Shown: in pieces, positions 1 through 64,000 of the stretch
Numbering within the stretch: position 1 is the stretch's first letter
How the letters are laid out: each line of letters opens with the position of its first letter
Assembly: GCA_032249135.1 (NCBI GenBank)
Contig: JAVVGL010000006.1
Coordinates: 39,879 to 103,878, forward strand
DNA from: Candidatus Calescibacterium sp.
Lineage (GTDB): Bacteria > Calescibacteriota > Calescibacteriia > Calescibacteriales > Calescibacteriaceae
Direction of reading: 5' to 3'
DNA: 64,000 bases
Notes under the pieces: generated by a model
Told to the model about the DNA's origin: nothing
The model's input: only the letters and a program-made list of their open reading frames with translations
Database searches by the model: none
Program-made: the position numbers and the translations under genes

Positions 1-1197
1 CATCCTCTAAAAAGTTATCTCAATATTCCGGCAATAATAGAGGCAGCAAAGAAAACGGGTGCTGACGCAATTCATCCAGGATATGGTTTCCTTTCAGAAA
101 GAGAAGATTTTGTTAAAGCTTGTGAAGATGCAGGGATAATTTTTATAGGTCCGACAGCAAAAAGCATGGAGATAATGGGAGATAAAGCTACTGCGCGAGC
201 TTTCGTAAAAAATCTTGGAATCCCTATTCCACCTGGAACTGATATTTTGAGCTCTCCCGAGGAAGCCGAGGAATTTGCAGAAAAAATCGGATACCCTGTT
301 CTTATAAAAGCTGCTGCTGGTGGCGGGGGAATAGGTATGATGAGAGTAGATAGAAAGGAGGATTTGAAAAAAGCTTACGAGACCGCAAAATCTCGGGCGC
401 TTTCAGCATTCGGAGACGATAGAGTTTATATGGAAAAATACCTTGAATCTCCACACCACATAGAAATTCAGGTTCTCGGAGATGGGAAAGGAGGTGCGGT
501 GACTTTTCCAGAAAGAGAATGTTCAGTTCAAAGAAGACATCAGAAAGTAATAGAAGAGTCTCCATCTACTTTTGCAGATGAAGATTTGAGAAGAAAGCTC
601 AGGGATGCTGCGAGAAAAATAATGTCTGAGCTAAAATATAAATGTGCAGGAACGGTTGAGTTTGTTGTAGATAAATACAAGAATTTTTATTTTCTTGAAG
701 TTAATACGAGATTGCAGGTTGAGCATCCAGCAACGGAAGCCATAACAGGATTTGACCTTGTTGAGTGGCAAATAAGGATAGCAGAGGGTGAAGCACTCCC
801 GAAGGAGGAGGATATAAAGTTTCAAGGATGGGCAATAGAGGCAAGGATATACGCGGAGGACCCAATAAAATTTTTACCATCTCCGGGAGAAATAAAAAGG
901 TTGGTTGAACCTAAATCTTCAAAGTTCAGCTGGAATTCAGAAAATGTAAGACTTGATTGTGGTTATAAAGAGGGGAACAAAATTACTCCTTTTTATGATC
1001 CGCTTATTGCAAAGTTAATAGCTCGTGGTAAAACCCGTGAAGAAGCAATTGAGAATATTTTGAGAGCTCTTGATGAGTTCATAATTGAGGGTCCAAAAAC
1101 TAATATACCATTTTTGAAAGAGGCTATCAATTCACCGCTTTTCAGAAATGGCGGATATGATACACATTTTATTCCACGCCTCCGGGGACTTGAATAA
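1..1197 (+). CDS. accC: Biotin carboxylase (acetyl/propionyl-CoA carboxylase BC subunit), 5'-truncated by the window edge
   Basis: Frame is open from base 1 (HPLKSYLNIPAII...AIHPGYGFLSE); KAAAGGGGIGM, ERECSVQRRHQK, FLEVNTRLQVEHP and YDPLIAKLI motifs. Confidence 0.92.
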   Translation, partial: HPLKSYLNIPAIIEAAKKTGADAIHPGYGFLSEREDFVKACEDAGIIFIGPTAKSMEIMGDKATARAFVKNLGIPIPPGTDILSSPEEAEEFAEKIGYPVLIKAAAGGGGIGMMRVDRKEDLKKAYETAKSRALSAFGDDRVYMEKYLESPHHIEIQVLGDGKGGAVTFPERECSVQRRHQKVIEESPSTFADEDLRRKLRDAARKIMSELKYKCAGTVEFVVDKYKNFYFLEVNTRLQVEHPATEAITGFDLVEWQIRIAEGEALPKEEDIKFQGWAIEARIYAEDPIKFLPSPGEIKRLVEPKSSKFSWNSENVRLDCGYKEGNKITPFYDPLIAKLIARGKTREEAIENILRALDEFIIEGPKTNIPFLKEAINSPLFRNGGYDTHFIPRLRGLE

Positions 1198-1202
1198 GGA
1201 CT

Positions 1203-2087
1203 GTGAATGGTAAAGTTATAGATACATCTGAGATTTTCTTTTTTGAATCATTACCAGATGATCCTCTACTTTTAACAATTACATTCTCAAAAAAATTTTC
1301 TTTGTTTGAAAAAGGAGATAAAGTTCTTGTGGGACTATCAGGCGGAAGAGATTCGGTTTTTCTTACATACATACTTTCTACCTATAAATCAAAATTTGGC
1401 ATATCAGAAGTAGTTGCTGCACACTTTAATCATGGAACACGGGGAAAAGAATCAGAAAGAGATGAAAAATTTTCTGTGTCATTTTGCGAAAGGCTTGGAA
1501 TAAAAATAATTGTTGGCAGAGCTACTTTACCTTTAAAATCAGAGGATGAGATGCGCAAAGAAAGATATAAGTTTTTTGATGAATCAGCTAAAAAGTGTGA
1601 AGCTACAAAAATAGCAACAGCTCACACACTTGACGATAATTTTGAAACTTTTCTTATAAACCTTGTAAGGAGAAAAGGTTTTTTCTCTTTTGGAATATCT
1701 CCTAAAAATTACTCTCTGTGTTCTGTTCCAGTAGTTCGTCCTCTGCTTTCGGTGAAAAGAAGTTCAATAGAAAACTACCTCAAATCAAAAAATATAAGTT
1801 TTGTTTCAGACACATCAAATCTGAATCTCAGATATCTCAGAAACAGAATAAGAGCTTCTTTATATTTAATGCCGCAAGAAATTTACGATAGCATTCTTGA
1901 AGGATTTTTGAGGTTTTGGGCAAGTTGCTATGCTGTTCAGGTTTTCCTTTCAGAAACATTTCAAGAAAACAAAGAAAAAATCCCTCAATTTTTAAGATTT
2001 GAAATTGAAAATTTTGTGAAAGGTGAAATAAAAAGTTTTGAAGATATGAAAAAGTTTATTTCAGATATAAAAAGAAAAAGAAAATAA
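1203..2087 (+). CDS. tilS: tRNA(Ile)-lysidine synthetase, short form; start uncertain
   Basis: SGGRDS PP-loop, HFNHG, AHTLDD, RPLL and DTSN...YLRNRIR motifs. Confidence 0.88.
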   Translation: MNGKVIDTSEIFFFESLPDDPLLLTITFSKKFSLFEKGDKVLVGLSGGRDSVFLTYILSTYKSKFGISEVVAAHFNHGTRGKESERDEKFSVSFCERLGIKIIVGRATLPLKSEDEMRKERYKFFDESAKKCEATKIATAHTLDDNFETFLINLVRRKGFFSFGISPKNYSLCSVPVVRPLLSVKRSSIENYLKSKNISFVSDTSNLNLRYLRNRIRASLYLMPQEIYDSILEGFLRFWASCYAVQVFLSETFQENKEKIPQFLRFEIENFVKGEIKSFEDMKKFISDIKRKRK

Positions 2088-2091
2088 ACTT

Positions 2092-3255
2092 ATGCTTTAC
2101 ATTCTATGTGCTTTTTTGGCAACTTTACCTTGGTTCATAGTAAAATTCACGATAGGGCATCCAAATCCAATTTTGCAAACATTACTTACTGGTTTATCAA
2201 TAATAGGAGCTGGATTTATTCTGACATGGGCTTCTGATGGTTCAAGAAAATTTATATCCGGAGCTCTTGCAATAGCTATTGTAGCTTTACTTGCAGTTCT
2301 GCCGGAATATTCAGTAGATATATATCTTTCGTGGAAGGCAGGAATAAATGAAGAGTATACGCATTATGCAGTCGCAAATATGACAGGAGCAAACAGATTA
2401 CTTATAGGCATAGGGTGGACTGTGATATTATTTGTTCATTTTTTCAAAACAAAAAGAAGTGAAATAGCGTTTGACAGATCTTTGATGGAAGAACTTATTA
2501 TACTTTTTGCAGCGACGGTTTGGTCAATAAATATTTTCTTCAAAAAAAATATATCATTAGTTGATTCTTTAATTTTGGGTGGGCTATTTATTTTTTACAT
2601 TTTAAGGGTTTCAAAAAAAGAGATAGAAGAACTTGAAGAAGATTTTGAACCAGTAAAGACAATCCAATCTCTACCTCCAAAAAAATCTATTCTTCTTATA
2701 ATCTTTATGTTCGTGTGGGCTGGTTTTTCTATATTTATCTCAGCAGAAGCGTTCGCAGAAGGATTAATAAATATAGGTAAAAAATTAGGGGTGAGCGAGT
2801 TTTTACTTATACAGTGGCTCGCACCAATAGCTTCCGAAGCGCCAGAATTTGTAGTCACACTTATATGGGCAACAAAAGGAAGAGGTCAAGACGCTATGAG
2901 AGCTCTCGTTTCTTCAAAAGTAAATCAGTGGACTTTACTTATAGCTTGCATTCCGATCGCTTTCATAATCTCAAAAATATATCACGCAACAGGAGATTAT
3001 CTTTCTCCTATGCCGATGGATTCAAGACAGCAGTGGGAAATTCTTCTGACAGCAGCACAATCTTTACTTGCATTTTTTATTTTGCTTGACCTAAATTTTT
3101 CTGTTATTGAAGCTTCTATCTTACTTATTCTATTTTTATCTCAATTCATTTTTGAACACATAAGAGAAGAGGTAACCTTTGTGTATTTTGTTCTCTGCAT
3201 ACCTATGATTCTCTACAAATTCGGGAAAATAAAAATACCTTTTGGTAAAAAGTAA
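2092..3255 (+). CDS. Sodium:calcium (CaCA family) antiporter
   Basis: Multi-pass membrane protein with alpha-repeat motifs AVLPEY...ANMTGANR and ASEAPE...SSKVNQWT. Confidence 0.82.
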   Translation: MLYILCAFLATLPWFIVKFTIGHPNPILQTLLTGLSIIGAGFILTWASDGSRKFISGALAIAIVALLAVLPEYSVDIYLSWKAGINEEYTHYAVANMTGANRLLIGIGWTVILFVHFFKTKRSEIAFDRSLMEELIILFAATVWSINIFFKKNISLVDSLILGGLFIFYILRVSKKEIEELEEDFEPVKTIQSLPPKKSILLIIFMFVWAGFSIFISAEAFAEGLINIGKKLGVSEFLLIQWLAPIASEAPEFVVTLIWATKGRGQDAMRALVSSKVNQWTLLIACIPIAFIISKIYHATGDYLSPMPMDSRQQWEILLTAAQSLLAFFILLDLNFSVIEASILLILFLSQFIFEHIREEVTFVYFVLCIPMILYKFGKIKIPFGKK

Positions 3256-3716
3256 TGAAAGAGAAAATTTATTTTATTACACTCACATTTTTTGGTGTAG
3301 GGAAAATACCAATTGGGCAGGGTACAGTAGCATCACTTATTTCAGGAATTTTATATTTTTCTTTTATCTCTGGAAACAAATTTTTAGAGATATCTATTAA
3401 CATTTTCATTCTCGCTGTATCTTTTCTTTCCATAAAAAAAGTAAAAAATTTTTGGGAAGGTAATGACCCTCACGAGGTTGTAATAGATGAGGTAGCTGGA
3501 ATGTTTTTGTCTCTTCTTTTGCTACCGAAGGGTTTTTTAGTTTTTGTAGCAGCGCTTTTGATATTCAGATTTTTAGACATAACGAAAATTCCTCCAATTA
3601 TTTTTTTTGACAGAATGAAATCTCCGTACGGAATACTTCTTGATGATATAGTATCTGGGGTAATTGCGAACTTTATAGTAAGGCTACTGCTAAAATTCAA
3701 TATATTGCCAATCTGA
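3255..3716 (+). CDS. pgpA: Phosphatidylglycerophosphatase A
   Basis: GTVAS, DPHEVVIDEVAG, FRFLDITK and GILLDDIVSG motifs. Confidence 0.92.
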   Translation: MKEKIYFITLTFFGVGKIPIGQGTVASLISGILYFSFISGNKFLEISINIFILAVSFLSIKKVKNFWEGNDPHEVVIDEVAGMFLSLLLLPKGFLVFVAALLIFRFLDITKIPPIIFFDRMKSPYGILLDDIVSGVIANFIVRLLLKFNILPI

Positions 3717-3799
3717 AACCTGATTTGCAGAGAAAACTTGATTTTTGAGAATAAAGGCAATTTGTGATAAAATTTTAATTTTTAATATTTGATTTAGGT

Positions 3800-3875
3800 G
3801 TCCCTGTAGCTCAGAAGGAAGAGCACGGTCCTCCTAAGTCCGGGGTCGCGGGTTCGAATCCCGCCAGGGACACCA
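3800..3875 (+). tRNA. tRNA-Arg(CCT)
   Basis: Acceptor stem GTCCCTG/CAGGGAC, D-stem GCTC/GAGC, anticodon loop CT-CCT-AA, T-arm GCGGG-TTCGAAT-CCCGC, encoded ACCA. Confidence 0.93.
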
Positions 3876-3884
3876 AATCAAATT

Positions 3885-4910
3885 TTGAAAATACTGGGTA
3901 CTGTAAATGGAATAACATTCATACACATAAAGGGGAGAAATTTTGGGTTTATAGATTGGCGCGACAAAACAATCTTTATAGCGGAGCTTACAAGAGAGCC
4001 AGAATATGATGGCAAAGAGCTACCTTCTTTCTCACTTGGATTTCTTGGTGAGGAAAAGAAGATTTATGTCAGGTGGGATATTATAATCAGACCTATTCAC
4101 ATTATACTTTTTGTTCTGACCGCAATAACTACAACAATAGCGGGAGCATTAATGCAGGGGATATCTCCTCTCTCGGTGGATATTTGGAAAGGAATATATT
4201 TTTCTGGTCCTTTACTTTTTATTCTTTTGTGTCATGAATTTGGACATATATACTCTATGTGGAAGCACAAAATCAGGAGCACATTTCCTTATTTTATTCC
4301 AGCTCCGAACATAGTTGGAACATTTGGGGCGATAATGGTGTTGAGAGAGAAAATTCAAAAGAGTTCTCAAATAATAAAGACGGGGGCAGCAGGACCTATT
4401 GCAGGATTTGTAGCTGCTATACCAATAGCTTTGATTGGTTTGCTACTTTCCGAAGTCGTAAACGAAACCGAGATGTCAGGAGTACATACTATAAAGCTCG
4501 GAACTCCTCTTATTTTATCTTTGATGCAAAATATGATTTTCGGTTCTTTGGAACTCTCAAAAGATATTATGCTTCACCCTGTGGCTTTTGCCGGATGGAT
4601 AGGATTTTTTATAACAGCTATGAACCTCATTCCAATAGGTCAGACCGACGGAGGACATATAGTTTTTGCTCTTTTCCCATCCTGGCACAGAAAAATTTCT
4701 TTTTTCTTTATAGCTGTTCTTTTTGTTCTCGGTATCTTTTTCTGGTATGGATGGCTATTTTGGGCATTTCTTACCGCAGTTTTGAGTATAAAAAGGATTC
4801 CATATTCCCCGGTAAAAGATGTGAAATTTTCGGATAAAGTCTTGGCAATAGTGGCAGGGGTTATATTTGTTTTAACTTTCATTATTTCTCCATTTCAGAT
4901 TGAATTTTGA
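3885..4910 (+). CDS. Site-2 protease (peptidase M50) family membrane metalloprotease
   Basis: HEFGH zinc motif, AGPIAG, NLIPIGQTDGGH. Confidence 0.9.
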   Translation: MKILGTVNGITFIHIKGRNFGFIDWRDKTIFIAELTREPEYDGKELPSFSLGFLGEEKKIYVRWDIIIRPIHIILFVLTAITTTIAGALMQGISPLSVDIWKGIYFSGPLLFILLCHEFGHIYSMWKHKIRSTFPYFIPAPNIVGTFGAIMVLREKIQKSSQIIKTGAAGPIAGFVAAIPIALIGLLLSEVVNETEMSGVHTIKLGTPLILSLMQNMIFGSLELSKDIMLHPVAFAGWIGFFITAMNLIPIGQTDGGHIVFALFPSWHRKISFFFIAVLFVLGIFFWYGWLFWAFLTAVLSIKRIPYSPVKDVKFSDKVLAIVAGVIFVLTFIISPFQIEF

Positions 4911-4951
4911 AAAATTCGGAGATATAAATTATCTGATTAAAATAAGAGATT

Positions 4952-5024
4952 GGGTCAGTAGCTCAGTAGGTAGAGCGGTGGACTCTTAATCCACAGGTCG
5001 CGGGTTCGAATCCCGCCTGACCCA
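4952..5024 (+). tRNA. tRNA-Lys(CTT), CCA not encoded
   Basis: Acceptor stem GGGTCAG/CTGACCC, anticodon stem GTGGA/TCCAC with loop CT-CTT-AA, TTCGAAT T-loop; discriminator A is followed by CAC. Confidence 0.95.
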
Positions 5025-5034
5025 CACATAAAAT

Positions 5035-5283
5035 ATGGAAGAAATAATAAGGTCTATGGCAAAATTTATAATTCTGACCGGAATAATACTCATATTAGTT
5101 GGAGCGCTGTTTTTTTTAGCTTCTTCATCTCAAGTTTTTGATTTCAAACTAAAAAAGCTCCCGGGCGACATACTAATAAAGAAAGATAATTTCACTTTCT
5201 TTTTCCCTATAACAACATCTATAATTTTGTCAGCCATCTTAACTTTGATCTTAAACATAATAGGGAAAATAATAAGGCATTAG
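5035..5283 (+). CDS. DUF2905-family small membrane protein
   Basis: Two hydrophobic helices around KLPGDI...FTFFFPITTSIILS. Confidence 0.8.
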   Translation: MEEIIRSMAKFIILTGIILILVGALFFLASSSQVFDFKLKKLPGDILIKKDNFTFFFPITTSIILSAILTLILNIIGKIIRH

Positions 5284-5325
5284 TTTAGTAAAACAAAAAC
5301 TCATTTTAGGACGAAATAATTTATA

Positions 5326-7260
5326 GTGATGAAATTCTCCGGAAATACATCAAAAAGAAAGAGAGTTAATCTTATAATTTCCATATTTTTTTTACTTTTT
5401 TCGTTTTTTTCTTCTCATATTGCTCTTGCAGAGGAAAGAGTTTCTATGAACTTCAAAGATATTGACATATTAGACCTTGTTAGGCTTATTTCAGAATGGT
5501 CTGGAAAAAACTATCTTCTTGACCAGAGAATAAGGGGAAAAGTTACGATAATTTCTCCGAGACCTGTTACAAAAAGGGAAGCGCTTGAGATATTCAATTC
5601 TATCCTTTATGCTAATGACCTTGCGCAGGTTGAAGTTGGAAATATCGTAAAAATAGTTCCTGCCGCTGAGGCTCGTCAAAGTCCAATAAAAACCGTAATA
5701 AAAGAGAAAAAACTTCTACCATCAGAAGAGTATGTGACTTTGGTCTTAACTCCTCGTTTTGCAAATGCTGACCAAGTTGCAGGTGTTCTCAGAAATCTGC
5801 TTTCCCGTAATGCGTTTTTACAAACTTACATGCCTACAAACACAATAATACTCATAGAAACAAAAGCAAATATAGAAAGATTAATGCAGATATTAGATGA
5901 AATAGATGTTCCTCCACCTCTTACCACTGAAATGATAAAGCTCAAATACTCTATTGCGCAAGATGTCGTAAATATTTTAACTCAAATAATACCATCTATC
6001 CCCCGTGTTGCAGTATCACCTCAGCAGCAACCCAAAGTTATAGCTGAACCGAGAACTAACTCTATAATAATCGTAGCTCAACCCGATGATATAGAGTATC
6101 TCAAAAAAGTTATAGAGAAGGTAGATGTTCAAGAGGAGAGAGGGGAGGTTAATGTTGTTTATCTCAAATATGCAAAAGCAGAGGAAGTTTCATCTATTTT
6201 ACAAAATATAGTAGGTGGTGGGCTGAGACAGCAACCGGGACCTCAGGTCGTTCAGGCACCGGTGAGAATAGCCGCAGATAAATCTACGAACTCACTCATA
6301 ATCATAGCTTCTCCACCAGACTTTGAAAAAATAAAAGATATAATAAATAAGATAGATGTAGAAAGAAGGCAGGTTTTTGTTTCCGCTGTTATTATGGAAA
6401 TTTCTTCTTCAAGACTTGCTCAATACGGTCTATCTTTTCTTGGTGGAAAAGATATATCAGTTAGAATGGAGGGGACAACAAAGAAAGGTATAGCTGTTTT
6501 AGGAGAATCCGTTGGAGCTCCTTTGCCTTTTCAGATAATAGATCCTACTAAGATAGCTAATATATCTGGACTTCTTTTCGGGTTTTCTTTACCGCCCGCG
6601 AGTGTTGAAGTTGGTGGGCAAACTATATCTTTACCTCCTCTTGCCGCTATCTTGAACGCTCTCGCAACTGATACACAAGTTGATATTCTTTCAACCCCTC
6701 ATATACTTACGCTTGATAATAAAGAAGCAGAAATAAGGGTTGCTACAAATGTCCCGTTCCCAACAGGTCAAATAATAACTGCTGCTGGTCCAGGAGGCGC
6801 TGCTGTGCCAACTATAACTATACAAAGACAGGATATAGGAATAATACTTAAAATTACCCCTCATGTTATAAAAGAGGAGAAAAAGCTTTCTCTTGATATA
6901 TCAGTTGAGATTTCAGATGTCGCAGAAGAACCACCGCCGGGACTTGCAGTTCAGCAACTCGGTATAGCTACAATAAGGAGAACCTCAACAACTTCTATTT
7001 TAGTAGAAGATGGTCAGACAGCAGTTATTGGAGGTCTTATGAGAACAAGAACTTCTCTTTCAAGGGCAAAAGTTCCAATCTTAGGAGATATACCTGTCGT
7101 GGGTTTCCTTTTCAGATCATCTCAAAAAAGAGTTCAGAAATCTAATCTACTCATATTTATAACACCAAAAATAATATGGTCATCCAGTGAAATGGAGGAT
7201 ATAAAGTCAAGAAAAATTCAGGAAAATATCAAGATGAGAAAAGATGAAGGCATGTATTAA
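5326..7260 (+). CDS. gspD: Type II secretion system secretin
   Basis: Signal peptide; N0 domain (MNFKDIDI...GKVTIISP); repeated LKYA...D.RTNSII N-domains; C-terminal secretin motifs LSTPHILTLDNKEA and KVPILGDIPVVGFLF. Confidence 0.93.
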   Translation: MMKFSGNTSKRKRVNLIISIFFLLFSFFSSHIALAEERVSMNFKDIDILDLVRLISEWSGKNYLLDQRIRGKVTIISPRPVTKREALEIFNSILYANDLAQVEVGNIVKIVPAAEARQSPIKTVIKEKKLLPSEEYVTLVLTPRFANADQVAGVLRNLLSRNAFLQTYMPTNTIILIETKANIERLMQILDEIDVPPPLTTEMIKLKYSIAQDVVNILTQIIPSIPRVAVSPQQQPKVIAEPRTNSIIIVAQPDDIEYLKKVIEKVDVQEERGEVNVVYLKYAKAEEVSSILQNIVGGGLRQQPGPQVVQAPVRIAADKSTNSLIIIASPPDFEKIKDIINKIDVERRQVFVSAVIMEISSSRLAQYGLSFLGGKDISVRMEGTTKKGIAVLGESVGAPLPFQIIDPTKIANISGLLFGFSLPPASVEVGGQTISLPPLAAILNALATDTQVDILSTPHILTLDNKEAEIRVATNVPFPTGQIITAAGPGGAAVPTITIQRQDIGIILKITPHVIKEEKKLSLDISVEISDVAEEPPPGLAVQQLGIATIRRTSTTSILVEDGQTAVIGGLMRTRTSLSRAKVPILGDIPVVGFLFRSSQKRVQKSNLLIFITPKIIWSSSEMEDIKSRKIQENIKMRKDEGMY

Positions 7261-7266
7261 AAAAAG

Positions 7267-7992
7267 ATGGAAGAGCGGAGTAAACCCGGTACTTTTTTTC
7301 GGTTTTTGTTTTTGTCTTTGATTTTTTGGCTTCTTTCTTATTCTTTCTCTCTTTCATTTGCTGACGAAAAAAAATCTGTACTGCAAATTCTGGCTTCTGA
7401 CATATCCTTTGAATTCCAAAGAAAAAAGGAGGAGTTTCCAAAAATAATTGTTGGAACTACGGTAGCCTTAACCGCTGCCATACCATTATCTCTGGCTGAT
7501 CAGTATGTAAGAAACCTTGTTTTATCTTCTTATAATAAAACAAAATATGCAGGAGAAGTTATGAGTTTTTTAGGTGAAGGAATTTTTCTTGTTCCTTTCT
7601 CTTTTGCAGGTTATATTTTTGGTTTGGTTTCAGATAACGAAAAAGTGAGGTTGGGGTTTATGAGAGCTATTTACAATTTGGCTTTTACTACCTTCATAGT
7701 TCAATCTCTGAAATTTTCTGGAAGAGAGAGACCAGCTTGGGCAGAATACCAATATTCTTTTTCTCCTTTGAGATTTGAAGATAGATGGAGGTCATTTCCG
7801 TCAGGACACTCCCAAGCGAGCTCATCAGTCTATTTCACCGTAGCAAAAGATGTCTGTGAAAGCAAATTATGTTCTGCGGTGTTTTATTCTTTACCTTTTA
7901 TTGTAGGTGCGGGAAGAATTCTTGTGAATGATCACTGGCTTTCTGATGTTGCTGGTGGTATAATAATAGGATTTTCATTTGAGGTTTTTTGA
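7267..7992 (+). CDS. PAP2-family membrane phosphatase
   Basis: C1 K..GRERP, C2 FPSGHS and C3 GRI...HWLSDV motifs. Confidence 0.9.
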   Translation: MEERSKPGTFFRFLFLSLIFWLLSYSFSLSFADEKKSVLQILASDISFEFQRKKEEFPKIIVGTTVALTAAIPLSLADQYVRNLVLSSYNKTKYAGEVMSFLGEGIFLVPFSFAGYIFGLVSDNEKVRLGFMRAIYNLAFTTFIVQSLKFSGRERPAWAEYQYSFSPLRFEDRWRSFPSGHSQASSSVYFTVAKDVCESKLCSAVFYSLPFIVGAGRILVNDHWLSDVAGGIIIGFSFEVF

Positions 7993-8055
7993 AGATACCC
8001 AGAGTTAATTTTTTTGAATTCTGGGGTTAGAATTACTGAATTGGTTTGAAAGACC

Positions 8056-9192
8056 ATGGGCGAGTTAGTAGATATATGTGTTGTTGGTGCCGGACCTGCT
8101 GGTCTTTCGTTTGCTTTGAGTTTTCCTGAAAAAAATAAAATTTTGGTTTTAGAAAAAGAATATTTCCCTCGTGATAAAGTTTGCGGTGGAGGACTTATAC
8201 CAAAAGCAGTAAAATTACTTTCTGAGCTCGGACTTGTCCCCGGCAAAGATTTTCCTGCAAAGAAAATAAAAAAGATTGTCTTCTCCTCTGATTTGGGTGA
8301 GAAAATTTTTGATGTATCTGATAAGAATTTTATGGTAACAAAAAGATTAGATATGGATTTTGCACTTTTCAAAAAAGCAAAGCAATGCGGCGTCAAAATT
8401 GAAGAAGGAGTGAAATTTTTGGGATACTCAGAAAAAAACGGAAAAATTTTGGTTTCAACAACAAAAGGTTATGTTGAGTGCAAAAAACTTGTGATAGCTA
8501 TGGGTTCTTACCTTAAAAGAGACTCCTACAAGGCTGTAAGGTGGTTTGAAAATCAGAATGTAGAAGATAAGATGTTGTTCTCTATTGAAAGTTTTGGAGA
8601 TGAGTTTGTGTGGTTTTGGAAATTTGATGGCTACGGTTTTTCTGATATAGGCTTTATGTCCCTCAACAAAGACCTCCAAAAAATAAAAGAAAAGATGAAA
8701 AAAAAGGAAGAAAATGAAAATAATAATAACAATAATAAAAGCCAAGTTGAGAACAAAAAAGAATTTTTTGTCATAAATAAGTTCAATCCAAAGACAAAAT
8801 TCAAAAAAGGAAATGTTTTTTTTATTGGAGATTCATACGGAGTAGATACTTTGACAGGGGAGGGAATTTCATCTGCCCTTCACCATGGAATAATGCTTTC
8901 TCGTGTTTTGCAAGGTGGTTCGGATTTGAATCCTTTTCTCTTTTTATCTTTTCGGTCTCTTTTTTATTTTTATAGCTCTTCTCTTTTCAGAAGGCTTTTG
9001 ATCTTCTATTTTTTTTCAAACTTTTTTTATAGAAACGAGAAAACTTTGGATTTAGCGAAAAAAGTTTTGCTTTCTGATGAGTTTTCAAAATTTGTCAGTG
9101 GTTTGAAATTTGAAAGTGATGGAAAAATATCACAGGTACTGGACTTTTTGAAGATTGTAGCCAAAGTTTATTTCAAAAACTTATTGGTTTGA
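8056..9192 (+). CDS. FAD-dependent oxidoreductase, geranylgeranyl reductase family
   Basis: GAGPAG, FPRDKVCGGGL, R..MD..L and IGDS..VD.LTGEGI motifs. Confidence 0.82.
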   Translation: MGELVDICVVGAGPAGLSFALSFPEKNKILVLEKEYFPRDKVCGGGLIPKAVKLLSELGLVPGKDFPAKKIKKIVFSSDLGEKIFDVSDKNFMVTKRLDMDFALFKKAKQCGVKIEEGVKFLGYSEKNGKILVSTTKGYVECKKLVIAMGSYLKRDSYKAVRWFENQNVEDKMLFSIESFGDEFVWFWKFDGYGFSDIGFMSLNKDLQKIKEKMKKKEENENNNNNNKSQVENKKEFFVINKFNPKTKFKKGNVFFIGDSYGVDTLTGEGISSALHHGIMLSRVLQGGSDLNPFLFLSFRSLFYFYSSSLFRRLLIFYFFSNFFYRNEKTLDLAKKVLLSDEFSKFVSGLKFESDGKISQVLDFLKIVAKVYFKNLLV

Positions 9193-9195
9193 AAT

Positions 9196-10056
9196 TTGAT
9201 TAAAATAAAATTGAGTGTAGAGGAGGGTAAAAAATTAAAAAATAAAAGTATGCAGACTTTCAAGGCTTTAATTTACTCTTTCAGATTCCCTCAGTTTTTC
9301 TTCTTTATTTCGGTTTTGATGATGGGATTTTTTTCAGGAGGAACAAAACAAATATATTCTATCACTATCATATTAAAGCTTACTTTTTGTGCGGTTTCAA
9401 TTTTTTTTCTTTGGTGGGGGAACTCACTTATTAATGATCTTTACGACCTTGAAATAGACAAAATAACAAATAGATCAAGACCTTTGGTGAGAGGACTTGC
9501 AAGACCGGAGGATTTCAAAAAATTCGGGTTTTTATTCCTTTTTTTATCTCCTATTCCAGCATTATTTGTTGATTTTTGGGTATTTCTTATAAGCCTTTTG
9601 TATGTTTTTTTATCGATTCTGTATTCACCTTTGAGATGGGGAAAAAGTCCTTTTTCGTCTTTGTTTATAGCGTGTGGTTCATCTTTGGTTTTCTTGCAGG
9701 GGAGCTTGATTTCTGGGAAAATAGATTTGATATTTTCTCTTTTTCTTTTCTTATCTTTGTCTTTGGCTACTACATCAAAGGACTTAAAAGATTACGAGGG
9801 TGAGAAGGGCAAAGTTTTAAATGTCTTTACTTTTTTCGGGAGAGAGAAAGGCAAGGTTATAAATTTTTTCTTGAACTTTTTGGGTATTTTTGTTTGGGTA
9901 TTTTTGGTTCCAAAACTTTTTTGGTTTTTAGTTTTTAGTTCTTTGATCCTATCTTTATTTTTCTTCTTCACAGAAAAACTAAAAATCCTTATGTTTCTTT
10001 ATCTTCTTGTTCTATCTTTTGTGTTCTTTTTTTATGTAAAACCTTATTATTATTGA
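9196..10056 (+). CDS. UbiA-family prenyltransferase; start may be the downstream Met (MQTF...)
   Basis: Both Asp-rich motifs are present (NDLYDLEIDK...RPL and KDLKDYEGE), plus YSP and about 8 TM helices. Confidence 0.88.
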   Translation: MIKIKLSVEEGKKLKNKSMQTFKALIYSFRFPQFFFFISVLMMGFFSGGTKQIYSITIILKLTFCAVSIFFLWWGNSLINDLYDLEIDKITNRSRPLVRGLARPEDFKKFGFLFLFLSPIPALFVDFWVFLISLLYVFLSILYSPLRWGKSPFSSLFIACGSSLVFLQGSLISGKIDLIFSLFLFLSLSLATTSKDLKDYEGEKGKVLNVFTFFGREKGKVINFFLNFLGIFVWVFLVPKLFWFLVFSSLILSLFFFFTEKLKILMFLYLLVLSFVFFFYVKPYYY

Positions 10057-11105
10057 TTTGACAAAAAGAGGGCTTCAAGGCACAGTGCACAAGATAAAGC
10101 TTTTACTCCTAAAAGATATTTTCTTTCTGGATCACCTGCATAAATGTATTCCGGTTCTTTCATTTCTATTACTTTGTTCATGTGCTCAGAAATTTTCTCT
10201 ATTTCTGTTCTGTCAAGTTTTGCATTCAGTTTAAGAAGCGATGAAATTATAGCGCACCTTGTTGTTATGTTTAAATCTTTGTCATAAATTAAGGCGTAAG
10301 TTAAGGTTTTTTCAATCTTATCTTTAATCTCATTTTTATTCTGGCATTTTATATACGGAAGCGCCCTCACTATGTTGTAAAGCGCAAGATAATCTGAAAG
10401 GTAATATGTTCTGTACCATATATCTTTGAAATTTTGTGGGTTTGAAACAAAGTTATGAATGAATTTACATATTCTCTCAACTCTTTCGTTGTATATATCG
10501 TATACTGAAAAAGCCCATAAAACATTTGCTGCAATCCCCAAATCCCCAGATTCCGTAAATGGACTCCCACCAGCAATCCAGATTTTTACCGTGCCATCTT
10601 CTCTTATGAATTGAGTTAGGCTTTCTACAAACTCCTTTGGTATATTTTTGAAATTTGTAATTTTGAATATAGCTAAAACTACGGAGGTAGTATCTATATC
10701 TGGAATCTCCATAGCTTTGATTTCTTCTGGTCCGATCAAGCTTTCATATCCCCACAGATACTCTCCTTTTTTGTTTTTATTTTTCCAGACAGATGAAAAA
10801 ATCTTTTCTGCGAGGTTTTTACTTTTTTGTTTTAGTTTTTTGTCTTTTGTTATCTTGGAAAATTGCCATAGTATATAACCTACTTGGACAGAATCAAAAA
10901 TACTTTTTCCAGTGGAAGTTTTTCCCTCTATTCTTCTGAACATAGTGTAGTCAAAGAGTGCGGTTTGGTCCAATTTTTTTTCAAAAAAATCAAGTGTTTT
11001 TTCGTATTCAGATTTTTGAGGACAAACTGAAAACACCAAAGAAAAAAAAGAAAAAGGAAAAAAGAAAAAAAGCAATAACGCCAATAATAATCGTTTAGAT
11101 TTCAT
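10050..11105 (-). CDS. Secreted single-domain class II terpene-cyclase-like protein (DxDTT motif)
   Basis: N-terminal signal peptide; PDIDTTS, DG...W, D..IAANVL and TYY...Y..Y...RAL resemble the beta-domain of DxDTT-type cyclases. Confidence 0.6.
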   Translation of the reverse strand: MKSKRLLLALLLFFFFPFSFFSLVFSVCPQKSEYEKTLDFFEKKLDQTALFDYTMFRRIEGKTSTGKSIFDSVQVGYILWQFSKITKDKKLKQKSKNLAEKIFSSVWKNKNKKGEYLWGYESLIGPEEIKAMEIPDIDTTSVVLAIFKITNFKNIPKEFVESLTQFIREDGTVKIWIAGGSPFTESGDLGIAANVLWAFSVYDIYNERVERICKFIHNFVSNPQNFKDIWYRTYYLSDYLALYNIVRALPYIKCQNKNEIKDKIEKTLTYALIYDKDLNITTRCAIISSLLKLNAKLDRTEIEKISEHMNKVIEMKEPEYIYAGDPERKYLLGVKALSCALCLEALFLSNQ

Positions 11106-11207
11106 TTTGCAACTTATATTTTAATTTTGTAATGTAAAGAGAATTTTTTATTTCCGTTTATTTTTTAAATTTTTTGTAGCTATATTTTTTATAGCAGGTG
11201 AGAAAAT

Positions 11208-11840
11208 ATGCGGAAATCGTTATCAGAAGAAGCTACTGAGGTTTTAGAAAGTAAGCTCGGTAAGGCGGAGGCGAAAGCTTTTGTGAGAGCTGTTGATGAA
11301 GTAATATCACAAATTACTGAAATCAAATGGAAAACAACAAAAGATGAGCTCCTTAGTGCAATAAGAGAAGAATTCATAAATAAAAATGTCTTTGAAGAAA
11401 GAACATTAGCAATACAGCAAAGTATTAACTCATCAAAGTTAGAGCTTAATGCAAGGATAGACGGGGTTAATGCAAAGGTAGACGGAGTCAAAATGGAGCT
11501 TAATGCAAGGATAGAAGGGGTAAGAGCAGAGCTTACTGAAAAGATAGACGGAGTTAAGATGGAGCTTAATGCAAGGATAGATGGGGTTAATGTAAAGGTA
11601 GATAGTATCAAGGCAGAGCTTGATGCGAAGATAGAAGGAGTCAGAGCAGAGCTTACTGAAAAGATAGAAGGAGTTAAGACGGAGCTCAGTGCAAAAATAG
11701 ATAAAGTAAAGTCAGACCTTGAAAGACAAATACAAAAAACTGATATGAAGCTTAATTTCCTTATTGTATTGACTATTATTGCCATTACTCTTATGAACCC
11801 AGTTGTAGCTGAAATCATAAAATCACTTCTCAAATTTTGA
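11208..11840 (+). CDS. DUF1640/CCDC90-like coiled-coil protein with C-terminal membrane anchor
   Basis: Short head, TTKDEL neck, 11-residue repeats (ELNARIDGVxx, ELTEKIEGVxx), C-terminal TM helix. Confidence 0.7.
   Translation: MRKSLSEEATEVLESKLGKAEAKAFVRAVDEVISQITEIKWKTTKDELLSAIREEFINKNVFEERTLAIQQSINSSKLELNARIDGVNAKVDGVKMELNARIEGVRAELTEKIDGVKMELNARIDGVNVKVDSIKAELDAKIEGVRAELTEKIEGVKTELSAKIDKVKSDLERQIQKTDMKLNFLIVLTIIAITLMNPVVAEIIKSLLKF
11440..11715 (+). repeat. In-frame tandem repeats (33-nt units with occasional 21-nt units)
   Basis: Recurring gagctt(aatgcaagg/actgaaaag)ataga(c/a/t)gg(g/a)gt units. Confidence 0.85.
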
Positions 11841-11897
11841 TGACATAATTTTTTCAAATAATTAGAAGGTTCTGAAAACTTGCTCTAAATTAAAAAT

Positions 11898-12722
11898 ATG
11901 TCTTGCTCTGTGTTCTTTATTTTTGCTCTTTTTCTTGTCTCTCAGCAAACAAGTATATATGATGGGATTTTACTTGAAGTTGAAAGACTTGTTGGCTACC
12001 TTGAAACCATCCAAAGACAAGATGGAAGGTTCTCAAATTCAAACTCAGATTTTGAGGATGTCCTTGTTTTATTTTCTCTTTATGATGCCGAAAGAGTAGC
12101 TCACCCCAAAAATAAAATTCATGAACATTTTTCAAAAATAATAAGAAAGGCAGATGAAAATGGTGTTTTTTCTTATCTTTCAAATTCCAGGGACCCAAAG
12201 GCACGCTTTAAATGGTATAGATTTTTGGTCTATACAAATTCTTTGAAGCAACCAGACCTTAAAGCGGAGATAGAGAAGATAGACTGGCAGAAGCAAAACG
12301 ATGTGGAATTTTTTGCTGTGGTTCATGAAACCGCCTCAATGGCGGGTCTCAAATATGATTTTTTATGCCAAAAAATTGAAAGTTTCCTTGAAAAATTCAT
12401 ACAAAATCCAAAAATTCAAGACCTTGAAAAAGTGTATTTTATTTTTCAGTCGCTCAATTACTCAAACTGTGAAAAGTTTAGCAAACATTCTCCATTTGTT
12501 TTTGAGGTTTTGAAAGGGGTGGAGAAACTTAAAGATCAGCTCAAAAAAAATCCTTCTTTCGTATGTATGTACTTTGATGTTTTATCTAATTTTTCTCGCT
12601 CTCGTTCTTTTAACTTTGAAGAATTTGAGCTTTTGTTTGATGCTTTGAAAAAAGTGAGGAGACCAAAAGAAGTTGCAATATGTATAAGCTCTGCTGTGAA
12701 AGTTCTTTTGAGAAGGATGTAA
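11898..12722 (+). CDS. Secreted alpha-helical protein, probable degenerate paralogue of the 10050-11105 cyclase-like protein
   Basis: Signal-like N-terminus, QW-like motif YLETIQRQDGRF, colinear Cys and helix pattern with 10050-11105; no DxDTT. Confidence 0.5.
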   Translation: MSCSVFFIFALFLVSQQTSIYDGILLEVERLVGYLETIQRQDGRFSNSNSDFEDVLVLFSLYDAERVAHPKNKIHEHFSKIIRKADENGVFSYLSNSRDPKARFKWYRFLVYTNSLKQPDLKAEIEKIDWQKQNDVEFFAVVHETASMAGLKYDFLCQKIESFLEKFIQNPKIQDLEKVYFIFQSLNYSNCEKFSKHSPFVFEVLKGVEKLKDQLKKNPSFVCMYFDVLSNFSRSRSFNFEEFELLFDALKKVRRPKEVAICISSAVKVLLRRM

Positions 12723-12791
12723 TAAAATCTTGTTTTTTCTTCCCAAAATGATTATTATATATAAAAATTGCTAAATTTTTTTGTAAAAGGT

Positions 12792-15700
12792 ATGACAGAA
12801 CAAAAAAAATTGGGAGCAATTTTACTCAATATTTTCATCGTCTTATCTTTACCACTGATAATAAAAGGGGAAGAAATAAAAAGAGGAGACACTGATAACC
12901 AATATGAAACAAAAGGAGAGAACACCTATGACCAATATGACGAACAAAGAATAATGCGCGAATTAGAGCTTTTACCTATACTATCTCTTGAAAGAACAAG
13001 GAGAGAAACGGGAAGAGCGGGAAGAATGTATATTGGGTTTGCTGATGAAGTTTTCAGAGGTAGAATTATTCCGAAAGTTGTTCCAAAAACCGCAACGCTC
13101 GCAATTGATGGCATAGGCTGCGGAATATCAACCGGAAATATCATCGGTCCTTCCTCAACTTGGGGTCAATCATTCCAAGCAAGGTGGGGATATGAAGTAC
13201 TGAATGTTGGTTGTCCAAACGACGATGCCGGTTGGTGTGACGATAAAGACTGGCCAGCACCATCTGCTTGTGTTGATGCTAACAGAGATTATATTTGCGA
13301 CTGCGGATGGGGCGGATGCGTTGGAGGTTGTGATGATATAAACGCTCCGGACTGTGGATATAGAGAAAGGTTAGGGGATATGACGGGAGAATTTGAAGGG
13401 CTTTTACAATATGTAGCCGAACGACTAAAAGAAGCTCTCGTTCAGCGAGATTTGAGAATACTTGTAAATAAATCTCTTTGTGGAAAAGGTAGTTGTGTAG
13501 ATACACCGTGGCCACTTGACCACCTCTGCCTCACAGTAAATCAAGACCCAACAGATAATGCTAATATCAGGGAGAGATGTTGGGCACCGAGTAAGCCTTT
13601 GGACCCCTGGGTTGTATACTACAACAAAACTTTTGTTGAGGTATTTCCAAATCCCGGTAAAGGAACAATTGATGTTATTTTACTTTTGTGGGCAGAAGGA
13701 GGTGTTCCAGGGGACCCTCAAGGTATCCCTGTGAGTAATAGAAGTAATGGCAACACAAATCCATCAAGTGATGTTTGTGTTGAGTTGAGGTTGTGTGGAG
13801 ATTCAAGTGGTGGTGGTGCTTTCTATGCCGATGCCATAGCTATAAAAGCCTCTCTTTATCTTGTGGTTCAAGATAACTTAGTAGATGTCTGTGTAAAAGA
13901 TACTGAACTTGATATTATAAATTCTCATGTTTACCTTGAAGGTTGTGTTGCTGGGTGTTTCTGCGATGCCAATCCAGAAAGCCCGCCTTTGGGTAATCAG
14001 AGTTTATCGGATGAAGGATTAGAGGAGACACTTGGGGCCTCAATTGCTCCTGGAATTGATAATTTCCTTCACGGAAACTGCCCAGGTGATAGAGCCTTAT
14101 CTTTGTGCCCAAAAGTTGCTTTCAGAGGTTGGGGTTACCGGGGACCCTGTGCCCCATCAATAGGGTGTAGTTTTGATGCAACAACTGGTGAGATGTCTTG
14201 TACTTGTCAGGTCTGCCCTGAAAATAATAGCTATGGACCTTGCCCCCCTGGTTCTGTGCAGTGCACTCACGGAATTTTTCCTATTGATTTAAATGAGCTT
14301 TTGGGAGGGAGAAGCTTTTCTGTTACGCAATATTGTGGGAGACCTCAACATTTTGCTGGTGAGAATGCCGCGCACCTTGACCCTCTCAAATGTTGGCCAG
14401 GACACTACAAAGCAGGCGACCCAACTCCACCTCCTCCTTTTAACAACCCTCTTACATGGTATGGGACTATGAGCTGTGGTAAGGGGATATATGATATTGG
14501 TTGTTATATGTCAAAACCTCCTATTTTGACTGGAACCGGTTGTTCTGCTCAGATTGATGCGGCAATAAGACCTCGTGATTTGTCTCAGTCTTGCTCTGAG
14601 ATGAGTTTTGACGGCTATCCTGCATCTCCTACCTTTTCGGGGACATCTGGTTTTGTTGTAAGAGCCGCATTTGATGCTGATAACTACACGCCTGAACCTC
14701 TTCTTTTTCCTCAGTCGGTCCCAGCGGCTGGTACAAACTGCAATATTCAGGGAGATGGAGTAGATGATGACAATGGCTACTGTTCTGTTTCAATTCCTTT
14801 TACTTTTAATTTTTACTTTGGCTCATACACTTCTATGTGTATTTCTACTAATGGTTTTGTAAGATTTGGCGCGGCAGGTGCAGATTGTGGAGACGCAACT
14901 CCCGACCCCATCCCGTATACTAATACTCCTAATGCGTGGGCTGGACCGATGTGGGCAGACCTTTCCATAGAGAACGAGTATCTCTACTATGTCTCAGAAG
15001 TTGTTCCAGCAACTTGGATAGATGCTTACTCTTGTAGAATCATGGGAGCTATGGATGTTGGGGCGAGCGCGGGCGACCCGTTAGATGATACATTAGTTGG
15101 AAATGTAAATTCTGCTTGCGCCGGCTCAAATATCTGTGGCGTCTCATCCCTTTGCAACGATGAACATTCTGAACCATCCTACACAACATACAACGACTGT
15201 TCATATAACCAATCCATAGGATGGAGTTTTCCATTTTTTGGTTCAAATTTCTCAAATGTATGCATAAGTTCTAATGGTATAATATATTTTAGGAACGATG
15301 GAATATGTCCAGCAGGTGCTTTGAATATACCAACTTCACCAGCAGCCGGGGGACCTAACTACTCAATAGCAGTCGTATGGAAAGACCTTGACCCCCTCAC
15401 AATGACCTCAGATGAAGATTGCAGCGGGTGTGCAAGTTGTTCTTTTCTTTGCACCGGGCATGATAGGCACAGAGGGGAGTTTAATGGCTTTGGTTCGGTC
15501 TACAAGCATTACATATCTGGCACATGCCCAACTTCCGGTGGTTCGTGTTCCGCTTTGGTTATAACATGGTATAGGGTTGTAGATTTTAATGTCCAACCAA
15601 ATAATGCAGATAACTGCTCTGATAATAACGATTCAAATGCAGATTGTACAAACTACGCAGCTGGAAGAGATTGGTGTGAAGTCAGGGAAGGAAGTAACCT

Positions 15701-18700
15701 CTATGACTGCGGTTGTAATCCAGATTGTGGCGCATATGGTGGTTGCAACGCCACAGACGACAGCAACTGTAGGAGAATTTGCAGGTGTTGTATTCAGGGT
15801 TGTCAGGATCAGGCGAGGGCTGGGCAACCGAATGAATGGGAAGCTTATAAGCGGCAGGTTCAAAACACAAACACATTTCAGGTCGTCTTGTGGCAAGATG
15901 GAACAATTGATATAAATGTAAAGGAATTTACAGATACCGCCGGAAGCTGTAATGGAACAACGCCACGCGCTCGTATGTTTTTGAAACAAAATTCATCAAG
16001 ATATATTGAGTTAAGCATAGCACCGAATAAGTCTTATAGAATCTTCCCCCTGGGTTATGCAAACACAGTTTGTGGTACCGGGCGAGTAATATATGGTTCT
16101 GGAACTTGCACAAGAACAACCGGTTCAGGAACTGCAAACTGTGTCAGAGTCAGATGGGAAAATGTCCATGTGAAAGGGCAAGGCATATGCATAACTATGG
16201 AGGCAAGAATTATGCAAGATTACACGGGGACGGGAGCGGGAGCAGGTTCAAACTACGATATTGTGTTTTTCATGGAAAGATTTGAGGTTCCGATAGCTTC
16301 ACTATCTCCGGAGCAAAGGAAACAGCTGGCAAGACTATCAGACTTTACAAGGAGCCCCGGTGTGGAAAACGCTGCCGGTGATGTGGGAGCTTATGCTTAT
16401 ATACCTCCTGATGGGAATGGTTTGGTTATGAGGTGGCAAGGTCCGTGGACATACTGGATTGGTGTGGGTATATCACAAGATTTGATGACTGACGCATCAA
16501 ACATGCTATACTCTGGGGTGATGTGTCTTTCTGCAAATGTGGGCGGAGTTAATACTGCAGATACCCAAAAATACTACGATATTTTTACTACAATTTTACC
16601 GTTTAACTTATCATCAGCCGATTCTGCAAAAACACTATTTCCATTTATCACGAATTATTGCGATCCGGATGGTCAGGTTGAGTTGAGGATGAAACCATCT
16701 GGTGTGACGCAAGCGAGCGCAAGAACAGGCTTGCAAATCCCATCTGTTTTAATTGCAGGCTCTACCCTTGATACATTCCCTTATGAGGGAGCGCTCGGAA
16801 TTTCTGTTCCACAAACATGCACCGAGTGGGGGTTTTCACGATGTGCAGATGTCGTCTTCTCTTTCCCGAATTTCAAAGCGGAAATTTGGTGCCACAAAAA
16901 CAACCTCCCAACCTTTGCGTGGATAAAAGACGGTATAACAGGTCCTCCAACCTATGTTTTGGGAATAACATCAGATTGGTTTATCGGAGCCGATATAGAA
17001 TACGCTTACATATCAACGGGAATTTCTATGCAGGCAAAATTGCAGGATGCGTCAGGAGGAAATGAATATGTCTATGTGAAAATAGCCGATGTCTCCTGTG
17101 CAATAGCTTCGGGAGATATACTTGAATATTGGATAAGGGTTGACCCAGCTACAAGACGCTGCGCCCTTGATGCATATTTCTCGGGGGGAGGCGTTCTGAG
17201 AAATGTACCAGGACTTACCGACCAGAACGGAATACCTGCTCACCCTGATGGTAATTTGCAGACTTTCTGTCCTGACCCTAACTGCACAAAGACTGCACCA
17301 AACACAAGTTGTAGGTGCCCCGTACAAGATTGGTATAGGAGAAGAATATCGCTTTCTAGTTTTGCTGGGCAAACTTTGCAGGAGCTTGCAATAGGTGTTG
17401 AGGAAGATGCAAACGGTGGATATTCTTGCCAAATAATGGGTATTAAGGTTTTAAATAGTTCCGGTGGAGTAAAATGCTCTTTTTCTGGTCTAAGAGATAT
17501 GGGAATATGGGCTCGAGGAGGGATAAGCAGCATGCAACGATATTCTTACTCTGTTGCTGGGAACACCATAGGAGATATATTTATTTTTGCAGATGTGAAA
17601 CCGAACCCAAGACAGATTCAATCTTCTGTTTTGCTACCAAGTCAAATTATAGGAGGAATCGCAGACATTTTCGGAGATATTCTCTCTGGTTGGTTGCAAG
17701 GCAGAATAAGAACAAAATTCAATATACCTTTGGAAATAAACATGCCTTTGCATTTTGTTTTCAAAAAAGTCAAACCACAAGGACCTGATATTCAAACAGA
17801 TGAGACTAACTTTAACCCATGGCTAAGTTATGGTTATCCTCCCGGAAATATAGCTCCTGATTACTTGGTTATTTACATAGATAGATTTTTGGGGAATATA
17901 GATGTTGTATCTTTGATGATGGGTGGTCTTTCTTTGGCTCCACCCGCACCTTATCGTAGGTCTCAAGTTTCAACATCTGAACTTATATCTTTTGATATTC
18001 CAGAGTGTTCCGGGAAAGGTGAAAAATGCGTTCTGACTCCTGATGTTGCTAAAAAATATTTCACAAATTTTGGTCCAAATAATGTGAATTTGAGATTTGG
18101 AGGAGGTGTTATAAAATACTCGTGGAGGAAAAATGGGAGTATGTGGAAGCTTCCAAATTCTGCCGCACAAAGCACACTTGATATAGGTACCTTGCTTGAA
18201 GGACCAAACATAATAGAGATAGCTCCAATATTAGATGATGGGTACTTTTACGATGAAAATCCAGTTATTTTGGCTATATATATGGATACCCAACCACCTT
18301 ATGTTAGTTTGAGAGGAGGGAGGGAGCTTGAAACAGGTATTATGTATTTTTCCGGTGTTCCAGTGTTTGTTTTAGAATACTATGATATGAGCGGTGAGGT
18401 TTTCTGGTCTTATAAGATAGATGATGGTGAGTGGTCAGAATGGATAAAAGGAGGAGTTGATAATAACGGTAGCGGAACAGGTAGAATAAAAGCAGATGTG
18501 AGCAAAGGCACACATGTTCTTTACCTGAAATTGAAAGATAAATGGGGTAATGAAACATCAATTTCTAAACCATTTTATTTCGCAAAGGAGGGAGTTTTTG
18601 GATGCTCATCGCTGAGCGAAGTTGAAGTCCAAGAGATTGTATGGAAGGGAATTTCTTTTGCTATTTTCTTCTTCCCAGTTTTAGTCGTAGTTCTTATGGT

Positions 18701-18740
18701 AAAAAGGAACGGTAAAAAAACGGTAAAAAGAAAGAAATGA
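12792..18740 (+). CDS. Giant Cys-rich secreted/surface protein: BPI/LBP-like scaffold with NIDO-like and CBM-like inserts, Ig-like domains and a C-terminal Cys-TM-basic sorting signal
   Basis: ORF of about 1980 aa; ATG at 12792 after AAGG (ORF track starts at 12768); signal peptide; ends GVFGCSS...ISFAIFFFPVLVVVLMVKRNGKKTVKRKK. Confidence 0.75.
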   Translation: MTEQKKLGAILLNIFIVLSLPLIIKGEEIKRGDTDNQYETKGENTYDQYDEQRIMRELELLPILSLERTRRETGRAGRMYIGFADEVFRGRIIPKVVPKTATLAIDGIGCGISTGNIIGPSSTWGQSFQARWGYEVLNVGCPNDDAGWCDDKDWPAPSACVDANRDYICDCGWGGCVGGCDDINAPDCGYRERLGDMTGEFEGLLQYVAERLKEALVQRDLRILVNKSLCGKGSCVDTPWPLDHLCLTVNQDPTDNANIRERCWAPSKPLDPWVVYYNKTFVEVFPNPGKGTIDVILLLWAEGGVPGDPQGIPVSNRSNGNTNPSSDVCVELRLCGDSSGGGAFYADAIAIKASLYLVVQDNLVDVCVKDTELDIINSHVYLEGCVAGCFCDANPESPPLGNQSLSDEGLEETLGASIAPGIDNFLHGNCPGDRALSLCPKVAFRGWGYRGPCAPSIGCSFDATTGEMSCTCQVCPENNSYGPCPPGSVQCTHGIFPIDLNELLGGRSFSVTQYCGRPQHFAGENAAHLDPLKCWPGHYKAGDPTPPPPFNNPLTWYGTMSCGKGIYDIGCYMSKPPILTGTGCSAQIDAAIRPRDLSQSCSEMSFDGYPASPTFSGTSGFVVRAAFDADNYTPEPLLFPQSVPAAGTNCNIQGDGVDDDNGYCSVSIPFTFNFYFGSYTSMCISTNGFVRFGAAGADCGDATPDPIPYTNTPNAWAGPMWADLSIENEYLYYVSEVVPATWIDAYSCRIMGAMDVGASAGDPLDDTLVGNVNSACAGSNICGVSSLCNDEHSEPSYTTYNDCSYNQSIGWSFPFFGSNFSNVCISSNGIIYFRNDGICPAGALNIPTSPAAGGPNYSIAVVWKDLDPLTMTSDEDCSGCASCSFLCTGHDRHRGEFNGFGSVYKHYISGTCPTSGGSCSALVITWYRVVDFNVQPNNADNCSDNNDSNADCTNYAAGRDWCEVREGSNLYDCGCNPDCGAYGGCNATDDSNCRRICRCCIQGCQDQARAGQPNEWEAYKRQVQNTNTFQVVLWQDGTIDINVKEFTDTAGSCNGTTPRARMFLKQNSSRYIELSIAPNKSYRIFPLGYANTVCGTGRVIYGSGTCTRTTGSGTANCVRVRWENVHVKGQGICITMEARIMQDYTGTGAGAGSNYDIVFFMERFEVPIASLSPEQRKQLARLSDFTRSPGVENAAGDVGAYAYIPPDGNGLVMRWQGPWTYWIGVGISQDLMTDASNMLYSGVMCLSANVGGVNTADTQKYYDIFTTILPFNLSSADSAKTLFPFITNYCDPDGQVELRMKPSGVTQASARTGLQIPSVLIAGSTLDTFPYEGALGISVPQTCTEWGFSRCADVVFSFPNFKAEIWCHKNNLPTFAWIKDGITGPPTYVLGITSDWFIGADIEYAYISTGISMQAKLQDASGGNEYVYVKIADVSCAIASGDILEYWIRVDPATRRCALDAYFSGGGVLRNVPGLTDQNGIPAHPDGNLQTFCPDPNCTKTAPNTSCRCPVQDWYRRRISLSSFAGQTLQELAIGVEEDANGGYSCQIMGIKVLNSSGGVKCSFSGLRDMGIWARGGISSMQRYSYSVAGNTIGDIFIFADVKPNPRQIQSSVLLPSQIIGGIADIFGDILSGWLQGRIRTKFNIPLEINMPLHFVFKKVKPQGPDIQTDETNFNPWLSYGYPPGNIAPDYLVIYIDRFLGNIDVVSLMMGGLSLAPPAPYRRSQVSTSELISFDIPECSGKGEKCVLTPDVAKKYFTNFGPNNVNLRFGGGVIKYSWRKNGSMWKLPNSAAQSTLDIGTLLEGPNIIEIAPILDDGYFYDENPVILAIYMDTQPPYVSLRGGRELETGIMYFSGVPVFVLEYYDMSGEVFWSYKIDDGEWSEWIKGGVDNNGSGTGRIKADVSKGTHVLYLKLKDKWGNETSISKPFYFAKEGVFGCSSLSEVEVQEIVWKGISFAIFFFPVLVVVLMVKRNGKKTVKRKK

Positions 18741-18795
18741 TAGAAGGAAAAGGAGAGCCAAAAGAAGAAGATTAATAGATAAATAAAATAGATAA

Positions 18796-20082
18796 ATGAT
18801 TTTCGGTTTAGTCTTTACCGCAAGTCTTATAAGGGGAATATTAGAAATACTACTTCTGACAAAAATAAGAGATATTCGGGAAATTTTTCCTTTTTTGTCT
18901 TTTTGGATTATTTGGTATTTTGTAGTCTTTTATACTGCATCAGCTATCATAAGCTTTTTTGCAAAAGAAAAGCTTGAAGATGTCATGAAGTTCATTTCAA
19001 AGTTTTTCTTTTTGATTATTTTGCCACCTATTGTAGATAGATTTTTGTTTGGAAGAACACAGCCTTATTTTTATGAAAAACCAGAAGATATTCTGAAACA
19101 TTTTTTCTCTTTTTTCCTCACAACAGAAAGAGTAGGTAAGGCTTTGGTTTTGAATGTTCTTTTCATTCATTTTTTTGTCTTTTTGTACACTTTTTTTGTT
19201 GTCTTCAAAAAAGAGAGGGTTTTCTCAAATTTTTCAAGGGCGTTCCTCAAAGCGTTCGCAAGAGCTCTTTTATGTTTCATCTCACTTTATACTGCTTCAA
19301 GTTTTTACGCGGTAGGAGGGTTTTTACCCGTAATTTTCCCTCTTGTTCCTATACTACCCTCGGTAGCTATACCATTTTATAATTCTGTTCATGGTTTTTT
19401 CTTTTCTGTTTTACTTTTTTTTCTGTTTTTTATAACACAAGCTGAAAAGTTGAAATTAGCCAAAACAAATCTAAAAAACTTTCTTTCTTTTCTTCATAGT
19501 TTTGGGTTTAATGCAAAATATATCATACCTTTTTTGAGCGGATACATATTTTCTGGTTTTGGGATTTGGTATTTACCTACATTTTTTTATGTAGGTATTT
19601 CTGTTTTGTTTTTTGATGGCTTCAAAAGGGGCTCACAAATTTTTTTCCCTATTTTAGCAATAGCTTTATTTTCGCCTTACATCCTTGTTTCTTTCCTTAT
19701 TTTAGTTTTGCTTCGCTACATCAGAGAGTTTTTTATTAAGGAGTTGGAGAGTGAGGATTTGGGGGAGCGTTTTTGGAACTTGAGCTTGGTTGTTTCGTTT
19801 TTCATGGGTTATGCGGCAGGAAAAATATATATTTTCTTCATTATAGATTTATTCCTTACTTTGTTTTTTTTATGTTTAGCTTTATTTTTGAATAATTTAT
19901 ATCTTTCTTTTTTGGGTTTTGTTCCGTTTTTGATTTTAGGAAAACCAGAATTTATTTTCCTATCTTTTGTTGGATATATAGTTTGTGTTTTATCTCAAAG
20001 GTACTGGAAATATGCAGTTTTGGCTAGTGTAGCTTTGATTTACTTTGTTCTGAAAAATTTAGAGTTTTGGTTTGGATTGTAA
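18796..20082 (+). CDS. Polytopic membrane protein; C-terminal half possibly a degenerate UbiA-like domain
   Basis: Very hydrophobic; IRGILE and LIILPPIVD...YFY motifs; NLKNFLSFLHSFGF...SGYIFSG resembles the N-terminus of 9196-10056. Confidence 0.55.
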   Translation: MIFGLVFTASLIRGILEILLLTKIRDIREIFPFLSFWIIWYFVVFYTASAIISFFAKEKLEDVMKFISKFFFLIILPPIVDRFLFGRTQPYFYEKPEDILKHFFSFFLTTERVGKALVLNVLFIHFFVFLYTFFVVFKKERVFSNFSRAFLKAFARALLCFISLYTASSFYAVGGFLPVIFPLVPILPSVAIPFYNSVHGFFFSVLLFFLFFITQAEKLKLAKTNLKNFLSFLHSFGFNAKYIIPFLSGYIFSGFGIWYLPTFFYVGISVLFFDGFKRGSQIFFPILAIALFSPYILVSFLILVLLRYIREFFIKELESEDLGERFWNLSLVVSFFMGYAAGKIYIFFIIDLFLTLFFLCLALFLNNLYLSFLGFVPFLILGKPEFIFLSFVGYIVCVLSQRYWKYAVLASVALIYFVLKNLEFWFGL

Positions 20083-20097
20083 AAAAAATAAGGAATT

Positions 20098-22548
20098 TCA
20101 CCTATTTCCTACAAGAAAAGAGGTTATGGAATCTGATAAGTTTATATTTCTTTTTTTTAGAGCCTTTTGAATTATGGCTAAAACATCGCTCAAATCTTGT
20201 AGATCTGGATTTTTCCATCCACATACCGCTTGAATTTCGTTCTGAATTTCTTCGCTTTGAGCAAAATTTAATGCCCAACACTTTTCTATAATAAAAGAGC
20301 CAGAAAAAGATGGGTCTTTGAACTTCGCATAAATTGCCCCCGCTATTCCATCTTTTTTCAGCACATCAAAATGCTCAGTATCTTCGTCGTCTTTTTCAAA
20401 ATCTATTTGAAATACTGGAACTATTCCTTGCTCAGTAAATTGTAAAGCTGTTTCTGGTAGGTAATCACGCAGTGGCTTTGTTATAAACTTTGATAAACTT
20501 ATTTTTATGAATGTTATAGGGAGTTGGAATTGCGGTAAAGGAAAGAAATTTATGAGTTCTGATACCTCAACAAATTCTGATTCTACTTTATCAAAAAAAT
20601 CAAGCGTTTTCACAAGGTCAAATGGAACTTGAGCGAAATAAATTTTTTTGTTCTCTGTGTTCTTGCATATTACATTTTCAGAGGGACAAATTGGAGCATT
20701 ATCATATGCTTTCCCAAGTTCTATTTTTGCTCTTTCAAGATTCTCTTTGAACGAATTTACAAGTTCGTTCACATCTACACCTTCTTTGAAATAAAGAGAT
20801 TTATCAGAAAATGTTGAAGGTATAATTTTTATTGTCTCAGGACTCACTTGACCTTGAACGATTTTTTTCAATCTTTCTTTGAAATCAAGATTATGACTTA
20901 GGATATATTTTGTTATTCCGTAAATGAGCCTTGTGATTGCAGATATAAAATTTGCTTCTGCATATCCAAAGTATCCAGATGTAATGAAAAAATCAATTTT
21001 CTCTGGAGTTGTCCATCGCGCATTCTGAACCCTCTCGTAAATATCAGAAAGTTTTGAATGCAAATACTCTACTATATCAAGTCCAAAGCTCGGTATCTGT
21101 CCCCCAATTACGCTTTTTACATCAATTATTATACCTATGATGTTAGATTCAGGTTGACGCCCAAACCTTCTTTCAAACTCATCAAGATACTTTATGCTTA
21201 TTTTCAAATCCTTCTTTAATGATTTCAGCATGTAAGATATTATGCAATCTTTTTCATCCTCTTCACACAAAAATATTTTGAGATTGAGGTTTTCTCCATA
21301 AGGTACGATCAAATCAAAGAAAGGGAAAAAGCCGTCTTTTTCTACCGTCAAAGTTATCCCATAAGGATACATTTTGACAACAACTATAAATTCTCCGGAG
21401 CTATCTGTTATTTTCTCTTCGCTTCCTTCACCAATAATTACTTTTGCCCCCGGGATTGGATTACCTTTTGAATCAAAAACTTTACCGGTTATGAGAATTC
21501 CCGATGAAAGAACAATTTGAACTTGCGAGCTTTCCTCAGTCGGAGTTATAGAAACCTGCTCTGGGAAAAATCCCTGCTTCATCGCATATAAAACTCGTGG
21601 TTTTTGAGCGGGCAAATTCATATACGCTATACCGTCGCTCCAAGATGACATCGCAAGAAAATCATCTCCAGCATAAATTATTACTCCTCCTTGACCATCT
21701 TCTGAAATTGCCTTTACCAGAAGTGTAATTTGAGGGAAAGACAAACCAGAAAATGGGTCTGTTCCTTTTTTGATTTCAAAATCGTTATCATATCCATCTC
21801 CATCTGCGTCAAAATCTTTTTCATTTGGAATTGAATCAGAATCTAAATCTTTTGGATTGAAAGGAATATCATATTTGAACTCATGTGTTATGGAGCAGGG
21901 GAAGTTAAATATGAACCAGTTTTGAGTTATAAACCTGAAACTTGCTCGCTGATTCTTACTCCACGAAAATAAGTCCGGAGGACATATTATGGGAGCGAAT
22001 TTTTCAGGGTTCTGAATAGGTGGTTCATCAAGAACAGTATCTCCGGTTATTACAACATCTACCGAGTTTATTATAATTCCTGCATCTTGCAATTCGGAAA
22101 AGATTATTTTGTGTTTGCCATAAGGTGCGTAGAGTGTATATTTTCCATCTTCTTTTACGGGTGCAAAAAATGGTAAGAATGCAACTCCAACGAGTTTGGG
22201 AAATCCCCGGAAATATGCTCCTCCCCATATTTTTGCTGCACCTGTTATATTTATGTTAAAATGTGTATCTTTTGTGATTTCAATTTCATCTGAGAACGCA
22301 AGATTGTCTTTTTTTGCGTAAATGAGGTATTTGCCTTTTTTTAAGCTGAATTTGAAATTCCCATTTATATCGGTCTTTTGCGGTGGTGCTCCAACTATTC
22401 CTACTTCTGCTTGAATTACCGGTTCATCTCCATACAGAACTTTGCCTTCAAGTATAAAATACTCCTTTTTCCCGCAAAAAGAAAGAAAGTTTAAGGCAAT
22501 AAGACAAAAGGATATTACTATTAGTTTCTTTTTGTTTCCAAATTTCAC
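20098..22548 (-). CDS. Putative lipoprotein with carboxypeptidase-regulatory-like beta-sandwich repeats, acidic Ca-binding (TSP3-like) repeats and a helical C-terminal domain
   Basis: Signal ...LNFLSF-C-GKK; GKV...PI.GA.V...TD..G.F repeats; DLDSDSIPNEKDFDADGDGYDN...GTDP. Confidence 0.7.
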   Translation of the reverse strand: MKFGNKKKLIVISFCLIALNFLSFCGKKEYFILEGKVLYGDEPVIQAEVGIVGAPPQKTDINGNFKFSLKKGKYLIYAKKDNLAFSDEIEITKDTHFNINITGAAKIWGGAYFRGFPKLVGVAFLPFFAPVKEDGKYTLYAPYGKHKIIFSELQDAGIIINSVDVVITGDTVLDEPPIQNPEKFAPIICPPDLFSWSKNQRASFRFITQNWFIFNFPCSITHEFKYDIPFNPKDLDSDSIPNEKDFDADGDGYDNDFEIKKGTDPFSGLSFPQITLLVKAISEDGQGGVIIYAGDDFLAMSSWSDGIAYMNLPAQKPRVLYAMKQGFFPEQVSITPTEESSQVQIVLSSGILITGKVFDSKGNPIPGAKVIIGEGSEEKITDSSGEFIVVVKMYPYGITLTVEKDGFFPFFDLIVPYGENLNLKIFLCEEDEKDCIISYMLKSLKKDLKISIKYLDEFERRFGRQPESNIIGIIIDVKSVIGGQIPSFGLDIVEYLHSKLSDIYERVQNARWTTPEKIDFFITSGYFGYAEANFISAITRLIYGITKYILSHNLDFKERLKKIVQGQVSPETIKIIPSTFSDKSLYFKEGVDVNELVNSFKENLERAKIELGKAYDNAPICPSENVICKNTENKKIYFAQVPFDLVKTLDFFDKVESEFVEVSELINFFPLPQFQLPITFIKISLSKFITKPLRDYLPETALQFTEQGIVPVFQIDFEKDDEDTEHFDVLKKDGIAGAIYAKFKDPSFSGSFIIEKCWALNFAQSEEIQNEIQAVCGWKNPDLQDLSDVLAIIQKALKKRNINLSDSITSFLVGNR

Positions 22549-22641
22549 TTATGTAAAAATTTTAGTTCTAAAATTTATTTTTGTTATTACTTTTTTTCTT
22601 TTTATATTTTTGATTAAGCCGAGATTTATTTTTTTATTTTT

Positions 22642-23349
22642 TTGTTTGTTTTTTGTTTGTTTTTTGTTATGAATTTTGTTTTATATGAGTCAGCGATTTG
22701 TGTTTTGATTTCAGCTTTCGGTCTTGCTTCAACAAGGTTCAAGTTTTTGGAGCTCAAACACTATGTTTTTATTGTTTTTATATCTGCTCTTTTGGTTCTT
22801 ACAAGATACTTTTTCTCAAAACAAGAGAGCAGAATAAGGCTTTTGTCTCTTCCATCATCTCTTTTGCTGATTTTTCTTTCTTTGCCATCTCCGAAGCTTT
22901 TTTTAATTTCATTTGTTGCGCTTTACATTTTTTCAATTGAGATATTTTCTCCTTTTGAGTTTGGAAAAAAAATTCCTTTCTTGATAAAACCTGTTATTTT
23001 TGTAGTTTTTTATTTTTTGGGGTTTTACTATGTTGCAAATCCATTTTCTTTTGCAACTTATGATGCTCTTTATTATGCTCTTTTGATTGCAATTTTCGGC
23101 TTATTTTTTTCACTATCACAAAAACATTTTGCTTTCGGATTCCCGGCAGTTTTGACTTTTCCCATCTTCCACTCATCTTTACCTGTTATAGCACTATCTG
23201 GACTTACTCTTTTATCTTTATTTTTTATGAGAAAAGAGAAAAAGAACTTTTTGCCCTCTGTTTTATCTTTGTTTTTTCTCGTCTTTTTTATCTTGTACCT
23301 TTATGATGCACAAAGTATGCTCCCAGCAGGAGCTATATATATTTTTTAA
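22642..23349 (+). CDS. Polytopic membrane protein, possible non-catalytic UbiA paralogue; start uncertain
   Basis: FLISFVALYIFSIEIFSPFEFGKKIPF aligns by eye with FLISLLYVFLSILYSPLRWGKSPF of 9196-10056; no Asp-rich motifs. Confidence 0.5.
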   Translation: MFVFCLFFVMNFVLYESAICVLISAFGLASTRFKFLELKHYVFIVFISALLVLTRYFFSKQESRIRLLSLPSSLLLIFLSLPSPKLFLISFVALYIFSIEIFSPFEFGKKIPFLIKPVIFVVFYFLGFYYVANPFSFATYDALYYALLIAIFGLFFSLSQKHFAFGFPAVLTFPIFHSSLPVIALSGLTLLSLFFMRKEKKNFLPSVLSLFFLVFFILYLYDAQSMLPAGAIYIF

Positions 23350-23395
23350 TTGATATATATTTTTTGATTGATTTGATTTTTTTGCTAACTAATAT

Positions 23396-24106
23396 ATGTT
23401 GCCGCTTATACATTTGGGGTATGGAATATACATTCCTATATATCCTATTGCAACTGCTATTTCAATATCTTTGGTAGCTTACCTTATTTTAAGGGAGGAT
23501 GATAGATTTGCAGTTGAACTTGGGTTCTTTATTGTGTCTTTTATTTTATCTTCAAGAATTTTTTTGGGAAAGAAAATTCTGAATTTTTGGGAGAGCGGAT
23601 ATTCTCTCATGACGGGGGTAAGTATATCTTTCCCCCTCACACTTATTTTTCTTCTTATAAGAAAAAAAGATTTTTTATATTTTTTTGACCTGTGCTCAAA
23701 ATATGCTCCGGTGGGACTTGCCACACACAGAATATTCGGATGTTTCCTTGCAGGATGCTGTTGGGGAGTTCCAAGCTCTTTTGGTCTTGTGCCTCATCCT
23801 TGGTCACTTGCATTCAAATATACTGGATACCAAAAACTTTTCCCAGTCCAGATTTTTGAAGGTTTGTGGTGGGTGATTTCTTTTTTCCTTGTGAATAAAT
23901 CAAAAGACAAAACATTAACTTTTCTCCTTTGCCTTTTTATATCAAGACTATTTGAATATCTGAGGGGAGATATTGACCTTTTTTTCTACATAGGTAGAAT
24001 AAAAGTTTCATTTTATCAGATTTTGGCAGCTTTTTTACTCTTATCTACCGCAGCAGTAAAATTTTTATTGAGTAAGAGAAAAGAAAAAAATAAAGGGAAA
24101 AATTAA
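23396..24106 (+). CDS. Divergent prolipoprotein diacylglyceryl transferase (Lgt family), copy 1
   Basis: M.P start, SRI, W..G, D...P, RIFGCFLAGCCWG, PVQIFE and SRLFEYLRGD motifs. Confidence 0.8.
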   Translation: MLPLIHLGYGIYIPIYPIATAISISLVAYLILREDDRFAVELGFFIVSFILSSRIFLGKKILNFWESGYSLMTGVSISFPLTLIFLLIRKKDFLYFFDLCSKYAPVGLATHRIFGCFLAGCCWGVPSSFGLVPHPWSLAFKYTGYQKLFPVQIFEGLWWVISFFLVNKSKDKTLTFLLCLFISRLFEYLRGDIDLFFYIGRIKVSFYQILAAFLLLSTAAVKFLLSKRKEKNKGKN

Positions 24107-24123
24107 AGAAAAGAAAGAAAAAA

Positions 24124-24879
24124 ATGTTTCCTGTTTTGTTTCAAGTTGAAAACTTCAAATTTTATACTTCGTTTCTCACTTTACCTTTGGTATCTTTGGT
24201 TTTCATTATTTTTAGCTGGAAAAGACTGAAAGAAATAGGATATAAAGATACTGAGATAGGTCAAATTATGATTTTGATATTTGTTTCGTGGGCTGTTTTC
24301 TCACGCTTATATCTTATAGGTAAAATACCTTTCTTGCAACTTATTTCTGTTTGGGAAGGGGGACACTCTATGATACTGGGAATAATTGGACCGATGATTA
24401 TAACGCTTGTATATTTGCTTTTGAGAAAGAAAACAATTTCTGATTTTTTTGATGCTATGGTACCTACCATAGCTTTATCGTTGGCTCTGTATAGAATTTT
24501 TGTTTGTTTTCTTGTGGGTTGTTGTTTTGGTAAGCCTTTCAGGTTTGGTTTGGTGTTTCACGAAAATTCGGCTGCCTATCTTTATTTTGGTTCAAAGCCC
24601 ATTCACATCACACAAATTTATGAGGCTTTCTTTATGGGATTAACTTTCTTTTTACTTGAGAAAATCAAATTCAAAGAAAAGGGAGATAAAACCTTGTTTT
24701 TTCTTTTCATGCTATCTTTAATGAGGCTTGTAGTAGATAATTTCAGAGGAGATATAAAAGAGTTTATGATAAAGTTTGAGATTTTTGAGTTGCAGGGAAT
24801 AACTTTATGGCAGGTCTTATCTATTTTTCTTTTTTTGTGCGGGGTTTTTTGGTTAAGAGTTCTCAAGATAAGAACATAA
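24124..24879 (+). CDS. Divergent prolipoprotein diacylglyceryl transferase (Lgt family), copy 2
   Basis: MFPVLF start, SRLY, WEGG, D..VP, RIFVCFLVGCCFGKP, HITQIYE and RLVVDNFRGD motifs. Confidence 0.82.
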   Translation: MFPVLFQVENFKFYTSFLTLPLVSLVFIIFSWKRLKEIGYKDTEIGQIMILIFVSWAVFSRLYLIGKIPFLQLISVWEGGHSMILGIIGPMIITLVYLLLRKKTISDFFDAMVPTIALSLALYRIFVCFLVGCCFGKPFRFGLVFHENSAAYLYFGSKPIHITQIYEAFFMGLTFFLLEKIKFKEKGDKTLFFLFMLSLMRLVVDNFRGDIKEFMIKFEIFELQGITLWQVLSIFLFLCGVFWLRVLKIRT

Positions 24880-24916
24880 TTTTTGCGTGTGGATAAATTT
24901 CAAAACAACCATCGTA

Positions 24917-25597
24917 TCAGACTAACTTTTTAAAATCTGTCCCAATCAAATATTCAGGTTTTATTTTGTGTATTTCATCAGGGGAAAAAAAATCAAATAA
25001 ATCAGGTTGGGTGAAAAAAAGCTCTGTGAGGTATTTTGCTCCTAACTCTGCTGGAACTACTCTTTCTATATCTAAACTTGATATTAAATTTTCTCCTCCA
25101 CACAAAAATATCCTTTCTTTTTCTTTTTTTATCTTTATTTCTTCTTTTTTTTCATCTATATCAAATTCGTATTCTGCGCAATAGAAAATATTTTTTTTTC
25201 CACTGAAAAGATGAAACTTTATTGTTTCCTTTTCAAGGAATTTCCCTAAAAAAAGGGCTATCCATCTGAAAGTTAGGGTAGTGTAAATGGGTATTTTTAA
25301 CGCAAAGCTTATACCCTGTGCATAAGCAATCAAAGCTCTCAAAGCCGTAAATGAACCCGGACCCCGAGCTAATACAATCTTGTTTATATCATCAAACCTC
25401 ACGCCTGATATTTTCAGAGCAGAATTTACTACATCTGCTATAAATTTTGTTCCATAAAATTTTTCTGATGATACTGAACTTTGAACTTCTATTTCTTTTT
25501 TTCGTTCATTAGCTATTGCAACAGAAATTGTGTTTGAAAAACTAAAATCAAAAAAAATTGTTCTTTCTTTTCCCAACATAAAATCAGATAAAAACAC
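24917..25597 (-). CDS. tsaB: tRNA threonylcarbamoyladenosine biosynthesis protein TsaB
   Basis: GPGSFTALR...AQGI motif and C-terminal P.Y. Confidence 0.82.
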   Translation of the reverse strand: MFLSDFMLGKERTIFFDFSFSNTISVAIANERKKEIEVQSSVSSEKFYGTKFIADVVNSALKISGVRFDDINKIVLARGPGSFTALRALIAYAQGISFALKIPIYTTLTFRWIALFLGKFLEKETIKFHLFSGKKNIFYCAEYEFDIDEKKEEIKIKKEKERIFLCGGENLISSLDIERVVPAELGAKYLTELFFTQPDLFDFFSPDEIHKIKPEYLIGTDFKKLV

Positions 25598-25733
25598 CGA
25601 AAATAACCTATTTTTTACATAGGTATATTAATTCTTTTAAACTCGTTAAAATCGGGATTTTTTTTTCAGGAATGATTATATTTTTTTTTGTAAAAAAGGA
25701 GTGATTATATTATAAATAAGGGGGTAAAAGTAT

Positions 25734-28700
25734 ATGGCAAAGCATATAATAAAAAGTTTGTTTGGTGAGAGAAAAAGTAAAAAAGTTGAGCTTTTTGCTT
25801 CTTTCTTATTTACTTCTTTCTTCTCGTTGTTGTTGCTGATATTATTTCCTCAAAAGAAATCTTTTGCTACACCTTTACCCGTTACAACATTTCCCTCTTA
25901 TCTGCAAAACTCGGTTGTTTTAAGATTAACAGGGTGTTTAAATCAGTGGCTGCAACAAAATTTCAACTACCTTTTTGTAGATGATGGTGTCTCAGGTTCA
26001 GGAGATGAGCTATGTCCTGCTGGGCAATATCAAGGAACTCTTGGTTCTTTCTCCACTGTTTCTGTTCCGTGTGGATGGAAGACTTTGAACATGCTAAATG
26101 CTCTGATTATGGATTTACTTGACAAACAGAAGAAAATTCAAGGCTTAACTCCGCCTGCTGATGATGACCCAGTTATGTGCTGTTGCGATCCTACAAAAGA
26201 CTCAGAAAACTGCACAGGACCTGCTACTCCCGGTTGTCCCTCTCAGTTTCCTAATAGAGGAAAATGCATGGCTTTAAAACCGGAAGCTACAAATTACTTT
26301 GTAGTTAATTTCCTTGACACCTCAGTTACTCCTAATATTATCCGAGGTTATCAGGCATGGGGTGTAACATGGGTTGGAGCTCCGGGTTCAACAACAGCTT
26401 ATTGGTCAGGGCTTTTAGACCAGTGTCTCCCTATACCTCTGCTGGGTAATTTGTGTCTGAATTTATCTTTAAACGATGTCTGCAATGCCACAACATGTGG
26501 TCCCATCTTAAATTACAACGGAACTACGCATCCAGGTAACTGTTGGTACACTCGTACATCGGGAGGGGATCCCGCTAATAACTGTGATGATGATACAACA
26601 AACGGATATCGAAGCGCAAACCGGGATAACTGGATTTTAAGATATAACCCTGTTGGTGGTGTCTCTCTAAATTTCTCTGTCGGTGAGAGCGTTGGTGTTT
26701 CATGTGGTATGGGTGGGGCTCCTTACAGCTATAACGGTAAAATTTTTACGGGAAATGAAGGGTTTATTACTATTGAGCTGTTTTTAAATCCTATTTCTAT
26801 AGATATAGATGCTGCAACTCCATCTGCAGGAAATAGAATAACATTTACTGCTTCTTCCCCTCCACCACTTGCTACTAATGTTGCTCCTGGGAGAACAGAT
26901 TGTAATGATTCTCAGGCGAACCAGCAAGGTGATTGCTATGTTAGAGCTTATCTTCGTGCAAGAGGAGCTTTGAAACTCAAAGTTGGTGCAACTTTATATT
27001 TGGAACACAGAACCGGCTCTTGGCCGCACCTACAAGATGTTGGAATAGCCGTAAGAGAAATCAACTTTTCAGAAGCTCCCTGGATATCTCTTGCGTTGGA
27101 TTGGACCTGGTCTGAACAAAGCCCGAACTGCACAGCAACAAGTACTCTTTGTGTCAGAAAAAATATAACTGTGAAAGCGATGAAAACTATTGAATTTATA
27201 GATGTTGTTTTGAGAGGTCTTTTCAGATTTGCTTACATTCCCTCGGGGCTTCAACAATATTTTGGTCCGGTTGTTTTTGATATAAGTGGTCTTACACAGA
27301 TGAAAACCTCTTACTTTTTCCCAACCTGGGTCAGACCAATTACAACAGATGATTTACTTATAGATATAGCCCTGGGTGGAGACCCGTATTTGGGAACACA
27401 AGTCCTGCGGTCTAAATCTTGTTTTGCAAGCAACGGAGTGGGTCCTGGAACCAACCGAAATGAGCTTTATCTTATAGGTTCTGCTATGATAGACCTTGAC
27501 CTTTTCAGGAGAGGAACAGATTGGAAAAATACAACGCAGTGGTATGATCACAGAATTACTTCTTGCGGATATGTTCCACCTCCTTATGGCAACCATCCAG
27601 CCCCTTCTATGATTGCAGGTCCTTCTTCGTTTTTCCAGCTCCCGCACGCAGGTTCAAGAGATTCACTTTCTCTTACCTCATGTGAAGCTAATGGGACATT
27701 TGTTGGTCTTTCAATTTTCCAGAATGTCTTTACATATTTGGTTTCCGATATTGCAACATCTGGTTTAATGTGCCTTGCAATATCTCAAAAAGGAGAGGGA
27801 TTTGCGTCAGGACTTCCTTTGCCTATTTGGACAGTTGGACAAATGAAGCTTATGATTCCTGACCTTTATAACTTCCTTGAATCAGAGTTCGGCTCTAATG
27901 TAACAGATATGCCTATGATTTTTGTATTCAAACCGAAACCATACGCAGCTTATCCCGGATTCCCTCAAACACCACAAGCTTCGTTTGCAAATGATTTGCC
28001 TCCAAATACTGTTGACCCACTCCCAATAACTGCTGATGTACTACTTACACTACCAAATAACGATTTTGAAATTTGGGTTGATGTTGATAACGAACTTGAA
28101 CAGTGGGGACTTGGACCAGGGGAAGTAGGGGGAACTTGTACTTATGGTCTAACTCCATCTCCGGTAGGTTGGTGTACTGCTTTCCCTACTGGAACAACTC
28201 CTCCGGCTCAAGGAACAATAGATGTGGGTCCAGTTGGAAATGCATTTCGTAATAACTTTCCAGATTGCGTCTCTTTTATTGATTGTGATTCAACAGTAGG
28301 AAATCCATCTGATAGGGTAAGGGAAAGAAGGTTTATAGCTCAGTTTAATGTTGGGGTAACTTTGGCTTTGGATTTGAATTTCCTTGGCTGCGGAAGAGGA
28401 ACATATAAAGTTTTTGGGAACCTGGCAGCTTACGGTTTCCCATCTACACTCGCAGGTGGTGGATGGTATAACCCTTGGAACCCAGCAACAACCGGAAACT
28501 GCACAACCGTAAGCCACCTGAGGAGAGTAGATTTGACTTTGGGGATGATTTCTCGTGTTGGATCAGTTGATGTTACAAACGATTCAGGAACCGTAAAAGT
28601 TTATTATCCGTTTTCTAATAATACATTTGCTGGTTATCTTGCAGATTTTATAGCTGTTATACTTTCTGGTGCTTTGGCTCTTGACGCTCAGCTCGGATAT

Positions 28701-29765
28701 ACACTCTCTGCAATTTTAGACCCAGACGACAACTTATACAGCGCAACGCCTGCAAACAATAATGTTGTTCGTATAGGAGGACACGCAAGAGGTCAAGGAG
28801 CTGATAGACTTATTCACACATATATCGCAAGAGACGATGTGGGGAACAGTGACTCAGATCCATCAGGTTATCCACAACAGTTTCTCACAATTGCAATTGA
28901 TTTTCAGGGGTTTATTCATCCTAACTTCTTTTATGGGGTTATATCTCAGCTTTTGAGTGGTTCTACTAATATATTTGGTTCTGCTCCAAGATTTGTTGCT
29001 GATGGGAATGGTGAGGTTAATCTTGAATCTTTGAACCCGCTTGTTGAAGTTTGGCAGAAAATAAGCAACGGAGGAGAGTATTTCATAAGTTTCAGAGATA
29101 TTCAGGAGTTTGTGAAGAAAATAGAAAAGTCTGGACTTATTGTTCCTATGAAAAAGAATGAAAATGGCGGAATAGATGATTTCCCACCAGAAACTGTGGT
29201 AGAATATGTTCAAGCTTCTCAACCCAAAACTATAATAAAGCTCTCGTGTGTTGATGATTATACAAAGCCAGATAACTGTTGGTTTGGATGGAGATGGAAA
29301 GGCAAGATGTGGCAGCCCTGGATTCAATCTAATACAATTGAAATAAGAGGACTTCCGGATGGCGAGTATGAAATTGAAGTGAGAGCCCTTGATGAAAGAG
29401 CTATTCCTGATATTACCCCTGTAACCGTAAAATTCGTGGTAGATGATACTCCACCATCTATTTTCTTCCCGAAAAAAGCTTTCTTCAAAAGAGGAGATGT
29501 TTTGCGAGTTGAACTTTGGGACTACATAACAAAACCAGACGAGATAGAGGTCTCATACAAGATTGATAACTCTGATTGGTCAAGCTGGCAGAAAGTAGAT
29601 TTCAACGATAAAGGTTTAGGTATAAAGCTTATAAGACTTCCTGATGAAGTTGGGACACACAAAGTTATAGTAAGAGCCAGAGACAAAAAAGGCAATATTG
29701 AAACCCGTGAATTTTACTTTGATATAGGAGTTCCGGCAAAGGGAATTTTCTCCTGCTCACAATAA
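25734..29765 (+). CDS. Giant Cys-rich secreted protein, paralogue of 12792-18740 (BPI/LBP-like scaffold plus Ig-like domains), ending at GIFSCSQ
   Basis: 1343 aa; signal peptide ending SFA; shared SG[LV]MCL, D..PP, SYKID...WS.W and G.H......D..GN motifs. Confidence 0.75.
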   Translation: MAKHIIKSLFGERKSKKVELFASFLFTSFFSLLLLILFPQKKSFATPLPVTTFPSYLQNSVVLRLTGCLNQWLQQNFNYLFVDDGVSGSGDELCPAGQYQGTLGSFSTVSVPCGWKTLNMLNALIMDLLDKQKKIQGLTPPADDDPVMCCCDPTKDSENCTGPATPGCPSQFPNRGKCMALKPEATNYFVVNFLDTSVTPNIIRGYQAWGVTWVGAPGSTTAYWSGLLDQCLPIPLLGNLCLNLSLNDVCNATTCGPILNYNGTTHPGNCWYTRTSGGDPANNCDDDTTNGYRSANRDNWILRYNPVGGVSLNFSVGESVGVSCGMGGAPYSYNGKIFTGNEGFITIELFLNPISIDIDAATPSAGNRITFTASSPPPLATNVAPGRTDCNDSQANQQGDCYVRAYLRARGALKLKVGATLYLEHRTGSWPHLQDVGIAVREINFSEAPWISLALDWTWSEQSPNCTATSTLCVRKNITVKAMKTIEFIDVVLRGLFRFAYIPSGLQQYFGPVVFDISGLTQMKTSYFFPTWVRPITTDDLLIDIALGGDPYLGTQVLRSKSCFASNGVGPGTNRNELYLIGSAMIDLDLFRRGTDWKNTTQWYDHRITSCGYVPPPYGNHPAPSMIAGPSSFFQLPHAGSRDSLSLTSCEANGTFVGLSIFQNVFTYLVSDIATSGLMCLAISQKGEGFASGLPLPIWTVGQMKLMIPDLYNFLESEFGSNVTDMPMIFVFKPKPYAAYPGFPQTPQASFANDLPPNTVDPLPITADVLLTLPNNDFEIWVDVDNELEQWGLGPGEVGGTCTYGLTPSPVGWCTAFPTGTTPPAQGTIDVGPVGNAFRNNFPDCVSFIDCDSTVGNPSDRVRERRFIAQFNVGVTLALDLNFLGCGRGTYKVFGNLAAYGFPSTLAGGGWYNPWNPATTGNCTTVSHLRRVDLTLGMISRVGSVDVTNDSGTVKVYYPFSNNTFAGYLADFIAVILSGALALDAQLGYTLSAILDPDDNLYSATPANNNVVRIGGHARGQGADRLIHTYIARDDVGNSDSDPSGYPQQFLTIAIDFQGFIHPNFFYGVISQLLSGSTNIFGSAPRFVADGNGEVNLESLNPLVEVWQKISNGGEYFISFRDIQEFVKKIEKSGLIVPMKKNENGGIDDFPPETVVEYVQASQPKTIIKLSCVDDYTKPDNCWFGWRWKGKMWQPWIQSNTIEIRGLPDGEYEIEVRALDERAIPDITPVTVKFVVDDTPPSIFFPKKAFFKRGDVLRVELWDYITKPDEIEVSYKIDNSDWSSWQKVDFNDKGLGIKLIRLPDEVGTHKVIVRARDKKGNIETREFYFDIGVPAKGIFSCSQ

Positions 29766-29847
29766 TTTTTGCAATATTACACATTGATTTTTAAATTCTT
29801 TTTTGTACAAAAATCTTTTTTTGGTTTGATTACTATATTTAAGTCCT

Positions 29848-31248
29848 ATGGTTAAAACACGATTTGCTCCTTCTCCTACCGGTAGATTTCATGTTGGTGT
29901 TGCAAGAACTGCTCTTTTCTCTTATCTTTGGGCAAGAAAAAATAACGGGAAATTCATTTTAAGAATTGATGACACAGATAAAGAAAGATCAAAAAAAGAG
30001 TTTGAAGATGAAATAAAAGAAGGTTTAAAATTTTTAGGCATTGATTGGGACTTGGAATTTAGACAATCGGAAAGATTAGAAATATACAAAAAAATTGCAT
30101 TTCGGTTGATTGACGAAGGATTAGCTTATAGGTGCTATTGCTCACCAGAAGAACTTGAAAAATATAGAGAAGAAGCTCTGAGAAAGAAAATATCTCCCAG
30201 ATATCCTAAAACTTGTAGAACGAGAAAGGATTCGCCGGATAAACCTTTTGCGATAAGGCTCAAAGTTCCAGAAGACGAGCTTTATATTGAGTTTGAAGAC
30301 CTGGTTATGGGAAAAGTGAGAGTTGATACATCTGAAATTGAGGATTTCGTTCTTTTGCGTTCAGATGGTTCACCAACATATAACCTCGCATCAGTTGTTG
30401 ATGATGCTGAATTCAAAATAACACATATAATAAGAGGGGCAGACCACATATCCAATACTCCAAAACAGATTTTACTTTTTAGGTTTTTAGGACATATCCC
30501 CAAGTTCGCTCATATACCTCTTGTTTTGCCAGACGAAGGGATTGGCAAAATTTCAAAAAGAGCAGCACAAGATGTCAGCAAAATTTATATTCTTGACCTC
30601 AAAAAAGAAGGGTTTTTGCAAGAGGCAATTGTAAATCATCTCGCAAGACTTGGCTGGTCCTTCGGAGATAAAGAAATATTCTCAAAAGATGAACTCATTC
30701 AGCTTTTTGATATCAAAAGCATTCACAGAGCTCCCGCAAGATACAACTTTGATAAACTCTACTGGCTCAACTCTGAATGGATAAAAATCTTAGATGACTC
30801 GGAACTTATAAAGAGACTCTCTGATTTTTCAGGAATGAAATTTTCAGAAGATCAAGAAAAGAAAATCTTCAAAATTTTGCCTCAGGTGAAAATAAGGGTA
30901 AGAAACCTCAGAGAAATGTTAGATATGATTTTGCCTTTGTTTGAACTAAAAAATTATGATGTAGAAGGTCTTGAAAAATTTGTAAAAACTCAAAAAGGAA
31001 AGTTCGTTCTTCAAGAATTTGTGAGAAAACTTAAAGATGTAAATTTTGATGGAGAAGATAGTAGGAAAAATTTTGATTTTGTTATGAAAGAGATTGCAGA
31101 TAAAGTTGGAGAAAAAGTCGTTTTTGTTGCTCAAACTTTGAGAGTTGCTCTCGTTGGCAAACTCGTCTCTCCCCCTCTTTTTGATGTAATAAGCGCAATT
31201 GGAAAAGATGAAGCACTATCAAGAATAAAAAAAGCTCTGGAACTCTGA
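29848..31248 (+). CDS. gltX: Glutamate--tRNA ligase
   Basis: RFAPSPTG, HVG (HIGH), RIDDTD, IRGADH and KISKR motifs. Confidence 0.95.
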   Translation: MVKTRFAPSPTGRFHVGVARTALFSYLWARKNNGKFILRIDDTDKERSKKEFEDEIKEGLKFLGIDWDLEFRQSERLEIYKKIAFRLIDEGLAYRCYCSPEELEKYREEALRKKISPRYPKTCRTRKDSPDKPFAIRLKVPEDELYIEFEDLVMGKVRVDTSEIEDFVLLRSDGSPTYNLASVVDDAEFKITHIIRGADHISNTPKQILLFRFLGHIPKFAHIPLVLPDEGIGKISKRAAQDVSKIYILDLKKEGFLQEAIVNHLARLGWSFGDKEIFSKDELIQLFDIKSIHRAPARYNFDKLYWLNSEWIKILDDSELIKRLSDFSGMKFSEDQEKKIFKILPQVKIRVRNLREMLDMILPLFELKNYDVEGLEKFVKTQKGKFVLQEFVRKLKDVNFDGEDSRKNFDFVMKEIADKVGEKVVFVAQTLRVALVGKLVSPPLFDVISAIGKDEALSRIKKALEL

Positions 31249-31306
31249 AATTTTTTAGACCGAAAATATTCCAAAATTGATCTTCAAATTCAACTGCTTT
31301 TCAAAA

Positions 31307-32380
31307 CTACGGAATCCACTTATTTTCTCTGTACCATTTTACAGTTTGTTCTATTCCTTCTTTGAATGTAAATTTTGGCTTGAAACCTATCTTTTTTATT
31401 TTTTCTGTGCTGTACATAAAATCTCCCGCAAAGTAATCGTTCCACTCTCTATCAAGTCTTGGTCTCAAAGGAGTGTTAAGATTTTTCTCTTTTGCAACCT
31501 CAAACCATATATTCAGAACTTTTTCTTTCAAATCGTCATATATAGGAAGATGTGAAATAAAGAGTGTGAGAGGTCTTGCGACAAAGTATGGAATTGATTT
31601 TTTAAGTTCAACCCCGCATGCATTTGCTATGACCTCAAGCATATCTCCAAATGGCAAAGGAGTATCATCTGCTACATTAAATATCCTTGAGTCAGCTGAA
31701 TCCTGGTCTATTTTTTCGCTGAAGAATCTTTTTATCACAACATCAACCGCATGAGCAACATCTAAAACATGAACAGAGTGAGTCATAGGACCCCCTTTTA
31801 CAGATGGTAAAACTTTTTTCCCTTTTTCTCTTGCAAGAGAATACAAACCTATGAGCATCGCATAACCATATTTTGACCTCGGACCATACATCAAGGTTGG
31901 ACGAAGTATCACTGCATGAAGTCCCATTTTTATATAAGTTTTTACCACATCTTCTCCTTCTTTTTTTGTCTTCTCATAATGATTTCGTGGTTTTGGATTT
32001 GTATTTTCATCTGCCGGGATTTTTTCTGGTTTTCCATAAATTCCTGTTGAACTTATGTGTATGAACAATCCTACTTTTCCCAAACTTGCTCTGCAAATTC
32101 TTTCCACTGCGTCTACATTTACTCTTCTCATAAGTTTGGGGTTTGCTGAAAGATCAAAAATTCCGGCTGTATGAATTAAAACATCAATATCTTTTTTGAA
32201 AAGCTCAGAAAGTGTGTCTGATGTGAGATCGCAAGGAATTACATCCTCACAAAATTTTTCTATTTCAGAAAAATCTGCTCCCGGTATATCGGTAGCGACT
32301 ACTTTGTATCCTTGTTCTGATAAAAATTCAACAAGATTTACTCCTAAAAAACCTGCTGCACCTGTTACAAGACATCTCAT
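31307..32380 (-). CDS. NAD-dependent epimerase/dehydratase (extended SDR)
   Basis: TGAAGFLG, YEKTK (YxxxK) and LRPTLMYGP motifs. Confidence 0.88.
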   Translation of the reverse strand: MRCLVTGAAGFLGVNLVEFLSEQGYKVVATDIPGADFSEIEKFCEDVIPCDLTSDTLSELFKKDIDVLIHTAGIFDLSANPKLMRRVNVDAVERICRASLGKVGLFIHISSTGIYGKPEKIPADENTNPKPRNHYEKTKKEGEDVVKTYIKMGLHAVILRPTLMYGPRSKYGYAMLIGLYSLAREKGKKVLPSVKGGPMTHSVHVLDVAHAVDVVIKRFFSEKIDQDSADSRIFNVADDTPLPFGDMLEVIANACGVELKKSIPYFVARPLTLFISHLPIYDDLKEKVLNIWFEVAKEKNLNTPLRPRLDREWNDYFAGDFMYSTEKIKKIGFKPKFTFKEGIEQTVKWYRENKWIP

Positions 32381-32398
32381 AAAGTGTAAATTTTTTAT

Positions 32399-33289
32399 TT
32401 ACACTTGATTTTTGCAAGTTCCAAAAATTTTTTCTACCTCGTCAAGCACAATATCTGCAAGGTAAGAACTTCTGACATTTGGACCAGCGAAAACCGCTTT
32501 GAAACCTAATTTTTTGCAAAATTCTCTCAAAAACTCCCATTTTTCTTCGGGAATGAAAGAATAAACTTTTCCGTTCTTTGTAAGAGATGGTTGAAAGTAC
32601 TGACCAAAAGTTATTATATCGCAGCCAGTTTGAGCGATTTTCTCAATAGCCCTTTTTAACTCGTCATCTTTTTCTCCCATTCCTAAAATAATGGATGTTT
32701 TCGTTATAAAACCTTTGCTTTTTGCATATTTTAGGAGTTCAAGTGATTTTTCAAAATCTCCCTTGGGTCTTACTCTTTTATAAAGTTCCGGTACAGTTTC
32801 AACATTATGGGCAAAAACATCAGGTTTTGCCGAAAGCACTATATCTAAATTTTTTATTTCGTATTTTAGGTCAGGACATAATATCTCTACTTTGCATCCT
32901 ATTTCTTTTACTGCTTTTATGCATTCTGATATATGTTTTGCTCCACCGTCTTCAAGATCGTCTCTTGTAGGAGATGTAATCACAACATATCTTATTCCCA
33001 TCTCTTTTACGGCATTTTTTAGGTTTTCGGGCTCATTTGGATCAAGAGGTGGGGGATTTTTTGATTTTTCTATTGCACAAAAAGAGCAGTATCTTGTGCA
33101 AATTCTACCCATAATAAGAAAAGTTGCCGTATGTCTTCTCCCAAAACATTCTGATATGTTCGGACATAGCGATTCCTCGCAAACTGTATGTAATTTATAT
33201 CTTCTCAGAATCTCTTTTATTCTGTGTGTCTCTGAAAATCTTACCTTTGGTTTTATTTCTTTTGATTCTGCTCTAATCACTTTTATCAT
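32399..33289 (-). CDS. lipA: Lipoyl synthase
   Basis: CEESLCPNISEC auxiliary cluster, CTRYCSFC radical SAM motif, VRSSY. Confidence 0.95.
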   Translation of the reverse strand: MIKVIRAESKEIKPKVRFSETHRIKEILRRYKLHTVCEESLCPNISECFGRRHTATFLIMGRICTRYCSFCAIEKSKNPPPLDPNEPENLKNAVKEMGIRYVVITSPTRDDLEDGGAKHISECIKAVKEIGCKVEILCPDLKYEIKNLDIVLSAKPDVFAHNVETVPELYKRVRPKGDFEKSLELLKYAKSKGFITKTSIILGMGEKDDELKRAIEKIAQTGCDIITFGQYFQPSLTKNGKVYSFIPEEKWEFLREFCKKLGFKAVFAGPNVRSSYLADIVLDEVEKIFGTCKNQV

Positions 33290-33366
33290 TCAAATTTTTC
33301 GGATCACTCAAACTTTTTGAAAAAATTAAAAATATTATATTTTTGACCTAAAAAGGAAGGGATAAA

Positions 33367-34038
33367 ATGAAAATATTTCTTGATACCGCAAATATAGAGG
33401 AGATTTCAAAGGCAGTTCAGACTGGACTTATAGATGGTGTCACAACTAATCCGTCTTTGCTCTCGCAGGAAGCACAAGGAAATCCGATTGAACATATAAG
33501 GAAAATTACAAGGTTGGTTCCGGGTTCAGTCAGTGTTGAGGTTACAGAAACATCAGCGGAAAAAATAGTTTCGCAGGCAAGAGTGATTTCTGAAATATCT
33601 CCAAATATTGTTGTGAAAATACCAATGACGGAGGATGGAATAAAGGCTACTTACAGACTTTCTCAGGAAGGAATAAAGGTTAATGTAACTTTGATTTTCT
33701 CTCCATCGCAAGCTTTACTTGCTATGAAAGCAGGGGCTTACTTTATATCTCCGTTCATAGGTAGATTAGATGATATATCGCAAGATGGGCTCAACCTCAT
33801 AAGAGAAATAGTTCAGATAAAGAAAAATTATGGATTTAGAACCGAAGTTTTAGCTGCGTCTTTGAGACATCCTATGCATTTTGTTGAAGCCGCAAAAGTT
33901 GGGGTTGATATTGTTACAATTCCTCCAAAAATATTTTGGCAGCTTTTCAAACATCCTCTCACAGATTCTGGGCTCAAAAAATTTCTTGATGATTGGTCAT
34001 CAAAATTCAAAGATGGATTTTTATTTGACAAAAAATAA
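33367..34038 (+). CDS. Transaldolase / fructose-6-phosphate aldolase (short TalC type)
   Basis: FLDTAN, GVTTNPSL, VVKIP, NVTLIFS and SPFIGRLDD motifs. Confidence 0.92.
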   Translation: MKIFLDTANIEEISKAVQTGLIDGVTTNPSLLSQEAQGNPIEHIRKITRLVPGSVSVEVTETSAEKIVSQARVISEISPNIVVKIPMTEDGIKATYRLSQEGIKVNVTLIFSPSQALLAMKAGAYFISPFIGRLDDISQDGLNLIREIVQIKKNYGFRTEVLAASLRHPMHFVEAAKVGVDIVTIPPKIFWQLFKHPLTDSGLKKFLDDWSSKFKDGFLFDKK

Positions 34039-34056
34039 TGAGTTTGACAAAGAGAA

Positions 34057-35508
34057 ATGAAAATTGCGGTTCTTGGAACAGAATCTGATGCAGGAAAAAC
34101 TCACATAGTATCTGGTCTCTGCTGGATTTTAAGTCAAAAAAATAAAGTTAGTATTTTCCCTTTCAAAGGTCAGAATATGTCTTTGAATGCTTTTTTAGGG
34201 AAAGATAATGGTGAGATGGCTTTTGCACAGGCGTTTCAGGCTATGTGTTCTTTGCGAGAACCTCTGTCTCATATGAACCCGGTTTTACTCAAACCTATTT
34301 CAGATGGAAAAATTGATGTTGTTGTTTTCGGAAAATCGCAAGGTCCCAAAACCTCATCAGAATACTGGAAAAGTTATAAAGCCCGCGTTAAAGATTTGGT
34401 TTTTGATGAATTCTCAAAAATTTTGAAAAGGGAGTCAAATGTGATAATTGAAGGAGCTGGAAGCTGTTCTGAGGTAAACATGAAACCTTTTGATTTCTCC
34501 AATACAGAGCTCTGCAAAAATTTTTCTATTCCTTTTTTGGTGGTAGCAGATATTTATAGAGGCGGTGTCTTTGCAAAAATAGTTGGAACATACGAGATTT
34601 TTGATAAGAAAGAAAAAGATTTGCTCTGTGGGTTTATAATAAACAAAATGGTAGGAGATAAAAGTCTTCTCAAAGACGGAATAGATTTTGTTGAAAAGAA
34701 AACCGGGAAAAAAGTTCTCGGTGTGATACCTTTTGTGCCAGACCTCAAACTTCCACCAGAAGATGAACTTGATATACTAAACCAAATAGGGATTTTGGAT
34801 GGAAAAGGAAATGATAGAAATGATGATAAAAATAATAATAAAAAAATAAAGGTTTATGCTGTAAAAACTCCGTATCTATCTAATTACTTTGATTTTTATC
34901 CTTTCATCATAGATGATAATTTTGAATTCAGATTTGCGCTTTATCCATCTCAGCTTGACGATGGGGATTTGATAGTTCTGGGGGGTTCAAGGAATGTTTT
35001 TTATGATCTCAAGTTTTTGAAAGAGAAAGGCTTTGCACAAAAAATAATGAGTTTTATTGGCAAGAAAAAAAACAAACTCATAATAGCTATATGCGGCGGT
35101 TATGAATTCTTTTTCAGTAAAATATCAGATAAACTTGAAATAGAGGGAAATGGAGTAGAGGAGGGGTTAGGTTTGATAAGTGAGAAAATTGAATTTCAAA
35201 GAGAAAAAATAACAAGATGGCGTAAAATAAAGGTAGAAGCTCCGTTCTTTTCAGGTTTAGTTGAGGGTTTTGATTTAAGGCATGGAAGAACTTCTGAAAA
35301 TTTAGATTACTTTTCATACAAAAACTTTTTCGGTACTTTTTTGCATTCAATATTTTGGAACGATGATTTCCGCTTTGCAATTTTAAAATACTTTGGAGTT
35401 GAAGAACAAAAACCTCTTTGGTCTCTTATATCTTCTAAGATGGAAAAGTGGTCAGATTTGCTGGTACAAAATTTAGACTTAAATTTTATTGAGAGCTTAT
35501 TATCTTGA
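34057..35508 (+). CDS. cobQ: Cobyric acid synthase
   Basis: GTESDAGKT, PFKGQNMSLN, MNPVLLKP, EGAGS, DIYRGGVFA; glutaminase ICGGY and GTFLH. Confidence 0.88.
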   Translation: MKIAVLGTESDAGKTHIVSGLCWILSQKNKVSIFPFKGQNMSLNAFLGKDNGEMAFAQAFQAMCSLREPLSHMNPVLLKPISDGKIDVVVFGKSQGPKTSSEYWKSYKARVKDLVFDEFSKILKRESNVIIEGAGSCSEVNMKPFDFSNTELCKNFSIPFLVVADIYRGGVFAKIVGTYEIFDKKEKDLLCGFIINKMVGDKSLLKDGIDFVEKKTGKKVLGVIPFVPDLKLPPEDELDILNQIGILDGKGNDRNDDKNNNKKIKVYAVKTPYLSNYFDFYPFIIDDNFEFRFALYPSQLDDGDLIVLGGSRNVFYDLKFLKEKGFAQKIMSFIGKKKNKLIIAICGGYEFFFSKISDKLEIEGNGVEEGLGLISEKIEFQREKITRWRKIKVEAPFFSGLVEGFDLRHGRTSENLDYFSYKNFFGTFLHSIFWNDDFRFAILKYFGVEEQKPLWSLISSKMEKWSDLLVQNLDLNFIESLLS

Positions 35509-35527
35509 TTGGGCTATTATTATCATC

Positions 35528-36433
35528 ATGGTTTCATTTATCATAAGGCGAGTTTTTTTTGGGTTTTTGGTTATTTTGCTTGTTATAACTTCTACTTTTT
35601 TTCTGCTCAGGCTTTTGCCAGGAGGTCCATTTGACAAAGAAAAAAAACTACCAGAAGAAATAAAAATAAATATAGAGAGAAAGTTTCATCTTGATAAACC
35701 TCTTCATCAGCAGTTTCTTATTTACATAAGTGGGGTTTTGAAGGGGGATTTCGGACCATCGTATAAATTCCTTCACAGAACTGCAAACGATATCATAAAA
35801 GATACTTTTCCTGTTTCATTGAAACTTGGGCTCACATCTTTTATTTTATCTTTGTTTTTGGGTATAGTTTTTGGGACGCTATCTGCTTTTCGTTTTGGAA
35901 AATTTTTTGAGCTTGTTATATCTTTTGGAATATCTTTGCCGTCTTTTGTTGTTGCATCTTTGCTCATAATCATTTTTTCTTTGAGTTTAAATCTTTTCCC
36001 GCCGGCTTTGTTTGAAGGTTGGAAATATATGGTTCTACCAGTTATAACTTTATCTTTTGGTCCTACTCTTTATATTGCAAAGCTCACAAGAACATCTGTT
36101 CTCTCAACTCTTCAAGAAGATTTCACAAAATTTGCAAAGTCAAAAGGAATAGGAGATTTCAGGTTCTTTTTACATGTTATTTCAGCATCTTTGTCCTCTG
36201 TTTTCAGTGTAGCAGGACTTTTGTTTGCATTTATGATTACGGGTTCTTTCATTGTTGAAACTGTTTTCGCAATACCCGGTATGGGAAGGTATTTTGTGCT
36301 TTCGGTAATAGATAGGGATTATCCTGTTGTTATGGCTTTAACTATTGTTTTCACAACTATTCTGGTTTTCGCAAACATACTATCTGAAATATTATATGTT
36401 ATTTTTGACCCAAGAGCTCGTGAGAAAATTTGA
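35528..36433 (+). CDS. oppB: Oligopeptide ABC transporter permease (OppB-like)
   Basis: LPGGPF, GDFGPS, AKSKG (EAA region), ETVFAIPGMG and RDYPVV; ATG at 35528. Confidence 0.88.
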   Translation: MVSFIIRRVFFGFLVILLVITSTFFLLRLLPGGPFDKEKKLPEEIKINIERKFHLDKPLHQQFLIYISGVLKGDFGPSYKFLHRTANDIIKDTFPVSLKLGLTSFILSLFLGIVFGTLSAFRFGKFFELVISFGISLPSFVVASLLIIIFSLSLNLFPPALFEGWKYMVLPVITLSFGPTLYIAKLTRTSVLSTLQEDFTKFAKSKGIGDFRFFLHVISASLSSVFSVAGLLFAFMITGSFIVETVFAIPGMGRYFVLSVIDRDYPVVMALTIVFTTILVFANILSEILYVIFDPRAREKI

Positions 36434-37712
36434 AAACAAAAAATATGTTTTTTCAGTTCCACTTTTAATTTTCAGGTTTTTTGTTCTGCTTCTTTTTCTC
36501 AATTCTTTCGTTTTTTCTTTCGTAATGAGCTGTTCAGGAAAAAAGTCCTCGTTGGAGATCTCTACCGATTCCAAAGAGAACACGGTTGATTCCAAAGAAA
36601 GCTCCGTTGAAGTTTCTTTTTCTGATTTGGCTGTTGTTGTTCCTTCCGATGGTCTTCCATCTTATGTCAAAGTTTTGACCTCAAATAATAACCTTGATGT
36701 AATTGTTTTTCAAGGTAGAGTTTTTCTTGCTTTCAGAACTGCTCCATCTCACTTTGCATCAGATAAAACTAAACTTTATATTGTAAGTTCAGAAGATGAA
36801 AAAACTTGGAAGTATGAAGGAGAATTCTTTTTAGGTAGAGATTTGAGAGAGCCGAGATTTTTGGCTATAAAAGATAAGCTTTTCATTTACTTTGCTGTTT
36901 TGGGAAAAGACCCCCTGAAATTTGAACCGGGATTTACTTTATTCTCTTTATATCAAAATAATGGCTGGTCAGAACCTTCGTCTTTCCCTATACCTACTTT
37001 CATTCCTTGGAGAATAAAAAGTTTTGGAGATTATGCTGTGATGTTCGGATATGCTGGAGGAGAAAGTGTTTATAATCCGACACAAGCTGAAAAAGTCAAG
37101 GTTTATATGCTGAAAACTTCCGATGGGGTAAATTGGGAACCTTTCTGGAAAAACAAGGAAGTTATAATGGAGGGAGGATGCTCTGAAGCAGATGGAGAAT
37201 TTGACGATAACGGGGATTTTTATCTTGTTTGCAGGAACGAGCTTGGTGATGAATTTGGATTTGGTTCAAAAATATGTCTTGCTAAAAAAGGTAATTTAGA
37301 TGAACTTATATGTAAGGCAGATAAGAGAAAGTTTGATTCTCCCTTGCTTTTCAAGTATAAATCCTATATTTTTTTGATTGCAAGGAGAAATTTATCAGAT
37401 AATGGGTTTTATGATATAGCGGAAGAAGGCTCTCATTTTGATAGGTACCTTAAAAATCAAATTGAATACTGGAATAAACCAAAAAGATGTTCTGTCTGGC
37501 TTATAAAAAAAGAGGATTTGACAGTGGAATTCCTATATGATTTGCCATCAAAAGGCGATACATGTTTTCCAAGCATATTTTTCAGAAACGAAATTATAAG
37601 ACTTTATAACTACACATCAGATATAAACGGTCCAGATATATCTTGGCAACAAGGTCAGCTTTTACCTACATTTATTGTATCAGGAAATCTCATTATAAAA
37701 ATACGAAAATAG
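36420..37712 (+). CDS. Putative lipoprotein with sialidase/BNR-like beta-propeller; start uncertain (GTG 36420)
   Basis: Hydrophobic stretch then VMS-C-SGKK; Asp-box-like SSEDEKTW and TSDGVNW; DLREPRF and GDTCFP. Confidence 0.55.
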   Translation: MRKFENKKYVFSVPLLIFRFFVLLLFLNSFVFSFVMSCSGKKSSLEISTDSKENTVDSKESSVEVSFSDLAVVVPSDGLPSYVKVLTSNNNLDVIVFQGRVFLAFRTAPSHFASDKTKLYIVSSEDEKTWKYEGEFFLGRDLREPRFLAIKDKLFIYFAVLGKDPLKFEPGFTLFSLYQNNGWSEPSSFPIPTFIPWRIKSFGDYAVMFGYAGGESVYNPTQAEKVKVYMLKTSDGVNWEPFWKNKEVIMEGGCSEADGEFDDNGDFYLVCRNELGDEFGFGSKICLAKKGNLDELICKADKRKFDSPLLFKYKSYIFLIARRNLSDNGFYDIAEEGSHFDRYLKNQIEYWNKPKRCSVWLIKKEDLTVEFLYDLPSKGDTCFPSIFFRNEIIRLYNYTSDINGPDISWQQGQLLPTFIVSGNLIIKIRK

Positions 37713-37770
37713 GGAACTAAAATGCGAAAATAGGGAATTTGGTATAATAAGAAATAATTTTTTTTCTGAT

Positions 37771-38862
37771 ATGCTGTTTTTTTATGGTGCCTATGGATTT
37801 ACCGGAAGGCAGATTTTTGACTTTTTCAGATCACATTTTCCCTTGCAAAGTAAAAAAATCATAATATCTGGAAAAAATAAAGAAAAGCTTGATAATCTGA
37901 AAGGAAAACTGAAAAGTAAGTTCCCTCAAATTGAAGTAGATATTTTGCCCGCGACACCTTTTGAACTTCAATCAAAGAAAATAGATGGAATAAAGTTGGT
38001 TGTAAATACTGCTGGACCTTTTTCTGATACGGGGGAATTTGTTCTGAACTTTGCAATCAGAAACGACGCAAATTATATTGATTGCACCGGTGAGTGGAAC
38101 TGGACAAAAAAGATAATAGATAATTACGATAAAATTTTGAAAGAAAAAAAGCTTTTTGCATCATCTGGGGTTGCGTGGGAAACTGTATCTGGTGAGATTT
38201 GTGTGAAAGAACTCGTTGATAAACTAAAACAAGAAGGAAAAATTTCAGATGTGAAAAAAATTCATCTTGTATATCTTGCAGATTTTGCTATGTCTCGTGG
38301 AACCTTGAAATCTTCTCTGAAAATTTTAAAAAGCGGAGCTATAAGATGGGAATATGGAAAAATAAAAACGGTTCAACCTGCTGAAAGAAAATTTAGCTTT
38401 GATCTTCAAGGTAAATCAAAATTTTTAGCTCTGAATTTATCTACATCAGATGTTATAAATGTTCCTCTTTCTTTGGGAGAGCTTTCACAAAGTATTGAGT
38501 TTGAAGTGTTTTTTGCTACATCTCAAAAAAGGGCTCAAATATTTTCTTATCTTGTAAAGACTATGAGAAGATTGGCTTCTTTTAGATTTTTCGCAACAAT
38601 TTCAAACTTTATTTTGAATTTGCTCCCTGAACCTGATGAGAACAGATTGCAAAATAGGGCTTCTGCTTTGGCTTTCGCATACGACGCAAACTCCAACATA
38701 ATATCTTCTTATGAAATAAAGGCTACAAAGCCCTATTATATAACAGCAAAAATTCTCGCTTTCGCCTGTTCTCAGTTTGAAAAAGGAAATTACAAAAAAC
38801 TATACGGATATGTTTCTCCTACTTTTCTTTTTGACTTTCCCAAAGATTTCATTTTTTCATGA
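37771..38862 (+). CDS. Saccharopine dehydrogenase-like NAD(P)-binding oxidoreductase
   Basis: YGAYGFTG, NTAGPF, YIDCTGE and SRGTLKS motifs. Confidence 0.85.
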   Translation: MLFFYGAYGFTGRQIFDFFRSHFPLQSKKIIISGKNKEKLDNLKGKLKSKFPQIEVDILPATPFELQSKKIDGIKLVVNTAGPFSDTGEFVLNFAIRNDANYIDCTGEWNWTKKIIDNYDKILKEKKLFASSGVAWETVSGEICVKELVDKLKQEGKISDVKKIHLVYLADFAMSRGTLKSSLKILKSGAIRWEYGKIKTVQPAERKFSFDLQGKSKFLALNLSTSDVINVPLSLGELSQSIEFEVFFATSQKRAQIFSYLVKTMRRLASFRFFATISNFILNLLPEPDENRLQNRASALAFAYDANSNIISSYEIKATKPYYITAKILAFACSQFEKGNYKKLYGYVSPTFLFDFPKDFIFS

Positions 38863-38901
38863 AACGAAATTTTTCTTTGAGGAATTGAAAATTTATTATT
38901 A

Positions 38902-39981
38902 ATGAAAAAAAGAAAAATAGTAGTTAGTGATTTGCATCTTGGTAAAGGTAGAATATTTGAGGGGCAGTTGAATTACAAAGAAGATTTCATATATGATGAG
39001 GATTTTTATGAGTTTCTAAGATGGTGGGTAAAAGATTCTCAAAGTTCCGGAGCTGAATTTGAGCTCGTTCTTAACGGAGATATATTAGATGTAATAAAAT
39101 CTACTCATAGAGATGGTAAAGTCTATAAAAAAGATGTTTTTGATTTTTTGTCCGCTTGTATAGAGAACCACAAAATCTTTTTTGATGCTCTGCGTGATTT
39201 CACTTATGAAGGTGGAAAAATCATCTGGATAATAGGAAATCATGATCATCCAATAGCATCTCCTGATATGCAGAATTATCTTTTGGAAAAAACTTCAATA
39301 AATTTTAAGTTCGTAAAAAAAGAGTACTTTGATAATGGCATCTGGATAGAGCACGGAAATAGATATGAAGCAATAAATAGAACCGATCTTGTGAATATTT
39401 GGCTCAAAGATGAAAAGGGAGAGGAGTTCTTAAACATGCCATGGGGAACAAAGTTTGTAGTAGAGGTCATAGACCCTTTTTCTTTTACGAAACCATATCT
39501 TGATAGGTGGAGACCTTTAGGGAAAGCTATAAAGTGGGGACTTATTTTTGAGACGAAAATTTCTCTACTTGCTCTTTTTAAGGTGATAAAATTTGTTCTT
39601 AAAAATAGAAAATTTTACGACCCTGTAAGAAGAAGGTCATTTTATGTTCCTCTAAATCTTGTTATGGATGCTATGGGACACAAAATAGTAGATAGGTCCG
39701 CAAGAATTTTACTCAGAAGGCAAGATGTGAAAGTTGTTGTTATGGGACACACTCACAGGGGGCTTATTGCAAGATACAAAGATAAAATATATGCTAATTC
39801 CGGAACTTGGGTTCCTTTTGTATCATTTGACACACCTCAGATAGGACTTATTGAGAAGAAAAATTTTGTAGTGATAGATATGCAACCCCAGTTCAGTTCA
39901 CCTTTTGTAGGAGTGTATTCCTGGTATGGCAGAGGAAGGATTTTTGAAGAGATAAAAGAACTTAACATTTCCGAAGGCTAA
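38902..39981 (+). CDS. Calcineurin-like metallophosphoesterase (LpxH-like)
   Basis: SDLH, NGD..D, GNHD, EHGN and GHTH motifs. Confidence 0.85.
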   Translation: MKKRKIVVSDLHLGKGRIFEGQLNYKEDFIYDEDFYEFLRWWVKDSQSSGAEFELVLNGDILDVIKSTHRDGKVYKKDVFDFLSACIENHKIFFDALRDFTYEGGKIIWIIGNHDHPIASPDMQNYLLEKTSINFKFVKKEYFDNGIWIEHGNRYEAINRTDLVNIWLKDEKGEEFLNMPWGTKFVVEVIDPFSFTKPYLDRWRPLGKAIKWGLIFETKISLLALFKVIKFVLKNRKFYDPVRRRSFYVPLNLVMDAMGHKIVDRSARILLRRQDVKVVVMGHTHRGLIARYKDKIYANSGTWVPFVSFDTPQIGLIEKKNFVVIDMQPQFSSPFVGVYSWYGRGRIFEEIKELNISEG

Positions 39982-40046
39982 ATTTATTAAATTTGGAATT
40001 TGGAATCTTGTGAAAACTCCACCAAATCTGACTAAATTTTATATAT

Positions 40047-42728
40047 ATGAACTTATTGTATAAAAACAAGGGGTTTTTGAAACTTTTGAATTTCCTTATT
40101 CTTTCTTCCTTTTTTGTTTTTCTCTTTTTATCTTGTGGTAGAGCATGGAGGGAGGAGGTTATTCCGGCAGAGAAGAGAAAAATTGTTCCGAAAACCCAGG
40201 AGGTTACAAAGCTTCCTCGTCCACAGCAAATTAAAGGTGTTCAGTGGGACTTTATTTTAGATTCAGACGATGTCCCTCATATTGCTATTTTTGATGAACT
40301 TTCAGGTCGGCTAATGTATTATACACTTGGTTACCAGGAAAATTGGACAAGTCAGCAGGTGGACCCACCCGAGGGAAAATTTGGGTATGTTGCAGGAGAA
40401 AGTCCAAATATATTCTTGGTAGATGATAAGATACATATAGTTTATCTTTCATCATCAGAGAAAGATAAGATACCTCGGATGAGGTTATTGAAGGAGGCTC
40501 TTTTGGATTCTTTTGGAGTTTGGCGTTGCAGAACAGTTATGCGAGTTCAAGATGGGGAGTTAAAATTCGTAAGAGCTATATATTCTCCAGAGTCCCAAAA
40601 AATTATTGCTGCACTTTTAGACAGTTATGAGAACGCAATATCACTTGTTATCTTCTCCCCTGCAACCGAAAAAAATACTCCTTTGTGCAGTAATGAGGAT
40701 ATAGAAGAAAGGGAAAAACCAAAAGGAGACATATTTTTCTTAGGGAATATGTATTACTTTGCACAAGGAGAATTGAGACTGAAAAATAAGCTTGATCCCC
40801 GCTGTAATCCAGTTGAATCCCGTAGAACACCTCCGCAAGCCGGATTTTCTCTCCAACTTATAAATTTTGCAAGAAATCTTAAAAGCAAAACCGGATTTAT
40901 CTCTCATGACATTATTTTAGATCAAACTTTTTGGATTGAGTTCGACCAAGATAACTTAAAACGCGTAGGAGAAATATACAAAGAATTTCAAGTCAGTATA
41001 ACCGTAATTTCAACCGATGTTTTACAATTCTCCGCTGGGGCGGATCACACTTGTGTTGTGAGGCAAGATGATTCACTTTGGTGTTGGGGAAGAAACGAAG
41101 ATGGACAGGCAGGTGGTGAAACATCGCAAAAAAGAAGTAATCCTATTAAAGTTATTGATGAAGTTTCAAAAGTTTCTGCGGGAGGATATCATACTTGTAT
41201 AATAAAAAAGAAGGATAAGAGTTTGCAGTGCTGGGGAAGAAACGATAATGGTCAGTTGGGAGATGGCACAACGGAAAAAAAAGCTTCTCCCGTTGAAGTT
41301 AAGGATATTACCAAAGTTTTGCAAGTATCAGCTGGTGGAGAACATACATGCGCTGTGAAGGAAGATAGGAGTTTGTGGTGTTGGGGGAGGAATGATAATG
41401 GTCAGGTGGGAGATGGTACGACTGAGAGTAGGACTTCTCCTGTTAAGATTATGGATGGGGTTTTACAAGTATCAGCGGGTGGAGAGCATACCTGTGCTGT
41501 GAAAGAAGACAGAAGTTTATGGTGCTGGGGGAAGAACGATAATGGTCAGGTAGGGGATGGAACGACGGAAAGGAGGACTTATCCTGTTAAAGTTATGGAT
41601 GGGGTTTTACAGGTATCGGCGGGTGGAGAACATACATGTGCTGTGAAAGAAGACAGAAGTTTATGGTGCTGGGGTAAAAATGACTATGGTCAGTTGGGTG
41701 ATAAAACCAATACTGCGCGCAAGTCCCCTGTTAATATTATATCAGGAGTTTCTCAAGTTTCCGCGGGTGGAAATCATACTTGTGCCGTAAAAGATGGTGC
41801 TTTGTGGTGTTGGGGGAGAAATGATCAAGGGCAATTAGGAGATGGAACATGGGAGCACAAGAATTTTCCTGTTAAAATTGTTGATGGTGTTTCAGCGGTG
41901 TCCACAGGCGGTGATCATACATGCATACTAAGAGGAGGTGGAACTTTATGGTGTTTTGGTAGGAATGATTATGGGCAATTGGGGAATGGAACTTATGAAA
42001 ATAGAAATTTTACTACGAGTGCAGATCTTGGTTCTTTTTGGTTTTCCACTGGGGGTGATTGTAAAACTATTCTTGCGAGAGGTTTATTTCTTAGGTTTGA
42101 TAACCCAATAAAAAATCTATTATTCGCAACTGTTTCTTTCCGTGATGGTACATCTAATCCCATAAAGGCTATTTTGTATTCGCCTTACGAAATTTACCTT
42201 GATCTTACAAATATTAATATTTCATCTTTCCCTTTCACTTTGGCTATAAAGTATAATACGATGTTGCCATTTAAATATACCTTTATTGGTAAGTCAAGGA
42301 AATTCCCATCTGTTTCTGCTGATAAAGATGGGAGGATTCACTTTGCCAGTTTCAATTCAACTCCACCAATTTTTGCAGCTGAGTATGGGGTTATTCGTGA
42401 TGTTCAATCTGGCGTTATATTTACGAGTATTATTGAAGGAGGAGGCGGCGGTTACTATACTCAGGGAACAGCGGGTACATCCATTGCTGTCACTGATGGG
42501 GGGTATCCGTTAGTAGTGTATTTTGCCCCTAATGAATCAGATATGAAGGTTGCGGTGCCCCTTGAGAATACATGGCAGGTTATGAGGAGAAAAACAGAAG
42601 CTGAATCTGGTCTTATGCCAAAAGCAATTATGACGAAAGATAATGTATCGGTTGCCATACTTGTCCCTACCATTACATATGATTACATTAAGTTTGACGT
42701 GATTTTCATCCCTTTAACATTATGGTAA
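40047..42728 (+). CDS. Lipoprotein: beta-propeller scaffold with an inserted RCC1-repeat domain
   Basis: Lipobox FLS-C-G; seven SAG..HTC...L.CWG.N..GQ.G repeats; flanking DS.D.PHI and D.DGRIH blades. Confidence 0.85.
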   Translation: MNLLYKNKGFLKLLNFLILSSFFVFLFLSCGRAWREEVIPAEKRKIVPKTQEVTKLPRPQQIKGVQWDFILDSDDVPHIAIFDELSGRLMYYTLGYQENWTSQQVDPPEGKFGYVAGESPNIFLVDDKIHIVYLSSSEKDKIPRMRLLKEALLDSFGVWRCRTVMRVQDGELKFVRAIYSPESQKIIAALLDSYENAISLVIFSPATEKNTPLCSNEDIEEREKPKGDIFFLGNMYYFAQGELRLKNKLDPRCNPVESRRTPPQAGFSLQLINFARNLKSKTGFISHDIILDQTFWIEFDQDNLKRVGEIYKEFQVSITVISTDVLQFSAGADHTCVVRQDDSLWCWGRNEDGQAGGETSQKRSNPIKVIDEVSKVSAGGYHTCIIKKKDKSLQCWGRNDNGQLGDGTTEKKASPVEVKDITKVLQVSAGGEHTCAVKEDRSLWCWGRNDNGQVGDGTTESRTSPVKIMDGVLQVSAGGEHTCAVKEDRSLWCWGKNDNGQVGDGTTERRTYPVKVMDGVLQVSAGGEHTCAVKEDRSLWCWGKNDYGQLGDKTNTARKSPVNIISGVSQVSAGGNHTCAVKDGALWCWGRNDQGQLGDGTWEHKNFPVKIVDGVSAVSTGGDHTCILRGGGTLWCFGRNDYGQLGNGTYENRNFTTSADLGSFWFSTGGDCKTILARGLFLRFDNPIKNLLFATVSFRDGTSNPIKAILYSPYEIYLDLTNINISSFPFTLAIKYNTMLPFKYTFIGKSRKFPSVSADKDGRIHFASFNSTPPIFAAEYGVIRDVQSGVIFTSIIEGGGGGYYTQGTAGTSIAVTDGGYPLVVYFAPNESDMKVAVPLENTWQVMRRKTEAESGLMPKAIMTKDNVSVAILVPTITYDYIKFDVIFIPLTLW
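41316..41700 (+). repeat. Three 144-nt RCC1 coding repeats, nearly identical at protein level
   Basis: Units start at 41316, 41460 and 41604 (VLQVSAGGEHTCAVKEDRSLWCWG...). Confidence 0.9.
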
Positions 42729-44254
42729 TTTTTGGTATGATTTTGGGAAGAAAAAGTTTGAAGATTTTTTTTGTTTTTCTCGTTTCCGTTTTATCTATTT
42801 CATTTTGCGGTAGGTTTTCAGGAGAATATACTGGGAAGGTTGTGTCATTCGCTCAGGTTGAGCTTAAAGTTGCAGGTCAGGATAGCGGCTGGTTTAGTAA
42901 CTTCATCCAAGATAAAAGTGGAGGAATACATCTTGTATATTATCAATTGCCAAAGAGAACCATTCTTTGGGCTCATGCTCCCAACCTGAGAACAGGTTTT
43001 ACTCAAATTGAAGTAATAGACGAAGCTGGAGAAAATGATAATTTTGGATCCCGTCCTCTCCCTCGGGTTGTCGTAGACTCAAAAAACATACCCCATGTCA
43101 TATACACAAGACACATAGTAAATGGAGAAAGTGTTTTCAGAATATATCATGCATGGAGAGTTGAAGATAATAAATGGATAAAAGAACCTGTGAATATTTT
43201 TTGCCCTTTTGAACCAAAAGCAGAATTTCTTGATGCTGCAATAGACCCTGAGGATATAATCCACATAGCATATATTGGATATGATGGAAAATTGTACTAT
43301 ATAGCAGTTGACGCTCAAAATCAAACAAGAGCATGTGAGCTTATCGATCCTGCTGTGGGTGAAGTTGCAAGGGTTCCCTCTGGAGGACGTTTGAGTGGGT
43401 GTGTTAGTTTGAAAATAGACCCAGCAGGAGGAATTCATGTCGCTTACTATGATGCAGAAAACGGTAACACAAAATACGCATATAAGAAAAAGTGGGAAAC
43501 CACATGGGATATCTCTGTTGTGGGATGGGAAAGGGTTTCTCAAGAGCTGAATTTAGTACAATTACTCGGAGAATATGAAGCAGAACTTTTATATCCTTCT
43601 AACGAATCTAAACTTGATACATATATTTTTGCAGTTGGTCCTGGGGGTAGAAGAGAGGTTAGTCGTGATTTTTGGAAGTTCAAAGGTAGTAGAAAAGTTG
43701 TTTTTTCATCAGATGTGGTCGGTCCCGGTAAAGAATTTGACCCTGCAGTTTTTAGATTTAATATAAGCTATGTCAGAGTAGATACTTCACCGGATGATGA
43801 TGGTAACTTTTGCGCTGTCGGATATTACTATCCAGACCCAAAAGAACAAGAAAAAACTTACCAGCCATTTATTGCCTATTCAAACTCAACAAAGTCTACA
43901 TTAGATTTTGCAAGGTTAGACAGAGGCAGTAGAAGTTGGAAAATAGAAACTGTGGATAGAGTTTTTATTGGTTCAAGAATAAATGTAGCTTATTTTGATT
44001 TAGGGGAGAAAAAAATACCAGCAATTGTGTACCATGATACGAGAAGATTCATTATCAAGATCGCTTCACCTGATGTTAGTTCAGAAGGTAATTGGCTTAT
44101 TTTTGACGCTATATCTCGTGGCGCTGTTGGATTCCATCTTTTTGCAGATTCTCTTCAAGGCGGTTTCATAGGTTTATCATACATAAGAAAGGTAATAACC
44201 GAAGATGTTCTTTTCTTTTCAGTTAGTGAATATCCTAAAAAGGTAATTTTTTAG
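42722..44254 (+). CDS. Putative lipoprotein with beta-propeller repeats
   Basis: SISF-C-GR; repeated D..G.IH[LV].YY, DSKNIPHVIY and DPEDIIHIAY blades. Confidence 0.65.
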   Translation: MVIFGMILGRKSLKIFFVFLVSVLSISFCGRFSGEYTGKVVSFAQVELKVAGQDSGWFSNFIQDKSGGIHLVYYQLPKRTILWAHAPNLRTGFTQIEVIDEAGENDNFGSRPLPRVVVDSKNIPHVIYTRHIVNGESVFRIYHAWRVEDNKWIKEPVNIFCPFEPKAEFLDAAIDPEDIIHIAYIGYDGKLYYIAVDAQNQTRACELIDPAVGEVARVPSGGRLSGCVSLKIDPAGGIHVAYYDAENGNTKYAYKKKWETTWDISVVGWERVSQELNLVQLLGEYEAELLYPSNESKLDTYIFAVGPGGRREVSRDFWKFKGSRKVVFSSDVVGPGKEFDPAVFRFNISYVRVDTSPDDDGNFCAVGYYYPDPKEQEKTYQPFIAYSNSTKSTLDFARLDRGSRSWKIETVDRVFIGSRINVAYFDLGEKKIPAIVYHDTRRFIIKIASPDVSSEGNWLIFDAISRGAVGFHLFADSLQGGFIGLSYIRKVITEDVLFFSVSEYPKKVIF

Positions 44255-44296
44255 AAAAAATCAAAATTTTCTCTTATTTATTTTATCTTTCAGCTT

Positions 44297-44644
44297 ATGG
44301 GGTCGGCAAGGGATCAAAAATATATTTTTGAAGTTGAGAAGAAATTTTTAAGGTCAGATTTGCCAGAGATAAAGCCAGGGTATGTTGTCAGAGTTTGGAC
44401 AAAAATAAAAGACAAAGAAAAGGAGACCTTGACACATTTTGAGGGGATAGTTATTTCTGTAAGGGGCAGGGGAACCGGAAAAACCTTTACTGTCAGAAAT
44501 GTTTTGAGTGGGGTCGGAGTGGAAAGAATTTTCCGCTATCATTCTCCATATATAGAGAAAATTGAGATATTGAAAAAAGTTAGAGTAAAAAGAGCGAAAC
44601 TATATTATTTGAGATATAAAAAAGCTTCAGAACTTTTCAGGTAA
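44297..44644 (+). CDS. rplS: 50S ribosomal protein L19
   Basis: FEGIVI, TFTVR...GVGVERIF and VKRAKLYYLR motifs. Confidence 0.96.
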   Translation: MGSARDQKYIFEVEKKFLRSDLPEIKPGYVVRVWTKIKDKEKETLTHFEGIVISVRGRGTGKTFTVRNVLSGVGVERIFRYHSPYIEKIEILKKVRVKRAKLYYLRYKKASELFR

Positions 44645-45653
44645 AAAATTCCAGAAAATCTTTTTGTATTTTTGCTCTTACTTTTACACCAAAAATATTG
44701 CAATGAATTTTTTCGCACAAAGAAACAATTTTCCAAAAATCTTTTTCTGTCGTCAGAATCATATCTGCCTTTTTGCTCCTTATTTTTTCTAACGCATCTT
44801 TGAGTTGTGGAAGGGTAATGGGAGAGTGATCCCTAAATTTTATGTGCTCATATATTTTTACACCGAGCTTTTCTGCTGTTCTTTCAAATCTTGAAGGTAT
44901 CGCAACAGAAGAAACACATATCGCTTTTGAGCCTTTTATAACATCTTTTTTTTCTTCTATTATTTTTCTGCCATCACAGTGCAAAATTCCATCTGGATAT
45001 ACTGAAAAGTAAAAAATTTTCTTTGCATATTTTTTTATTTTTTTTTCTTCTTGAGAATTTTTGAGCTTATCTTCAAGCAATACTACATCTGCCCAAAGTA
45101 AAGATATCAAGGGTTCTCTTAGTGGTCCGAGAGGTTGAACTAAAAAGTTCCCAAGACTTTCCTTTGTAAAAGAAACTATCTTTAATTTTGGCTCAACAAG
45201 TGCAGAAAAAAAGTCATCTAACAGAATATAATCCACAATTTTATTTATCATCTCAACTGCTTTTTTCCTGTTTTTGTGAGCAGAGACCAAAAAACCATTT
45301 TTCATATATAAAAGCACCTCATCTGAAATTTGATGTGAATCTACTTTATCATCTGGGAAGAAAATACCAAATTTTTTCCCTCCGTATCCAGAATGGACTA
45401 TTCCTATCTTTATTCCTTTTTTTCTCATTTCCTCAGCCAAAGTTAGACATAATGTTGTTTTTCCTGCTCCCCCTAATGCTATGCTTCCTATTCCAGCTGA
45501 TGGAAAATCAATTTCTTCTCTCTTTTTAATGCATCTTCTGGCTAAAATTGCTGCTCCTATAATATAGGACAGAATTTTCAGAGGATATAATATGGGATGA
45601 AATTTTTTATACCAGAATTCTGGTGCTTTATTTGGGAAAATAGTGTTTAACAC
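44637..45653 (-). CDS. lpxK: Tetraacyldisaccharide 4'-kinase
   Basis: GGAGKT, SDE, LLDD, PLGPLREP, FRDH and TTEKD motifs. Confidence 0.88.
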   Translation of the reverse strand: MLNTIFPNKAPEFWYKKFHPILYPLKILSYIIGAAILARRCIKKREEIDFPSAGIGSIALGGAGKTTLCLTLAEEMRKKGIKIGIVHSGYGGKKFGIFFPDDKVDSHQISDEVLLYMKNGFLVSAHKNRKKAVEMINKIVDYILLDDFFSALVEPKLKIVSFTKESLGNFLVQPLGPLREPLISLLWADVVLLEDKLKNSQEEKKIKKYAKKIFYFSVYPDGILHCDGRKIIEEKKDVIKGSKAICVSSVAIPSRFERTAEKLGVKIYEHIKFRDHSPITLPQLKDALEKIRSKKADMILTTEKDFWKIVSLCEKIHCNIFGVKVRAKIQKDFLEFFT

Positions 45654-45711
45654 AAGAATATTTTAATTCCACCGAAAATTTTTTGTTGTTTTGATTATAT
45701 ATAGTATGCTG

Positions 45712-46113
45712 TTATGTTTTTCTGTTTACTATTGAACCTTCCTTTATTCCTTTGAAGGAATTTGCAATAGCTTCCCTCTCTATACTTGTCATTATCTCGT
45801 AGTATCTTTTGAGTATAGTGAGTTTCTCCTTGATTTTCTGAATCTTTTTAGCTATATTTTTAAGGTCATCCTTTCCGTAGTTTTGGAGAAGATAAATTAT
45901 TTTTTTTGTTTTGAACAAAGCTTTTTCTAATTTTTCTGCACTTTCCTTGTGGTTTTGTTCTTTTATCAGTTCAAATATATCAGAAGAAATAAGTTCAATA
46001 TAATCTAAAATATCATATATGCTCTCACTCTCTTTCCTTTGTTCTTCTATTTTACTCTCTTCTGCTCTTTTTTCTTCTGTTCCATTCTCTTTCCTTTTAT
46101 CTTCTCTTGTCAT
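45712..46113 (-). CDS. Hypothetical coiled-coil protein, possibly an FlgN-like flagellar chaperone
   Basis: All-helical and charged; C-terminal GSIVNRKT reminiscent of FlgN ends. Confidence 0.35.
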   Translation of the reverse strand: MTREDKRKENGTEEKRAEESKIEEQRKESESIYDILDYIELISSDIFELIKEQNHKESAEKLEKALFKTKKIIYLLQNYGKDDLKNIAKKIQKIKEKLTILKRYYEIMTSIEREAIANSFKGIKEGSIVNRKT

Positions 46114-46164
46114 ACCTGATTTTGTTAAAAATTCAATCGGAATTTTTGTAAAATTTCTTCATAT

Positions 46165-46899
46165 ATGAGACTTCACCATGAAAGAACTTCTGTTAAATTT
46201 CTTCGCTTCGGGAATTTTTCATCTCTTATTTCTCCTTTATTATCTTTTTTTATTGTTTTTTTTCTTGCTATCTTCCCATTTTTTGTTCCGCTTGAAGTGA
46301 GGAGGATCAGAATAGAAAATATATCTTCTATTTCTGAACTTGTAAGGAAAGATATTTTGAATTTTTTTGATACAAATTCAGGTGGAAAATTAAAAGACAT
46401 AATTTACTCAGTTTTTTCTGCATGTGAAAAAAGTTTGTGGGCGAGGTCATGTCAAGTTGATTTTGCACTCCCAGATATTCTTGTTGTAAGATTTGATGAG
46501 ATACTACCGCGAGCTTTACTTTTAGACCAAGACAAAGTTTTTATTGTTTCACAGTACGGAGAGAAAATTCAAACCCCTATTTTATTGCATCAGATACATG
46601 AGAATGGTTTAAATAATTTCCCTGTTCCTTTCCTTATAATTAGGTCGCCAAGTTGTTCTCTGAAAGAAATTTCTGATTTTCTGAACTATTTATATGAAAT
46701 AAGAAAAGGATTTGCAGATCAAGTTGTTTGTTTAGATTTTTCTGTGGAGATATATTCTCGTGAAGGATATAAAATAATTTTACCACGAGACGATATCAAG
46801 GGCGCATTCGCAAGGTTTTTGAATGTTGAAAACAAGATTAAGGAAAAAGGCATAAGTGAAGCTGATTTTCGCGGAAATGATAAAGTTTTTGTAAAATAA
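46165..46899 (+). CDS. ftsQ: Cell division protein FtsQ/DivIB-like
   Basis: Single TM, POTRA-like segment (W...C.V...LPD.L.V...E..P), C-terminal DFR; lies upstream of ftsA. Confidence 0.7.
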   Translation: MRLHHERTSVKFLRFGNFSSLISPLLSFFIVFFLAIFPFFVPLEVRRIRIENISSISELVRKDILNFFDTNSGGKLKDIIYSVFSACEKSLWARSCQVDFALPDILVVRFDEILPRALLLDQDKVFIVSQYGEKIQTPILLHQIHENGLNNFPVPFLIIRSPSCSLKEISDFLNYLYEIRKGFADQVVCLDFSVEIYSREGYKIILPRDDIKGAFARFLNVENKIKEKGISEADFRGNDKVFVK

Positions 46900-47085
46900 A
46901 ATACAAGATGTAAAGAAAAAGCAATATGAAAAAAGAAGGTTTCAATATGATGTGGAATGATGATGGTGAATTTTTAAAATTAAAAAGGCAAGATTTGAAA
47001 AGTGCAAAACTTATTTGTAATATAGAATTTATATGAATTTTTTAATTTCGCATCTATAAAATTGAAATGAGGGAGGAAATTTGAC

Positions 47086-48318
47086 ATGGCGCATGAAAGA
47101 AAATATATAGTTGGACTTGATATAGGAACAACAAAAGTTTGCACAATCGTAGCAGAGGGAACTGACAACGGATTAAATGTTGTTGGTGTCGGACTTGCTC
47201 AATCGCAGGGTATGAAAAAAGGTATGGTATATGATATAGACCAGATGACAGAATCTATAATAAGGTCTGTATCAGAAGCGGAAAAGATGATAGATGATAA
47301 AATTCAAGATGTCATAATAGGAATCGCTGGTGAGCACATCTCTGGTTTTAGCGCAGAGGGCATGGTATCAACCCCATCAGGCATTATCACAGAAAGAGAT
47401 GTAAAAAGAGTAATAGATAGCGCAAAAGTTGATAACATCCCACCTGACAAAAAAATAATTCACATAATACCTCAAGAGTTTATAGTTGATGACCAAAGAC
47501 ATATTTTGAGACCAGTTGGAATGTATGGAAGGAAACTAAAAGCTAATATATATATCATAACAGGTAATTTGCATGCTATAAAAAACATAATAAGGTGTTG
47601 TGAAAGAGCTGGTCTTGTAGTAAGAAACATAGTCTTGCAATCAATAGCATCCGCGGAAGCAGTTTTATATCCAGAGGAAATGGAGATAGGAACTGTTCTT
47701 ATAGATATAGGTGGTGGAACAACAGATGTAGCAGTATTTTATAACGGGAGTCTCGTTCACACAGTTGAAATAGATATAGCAGGGAACCATATAACATCAG
47801 ACATCGCGGTAAGGTTTGGCATACCAAGAAGTGTTGCAGAGGAAGTAAAAAGAAAATACGGATGTGCCAATGCAGGACGTGTATCGGAAAAAGAAGTAAT
47901 TCAAGGAGTAAGGAAAGCAGGACCAGGTCAGCTTACAAACATTATCAAAAAGGAGCTTGCAGAAGTTATCCAGCTTAGAATAGAAGAAATATTTGATAGA
48001 GTAAAGGCTGGTCTTGATTCAAGCCCATTCCCAAAATACATAAGACAAGTTGTTCTCACAGGGGGAACTGCTCAACTCCCTTATATTGATGAGATAGCGG
48101 AAAAAATTCTCGGCTTGCCAGTAAGGATTGGTTATCCGCACAGTATAAATGGTCTCCACGACCTTGAAAATCCTATATTCGCAACTGGTGTTGGTTTGGT
48201 TATATACGCATCAAAGAATGCTCCTGTGTATGAGGCAAAACCTTATACATCTGGTAAAGGGTTCTTTTCAAGATTCAAAGAAAAGGTAAAGCAGTGGTTT
48301 GCATTTTTATTCTCATAA
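47086..48318 (+). CDS. ftsA: Cell division protein FtsA
   Basis: GLDIGTTK, DIGGGTTD and LTGGTA motifs; amphipathic C-terminal helix. Confidence 0.97.
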   Translation: MAHERKYIVGLDIGTTKVCTIVAEGTDNGLNVVGVGLAQSQGMKKGMVYDIDQMTESIIRSVSEAEKMIDDKIQDVIIGIAGEHISGFSAEGMVSTPSGIITERDVKRVIDSAKVDNIPPDKKIIHIIPQEFIVDDQRHILRPVGMYGRKLKANIYIITGNLHAIKNIIRCCERAGLVVRNIVLQSIASAEAVLYPEEMEIGTVLIDIGGGTTDVAVFYNGSLVHTVEIDIAGNHITSDIAVRFGIPRSVAEEVKRKYGCANAGRVSEKEVIQGVRKAGPGQLTNIIKKELAEVIQLRIEEIFDRVKAGLDSSPFPKYIRQVVLTGGTAQLPYIDEIAEKILGLPVRIGYPHSINGLHDLENPIFATGVGLVIYASKNAPVYEAKPYTSGKGFFSRFKEKVKQWFAFLFS

Positions 48319-48338
48319 AAAAAGGAGGTTTTTAGACC

Positions 48339-49415
48339 ATGGAGACTTTCAGTGAATTTAAACCTGTAATAAAGGTAGTAGGAGTAGGTGGAGCAGGAGG
48401 CAATATAATTAACACTTTGGCAGAAGTTGGCATAGAAGGAGTTGAGCTTATTGCAGTAAATACTGATGCTCAGGTTCTCTCTCTCAATAAAGCACCAACT
48501 AAGGTTCAAATAGGCGCAAAGCTTACCAGAGGACTTGGAGCGGGGGGAAATCCAGAAATAGGACGAAAATCCGCAGAGGAAGATATAGAGAAATTAAAGC
48601 AGTGTCTTGATGGAGCTGATATGGTTTTCCTTACGGCAGGCATGGGAGGTGGAACTGGAACAGGTGCTATACCTGTTATAGCTCAGGTTGCAAAAGAGGA
48701 GATAGGAGCTCTTACAGTTGCGGTCGTTACAAAACCTTTCTTCTTTGAAGGGAAAAAAAGAATGGATAACGCAATCCGGGGAATATCTGAACTGAGAGAA
48801 TTTGTTGATACTCTAATAGTTATATCTAATGACAAACTTTTTGAGGTTTGCGGTAAAAATGTATCAGTAAAAGAAAGTTTCAGGATAATAGACGATATTC
48901 TCGTCAGGGCAGTAAAATCAATATCTGACCTTATAACTCAACCTGCTCTTATAAACATTGATTTTGCAGATGTGAGAACAATAATGCAAGACAAAGGTTA
49001 TGCTCTGATAGGTGCCGGTGAAAGCGATGAGACAAATAAAGATGGTAGAGCCGTTAAAGCTGCAAGGATTGCGATAGAGAACCCATTACTTGATGGTGAC
49101 ATAAAAATAGATGGTGCGACAAATGTTCTTTTATGTATATCGGGTGGAGAATCTCTCTCTTTGTATGAGGCAAAGGAAGCTGCGGAGGCAATAAGAGAGA
49201 GGCTCGCAGAAGATGCGAACATAATTTTTGGTGTATCAATAGATGAAAAACTTGGAGATAAAGTCAAAGTTATCGTAGTCGCTACCGGTCTTAATGAAAG
49301 AATAAAAGTTATTCATGAACCGGAAGCTAAGACCGAAATAACTGAAATAACAAAAGATGGCAAAGATTTTTATGATATTCCATCTTTTATGAGAAGAAAA
49401 AGAAAGATTGTTTAA
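48339..49415 (+). CDS. ftsZ: Cell division protein FtsZ
   Basis: [23 protein letters not shown] and C-terminal DIPSFMR. Confidence 0.98.
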
Positions 49416-49487
49416 ATTTAAAGCAAAACAAAAATAAATTTTCTTTTCTTTCCCATCTTCATCAGATTTTCTCAATAAAATTTTCAT

Positions 49488-50354
49488 ATGGAGGAAATAA
49501 ACAAGTTAAAAAATCTTGAAAGGTATAGCGATGAAGAAATTGCGGGATTCCTTGATACTGTTGAATCAAAATTAGTGGAGCTTTCGGATAAAGAATTGAA
49601 AGAGCTTTTCAGTATTCTTGTAAATATTCTTACAAAAAGAAGAGGATTCGCAAGTAAGAGGGCAGAAGAGATTCTCGATTCCCTTTATCCAAAAATGAGG
49701 TGGGAGATTATACATTTACTTTGGTCAGACATACCTTACATAAGGAATACAGCTTTAACAATAATAGCTCATCACAAAGATAGGGAAGCTACTTTAAAAC
49801 TTATAAAAGATAAAGACAAAGATATAAGAAAGTTTGCATTAGATATAGCTTTTGAGATGGGAGATACCGAAATTTTGGAAATGGGACTTGATGATGACGA
49901 CCCAAATGTTGTTGTATCTTCTGCTGAATACCTTGCTCGGCTCGGAAGCGATGCAGCATTAGGGAAAATAATAGATAAAGTTCGTCAAACCCCATTAGAA
50001 GATATTTATTTACTTCTTTTCTTATTTGAGTCACTAATAAGATTAGGCTACCCTGACTCTGCGAAAGTTATTCGGGAGAAATTTCCCGATGTATCTGATC
50101 CACTAATAAAAGACATATATATAAGAGCTTGCGGGATATCAAGCGATATAAAATACATAGATTTTCTTCTTTCTGTGCTTGATGACGAAAGTGTGAGAAA
50201 ACTTGCCCTTGAATCTATTTTCTCAATCATAAGACAAGTTCAAGTTAAAGATGAAGAAATGAAAAATAAAATAAGGAGAGAAATTGAAAGCAGGTTAACA
50301 AAAATGAATCCTTCTGAGCTTGAAGTTGCAGGAAAAATTCTCACGGCGATCTGA
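49488..50354 (+). CDS. HEAT-repeat protein
   Basis: Repeats IRNTAL, DKDKDIRKFALD and DDDDPNVVVSSAEYL. Confidence 0.75.
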   Translation: MEEINKLKNLERYSDEEIAGFLDTVESKLVELSDKELKELFSILVNILTKRRGFASKRAEEILDSLYPKMRWEIIHLLWSDIPYIRNTALTIIAHHKDREATLKLIKDKDKDIRKFALDIAFEMGDTEILEMGLDDDDPNVVVSSAEYLARLGSDAALGKIIDKVRQTPLEDIYLLLFLFESLIRLGYPDSAKVIREKFPDVSDPLIKDIYIRACGISSDIKYIDFLLSVLDDESVRKLALESIFSIIRQVQVKDEEMKNKIRREIESRLTKMNPSELEVAGKILTAI

Positions 50355-51753
50355 TTTTTTTTCTTCTTTCTTCTATCTGTGGTATCCCGAGGATTTTTCT
50401 GTATTTTACAACTGTTCTCCGTGAAATATCTATGCCAAATTTTTCTTTTAGTTTTTCTGCTATTTGAGAATCTGAAAGTGGGTTTTGCGGATCTTCGTTC
50501 TCAATCATATTTTTTATCTCGTTCATTACGGCTTCTCTTGAAACCTTTATCTCTCCCTTTGAAAATCCGCGAGAGAGAAATCTTTTTAGTTCAAAAATTC
50601 CGTAAGGTGTTCTGACATATTTATTTATGATTGCTCTATCTATTGTTGATTTTGAAATTCCGCACATTTTCTCCAAATCTTCAAGTGTGAGAGGCTTTAT
50701 TTTTTCTATCTCGCCGGTCTCTAAAAACTCATCTTGATAAGAGAAAATTGCCTTTGCAACTTTCATAACTAAATCCTCCCTTTTCTTTAAACCCTCAACA
50801 TAATTTTTTGCCCTCTGGAGCATCTCATCTAAAATCTTTCTCTTCCCTTCTTCAAGGGATTTCTTTGCGTTTTTGTACCATGCTTCTTTTTGCCAATCAG
50901 ATAATCTCACCCTTATTGTTTTTTCCGGTATTATATATGTTTCTCCATTATATTTGAAGACATGTAAATCTACTTTTCTTGGCGGTGAAAAAACTTCGTT
51001 CCTCAAAAATTCAAATGTCGGAAACAGTGGAAGACTTATAGATTGCGGTAATCTTATATTTATTGAACTTATCAGCTCAGATAAGTTCAAGTCAACATTA
51101 CCGCTGATACTTTTGTTTTTATCAGTTCTTTCATTTATATTATTTTTCAGCTTTTCTAACTCTTTCTTTATCTTTTCTAATTCTTCTTGAGCTAAAAATT
51201 TTGAAAGTATAAAAAGGAAATATTCCTCCGCATTTTTGCTCCCTATCCCTGGAGGGTCAAGTTCCATAAATCTTTTCCTTACATTCTCTATCTGATCTTC
51301 ACTTACTGATATTCCTTCTTGTTCAAGTTCTTTTTTTATATCTTCAATCGTTTTTGAAAGGTATCCTTTTTCATCGAGCGACCAAAATATTTTTTCTGCT
51401 ATCAGAATTTCTATTTGGTCGGAGAATTTGGTGTATATTTGAGGAATGACTTTCTCATCAAGCGATGCATGAGCAGAAATATTTTCTACCGATCTCCCAA
51501 CTAACTCCTCTAACTCCTCATTCCTTGAAAAATTTGGAACTGGTGTCCACCCAGAATATAATTCTGGATATGATTCCTGATATTCTTCTGGCTCCTCTGT
51601 ATCATACTCTAAAAATGGATTTTCTTCTGCCTCCTTTTTTATTTGTTCTTCAAGCTCATGAATCGGAAGAGTGATAAGTTTGAGTTGGATTATAATTGAA
51701 GGAGTTATTTTGAGTTTCAGAGTTGGTTTCTGTTCAAGTTGAAATTTTATCAT
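50341..51753 (-). CDS. rpoN: RNA polymerase sigma-54 factor
   Basis: Region I, ENPFLE, DPPGIG, KYVRTPYGIFEL, PLSD and RpoN box SRRTVVKYR. Confidence 0.94.
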   Translation of the reverse strand: MIKFQLEQKPTLKLKITPSIIIQLKLITLPIHELEEQIKKEAEENPFLEYDTEEPEEYQESYPELYSGWTPVPNFSRNEELEELVGRSVENISAHASLDEKVIPQIYTKFSDQIEILIAEKIFWSLDEKGYLSKTIEDIKKELEQEGISVSEDQIENVRKRFMELDPPGIGSKNAEEYFLFILSKFLAQEELEKIKKELEKLKNNINERTDKNKSISGNVDLNLSELISSINIRLPQSISLPLFPTFEFLRNEVFSPPRKVDLHVFKYNGETYIIPEKTIRVRLSDWQKEAWYKNAKKSLEEGKRKILDEMLQRAKNYVEGLKKREDLVMKVAKAIFSYQDEFLETGEIEKIKPLTLEDLEKMCGISKSTIDRAIINKYVRTPYGIFELKRFLSRGFSKGEIKVSREAVMNEIKNMIENEDPQNPLSDSQIAEKLKEKFGIDISRRTVVKYRKILGIPQIEERRKKIRSP

Positions 51754-51960
51754 ATATAAAAAATTTTAATTATGCTATATCAATTAAATCTAGGTTTTCA
51801 AATCCTTCAGCAAAATCCATAAGCTTTTTTATTCAGTATATCTAAGTTTTGAAATCTGTAAGATAGTCCAGAAAAGACTACTAGGTTTTATATGGATACT
51901 TTTTTCAGCAAAAAATTCAAAAAAATAAAAACTTATTTTTGATTTGATAAAATATTGTCT

Positions 51961-53058
51961 ATGAAAAAATTCACTCTATTTACTCCCGGACCTGCTGAGG
52001 TTCCTCCAAGAGTTCTTAAAGCTCTATCTGAACCTATAATACATCACAGAAGTCAGGATTTCAGAAACATATTTTTTGATGTAAGAGAAAAACTCAAAAG
52101 GCTATTTAAAACAAAGCAAGATGTTATTGTTTTTGCATCATCCGGAACTGGTTCTATGGAGGCAGCAGTTGTGAATTTCTTTTCAAAAGGTGACAAAGTT
52201 ATTGTTGTAAACGGAGGTAAATTTGGTGAAAGATGGACAGAAATATGCACTACATACGGTCTTGAAGTTGAGGAAATAAAAGTTGAGTGGGGATATGGGG
52301 TAGATCCAGAAGATGTCAGGAAAGCTCTGAAAAAAAATGGAAAAGTGAAAGGAGTTTTTATTCAAGGTTGTGAAACTTCAACAGGGGTTGAGCACCCGGT
52401 AAAAGAGGTTGCAAAAGTTGTGAGAGAAGAAAGAGGAGACGATACTCTTTTTGTGGTTGATGGGATAACTGCTGTGGGAGTTTTTGATATAGATATGGAT
52501 GGCTGGGGAATAGATATTCTTCTGACAGGTTCGCAAAAAGCCCTCATGCTGCCTCCGGGACTTTCTATGATCTCTGCATCAGAAAGAGCTTTAAAATTTA
52601 TGGAAAAATCTGATCTGCCAAAATACTACTTTGATTTGAAAAGAGAGATGAAAGCACAACAAGAAGGGGAAACTGCTTTTACACCTGCTATATCTTTAAT
52701 AAAAGGTTTGAGAGAGTCTTTGACTATGATTTTAGATGAGGAAGGACTTGAAAATGTTTTTGAAAGACACAAAAGATTAGCTTCAATTTTGAGAAGTATG
52801 GTTGAGGGAATGGGTCTTAAAATTTATGCCAAAAGACCTGCTCCCGGACTTACAACAATAGAAATTGAAGATGCTGAAAACATAAGAAAAAGAATGAGAG
52901 AGCTCGGAGCTTGGGTTGCAGGGGGTCAAGGGAAACTCAAAGGCAAGATAATAAGAATAGCTCACATGGGATATTACACAGAAGGAGATATGATTTATGT
53001 CGGAAATGTCCTAAAATTTGTATATGACGAATTCAAAAGCAAGCAAAGGAAAAACTGA
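51961..53058 (+). CDS. Class V PLP aminotransferase (alanine-glyoxylate/serine-pyruvate family)
   Basis: TPGP, HHRS, SGTGSMEA, ETSTG, GSQKALMLPPG and RIAHMG motifs. Confidence 0.92.
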   Translation: MKKFTLFTPGPAEVPPRVLKALSEPIIHHRSQDFRNIFFDVREKLKRLFKTKQDVIVFASSGTGSMEAAVVNFFSKGDKVIVVNGGKFGERWTEICTTYGLEVEEIKVEWGYGVDPEDVRKALKKNGKVKGVFIQGCETSTGVEHPVKEVAKVVREERGDDTLFVVDGITAVGVFDIDMDGWGIDILLTGSQKALMLPPGLSMISASERALKFMEKSDLPKYYFDLKREMKAQQEGETAFTPAISLIKGLRESLTMILDEEGLENVFERHKRLASILRSMVEGMGLKIYAKRPAPGLTTIEIEDAENIRKRMRELGAWVAGGQGKLKGKIIRIAHMGYYTEGDMIYVGNVLKFVYDEFKSKQRKN

Positions 53059-53293
53059 TTCAAAAGTTAAAAAAAAGAATGTAAATGTGAAGTTCTCTTT
53101 TGATGAAGAAAATGACATCATCTACATATCAATAAAAGATGGACCTGCTTTTGACTCGGAAGAAGTAGCAGAAAATATCAGAGTTGAATACGATGAGCAA
53201 GGAGAATTAGTGGGAATTGAGATTTTCAACATTACTCAAATTATCGCAAATGCCATCAAAAAGAAAATCAAAGAAACTTTGTTTGAAAGATAA
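53024..53293 (+). CDS. DUF2283 domain protein; start uncertain
   Basis: FDEENDIIYI...SEEV....VEYDEQGELVGIEI pattern. Confidence 0.8.
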   Translation: MTNSKASKGKTDSKVKKKNVNVKFSFDEENDIIYISIKDGPAFDSEEVAENIRVEYDEQGELVGIEIFNITQIIANAIKKKIKETLFER

Positions 53294-53367
53294 ACAGAAA
53301 AGATATACAGCATGAAGATGGAAAATTACTCAAAAAATTAAATCTTGAAAAAACTAATAATTCATTC

Positions 53368-53398
<31 letters not shown>

Positions 53399-53403
53399 AG
53401 AAT

Positions 53404-55311
53404 ATGCAGAGGGGAAAAGGTGTTTTTGATATATCTATAAGGAACTTCATATATGGGATTCTTATCATAGTGTTTTTGGGTGCATCTTTCTTTACCGCAT
53501 TTGTGTTTATATCTTCAAGAACATTAGTAAACGGCGGAAAGTTCGTGGATTATGTTGGGAAATTAAGAGGAGGTATGCAAAGGGTTTCAAAAATTGCTCT
53601 CTCTGGAAATGATCCAGATGAAGCTATGCAAAGAGTTGATGAGATACTCAAAATGGTAACTGAGGGTAGTAAAGAAGAAGGGATACCAAAATATGAGAAA
53701 AAAGAGTTTAGAGCAAAATTAGAGGAGGTTAAAAATAAATGGGATGAAGTAAAGGCTCTTTCAAAGAAACTAAAAGAACAAGGAAAAGATGAGCAGACAA
53801 CACAAAAACTATTTGAAGAATCAGAAATCCTATTTAAACTAACGGATGAGCTTGTAGGTCTTTAAGCAGGGTATGTAAAAGAGAGAGCAATTATTGTTGA
53901 AACTGTTCCTTTGATTATTTTTGCCTTATCTTTAATTTTCATTTCATTTGCTTTTATTTTTGGCAGAAACATAAGCCGGAATATAAATAAGCTTTTGGGG
54001 TATTTAAAGGAAATATCAGATGGTAATTTTTCTCAAACTTTGGAAGGAGGTGGAGTGGAACAAATATATCAAATCACTTCAAATGCAAATCAAATTGTTA
54101 CCTCGCTTTCATCTTTGGTGGAGAAAATATACGATTCTGCAATCAAGGTATATGCAACTGCTGAGGGATTTCTTTTTACTTCTGCAAAGCTATCTAATAT
54201 TACTCAGAAGTTATCTTCTGAAATAGCTCAAATAGCGTCTGCTGCTGAGGAGTCAAGCAAGGCAACAGAGGAGATAGAAAGAGTTGCTTTACATTCAAAA
54301 GATACTGCGGAGAAATCTATGGAGGCATCGAGAGAGGTAGTCAATTTATCTTATGGGGTGGTTGAAATTATGAATCAGGCTTATAATTCAACTTTGCAGC
54401 TTTCTAAAACCTTATCATCTCTTGTGAAGGAGGTTAGAGGAATTGGGAATATAGTTGGTATAATAAAAGATATAGCAGATCAGACGAACATACTTGCTAT
54501 TAATGCGTCAATAGAGGCGGCAAGAGCGGGGGAGCAGGGAAAAGGATTTGCTGTTGTAGCAAGCGAAATAAGGAAATTGGCAGAAGGAACTATAAAATCA
54601 TCAAATGAGATATCTCAAAAAATCTCCTCAATTCAAAAAGATGCTCAAAATACACTTGATTCTATGGAAGGAGCTTTGAAGAGATTAGATGATGTGAAGA
54701 ATTTTATTTTGAGGCTCAAAGAAGTTCTTGACCGCACATTAAATTCATTTTCTGAGGTAAGCAAAGATATGGCTCAAATATCATCTGCCGTATCAGAACA
54801 AGTTGCTGTTTCTCGGGAGATTGCAAGAAATACGGTAAATATATCTAATATGTCAGAAGATGTATCAAAAGAGGTAAGGAATGTTCTTTCTTCCGCAATC
54901 AGAATTATAAGCGAGATAGACGAGTTGAGGGAAAGAACTTTTGCTTTCAGAACGAAAAATAGAGATTATTTTATTTTGGATCTTGCAAAGACGGATCACA
55001 GGGTTTGGGTCGCTCGGGTTTATGGTCATATTTTGGGGCTTTTGAAGTTAGACTTATCTACTATACCAGACCATACCAAATGCAAATTAGGTAGATGGTA
55101 TTATAGTGAGGGTATAAAAGTTTTTGGGAAGTCTCCAGTTTTCAGAGAGTTGGAAGATGTGCATAAAAAGATACATTCTTTGGGTATGGAGATACTTTCT
55201 TCTTATGAGAGAGGAGAAGCAAAGAGAGCGTTTGAACTTTTCCCGAAACTTGAAGAGACTTCCCAAGAAGTTTTGAGACTTCTTGATGAACTAAAAAAAT
55301 ATAGATTGTAA
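53404..55311 (+). pseudogene. Methyl-accepting chemotaxis protein (PilJ/NarX-like sensor, TM, HAMP, MA, C-terminal CZB) interrupted by an in-frame TAA at 53863-53865
   Basis: ORFs 53404-53865 and 53911-55311 share a frame; GKLRGGMQR sensor motif, [30 protein letters not shown] motifs DHRVW, CKLGRWY and HKKIH. Confidence 0.8.
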
Positions 55312-55413
55312 AGAAAATTTTTCTAATATCAACTTGATTGGTAGCGGAGAAATTTGACAAATTCTATTTCAGTTGTAATGTCTTCACGTTTTTCTTCATC
55401 TGAGTTCAAGGAA

Positions 55414-56238
55414 TCAGAAAATAAGTCGGGGAGGATTTGTTCCTGGAACACATGCATAGTGTGAGAAATCTGTTATCCCTTCTTCTCGCAAGACATCCTC
55501 ATCTATAAGGGCTTTTCCTGTTCTGCGTGATGGTGGTTTTGATACTATCGCTATTACTGCATCAGCAACTATATCTGGTTTTCTCCACATCGTCGGGTCT
55601 CCAAGTTTAAAATTTATAGTTGCCTGGCTCTCAATAGCGGTAGCTGGCCACAGAGAATTAACTGCTATATTGTATTCTTTCACCTCCTCTGCCAACCCCA
55701 TAGAAAGCATGGTCATGCCATATTTTGATATAAGATAAGCTACTTTTCCCGGAAGGATAGAAAATTCTATCGGTGGAGACATATTTATTATGTGTCCCCA
55801 TCTTTGTTTGATCATGTAGGGTAGGACATAGTAGCATCCTAAAAACGCAGCTCTAACATTCACTTGCATCACAAGGTCAAATCTTTTCGGAGGAGTTTCT
55901 ATTACAGGTTGCCACCAGAGCGCACCTGCGTTGTTTATAAGTATATGAACTGTTCCAAACTTTGAAACTGTTTCCTCAACCATCCTTTTTATGTCATCTT
56001 CAAATCTTACATCTGTTTTTACAGCTATCGCTTCACCTCCTATTTTTTTTATTTCTTCTACTGTATCATATATTGAGCCAGGAAGCTTTTCTGTTCCTTG
56101 TTCACTTTTTGCTGCTACACACACCTTTACTCCTCTTTTTGCAAGCTCAATTGCTATCTTCTTCCCTATGCCTCTTGATGCTCCTGTTACAATTGCCACT
56201 TTGCCCTCAAGTTTTTCTTCTTCTTTTATATGTATCAT
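55414..56238 (-). CDS. Short-chain dehydrogenase/reductase (HSDL2-like)
   Basis: TGASRGIG, KLPGSI, NNAG, YLISK and NSLWP motifs. Confidence 0.88.
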   Translation of the reverse strand: MIHIKEEEKLEGKVAIVTGASRGIGKKIAIELAKRGVKVCVAAKSEQGTEKLPGSIYDTVEEIKKIGGEAIAVKTDVRFEDDIKRMVEETVSKFGTVHILINNAGALWWQPVIETPPKRFDLVMQVNVRAAFLGCYYVLPYMIKQRWGHIINMSPPIEFSILPGKVAYLISKYGMTMLSMGLAEEVKEYNIAVNSLWPATAIESQATINFKLGDPTMWRKPDIVADAVIAIVSKPPSRRTGKALIDEDVLREEGITDFSHYACVPGTNPPRLIF

Positions 56239-56402
56239 GGCTTATCAAAATTAAATCTACAAAACAAAAGTTTTAACTTTTGCAGATTTTGCAGAAATAT
56301 CATTATTGAGGAAAATAAAAGTAAGTAAGAATGAAAAAACATAAGATAAAGAAATTTGAATTTTTGTAAGATTTTGTTCGGGAGATTAAAATTTTCATTT
56401 TT

Positions 56403-56477
56403 GGGCGGATAGCTCAGGGGTAGAGCGTTGGCCTTACGAGCCAAAGGTCGAGGGTTCGATTCCCTCTCCGCCTACCA
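56403..56477 (+). tRNA. tRNA-Val(TAC)
   Basis: Acceptor stem GGGCGGA/TCCGCCT, anticodon stem TTGGC/GCCAA with loop CT-TAC-GA, T-arm GAGGG-TTCGATT-CCCTC, encoded ACCA. Confidence 0.93.
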
Positions 56478-56483
56478 AAATTT

Positions 56484-57410
56484 GTGGTTGTTGTTGTTGG
56501 CTCAGCAAACTTTGATTTCACAATAAAAGTTCCAAGATTCCCGCAAGTTGGTGAAACCATAACAGGCGGAAAGCTTATAACATCATCGGGAGGGAAGGGA
56601 TTAAATCAGGCGATAGCAAGTGCAAGAGCAGGTGCAAAAACACATCTAATTTGTTCTGTGGGAAATGATATTCTGTGGAAGCAAATTTTGGCAATCATAA
56701 GAAAAGAAAAAAATCTCAAAGTAATTCCTTTTTTTTCAAAACAGCATACAGGGTGTGCTTTTATCATTATAGATGAGAACGGAAAAAATAAAATTTTTGT
56801 TGCCCCTGGTGCAAACCTTAATCTCAAATTTAGCCTTGTTTCTCGTAAGTTGAAAATTTTGGAGCCAAAACACATAATCATTCAGAATGAAATCCCAGAT
56901 GAAGTCATAAAGGGGATAATTAAGATGAAAGATAAATTTCTTAACTCAAAGATTTTTTTTAACGCAGCACCCTATAAAGATTCAGTTAAGGAGATTTTAG
57001 ATAGACCGGACTTTTTGATCGTAAATGAAACCGAAGCATCTTTTATATTCAACAGGAAGATAGAAAACGAAAGTGACGCCCTATCAGTTCTTGAGGATAT
57101 AAGGAAAGATTTTAAAAATACCATCATAATAACTTTGGGGGAAAATGGTGTTGCTTTTTTGCATAATCAGTATTTATCACATATTCCAGCTTTTCGGGTT
57201 CAAGCAGTAGATACAACCTCAGCTGGTGATACATTCATAGGATACCTCTCTTATGCTCTCCTGAATGGAAGCGATATAAATGATGCTATAAAATTGGCGC
57301 AGGCAGCATCTGCTATATGTGTTTCAAGGTATGGAGCTGGGGCATCAATACCCACTGCCCGTGAGGTAAAAAATTTCCTGAAAGAAAGAGCGCAATCCAA
57401 AAAGCAGTAG
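56484..57410 (+). CDS. rbsK: Ribokinase
   Basis: GSANFD, GGKGLNQA, NETEA and DTTSAGDTF motifs. Confidence 0.88.
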   Translation: MVVVVGSANFDFTIKVPRFPQVGETITGGKLITSSGGKGLNQAIASARAGAKTHLICSVGNDILWKQILAIIRKEKNLKVIPFFSKQHTGCAFIIIDENGKNKIFVAPGANLNLKFSLVSRKLKILEPKHIIIQNEIPDEVIKGIIKMKDKFLNSKIFFNAAPYKDSVKEILDRPDFLIVNETEASFIFNRKIENESDALSVLEDIRKDFKNTIIITLGENGVAFLHNQYLSHIPAFRVQAVDTTSAGDTFIGYLSYALLNGSDINDAIKLAQAASAICVSRYGAGASIPTAREVKNFLKERAQSKKQ

Positions 57411-57497
57411 CAAAAATAAAGAAAAGGAAAGAATAAATAAAATAAAGAATAAAGAAAAAGAGAGAAAAAAGTCAAAGAATGATAAAATTAAATTATT

Positions 57498-58541
57498 GTG
57501 AGGGATGAAGTAGAAAGGACCGAGCCCCCGACCCCGCATAAAATAGAGGAAGCAAGGGAGAGGGGATTTGTCCCAAAATCAAGGGAGATTGTTGGTCTTG
57601 CAATTTTGCTTTCCTTCTTCATATTTCTCTGGTTTGCAGGGAAAAAAATTATAGATGGATTTTCGGAAGGAATGAATATTATGGGAGCAAGTGAATTGAG
57701 CGGAGGAGTAATATCATTTGCGCTTGATATAATATGGAAAATAGCAATACCAATTTTCATAGTCGCAATAGTTGCAGCAATAATTGGGAATGTGATTCAA
57801 ACCGGATTTTTCTTCGCTCCAAAAGCTTTTGAACCAAAAATAGAAAAGTTCAGCCCAGCTCAAAACTTCTCAAGAATTTTCTCTCTTAGAAATTTCGTAG
57901 AGTTTGTCAAGTCAGCAGGAAAAGCTTTCATCGTTCTCGGGGTTTTGTTCTTATTCCTTTATATCAGCTACTCAAAGATAGATGAACTTTTTGGAATAGA
58001 TATATCTGATTCAATTTCAAAATCTGCATCTTTTATTGCAAAAATAGTCGGTATTATAATAGGATTTTTAGCCGTATTGTCAATTGCTGATTATATATGG
58101 CAAAGGTGGGATTGGTGGAAATCTCTTATGATGTCAAGAAGCGAGTTGAGAGAAGAAATGAGGAGATATGAGGGAGACCCAACGGTAAAAGGAAGAATAA
58201 GGAGGAGAATGTTTGAGATGGCAAGAATACGAATGATGGCAGAGGTTCCACGAGCAGATGTTGTGATAACTAACCCAACCCATATAGCGGTTGCAATAAA
58301 ATATGAAAGAGGAAAGATGAAAGCTCCACGAGTAGTTGCAAAAGGTATGAACTTTATAGCTCAAAAAATAGTTGAAATAGCCAAAGAAAATAACGTCCCT
58401 ATATATCAGGATCCTCCTCTTGCATGGACACTTTATAAATCAGTAAATGTTGGGGACTATATTCCAGAAAGTTTGTATAAGGCTGTGGCAAAGGTTCTCG
58501 CTTACGTCATAATGCTGAAACAAAAACAAAAAGCGCAATAA
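57498..58541 (+). CDS. flhB: Flagellar export protein FlhB
   Basis: RTEPPTP, V.KSRE, EGDP, autocleavage site TNPTH and APRVVAKG. Confidence 0.93.
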   Translation: MRDEVERTEPPTPHKIEEARERGFVPKSREIVGLAILLSFFIFLWFAGKKIIDGFSEGMNIMGASELSGGVISFALDIIWKIAIPIFIVAIVAAIIGNVIQTGFFFAPKAFEPKIEKFSPAQNFSRIFSLRNFVEFVKSAGKAFIVLGVLFLFLYISYSKIDELFGIDISDSISKSASFIAKIVGIIIGFLAVLSIADYIWQRWDWWKSLMMSRSELREEMRRYEGDPTVKGRIRRRMFEMARIRMMAEVPRADVVITNPTHIAVAIKYERGKMKAPRVVAKGMNFIAQKIVEIAKENNVPIYQDPPLAWTLYKSVNVGDYIPESLYKAVAKVLAYVIMLKQKQKAQ

Positions 58542-58557
58542 TAAAATAACCACAATT

Positions 58558-59337
58558 ATGCATAGCTCAGCAATACTTATAGGAACATCTGGTTTCAGTT
58601 ATGAGGATTGGCGCGGATACTTTTACCCTCAAAGGTTGAGTAAAGAAAATTTCCTCAAATTCTACTCACAACACTTCAGAACAACAGAAATAAACTCTAC
58701 ATATTATAGAATTCCGAGTATATGGACAGTTAGGAAGCTTATGGAGAAGGTAATCGGAAGAGATGATTTTGTTTTCTCGGTAAAAGCTAACCAGATTTTC
58801 ACACATCAAAGATATTTTGATCAAAGCGATGTTAGAAAAATGAAGGAAGTTCTCAAAGAATTTGACGGAAGACTCGGGATCGTGCTTTTTCAGTTCCCTC
58901 ATTCATTTCATAAAACAGAAGAATCAAAGGATTATGTGAAACATTTGAGAGATATTTTTTCAGATTTTGATGTGGCCTTTGAGTTCAGATCTTACGAGTG
59001 GTTTTCAGATGATGTATTTTATATGTTAGAAAATTTAGATGCAGGGTTTGTCTGTGTTGATGAACCAAAAATAAAGGGGCTATTGCCTCCCGTTGCTGTC
59101 GCCACTACAAAAAAATTCGCATATATAAGGTTTCATGGAAGAAATGCTCAAAAGTGGTATGAGCACGAAAAACCTGAGGAAAGATACGATTACCTTTATA
59201 CGAAAGATGAACTCAAAGAGTGGGCAGAAAAAATAAAAAAGCTATCAGTAGAGAAAATTTATATATATTTTAACAACCATCCAAGAGCACAAGCCGTATC
59301 AAATGCAAAAATGATGGAAGAATTATTATTAACCTGA
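58558..59337 (+). CDS. DUF72 (YecE-like) protein
   Basis: IGTSGFSY..W, EINSTYY, YIRFHGRN and YFNNH motifs. Confidence 0.9.
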   Translation: MHSSAILIGTSGFSYEDWRGYFYPQRLSKENFLKFYSQHFRTTEINSTYYRIPSIWTVRKLMEKVIGRDDFVFSVKANQIFTHQRYFDQSDVRKMKEVLKEFDGRLGIVLFQFPHSFHKTEESKDYVKHLRDIFSDFDVAFEFRSYEWFSDDVFYMLENLDAGFVCVDEPKIKGLLPPVAVATTKKFAYIRFHGRNAQKWYEHEKPEERYDYLYTKDELKEWAEKIKKLSVEKIYIYFNNHPRAQAVSNAKMMEELLLT

Positions 59338-59391
59338 AATCAGCTTCCAATTTTGAAATAAATCTTTCAGTTTTGAAATAATCTTTCAATT

Positions 59392-60723
59392 TCAGTATGC
59401 ACCTTTCCTTTTTATTATCACTGGTATAGTTTTGAGTATAATTATTAGATCAAGTAAAAAGGACCTATTTTTGACATATATCAAGTCATATTGGATATTC
59501 TTTTCAAGTGGAAGGTCTTTTCTTCCTAATATTTGCCATAAGCCTGTCATTCCTGGTTTGACTTTTAGCCTTTCCCTCTGCCATGGTTCATATTCGTCAA
59601 CAAGTTGAGGCATTTCCGGGCGAGGTCCAACAAGCGACATCTCTCCTTTCAAAACATTTATAAGCTGAGGAAGCTCATCTAAACTCCATTTTCGCAAAAA
59701 ATTTCCTACCCTCGTCACACGCGGATCGCCCGGGGACCTTGGTGATAGAGCAAATTTTGGTACGTCTTTGTACATCGTTCTGAACTTTATTATCTTGAAG
59801 ATTTTTCCATCCTTACCAACTCTCTCTTGAATAAAAAAAACTGGTCCTGGGGAATCAAGTTTTATGGCAATCGCAATAGCTATAAATACTGGAAATAAAA
59901 TTATAAGAAGCAAAAGAGATACTGTAAAATCAAAAGCTCTTTTTATCACATCATATAACGGATTTTTTGTTCCAACTCCTAATTCAACAAGTGGTAAGTT
60001 TCCAATATATTCAACGCTCATACCATATTTTACAGCCTCAAACCCAGATGATACTACAAAAAAAGCAATATCTGGCAAGTTTATTTTAGTTATTATGTTC
60101 ATAATAGCAGGAAGAGAAAGCTGTTCATCTGCGAATATTACCACATCAGCTTTTTCAGAATTTATAAGGGCTTCAAGTTGAGAAAGCGTTCCCTTTACTT
60201 CATAGTTATCTATCTTTTTGCCGACCAAATCTTTTGTTATTGATATAAGACCTACTATCTTATATTTTGCTGTATCCTCTAATTTCTGCATTATTCTTAT
60301 GCTAAGAGGACCTGTTCCAACTATTAAAGCTCTCTTGATTCCCTCTGATCCAAAGGCATAGTTTTTGAAAGTAAGGGCTATAAAACATATTGCCGAAAAA
60401 GTGAGAAGAACAGATCTTGCAAGGTGAAGCTCTCTTGCAATAAAAGCAAAACTCATGGAGATAAGGACACTAATCATCCACGCCTTAAATCCTCTCACAA
60501 CTTCACTTATCTCACGAGAACCATATTTCCTATAAACCCCGACATATAGCGCAGTAATGATCCAGAAAAACAGAATAAAAGGATATGCTATAACATAGTT
60601 TATGAATGGATTGATTTCATATCCGAATATAAAAGATAGGAAATCTCTTATATAATACGAACCAAACCAACTTATAGATATTATAAGTGCATCAGAAAGC
60701 AACTTTCTCAAATCTGTTCTCAT
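59392..60723 (-). CDS. Polyprenyl-phosphate sugar phosphotransferase (WcaJ/WbaP family)
   Basis: KRAFD, KFRTM, DPRVT, DELPQL..VLKGEMSLVGPRP and KPGMTGLWQ motifs. Confidence 0.93.
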   Translation of the reverse strand: MRTDLRKLLSDALIISISWFGSYYIRDFLSFIFGYEINPFINYVIAYPFILFFWIITALYVGVYRKYGSREISEVVRGFKAWMISVLISMSFAFIARELHLARSVLLTFSAICFIALTFKNYAFGSEGIKRALIVGTGPLSIRIMQKLEDTAKYKIVGLISITKDLVGKKIDNYEVKGTLSQLEALINSEKADVVIFADEQLSLPAIMNIITKINLPDIAFFVVSSGFEAVKYGMSVEYIGNLPLVELGVGTKNPLYDVIKRAFDFTVSLLLLIILFPVFIAIAIAIKLDSPGPVFFIQERVGKDGKIFKIIKFRTMYKDVPKFALSPRSPGDPRVTRVGNFLRKWSLDELPQLINVLKGEMSLVGPRPEMPQLVDEYEPWQRERLKVKPGMTGLWQILGRKDLPLEKNIQYDLIYVKNRSFLLDLIIILKTIPVIIKRKGAY

Positions 60724-60843
60724 TACTAGTGAATAATAAAAATAATTCCTTACTTTTCACATAAATGTTTCTCTTATTATAAAAAATTTTTATCATCTTT
60801 GGTTTATTTTTTATAGATTTATAAAATAAATAAAATAAATAGG

Positions 60844-61524
60844 ATGAATTTGCTTGCAATAAGACATGTTAAATCAGAACACCTTGGAATTATTGAAGAT
60901 TTTCTCAGAGAGAAAAACATAAGGTTTAGATATCTTGATGTTGCGGAGGAAAAACCAGATGAAAAATTAATAGAAAGATCAGATATTTTAGTAGTTCTTG
61001 GAGGATATATGGGAGTTTATGAAGCAGAAAAATATAAGTTTCTCAAAACCTCATTTGAAATTGTCGAGAGGTTTTTAGAGAAGAACAAAAAAATTCTGGG
61101 CATATGTCTTGGTTCGCAAATTTTAGCTCATGTTCTTGGTGAAAAAGTTTTTCCCGGAGGAAAGAAAGAAATAGGTTTTTATCCAATCTTTAAGGTAGGA
61201 GATGATGAACTATTCTCTGATTTTCCAAACAAATTTATCGCTTTTCACTGGCATGGAGATACATTTTACTTACCAAAAGGAGCAAAAAGAATTTTCTCAT
61301 CGGAACTTTACGAAAATCAAGGTTTTGTTTATCAGAAAGCCGTAGGTTTGCAATTTCACATTGAAGTAAATAAAGATATGGTATTTGATTGGGCAAAAAA
61401 TTCAGAGGATGAACTGAAAGAGGCTGGAGTAGATCCAAAGGATTGGGAGAGGGTAGGGGATAAAGTTTTTTCAGATATGAAACTTCTTTGCTTCAACTTC
61501 CTTGAAAAATTTATAAACTTATGA
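60844..61524 (+). CDS. Type 1 glutamine amidotransferase (GMP synthase-like)
   Basis: LGICLGSQ, WHGD and QFHIE motifs. Confidence 0.88.
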   Translation: MNLLAIRHVKSEHLGIIEDFLREKNIRFRYLDVAEEKPDEKLIERSDILVVLGGYMGVYEAEKYKFLKTSFEIVERFLEKNKKILGICLGSQILAHVLGEKVFPGGKKEIGFYPIFKVGDDELFSDFPNKFIAFHWHGDTFYLPKGAKRIFSSELYENQGFVYQKAVGLQFHIEVNKDMVFDWAKNSEDELKEAGVDPKDWERVGDKVFSDMKLLCFNFLEKFINL

Positions 61525-62848
61525 GCTTTCCTTCAAATTCATCTAAATCGTAGACTACTTTTCCCGCAACTATTGTTTTCTTTACTAAACCTTTGAGTTT
61601 CCAACCTATGTAAGGAGAATTTTTACCCTTTGAAAAAATTACCTTTTCTGATACAACAAATTCCTTATCTGGATCAAATATTACAATATCTCCCCATTTC
61701 CCTTCTCTTATTTCTCCGCAGTTCAAACCAAAAATTTTTGCGGGATTATAAGATATAAGTTCTGTAAGTTTAGAAAGAGAAATTATCTCCTCTGAAACGA
61801 GCTTAAAACAAAGTGGCAAAAAAATATCCGCACAAGAGAAACCAGGTGGAGCTGATGAAAAATCTTTCATTTTCTCAAAATCAGGATGAGGAGCGTGGTC
61901 AGAAGCTATGCAATCTATTATTCCCTCTTGTATAGCTTCTATTAGGCGAGCCCTATCTTTTTCCGAACGCAGAGGGGGATTTACTTTAAAATTCGCATTT
62001 GTAATATCAACATCATTTTCCGTCATAAGTATATGGTGTGGAGTTACATCACAAGTTATTTTTGCTTTAAGGCCGTATTTTACTATTTTTTCTTTTGCTA
62101 TTTTTATTATCTCAACAGAACCTGCTGTTGATATATGCGTGAAATGTATATGAGCATCTGTATGTAGAGCTAAAATTGTATCTCGTGCGACTATTATTTC
62201 CTCAGCAGCAGGAGAGCATGGGCTGATACCAAACTTTACTGTAAGTATTCCTTCATTAGCGTCCCCTGAAAGTTCTGGATCCTCCGGATGTTCAATAACC
62301 GGAAGGGAAAAATTTTTTGAATATTCAAGAGCTTTTCTCATAGCAAAGGAGGACTTTACAGCTCTTCCATCGTCTGTTACAGCTATTATTCCTTCTTTTT
62401 TCATAAGACCGTATTCTGCTATTTTTTCTCCTTTTCTTCCCTCAGTTGCACAACCGGTCGGGTAAAGTCTTGTTCTGCTTTTTTCATAAGCTTTTTTTAC
62501 AACAAAAGATACAATCTGTGGATTATCTATTGGTGGATTTGTGTTTGGCATCATAAATAAAGTTGTGATACCGCCATGAACTGCAGCAGAAGTCCCAGAT
62601 GAAATATCTTCTTCGTATGATTTCCCCGGTTCTCTTATGTGGAAATGAATATCTACGGCTCCCGGAATAACAATGAATCCAGAAGCATTTATTTGAACAT
62701 CAACATTTCTCTTTAAACCTTTTCCGAGCTCAGTTATAATTCCATCTTGTATGAGTATATCGCTTTCACGTTCTCCGTGTGCATCAACAATAGAAGCGTT
62801 CTTTATAAGAAGCGAACCTTTTCCGAAAGAGAAAAAACCCTCATGCAT
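61511..62848 (-). CDS. pyrC: Dihydroorotase
   Basis: DIHFHIREPG, MPNT, KVNPPLR and ASDHAPH motifs. Confidence 0.92.
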   Translation of the reverse strand: MHEGFFSFGKGSLLIKNASIVDAHGERESDILIQDGIITELGKGLKRNVDVQINASGFIVIPGAVDIHFHIREPGKSYEEDISSGTSAAVHGGITTLFMMPNTNPPIDNPQIVSFVVKKAYEKSRTRLYPTGCATEGRKGEKIAEYGLMKKEGIIAVTDDGRAVKSSFAMRKALEYSKNFSLPVIEHPEDPELSGDANEGILTVKFGISPCSPAAEEIIVARDTILALHTDAHIHFTHISTAGSVEIIKIAKEKIVKYGLKAKITCDVTPHHILMTENDVDITNANFKVNPPLRSEKDRARLIEAIQEGIIDCIASDHAPHPDFEKMKDFSSAPPGFSCADIFLPLCFKLVSEEIISLSKLTELISYNPAKIFGLNCGEIREGKWGDIVIFDPDKEFVVSEKVIFSKGKNSPYIGWKLKGLVKKTIVAGKVVYDLDEFEGKLISL

Positions 62849-62938
62849 TTGTGAAATTATATGTATTATTTTTCAGAAAAATGAGAGATTTTTTTAAATT
62901 TTGCGGAAGGGAAAAGAAAAATAAGATTTTGGATTTTT

Positions 62939-62966
62939 ACTTTACATAATGTCCCTTATCGGAACT
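62939..62966 (-). other. dif-like XerC/XerD recombination site
   Basis: Minus strand reads AGTTCCGATAA-GGGACA-TTATGTAAAGT: 11-6-11 layout with inner ATAA/TTAT inverted repeats; intergenic. Confidence 0.8.
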
Positions 62967-63047
62967 TTTATATTACATTATCTTCCCAAAAGCCCCCTCA
63001 AACCACAGAAATTTCTCATCATTCCTTGCCTTTCGTTAGAATTTATT

Positions 63048-63983
63048 TTACTCATTATATGTTACGCTCCTGAACCTACCCCCCCCGAGCGTTCCTAACT
63101 TCTCAACCTTTAAGGTCTCCAAAACACTTTGAAAAGAATCTACAATTGCTGCAATTTTTCTCACTAAATCTGATGCTTTTACTATTTCTCTTTCTATCTC
63201 TCTTATAACCTGTGATTGTTCTTCTGCTGCATTTGCAACTACTTCTGATGAACTTCCTACATTTTTTACATTACGAACTATTTCTGAAAAATATCCCAAA
63301 ACATCGTTCAAATCATTCTGTAAATCTTGCAGAAAATTTTTCAGGTCCTGTGTTTTGTTTTGAAGGTTTTCTATATCTTTTTTCAAGGTTGATATAGCCT
63401 TTGAAGATTCTCCTGTAAGTTGCCTTGTTCTTTCTGCAAGTTTTCTTATTTCTTGGGCAACCACTGCAAATCCTTTTCCTGCGTCCCCAGCTCTTGCAGC
63501 TTCTATTGCTGCATTCAAAGCTAAAAGATTTGTTTGGTCTGATATATCTTCTATCTGCTCTAAAACAGATTGAACAAAGCTTAAAGATTTGCTCAACTCT
63601 AAAATTGAGTTTGCCATACCTTCTATTACTTGTATCTGTGAAAGAATTTTCTGGATTTTCTTGCTAATTTCCAAATTGTGCAATTCCGCTTTCTCTGATA
63701 TTCCTTGAATAGATTCTCTGATTTCACTTATTCTTTTTGAAACTTCTTGTAGTGTTTGGGAAAACTCACTTACGCTGTTTGAAATATTAGCGTATGAAGA
63801 TAACTGCCGATTTACATTCCTTCTTAAAATCAAAATAGATTCTTCAAGCAAAAGTCTGACTACTTTGTATGCAAAAGCAAAACTTGAAGTTTCTTTGAGC
63901 TGTTTTAGAAGACCCAATGCTTTGCTTTTTAGCTCATATAAGTCTAACTTGTCTTTTTTCTTCCTGTTCAGAATACCGAACAT
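63048..63983 (-). CDS. Soluble (no TM) methyl-accepting chemotaxis protein
   Basis: [38 protein letters not shown] upstream; no hydrophobic helix. Confidence 0.88.
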
Positions 63984-64000
63984 AATTTATGTCCCTCCTT

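What the first reader, a model, noticed from the sequence alone, without database searches (positions are those of the whole stretch)
10050..11105. Stand-alone class II terpene-cyclase-like protein with a DxDTT motif and an export signal
PDIDTTS (about 10683-10703) and the downstream D..IAANVL and TYY...LY...RAL blocks match, by recall, the beta-domain of DxDTT cyclases such as AstC and the drimenol synthases. Those enzymes are normally cytoplasmic and fused to a HAD phosphatase. This protein has no HAD or gamma domain. It has a long hydrophobic N-terminus ending FSV-C, a signal peptide or lipoprotein signal. It overlaps tail-to-tail with UbiA, and the nearby PAP2 could supply the missing phosphatase step. 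A periplasmic terpene cyclase would be unusual.
Basis: partly seen in the sequence, partly recalled or inferred. Interest (0 to 1): 0.75.

Follow-up and report, generated by a model that had tools for sequence, protein, structure and literature searches.

The report
Exported terpene-cyclase-like barrel, Calescibacterium
A hot-spring bacterium encodes a small protein with an export or lipoprotein signal whose predicted fold and acid motif look like a class II terpene cyclase; such enzymes normally work inside the cell, but its activity is unproven.

Summary
ORF 10050-11105 (-) encodes 351 aa with P-D-I-D-T-T-S at residues 135-141. It has a K/R-rich, very hydrophobic N-terminus ending F-S-V-Cys28, and a 7-nt tail-to-tail overlap with a UbiA gene. 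No Pfam or NCBIfam family matches it. Its only sequence relatives are two Candidatus Calescibacterium lineages at 87-100% and 62-63% identity.

The AlphaFold model (pLDDT 73) is a single (alpha/alpha)6 barrel. Its best structural matches are gamma-less class II terpene-cyclase beta domains: drimenol synthase AsDMS Z 21.9, MstE 20.4. Glycosidase barrels follow at Z about 18. A model truncated at D136 aligns its first residue 3-4 residues before the acid motif of AsDMS and SsDMS.

The upstream ATG is the real start, so the protein is exported or membrane-anchored.

The proposed link to UbiA and PAP2 is not supported. The 62%-identical orthologue sits beside GT9 and GH3 genes, and that UbiA was not found in five relatives.

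Verdict: a genus-restricted, exported, monodomain TC-beta-like protein. Cyclase chemistry is plausible (about 0.45) but untested.

The parts
10050..11105 (-). Whole ORF, 351 aa plus stop: exported monodomain (alpha/alpha)6 TC-beta-like protein
11022..11105 (-). Codons 1-28: the n-region MKSKR, a 22-residue F/L-rich h-region, and Cys28 (F-S-V-C). This is a lipoprotein-type signal or a signal anchor.
   Evidence: The ATG is conserved while the DNA just upstream diverges. Indels of 3, 12 and 15 nt in the h-region are all in frame. The genome's other putative lipoproteins have a similar build. It is the highest 19-residue hydropathy stretch, 2.58.
11034..11036 (-). GTG codon 24. This is the alternative start used by 2 of 8 database gene calls (P0002, P0006), and it would remove the signal.
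   Evidence: judged less likely
10686..10700 (-). D136-I-D138-T-T140, the candidate general-acid motif at the N-terminus of inner helix 4 (model helix 137-150)
   Evidence: Invariant in 8 of 8 homologues. The truncated model's residue 1 (D136) aligns to AsDMS 328 (motif 331-335) and SsDMS 297 (general acid D303) (numbering from PMC9128629 and PMC12232559).
10518..10544 (-). D188-L-G-I-A-A-N-V-L, the start of inner helix 6
10401..10418 (-). W230-Y-R-T-Y-Y235, before inner helix 8. It is a candidate counterpart of AsDMS R425-Y426-Y427, where Y427 hydrogen-bonds the acid D333. D138 to Y235 is 97 residues; D333 to Y427 in AsDMS is 94.
   Evidence: W230, Y231, R232, Y234 and Y235 are invariant. AsDMS residues are from PMC12365925 section 7. 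The mapping is inferred, not superposed.
10116..10151 (-). E319-Y-I-Y-A-G-D-P-E-R-K-Y330, a beta-hairpin loop before the last inner helix, on the long-loop face. It is a possible counterpart of the AsDMS 509-518 pocket loop.
   Evidence: E319, Y320, G324, E327, R328 and K329 are invariant. The model has low confidence at 322-333. This is inference only.
11106..11207 (.). Intergenic region between the target (-) and the divergent coiled-coil gene 11208-11840 (+); presumed promoter region of a monocistronic gene
   Evidence: No strong Shine-Dalgarno sequence was seen, and the promoter scan found nothing above shuffle expectation.
9196..10056 (+). Convergent UbiA-family prenyltransferase gene, overlapping the target by 7 nt. 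It is a neighbour only, and a functional link is not supported.
   Evidence: Pfam UbiA 2.4e-20. Not found in G001-G005. Absent from the nevadense-type loci.

Best explanation
The gene encodes a real, genus-restricted (Candidatus Calescibacterium) protein. It is translated from the upstream ATG and exported by an N-terminal lipoprotein-type signal (Cys28) or held by a signal anchor. Its single (alpha/alpha)6 barrel therefore sits outside the cytoplasm, against a membrane. The barrel is a distant homologue of the gamma-less beta domains of class II terpene cyclases (AsDMS, MstE). Most likely it still performs protonation-initiated (class II-type) chemistry on a membrane-resident isoprenoid. In that mechanism D138 of D136-I-D138-T-T, at the N-terminus of inner helix 4, acts as the general acid. 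A tyrosine of the invariant W-Y-R-T-Y-Y block (Y234 or Y235) tunes it. Invariant aromatic residues on the long loops of the same face (Y116, W118, Y120, W176, W230, Y231, Y320) line the pocket. Shown here: the ORF, the coded signal, the fold, motif conservation, and the motif lying on the equivalent helix. Inferred: the catalytic role, the pocket residues, the substrate class and the final location. The substrate is unknown. The neighbouring UbiA, geranylgeranyl-reductase-family and PAP2 genes are probably not its partners.
For: Fold. The AF2 model has pLDDT 73.4 and pTM 0.77, with 12 helices. Foldseek ranks 1-10 are all AsDMS chains, with E from 5.6e-6 to 4e-5 and TMq 0.61-0.63. VIA-align gives AsDMS Z 21.9 (286 aligned, rmsd 3.7, 15% identity, model 28-350 against chain 237-536), MstE 20.4, a small myxobacterial 'SHC' 20.0 and SHC 18.8. 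An independent search of 48,161 chains gives the same order. Motif. It is invariant in 8 of 8 homologues. The model truncated at D136 aligns residue 1 to AsDMS 328, SsDMS 297 and SHC 370, which is 3-4 residues before their acid motifs. The extended P-D-x-D-[DT]-T form is unique in the genome, 1 of 1,634 ORFs, and resembles Y-P-D-V/T-D-D-S/T in two SHCs fetched here. Architecture. All long loops (13-28 residues) precede inner helices and carry the invariant aromatics, and four of the five loops on the opposite face are 5-6 residues long (the fifth is about 3). Language-model neighbours. Every named ESM Atlas cluster shown is a 311-367 aa SQHop_cyclase_C, AstC-like_C or TED family, and none is a glycosidase family. 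Export. The ATG and first codons are identical in 7 window-type loci while the upstream DNA diverges, and three indels in the h-region are in frame. The 62% orthologue has its own K-rich, F/L-rich, Cys N-terminus. Two Lgt genes lie in the window. The genome's other putative lipoproteins look alike. Expression hint. Contigs from 4 of 4 laid hot-spring RNA libraries cover parts of the gene at 88-99% likeness.
Against: No sequence method links the protein to any cyclase. Pfam and NCBIfam give nothing. PF13243 finds nothing in the genome even at E<=10. PDB phmmer and hmmsearch give nothing relevant. hhalign against two SHCs gives probability 0.15 and pairs DIDTT with the next repeat. BLASTP to the SHCs gives E 0.09-0.34. 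No QW motif is present in 0 of 8 sequences. The Z gradient is shallow, with GH105 at 18.5 and GH76 at 17.3. For the truncated model, complement TED domains score Z 12.0 against 12.9 for AsDMS. Residues 1-16 of that model have pLDDT below 50, so the register is known only to within one helical turn. No clear counterparts of the AsDMS diphosphate binders Y373, R378 and R380 are visible. The known class II substrates are made in the cytoplasm. No squalene/phytoene synthase and no SHC were found in the 87%-complete genome. Only two lineages exist, so conservation carries little weight. Only 1 of 6 full N-termini passes a PROSITE-like lipobox rule that I recalled from memory, because residue -1 is V, I or F. 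RNA-library contigs may contain DNA.
Confidence: 0.45

Rival explanations
1. An exported (alpha/alpha)6 barrel that acts on envelope glycans as a glycoside hydrolase, lyase or epimerase. In this reading D136 and D138 serve as carboxylate catalysts, and the likeness to cyclases reflects only the shared fold.
For: The protein is exported. In the nevadense-type loci the gene is divergent from a GT9 heptosyltransferase gene, with GH3, GT4 and DUF4398 genes beside it. GH105, GH88, GH76 and GH8 barrels score Z 16-18.5 over the whole domain. No cyclase sequence family matches.
Against: No glycosidase Pfam family matches at E<=1. All top structural matches, and all named ESM Atlas neighbours shown, are of the cyclase or TED type. 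Structure-based identity is 15-16% to AsDMS and 7-12% to the glycosidase barrels. The gene is monocistronic and shares no neighbour between the two lineages.
Confidence: 0.22
2. A non-catalytic exported barrel. It would be a TED-like or isoprenoid/lipid-binding lipoprotein acting as a carrier, sensor or structural envelope protein, with the acid motif kept only as a helix-capping relic.
For: The ESM Atlas neighbour clusters mix SQHop_cyclase_C with TED_complement labels. C3d and other TED domains align to the truncated model at Z 11.3-12.0. Inner helices of this fold commonly start with D..T/S-type caps; hhalign paired DIDTT with such a repeat in SHC. The gene is accessory, present in 2 of 7 genomes held for the phylum.
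Against: There is no CGEQ thioester motif in 0 of 8 sequences. In the full-length searches TED domains rank well below the cyclases, at Z 14.4 or less against 21.9. Both Asp residues, both Thr residues, the WYR.YY block and many loop aromatics are invariant.
Confidence: 0.2
3. A cytoplasmic MstE-like meroterpenoid cyclase that starts at GTG codon 24. It would work with the adjacent UbiA prenyltransferase, with the geranylgeranyl-reductase-family enzyme and PAP2 tailoring the product. This is essentially the first reader's pathway idea without export.
For: Two of 8 database gene calls start at Val24. UbiA overlaps the gene tail-to-tail. MstE is a monodomain cyclase acting on a prenylated aromatic (passages of PMC12414744). 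That its substrate is made by a UbiA-type enzyme is my recollection; the MstE paper was not held.
Against: The ATG and first eight codons are conserved while the upstream DNA diverges, and the h-region indels are in frame. The orthologue has its own signal-like N-terminus. The genes are convergent, so they are not co-transcribed. The adjacency is absent from the nevadense-type loci, and this UbiA was not found in G001-G005.
Confidence: 0.08

Closest known systems
TC-beta domain of HAD-fused drimenol synthase AsDMS (Aquimarina spongiae; PDB 9M7D/E/F, 9MHS) and fungal AstC
   Same: It is the best structural match: Z 21.9, 286 residues aligned, 15-16% identity. Both have a D-x-D-T-T motif on the equivalent helix. 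Both have an R/Y-Y block about 94-97 residues downstream. Both lack a gamma domain, so loops must cap the pocket.
   Different: The target has no HAD phosphatase domain. It has an N-terminal export signal. The diphosphate-binding residues Y373, R378 and R380 have no evident counterpart. No sequence-level similarity is detectable. The Pfam AstC-like_C model (PF28380) was not in the library.
MstE, monodomain class II meroterpenoid cyclase (Scytonema; PDB 6SBB)
   Same: Both are single beta domains of about 350 aa. Z is 19.9-20.4 over the whole protein. MstE uses a D-x-D acid motif rather than DxDD (passages of PMC12414744).
   Different: Identity is only 10%. MstE is cytoplasmic and lies in a biosynthetic cluster, whereas the target is exported, monocistronic and has no conserved neighbours.
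Squalene-hopene cyclase (SHC)
   Same: The beta-domain fold matches at Z 18.7-18.8. The local motif P-D-I-D-T-T-S resembles Y-P-D-V/T-D-D-S/T in two SHCs fetched here. Both act at a membrane.
   Different: The target has no gamma domain and no QW motifs. PF13243 finds no match. SHC is a cytoplasmic-face monotopic enzyme (recalled).
Linalool dehydratase-isomerase (Castellaniella defragrans; PDB 5I3T)
   Same: It is an (alpha/alpha)6 barrel acting on a terpenoid. By my recollection it is periplasmic, which would be a precedent for terpenoid chemistry outside the cytoplasm.
   Different: It is a much weaker match, Z 15.2 at 8% identity. It has a different catalytic apparatus and no DxD(D/T)T motif (recalled).
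GH105/GH88 unsaturated glycuronyl hydrolases (YteR, UGL)
   Same: Same barrel fold at Z 17-18.5. These enzymes are often exported.
   Different: Identity is lower (7-12%), no Pfam family matches, and no sugar-binding signature was tested.

Membership tests
Class II terpene cyclase (beta domain) | (alpha/alpha)6 beta-domain fold | tested here: met
   AF2 model with 12 helices. AsDMS Z 21.9, MstE 20.4, SHC 18.8.
Class II terpene cyclase (beta domain) | D-x-D-(D/T)-(D/T) general-acid motif present and conserved | tested here: met
   D136-I-D-T-T140 is invariant in 8 of 8 homologues and in both lineages.
Class II terpene cyclase (beta domain) | The motif lies at the base of the central cavity, on the same helix as in solved cyclases | tested here: inconclusive
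   The truncated model's residue 1 (D136) aligns to AsDMS 328, SsDMS 297 and SHC 370, so it is the same helix start with a 3-4 residue offset. That stretch has pLDDT below 50. No coordinates were available to measure the cavity.
Class II terpene cyclase (beta domain) | Tyr or His partner that activates the acid (Y427 in AsDMS) | tested here: inconclusive
   The invariant W230-Y-R-T-Y-Y235 block lies 92-97 residues after D138, compared with 94 in AsDMS. The pairing was not superposed.
Class II terpene cyclase (beta domain) | Match to a sequence family (Pfam SQHop_cyclase_C/N) | tested here: not met
   No hit at E<=1. PF13243 finds nothing in the genome at E<=10, while the same search rings in control genomes.
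Class II terpene cyclase (beta domain) | QW motifs | tested here: not met
   A regex for the QW consensus (recalled) matched 0 of 8 sequences. I did not check whether QW motifs occur in AsDMS or MstE.
Class II terpene cyclase (beta domain) | Protonation-initiated cyclisation activity | not testable with these tools
   Needs an enzyme assay.
HAD-TC-beta drimenol synthase / AstC family | N-terminal HAD-like phosphatase domain fused to the TC-beta domain | tested here: not met
   The protein is 351 aa with no HAD hit. No longer relatives were found. The structural alignment starts at AsDMS residue 237, after its HAD domain.
HAD-TC-beta drimenol synthase / AstC family | Match to Pfam AstC-like_C (PF28380) | not testable with these tools
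   The model is not in the library. ESM Atlas neighbour clusters carry it on 10-42% of members, which is a lead only.
MstE-like monodomain meroterpenoid cyclase | Single beta domain with a D-x-D acid, clustered with an aromatic prenyltransferase | tested here: inconclusive
   The monodomain build and DxD are met. UbiA adjacency exists only in the window-type lineage and is convergent.
Bacterial lipoprotein (Lgt/Lsp substrate) | n-region, h-region and lipobox with an invariant Cys | tested here: inconclusive
   The n-region, h-region and Cys are present in all 6 full-length N-termini of A1. Only 1 of 6 passes a PROSITE-like lipobox rule that I recalled, because residue -1 is V, I or F. A crude genome-wide scan found 62 similar N-termini, many with non-canonical boxes. 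No SignalP or LipoP tool was available.
Alpha-2-macroglobulin / complement TED domain | CGEQ thioester motif | tested here: not met
   Absent in 8 of 8 sequences.
Glycoside hydrolase (alpha/alpha)6 families (GH105, GH88, GH76, GH8) | Match to a GH sequence family | tested here: not met
   No Pfam hit at E<=1. The fold similarity is real but lower, Z 16-18.5. Catalytic residues were not compared.

The most novel reading that the evidence does not exclude
This would be the first class II-type terpene cyclase that works outside the cytoplasm. It would be a lipid-anchored, gamma-less beta-domain enzyme of a thermophilic candidate phylum. From the outer face of the membrane it would protonate and cyclise the free isoprenoid end of a membrane lipid, such as a polyprenyl phosphate, a prenylquinone or another polyprenyl lipid, remodelling envelope lipids in place.
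Probability: 0.25. Interest if true: 0.8.

Novelty: new variant of a known kind. Interest (0 to 1): 0.55.

Why it matters
Class II terpene cyclases are described as cytoplasmic or cytoplasmic-face enzymes. Two full-text searches here found no exported bacterial one. The search for 'class II terpene' plus 'signal peptide' gave 5 papers, all on plants, fungi or bioengineering, and a broader search listed nothing relevant among the 15 shown. If this protein is active, isoprenoid cyclisation can take place in the cell envelope, which would extend where cyclic terpenoid lipids can be made. It also adds a sequence-orphan branch to the small set of gamma-less (monodomain) cyclases that matter for how the beta-gamma architecture evolved (PMC12414744 passages). 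It also shows that fold-level searches can find cyclase-like proteins that Pfam misses. If the protein is inactive, it is one more lineage-specific envelope barrel of unknown role.

Tried and rejected
**Sequence searches that led nowhere**
- Pfam and NCBIfam gave no family.
- PDB phmmer and hmmsearch gave only chance hits at E 0.1 or worse.
- The word-indexed protein search was run three times: near lengths, longer lengths, and the profile at E<=10. It returned only the protein's own two lineages.
- The exhaustive phmmer search over 1.84 billion representatives gave the protein's own cluster plus P0010 (E 9.7e-5). P0010 is a eukaryotic mucin (VWD and WxxW repeats) and the hit is spurious, a 52-residue stretch repeated five times.
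- hhalign of A1 against two SHCs gave probability 0.15. BLASTP to the SHCs gave E 0.09-0.34.
- PF28380 is not in the library.

**AsDMS sequences**
I could not obtain AsDMS or AstC sequences from any tool, so no residue-level sequence alignment to a DxDTT enzyme was made. The register rests on alignment ranges only.

**Neighbour and context checks**
- The 274-aa neighbour (11898-12722) is not a detectable paralogue (E 0.007).
- Context conservation was rejected.
- L008 looked like a third, 70%-identity lineage. It is a window-type copy whose middle, including the DIDTT region, is out of frame on a 1.5-kb contig.
- PcrB (archaeal-type lipid) gave only a sub-threshold hit.
- Small PF13243-positive proteins from other genomes (L016, L018) have no signal peptides, so they give no precedent for export.

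**Other scans and libraries**
- The promoter and terminator scan found nothing above shuffle expectation.
- RNA-library contigs do not cover 11028-11168, a T-rich region that the tool skipped, so the 5' end could not be read.
- Searches for PDB codes 8PAK, 8PAJ and 6IJ1 found no relevant paper.
- The MstE paper was not held.
Full report
**1. Observation**

The ORF at 10050..11105 (-) encodes 351 aa. P-D-I-D-T-T-S occupies residues 135-141, which map to 10683-10703. The D188-LGIAANVL and T233-YY...LY...RAL blocks are present. The N-terminus reads MKSKR, followed by 22 uncharged, F/L-rich residues ending F-S-V-Cys28. The gene overlaps the convergent UbiA gene (9196..10056 +) by 7 nt.

Upstream of UbiA, on the + strand, lie three more genes:
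- a geranylgeranyl-reductase-family flavoprotein (8056-9192)
- a PAP2 phosphatase (7267-7992)
- a GspD-type secretin (5326-7260)

D.DTT on its own is not rare. It occurs 3 times in the genome's 1,634 ORFs of 150 aa or more, once in an unrelated 2-oxoacid dehydrogenase acyltransferase. The extended P-D-x-D-[DT]-T form occurs only in the target.

**2. Relatives and organism**

No Pfam or NCBIfam model matches the protein. Three word-indexed searches and one exhaustive phmmer search over 1.84 billion representatives found only its own kin, plus one spurious mucin hit.

Genome and metagenome scans found two lineages:
- a window-type lineage at 87-100% identity (L004-L008, L012)
- a nevadense-type lineage at 62-63% identity (L003, L009-L011)

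L003 is a contig of Candidatus Calescibacterium nevadense. L008, which scored 70%, is a window-type copy with its middle out of frame.

In the seven genomes held for the phylum, a profile search finds the gene in 2. Both belong to the same genus, and all seven genomes are 82-87% complete. It is therefore an accessory, genus-restricted sequence orphan. DIDTT, W230, Y231, R232, Y234, Y235 and many loop aromatics are invariant in 8 of 8 aligned sequences. With only two lineages, this conservation carries limited weight.

**3. Fold**

AlphaFold2 on the 8-sequence alignment gives pLDDT 73.4 and pTM 0.77, with twelve helices forming an (alpha/alpha)6 barrel.

- Foldseek against the PDB: ranks 1-10 are all chains of the Aquimarina spongiae drimenol synthase AsDMS, with E from 5.6e-6 to 4e-5 and TMq 0.61-0.63. 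Small myxobacterial 'SHCs', MstE, GH105 and GH76 follow.
- VIA-align: AsDMS Z 21.9 (286 residues, rmsd 3.7, 15% identity; model 28-350 against chain 237-536, i.e. only its TC-beta domain); an uncharacterised Actinoplanes protein 6IJ1 Z 21.0; MstE 20.4; 8PAJ 20.0; SHC 18.8; SsDMS 18.6; GH105 18.5; GH76 17.3.
- A Foldseek-independent scan of 48,161 chains reproduces this order.

The best matches are thus exactly the gamma-less or monodomain class II cyclases. The margin over glycosidase barrels is only about 3 Z units, so fold alone does not settle function.

ESM Atlas neighbours point the same way. Every named cluster shown is a 311-367 aa SQHop_cyclase_C, AstC-like_C or TED family, and none is a glycosidase. 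These are leads, not tests.

**4. Is DIDTT the acid motif?**

I could not obtain coordinates or AsDMS sequences, so I used alignment ranges instead. A second model that starts at D136 (216 aa, pLDDT 75.9, but residues 1-16 below 50) aligns its residue 1 as follows:

| Structure | Residue aligned to D136 | Acid motif in that structure | Source of numbering |
|---|---|---|---|
| AsDMS | 328 | DxDTT 331-335 | passages of PMC9128629, |
| SsDMS | 297 | general acid D303 | passages of PMC12232559, |
| SHC | 370 | DxDD 374-377 | my recollection |

The DIDTT helix is therefore the helix that carries the acid motif in three cyclase types. The offset of 3-4 residues is about one helical turn and falls in a low-confidence stretch.

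AsDMS needs D331, D333 and Y427 for catalysis, and R425 and Y426 bind the diphosphate (section 7 of PMC12365925, read whole). The target has R232-T-Y234-Y235 at 94-97 residues after D138, compared with 92-94 residues in AsDMS. No counterpart of Y373, R378 or R380 is evident.

Two SHCs fetched from other genomes read Y-P-D-V-D-D-S and Y-P-D-T-D-D-T, against I-P-D-I-D-T-T-S here. However, hhalign and BLASTP against these SHCs are not significant, and hhalign pairs DIDTT with the next repeat. No QW motif and no CGEQ thioester motif is present.

In the model, all long loops (13-28 residues) precede inner helices and carry the invariant aromatics. Four of the five loops on the opposite face are 5-6 residues long and the fifth is about 3. 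This is the layout of a single-faced active site capped by loops.

**5. Export**

Two of 8 database gene calls start at GTG codon 24 and would lack the signal. The DNA argues against that start, for four reasons:
- In seven window-type loci the ATG and the first eight codons are identical, while the sequence immediately upstream falls into two dissimilar versions.
- An in-frame stop lies seven codons upstream of the ATG.
- Three different indels in the h-region (3, 12 and 15 nt) all keep the reading frame.
- The 62% orthologue has its own signal, MEIKNKKNK followed by 13 hydrophobic residues ending F-T-F-Cys.

The N-terminal segment has the highest hydropathy in the protein, 2.58 over 19 residues; the only other windows above 1.6 start at residues 330-331, in the last barrel helix. 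A crude genome-wide scan found 62 N-termini of the same build, many with non-canonical boxes followed by a K/S/E-rich linker. Two Lgt genes lie in the window.

Only 1 of 6 full N-termini passes a PROSITE-like lipobox rule that I recalled, because position -1 is V, I or F. I therefore call the protein 'exported, lipoprotein or signal-anchored'. No SignalP tool was available.

**6. Context**

Among window-type loci the neighbours are conserved, which is trivial at 87% identity or more.

Nevadense-type loci share no neighbour with the window:
- Upstream and divergent are GT9 heptosyltransferase, GH3, DUF4398, thioesterase and GT4 genes.
- Downstream are unknown ORFs of 96, 178 and 242-260 aa.

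The window's UbiA (at E<=1e-10) and the 274-aa neighbour (at E<=0.001) were not found in G001-G005.

In both lineages the gene is flanked by a divergent gene on one side and a convergent gene on the other, so it is probably monocistronic. The idea that PAP2 supplies the missing phosphatase step, or that UbiA supplies the substrate, therefore has no comparative support.

The genome has 4 UbiA paralogues and 2 polyprenyl synthases. No squalene/phytoene synthase or SHC was found, at 87% completeness.

**7. Expression hint**

Contigs from 4 of 4 laid hot-spring RNA libraries, each from a different study, cover parts of 10053-11007 at 88-99% likeness. DNA carry-over cannot be excluded. The 5' end was not covered.

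**8. Reading**

- Best supported (0.45): an exported, membrane-tethered, gamma-less TC-beta homologue that keeps class II-type acid catalysis on a membrane isoprenoid of unknown identity.
- Rival, 0.22: an envelope glycan-acting barrel.
- Rival, 0.20: a non-catalytic TED-like or lipid-binding barrel.
- Rival, 0.08: a cytoplasmic MstE-like partner of UbiA that starts at Val24.

By sequence rules the protein cannot be filed in SQHop_cyclase or in the HAD-TC-beta family. It works like, and is most likely distantly related to, the monodomain class II cyclases.

**9. Novelty**

Two full-text searches found no exported bacterial class II cyclase. Linalool dehydratase-isomerase, a periplasmic (alpha/alpha)6 terpenoid enzyme by my recollection, is a loose precedent (Z 15.2). 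I rate the finding as a new variant of a known kind, of moderate interest until an activity or a superposition is available.

Noticed in passing
window 5326-10056 (+): The GspD-type secretin, PAP2, geranylgeranyl-reductase-family and UbiA genes follow each other with gaps of 6, 63 and 3 nt, so they look like one operon. A secretin co-transcribed with isoprenoid-lipid genes is odd. This UbiA was not found in five relatives.
   Followed up: partly
L008:400-1449: A window-type copy on a 1.5-kb metagenome contig is out of frame across residues of about 113-185, which includes DIDTT, and then returns to frame. It is either an assembly error or a pseudogene.
   Followed up: partly
window 11208-11840 (+): The coiled-coil protein has an 'ELNARI(D/E)GV' type repeat and a C-terminal hydrophobic helix. 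Its length differs between loci, with 210 query residues aligning over 225-261 tblastn columns, gaps included, in three loci, so the repeat number varies.
   Followed up: no
window 11898-12722 (+): A 274-aa protein with a hydrophobic N-terminus has no Pfam or NCBIfam match and was not found in G001-G005. It contains a 'QRQDGRF' stretch reminiscent of prenyltransferase-type repeats. Similarity to the target is weak (E 0.007).
   Followed up: partly
model m916173fb0605 vs C3d/C3 chains: In the truncated-model alignments, residue 4 (T139) pairs with C3 residue 1010. That is the thioester cysteine by my recollection. If so, the TED thioester and the cyclase acid motif would occupy the same helix start.
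   Followed up: no
G000 whole genome: A crude scan found 62 putative lipoprotein N-termini with unusually long, F-rich h-regions and many non-canonical lipoboxes (FFSC, ISFC, LVFC, LLLC). This suggests a relaxed lipobox in this lineage, which also carries two diverged Lgt genes.
   Followed up: partly
PDB 6IJ1: An uncharacterised 'protein from Actinoplanes' is the second-best structural match (Z 21.0). I found no paper on it.
   Followed up: partly
window 9900-10667: One 1,129-nt contig from an RNA library spans the 3' ends of both convergent genes, UbiA and the target. This is compatible with overlapping antisense 3' ends, but a contig cannot prove it.
   Followed up: no

Follow-up and report, generated by a model that had tools for sequence, protein, structure and literature searches.

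Giant cysteine-rich proteins of Candidatus Calescibacterium with predicted cores resembling the double-TULIP fold of BPI, LBP and CETP

Introduction

TULIP carriers play a central part in the lipid traffic of eukaryotes and in their sensing of LPS, and where these proteins came from is a matter of debate. A bacterial origin has been proposed from small, remote families (Levine, 2019; PMC6791001). By that paper and the TipA preprint, the view that TULIP proteins are known mainly from eukaryotes, which the first-pass annotation of our DNA had adopted, is out of date. The YceB/DUF1439, DUF4403, DUF2140, DUF2993 and P47/OrfX families are described as bacterial envelope proteins with predicted or shown TULIP domains, a trait we propose for the two proteins below (PMC6791001; PMC5507252), and DUF4403 is given as a full pseudo-dimeric TULIP (PMC6791001). 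TULIPs of diderms, it has been suggested, may carry lipid between both membranes (Levine, 2019; PMC6791001, section 8). TipA is presented as a divergent, BPI-like bacterial double TULIP with a signal peptide and inserts relative to BPI; at least residues 35–566 were traced, the inserts are small, and the protein forms a homodimer that is opened by its operon partner TipB (TipA preprint).

Here we describe two giant proteins, A (P0001) and B (P0002), encoded in a 64,000-nucleotide stretch of Candidatus Calescibacterium DNA (the window). In their models the order of elements (helix A, long sheet and helix B, in B twice over with a central sheet) is that of the vertebrate double TULIPs BPI, LBP and CETP (1bp1, 1ewf, 4m4d, 2obd), which are likewise secreted and extracytoplasmic, as is predicted for A and B. 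The two proteins are 3–4 times larger, at 1343 and 1982 aa versus 442–472 aa for the matched chains.

Results

Layout and Composition of the Two Proteins

The features of both genes, with those of neighboring genes that bear on their interpretation, are collected in Table 1. ORF A can start from a TTG at 12768 or from the ATG at 12792, the latter being the start of the database homolog P0030 (1982 aa, 100% identity to A). Both proteins are rich in cysteine, with 84 Cys (4.2%) in A and 33 Cys (2.5%) in B. Each motif quoted for the two proteins in the first-pass annotation was found in these ORFs, and the two positions it gave for the start of the second domain proved correct (base 27699 for residue 656 of B, and base 16455 for residue 1230 of A in TTG numbering). 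The G+C content of A and B is 0.41–0.43 versus about 0.32–0.39 elsewhere. This excess lies mostly at second codon positions (GC2 of 0.45–0.47 versus 0.29–0.41 in the ten other genes measured), with GC3 raised only slightly, so it reflects amino-acid composition, and we rejected horizontal transfer as its main cause.

TABLE 1. Positions of genes A and B, their predicted parts, and selected neighboring genes in the window.
Feature	Position	Strand	Description or basis
Type II secretin gene	5326..7260		
UbiA gene	9196..10056		
Gene A (P0001/P0030)	12792..18740	+	Giant Cys-rich protein, predicted membrane-tethered, 1982 aa from ATG
A: N-terminal hydrophobic signal or anchor segment	12804..12872	+	Kyte-Doolittle scan, sequence
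A: first TULIP-like domain and following sheet, with Cys-rich inserts	13083..14573	+	AF2 model (pLDDT 42), Foldseek
A: ~570-aa insertion between TULIP-like halves, two NIDO-like modules (sub-threshold)	14685..16412	+	Pfam
A: putative second TULIP-like domain with ~200-aa insertion	16431..17867	+	Weak homology to B second domain
A: C-terminal linker and tandem Ig-like (Y_Y_Y-like) domains common to B	17859..18608	+	Sequence/profile comparison
A: C-terminal TM helix and basic tail	18639..18737	+	Sequence, hydropathy
LGT-like gene	23396..24106		
LGT-like gene	24124..24879		
Gene B (P0002)	25734..29765	+	1343 aa, predicted secreted, without anchor
B: signal peptide, residues 1–45	25734..25868	+	Sequence, hydrophobic window
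B: first TULIP-like domain and central sheet	25914..27509	+	AF2 model, Foldseek
B: second TULIP-like domain	27702..28958	+	AF2 model (here pLDDT mostly 30–65), Foldseek
B: tandem Ig-like (Y_Y_Y-like) domains, terminal GIFSCSQ	29259..29762	+	Pfam Y_Y_Y

The large insertion of A recurs in the homologs P0033 and P0034. Its resemblance to NIDO (PF06119) stays below the gathering threshold of 25 bits in all three proteins, with 20.7 bits for segment 640–1215 of A and 19.7 and 14.6 bits for the two homologs. Likewise, the tail of B scored 22.6 bits with the Y_Y_Y family (PF07495), whose gathering threshold is 26.6 bits; this threshold was passed by the homolog P0024 (30.0 bits, two stretches), and PF07495 was precomputed in 3 of 28 database matches. 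The tail of B also gave a weak match to NCAM FN3. In A, the tail of Ig-like domains closes with a conserved G-[VI]-F-x-C-S motif, and B ends two residues past the conserved Cys of this motif and has no TM helix. The earlier description of both proteins as surface-anchored thus applies to A, with its C-terminal TM helix and basic tail, and not to B. Known C-terminal sorting signals such as PEP-CTERM, MYXO-CTERM and GlyGly-CTERM were sought with NCBIfam (E ≤ 10), which gave no sorting-domain family for the last 69 aa of A or the last 39 aa of B.

The two proteins had been called paralogues, which the comparisons show for their C-terminal 690–760 aa only. BLASTP aligned the C-termini with 29% identity over 168 aa (E 1e-14) and returned a weak match at the start of the second domain (E 0.032). 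Profile-profile comparison with hhalign joined residues 1049–1342 of B to 1690–1939 of A with a probability of 98.9%, and 657–781 of B to 1223–1366 of A with a probability of 48% (E 1.8e-4); a weak collinear match was also seen at the long helix. Between the N-terminal domains, hhalign detected nothing (best E 0.26).

Predicted Structures of the Core Regions

We analyzed two independent AlphaFold2 models, one of the P0002 core (1120 residues) and one of the P0001 N-terminal region (568 residues). Both were built from shallow alignments (Neff about 2) and are of low confidence. The P0002 core reached a mean pLDDT of 52.4 and a pTM of 0.56, with 608 of its 1120 residues below 50, and the P0001 region a mean pLDDT of 42.4, with 387 of 568 residues below 50. 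The low-confidence parts of the P0002 model include helix B of the first domain and most of the second domain; core elements rank among its best-conserved and best-predicted parts.

The models show the order helix A, five or six long strands, long helix B in three places: twice in P0002, with a sheet between, and once in P0001, followed by a sheet. This order fits the TULIP definition quoted in section 5 of the TipA preprint. In the predicted first domain of B, a strand (61–65) precedes helix A (67–81 and 114–129), a Cys-rich insert (130–305), long strands (310–456), helix B (476–497) and a sheet (513–592); the second domain is predicted to comprise a strand (657–662), helix A' (664–675), strands with inserts (728–946) and helix B' (964–984). 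In A, the corresponding predicted elements of the first domain are helix A (208–226), long strands (287–402) and helix B (415–435), in TTG numbering. Hydrophobic and polar residues alternate along the long strands. A second TULIP domain in A is tentatively placed by its weak homology to the corresponding domain of B. A complex prediction of the first domain of A (residues 108–525 of A3) against the second (A5) scored 0.00, a value obtained without controls that counts neither way on packing.

Structural searches with Foldseek against the PDB placed CETP, BPI and LBP at ranks 1–5 for the P0002 core (E 1.3e-5 to 2.3e-4, probability 0.66–1.00), led by CETP 2obd (E 1.3e-5, probability 1.00) and followed by BPI 1bp1/1ewf and LBP 4m4d. 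Out of at least 500 matches only five had E ≤ 0.001, and all five were CETP, BPI or LBP. Ranks 6–10 were bacterial OrfX1-OrfX3 and OrfX2, so that the first ten matches were all TULIP proteins; OrfX structures also appeared at rank 12, and the OrfX matches were weaker (E 3e-3 to 0.3). For the P0001 model, LBP, CETP and BPI took ranks 1–4 and 6 (probability 0.90–0.96, E 5.2e-3 to 2e-2), the next matches being Takeout, BPIFA1, latherin, JHBP and SPLUNC1, and ranks 1–17 were all TULIP proteins among the matches listed. Because the two first-domain regions share no detectable sequence similarity, these results for A and B are independent of each other. Folds of pore-forming proteins (MACPF, CDC, aegerolysin) and of Lpt-like proteins were also considered and discarded, as they came up only with Foldseek E-values of about 0.3–1.5.

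The superpositions themselves were poor. TM-scores to BPI, LBP and CETP were 0.2–0.38, with RMSD values of 7–18 Å; the best target-normalized score was 0.38 (CETP, P0002 core), and the P0001 model scored 0.21–0.23 for BPI, LBP and CETP and 0.45 for the single-TULIP protein Der f 7. A TM-score of about 0.5 or more is the conventional same-fold threshold, and neither model reached it with BPI, LBP or CETP. Large inserts and low-confidence geometry may account for these values, and AlphaFold may also default to a known fold that fits the pattern of helices and strands.

The first-pass annotation had proposed BPI/LBP-like scaffolds for both proteins, and the models support it: the predicted cores returned helix A, a long sheet and helix B together with TULIP matches, rather than lacking both. 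Most of the landmarks on which it relied were reproduced as well: the VVLRL strand with the GCLNQWLQQNFNYLF helix, the VGLSIF strand with the NVFTYLVSDIAT helix, the MIFVFKP strand and the EFEGLLQYVAERLKEALVQ helix were all predicted as such. The supposed strand KTATLAIDG was absent from the prediction.

Sequence Searches and Gene Neighborhood

No TULIP family was found with Pfam in A and B, either as whole proteins (E ≤ 1) or as eight segments (E ≤ 10), or in eight homologs (E ≤ 1). The families of BPI, LBP and CETP are LBP_BPI_CETP and LBP_BPI_CETP_C. The bacterial TULIP models (YceB/DUF1439, DUF4403, DUF2140, DUF2993, P47/OrfX) were matched by neither protein, nor by the segments or homologs. 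NCBIfam gave no known family for A or B, phmmer and profile searches of the PDB likewise tied neither protein to a known family, with BPI, LBP and CETP absent from their matches, and the ESM Atlas had no usable match and no stored model for either protein. An exhaustive phmmer search with the P0002 core as query, covering 1.84 billion representatives, returned seven relatives at E ≤ 0.001, two of them distant (P0037, 34% identity; P0038, 35%), and none bridged the core to a known family. Those with names all belong to Candidatus Calescibacterium; among these representatives, the family appears restricted to one lineage.

The two genes had also been placed beside lipid enzymes. Two LGT-like genes and a UbiA gene are indeed present in the window, but this neighborhood is not conserved. 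Among the three distant loci with an upstream flank, the LGT neighborhood recurs in one (L003) and not in the others (L004 and L005), and the neighbors of the B homologs in all three are unrelated housekeeping genes, on which grounds we rejected a conserved operon with lipid enzymes. No conserved lipid-related or partner gene was found near A or B in the related loci compared. Arguments for a lipid role from gene neighborhood and from a surface location are weak. The window also encodes a type II secretin and LpxK, which marks the organism as an LPS-bearing diderm. Calescamantes are described as Gram-negative, with genes for beta-oxidation (PMC4791363).

Discussion

In these models, A and B, whose domain layout is set out in Table 1, resemble BPI, LBP and CETP in fold and order of elements, and we consider it probable that their cores are double-TULIP lipid-binding modules of this kind, extracytoplasmic, disulfide-rich and heavily decorated. 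That the proteins bind lipid, which lipid this is and where they reside are inferred. The host is a diderm, aerobic hot-spring heterotroph, and both proteins would lie outside its cytoplasm. Each core would consist of two half-domains shaped as tubes, each built from helix A, a long curved antiparallel sheet and helix B, with the central sheet as joint. The decorations would be Cys-rich loops between core elements, the NIDO-like block in the inter-domain linker of A, and two Ig-like (Y_Y_Y-type) domains that form the tail of both proteins. B, with a signal peptide and no anchor, would either stay soluble in the periplasm or be secreted; the TM helix and basic tail of A would hold it on the cytoplasmic membrane unless it is processed. 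Acyl lipids, whether phospholipid, lipid A/LPS, fatty acids or the acyl chains of lipoproteins, may enter the hydrophobic tube and be shielded there while in the aqueous envelope or beyond the cell. They could then pass from one membrane to another or be delivered for uptake, with the Ig-like and NIDO-like modules serving as stalk and docking elements. In a bolder variant, which we regard as a long shot, A would be an inner-membrane-tethered, CETP-like lipid tunnel that reaches the outer membrane via its Ig-like stalk and docking modules and moves bulk lipid or LPS across the periplasm, instead of or besides AsmA/TamB-type bridges. Were that so, the BPI/LBP/CETP architecture would be bacterial in origin and predate its use in eukaryotic innate immunity.

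A different reading, rather unlikely in our judgment though by no means far-fetched, is that A and B are structural or adhesive envelope proteins without a lipid role, such as adhesins for cell-cell or matrix contact in streamer communities, or part of a surface layer, and that their TULIP likeness is a low-confidence modeling artefact or a fold used as scaffold only. Low pLDDT and TM-scores fit this idea, as do the many cysteines, the Ig-like tandem and the NIDO-like modules, such as adhesins and matrix proteins typically carry; the TULIP core makes up less than half of each protein, and several divergent copies occur under the same locus-tag prefix, as in a variable surface family. However, an artefact sits poorly with BPI, LBP and CETP being top-ranked for two independent models of unrelated sequence and with core elements among the model's best in both conservation and prediction, and adhesin or S-layer folds were absent from the top Foldseek matches of the core regions. 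A and B might also be secreted, membrane-active antagonists like BPI or OrfX/P47 that bind and disturb the outer membrane or LPS of mat competitors or partners. We find this very improbable: neither gene has toxin, immunity or secretion genes beside it, related loci share no conserved partner, and A is predicted to be membrane-tethered, even though BPI and LBP lead the structural matches with OrfX next, B carries a signal peptide but lacks an anchor, and the window includes a type II secretin gene.

If the double-TULIP reading is right, a BPI/LBP/CETP-like protein of 1300–2000 aa with disulfide-rich decorations, missed by sequence methods in a deep-branching hyperthermophile, would widen the bacterial range of the fold. 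It would also provide a heat-stable model for lipid-tunnel proteins and a candidate for envelope lipid handling in an uncultivated phylum. More generally, giant "hypothetical" proteins may conceal known folds split by very large insertions.

Among described systems, the vertebrate BPI group matches A and B with better scores than OrfX does. A and B differ from BPI, LBP and CETP in their Cys-rich loop insertions and Ig-like tail, in the inter-domain insertion and membrane anchor of A, and in giving no sequence match to the Pfam families of that group. The bacterial TULIP families differ from A and B in that their members are small lipoproteins or belong to toxin clusters, and lack Cys-rich decoration (PMC6791001; PMC5507252). 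TipA, which was not among the PDB matches of our models, is comparable in being a BPI-like bacterial double TULIP whose fold a family annotation had missed, and by the description in its preprint A and B are set apart from it by far larger decorations, the absence of a conserved partner gene and a different phylum. Bacterial TULIPs, including a BPI-like double TULIP, were thus already known, and our comparison suggests that A and B represent a new form of them, giant and restricted to one lineage.

Sequence features of the two giant proteins

The strings quoted in the first-pass annotation were all found in the giant Cys-rich proteins A and B, and both of its coordinates were right. The ATG at 12792 fits as the start of A, because an identical public homolog is 1982 aa long. 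Cys residues number 84 in A (4.2%) and 33 in B (2.5%), clustered in particular stretches. A begins with a hydrophobic segment, and its C-terminal TM helix leads into a tail of Lys and Arg; B carries a signal peptide of 45 residues and, beyond that, one marginal TM-like window and no other. G+C is 0.42–0.45 within the giant genes (window 14001-18000 and 26001-28000) versus ~0.32–0.35 in the flanks. Since this excess lies mainly at second codon positions (GC2 0.45–0.47), it points to a Gly/Pro/Ala/Cys/Ser/Thr-rich composition, and a foreign origin is disfavoured.

A TULIP-type family was absent from Pfam and NCBIfam searches of the whole proteins, eight segments (E ≤ 10) and eight homologs; PDB sequence and profile searches returned no BPI, LBP, CETP or other TULIP, and the Atlas gave no usable match. 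Judged by sequence, assignment of A and B to any TULIP family fails completely, and they are not members of the BPI/LBP/CETP Pfam families. A NIDO-like match in the middle of A (20.7 bits, below the cut-off of 25) was among only two domain hints found. The other is a Y_Y_Y Ig-like match in the tail common to both proteins (22.6 bits in B; 30.0 bits, above cut-off, in the homolog P0024); this tail also weakly matches an NCAM FN3 tandem.

Predicted folds

We modelled residues 46-1165 of B with AlphaFold2 from 22 family sequences. The model is of low confidence (mean pLDDT 52.4, pTM 0.56); prediction is best (65–87) in blocks covering the opening strand and helices, the long strands and the central sheet. 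In it, helix A, an elongated sheet and helix B follow in that order twice around a central sheet, the arrangement that defines a BPI-like double TULIP according to section 5 of the TipA preprint. A Foldseek search of 350,542 PDB chains returned CETP (2obd; E 1.3e-5, prob 1.00, TM 0.38), followed by BPI (1bp1 and 1ewf), LBP (4m4d), then OrfX1-OrfX3 and OrfX2, with Mmm1, JHBP, E-Syt2, TMEM24 and SPLUNC1 at lower ranks.

Residues 88-655 of A (TTG numbering) were modelled independently from 11 sequences, again with low confidence (pLDDT 42.4, pTM 0.46). This model runs from a 19-residue helix through six strands (two of 20–24 residues) and a 21-residue helix into a sheet. Its top Foldseek matches were LBP (E 5.2e-3, prob 0.94), CETP (0.96) and BPI (0.90), then Takeout, BPIFA1, latherin, JHBP and SPLUNC1; listed ranks 1–17 were all TULIP. 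The long strands show an alternating hydrophobic pattern in the sequence. The proposal that A and B are TULIP scaffolds thus gains support from two independent, low-confidence models. The sequence landmarks cited for it coincide with predicted strand-helix elements; KTATLAIDG is the exception, as no strand was predicted there.

Features of the window and of proteins A and B (genes and motifs in window nucleotides; domains in residues; model positions are B protein numbers minus 45)
Feature	Position	Strand	Description
210-aa protein	11208-11840	+	11-residue-type repeats (e.g. 'ELNARIDGVNAKVDGVK'), C-terminal TM segment
ORF overlapping it	11189-11857	antisense	probably spurious
Gene A	12768 (TTG) or 12792 (ATG) to 18740	+
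C-terminus of A	18588-18737
Polytopic membrane protein, 428 aa	18796-20082	+	Phe-rich, no family; starts 56 bp past A
816-aa protein	20098-22548	-	CarboxypepD_reg domain; between giant genes
Membrane protein, 235 aa	22642-23349	+	unknown family
Two LGT-like genes	23396-24106, 24124-24879	+	tandem, divergent
Gene B	25734-29765	+	1343 aa
C-terminus of B	29742-29762
893-aa protein	40047-42728	+	RCC1/RLD beta-propeller repeats, strong match (PF25390, 284 bits)
A, N-terminal part (proposed)	TULIP 1 ~106-602		preceded by hydrophobic segment; Cys-rich inserts
A, middle (proposed)			~570-aa insertion, NIDO-like modules; at position of B's short linker
A, C-terminal part (proposed)	TULIP 2 ~1222-1700		~200-aa insert; then B-like tail and Cys motif, TM helix, basic tail
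B, N-terminal part (proposed)	TULIP 1 ~61-592		preceded by signal peptide; 175-aa Cys-rich insert; then linker
B, C-terminal part (proposed)	TULIP 2 ~657-1075		inserts; then helical linker, two Ig-like domains, GIFSCSQ end
B first domain, start (AlphaFold2)	model 16-20; 22-36, 69-84		strand; helices; then Cys-rich insert
B first domain, long strands (AlphaFold2)	model 265-278, 291-316, 359-382, 388-399, 406-411		five strands
B first domain, end (AlphaFold2)	model 431-452; 468-547		22-residue helix; sheet; then linker
B second domain, start (AlphaFold2, poorly predicted)	model 612-617; 619-630		strand; helix
B second domain, rest (AlphaFold2, poorly predicted)	model 683-901; 919-939		strands broken by inserts; 21-residue helix

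Kinship and distribution

A and B had been called paralogues; relatedness was demonstrable for their C-terminal parts only, whereas the N-terminal halves showed no detectable similarity (E 0.26). BLASTP aligned the C-termini at 29% identity across 168 aa (E 1e-14), and family profiles aligned B 1049-1342 with A 1690-1939 (prob 98.9%). At the annotated second-domain start the BLASTP match was weak (E 0.032), recurring in other pairs (A/P0037, E 0.01; P0034/P0037, 0.068; P0034/B, 0.11), while profiles gave prob 48% (E 1.8e-4) for B 657-781 against A 1223-1366 and made a long hydrophobic helix collinear (B 966-981, A 1620-1635). The putative second TULIP domain of A is drawn from this weak homology to B.

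A word-indexed search of 5.8 billion proteins yielded 28 relatives of B (55–100% identity) and five of A, all named ones from Candidatus Calescibacterium; a search for shorter relatives of the A N-terminal region added seven fragments. When 1.84 billion representatives were scanned exhaustively with phmmer, seven matched at E ≤ 0.001, the farthest being P0037 (1146 aa, 34%) and P0038 (698 aa, 35%). A pattern scan of 185,579 species (one genome each) found five loci, in Ca. Calescibacterium nevadense, Bacterium HR19, another Calescibacterium MAG and two uncultured MAGs. P0016, P0017, P0026, P0033, P0042 and P0047, six incomplete members of the two families at 40–94% identity to the window's proteins, share one NCBI locus-tag prefix of a Calescibacterium MAG, suggesting a family of several fast-diverging copies in a single genome bin, or a bin of mixed strains. 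The window also encodes a secretin, LpxK, FlhB, an MCP, FtsA and FtsZ, and its G+C agrees with the descriptions in PMC11696919 and PMC4791363, which portray Calescibacterium as an aerobic, Gram-negative heterotroph with flagella, beta-oxidation genes and 33.7% G+C, living in streamer communities at ~80 °C.

Neighbouring genes and the C-terminal Cys motif

The annotated setting beside lipid enzymes held insofar as two LGT-like genes and UbiA exist, but the neighbours of B vary: TsaB and GltX in the window and locus L001; elsewhere an aldo-keto reductase, a solute-binding protein or RRF. An LGT-like gene lies near B in only one related locus (L003). Because of this variation, the neighbourhood tells little about function.

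A run of polytopic membrane proteins sits between the A and B genes. The 816-aa protein has a lipoprotein-like N-terminus ('...LSFCGKK') and no further family; the 210-aa repeat protein shows weak apolipoprotein-like and coiled-coil Pfam matches under cut-offs. A 510-aa ORF without a family comes after the RCC1/RLD gene.

A and B share a conserved C-terminal motif, G-[VI]-F-x-C-S, which reads S-G-C-S in the distant homolog P0037. In A and P0037 the motif precedes a TM helix and a tail of Arg and Lys, in the manner of a tripartite sorting signal; the chain of B, and of each of its full-length homologs, stops two residues past the invariant Cys, without a TM helix. The C-termini matched no known CTERM sorting family, and the Cys motif may be a novel candidate processing or lipidation site. 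The LGT-like pair, scoring 35 and 63 bits, far below the NCBIfam Lgt cut-off of 334, might provide candidate enzymes for it.

Functional interpretation

We consider it probable that A and B form a lipid-binding or lipid-transfer module acting in the envelope or extracellularly. TM-scores of both models to BPI, LBP and CETP are 0.2–0.38, below the usual same-fold level, and a role that is only structural or adhesive, or a TULIP likeness arising as a modelling artefact, is an unlikely reading that nonetheless carries some weight. The agreement between the two folds is not one result repeated, because no similarity to B is detectable in the modelled part of A. BPI-like antagonism appears improbable.

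A and B most likely work like BPI, LBP and CETP at the level of the predicted fold. Literature searches found no such proteins in Calescibacterota and no giant decorated double TULIPs. Bacterial TULIPs are already established, PMC6791001 naming P47/OrfX, YceB, DUF4403, DUF2140 and DUF2993, and we rate A and B as adding a new variant to them.
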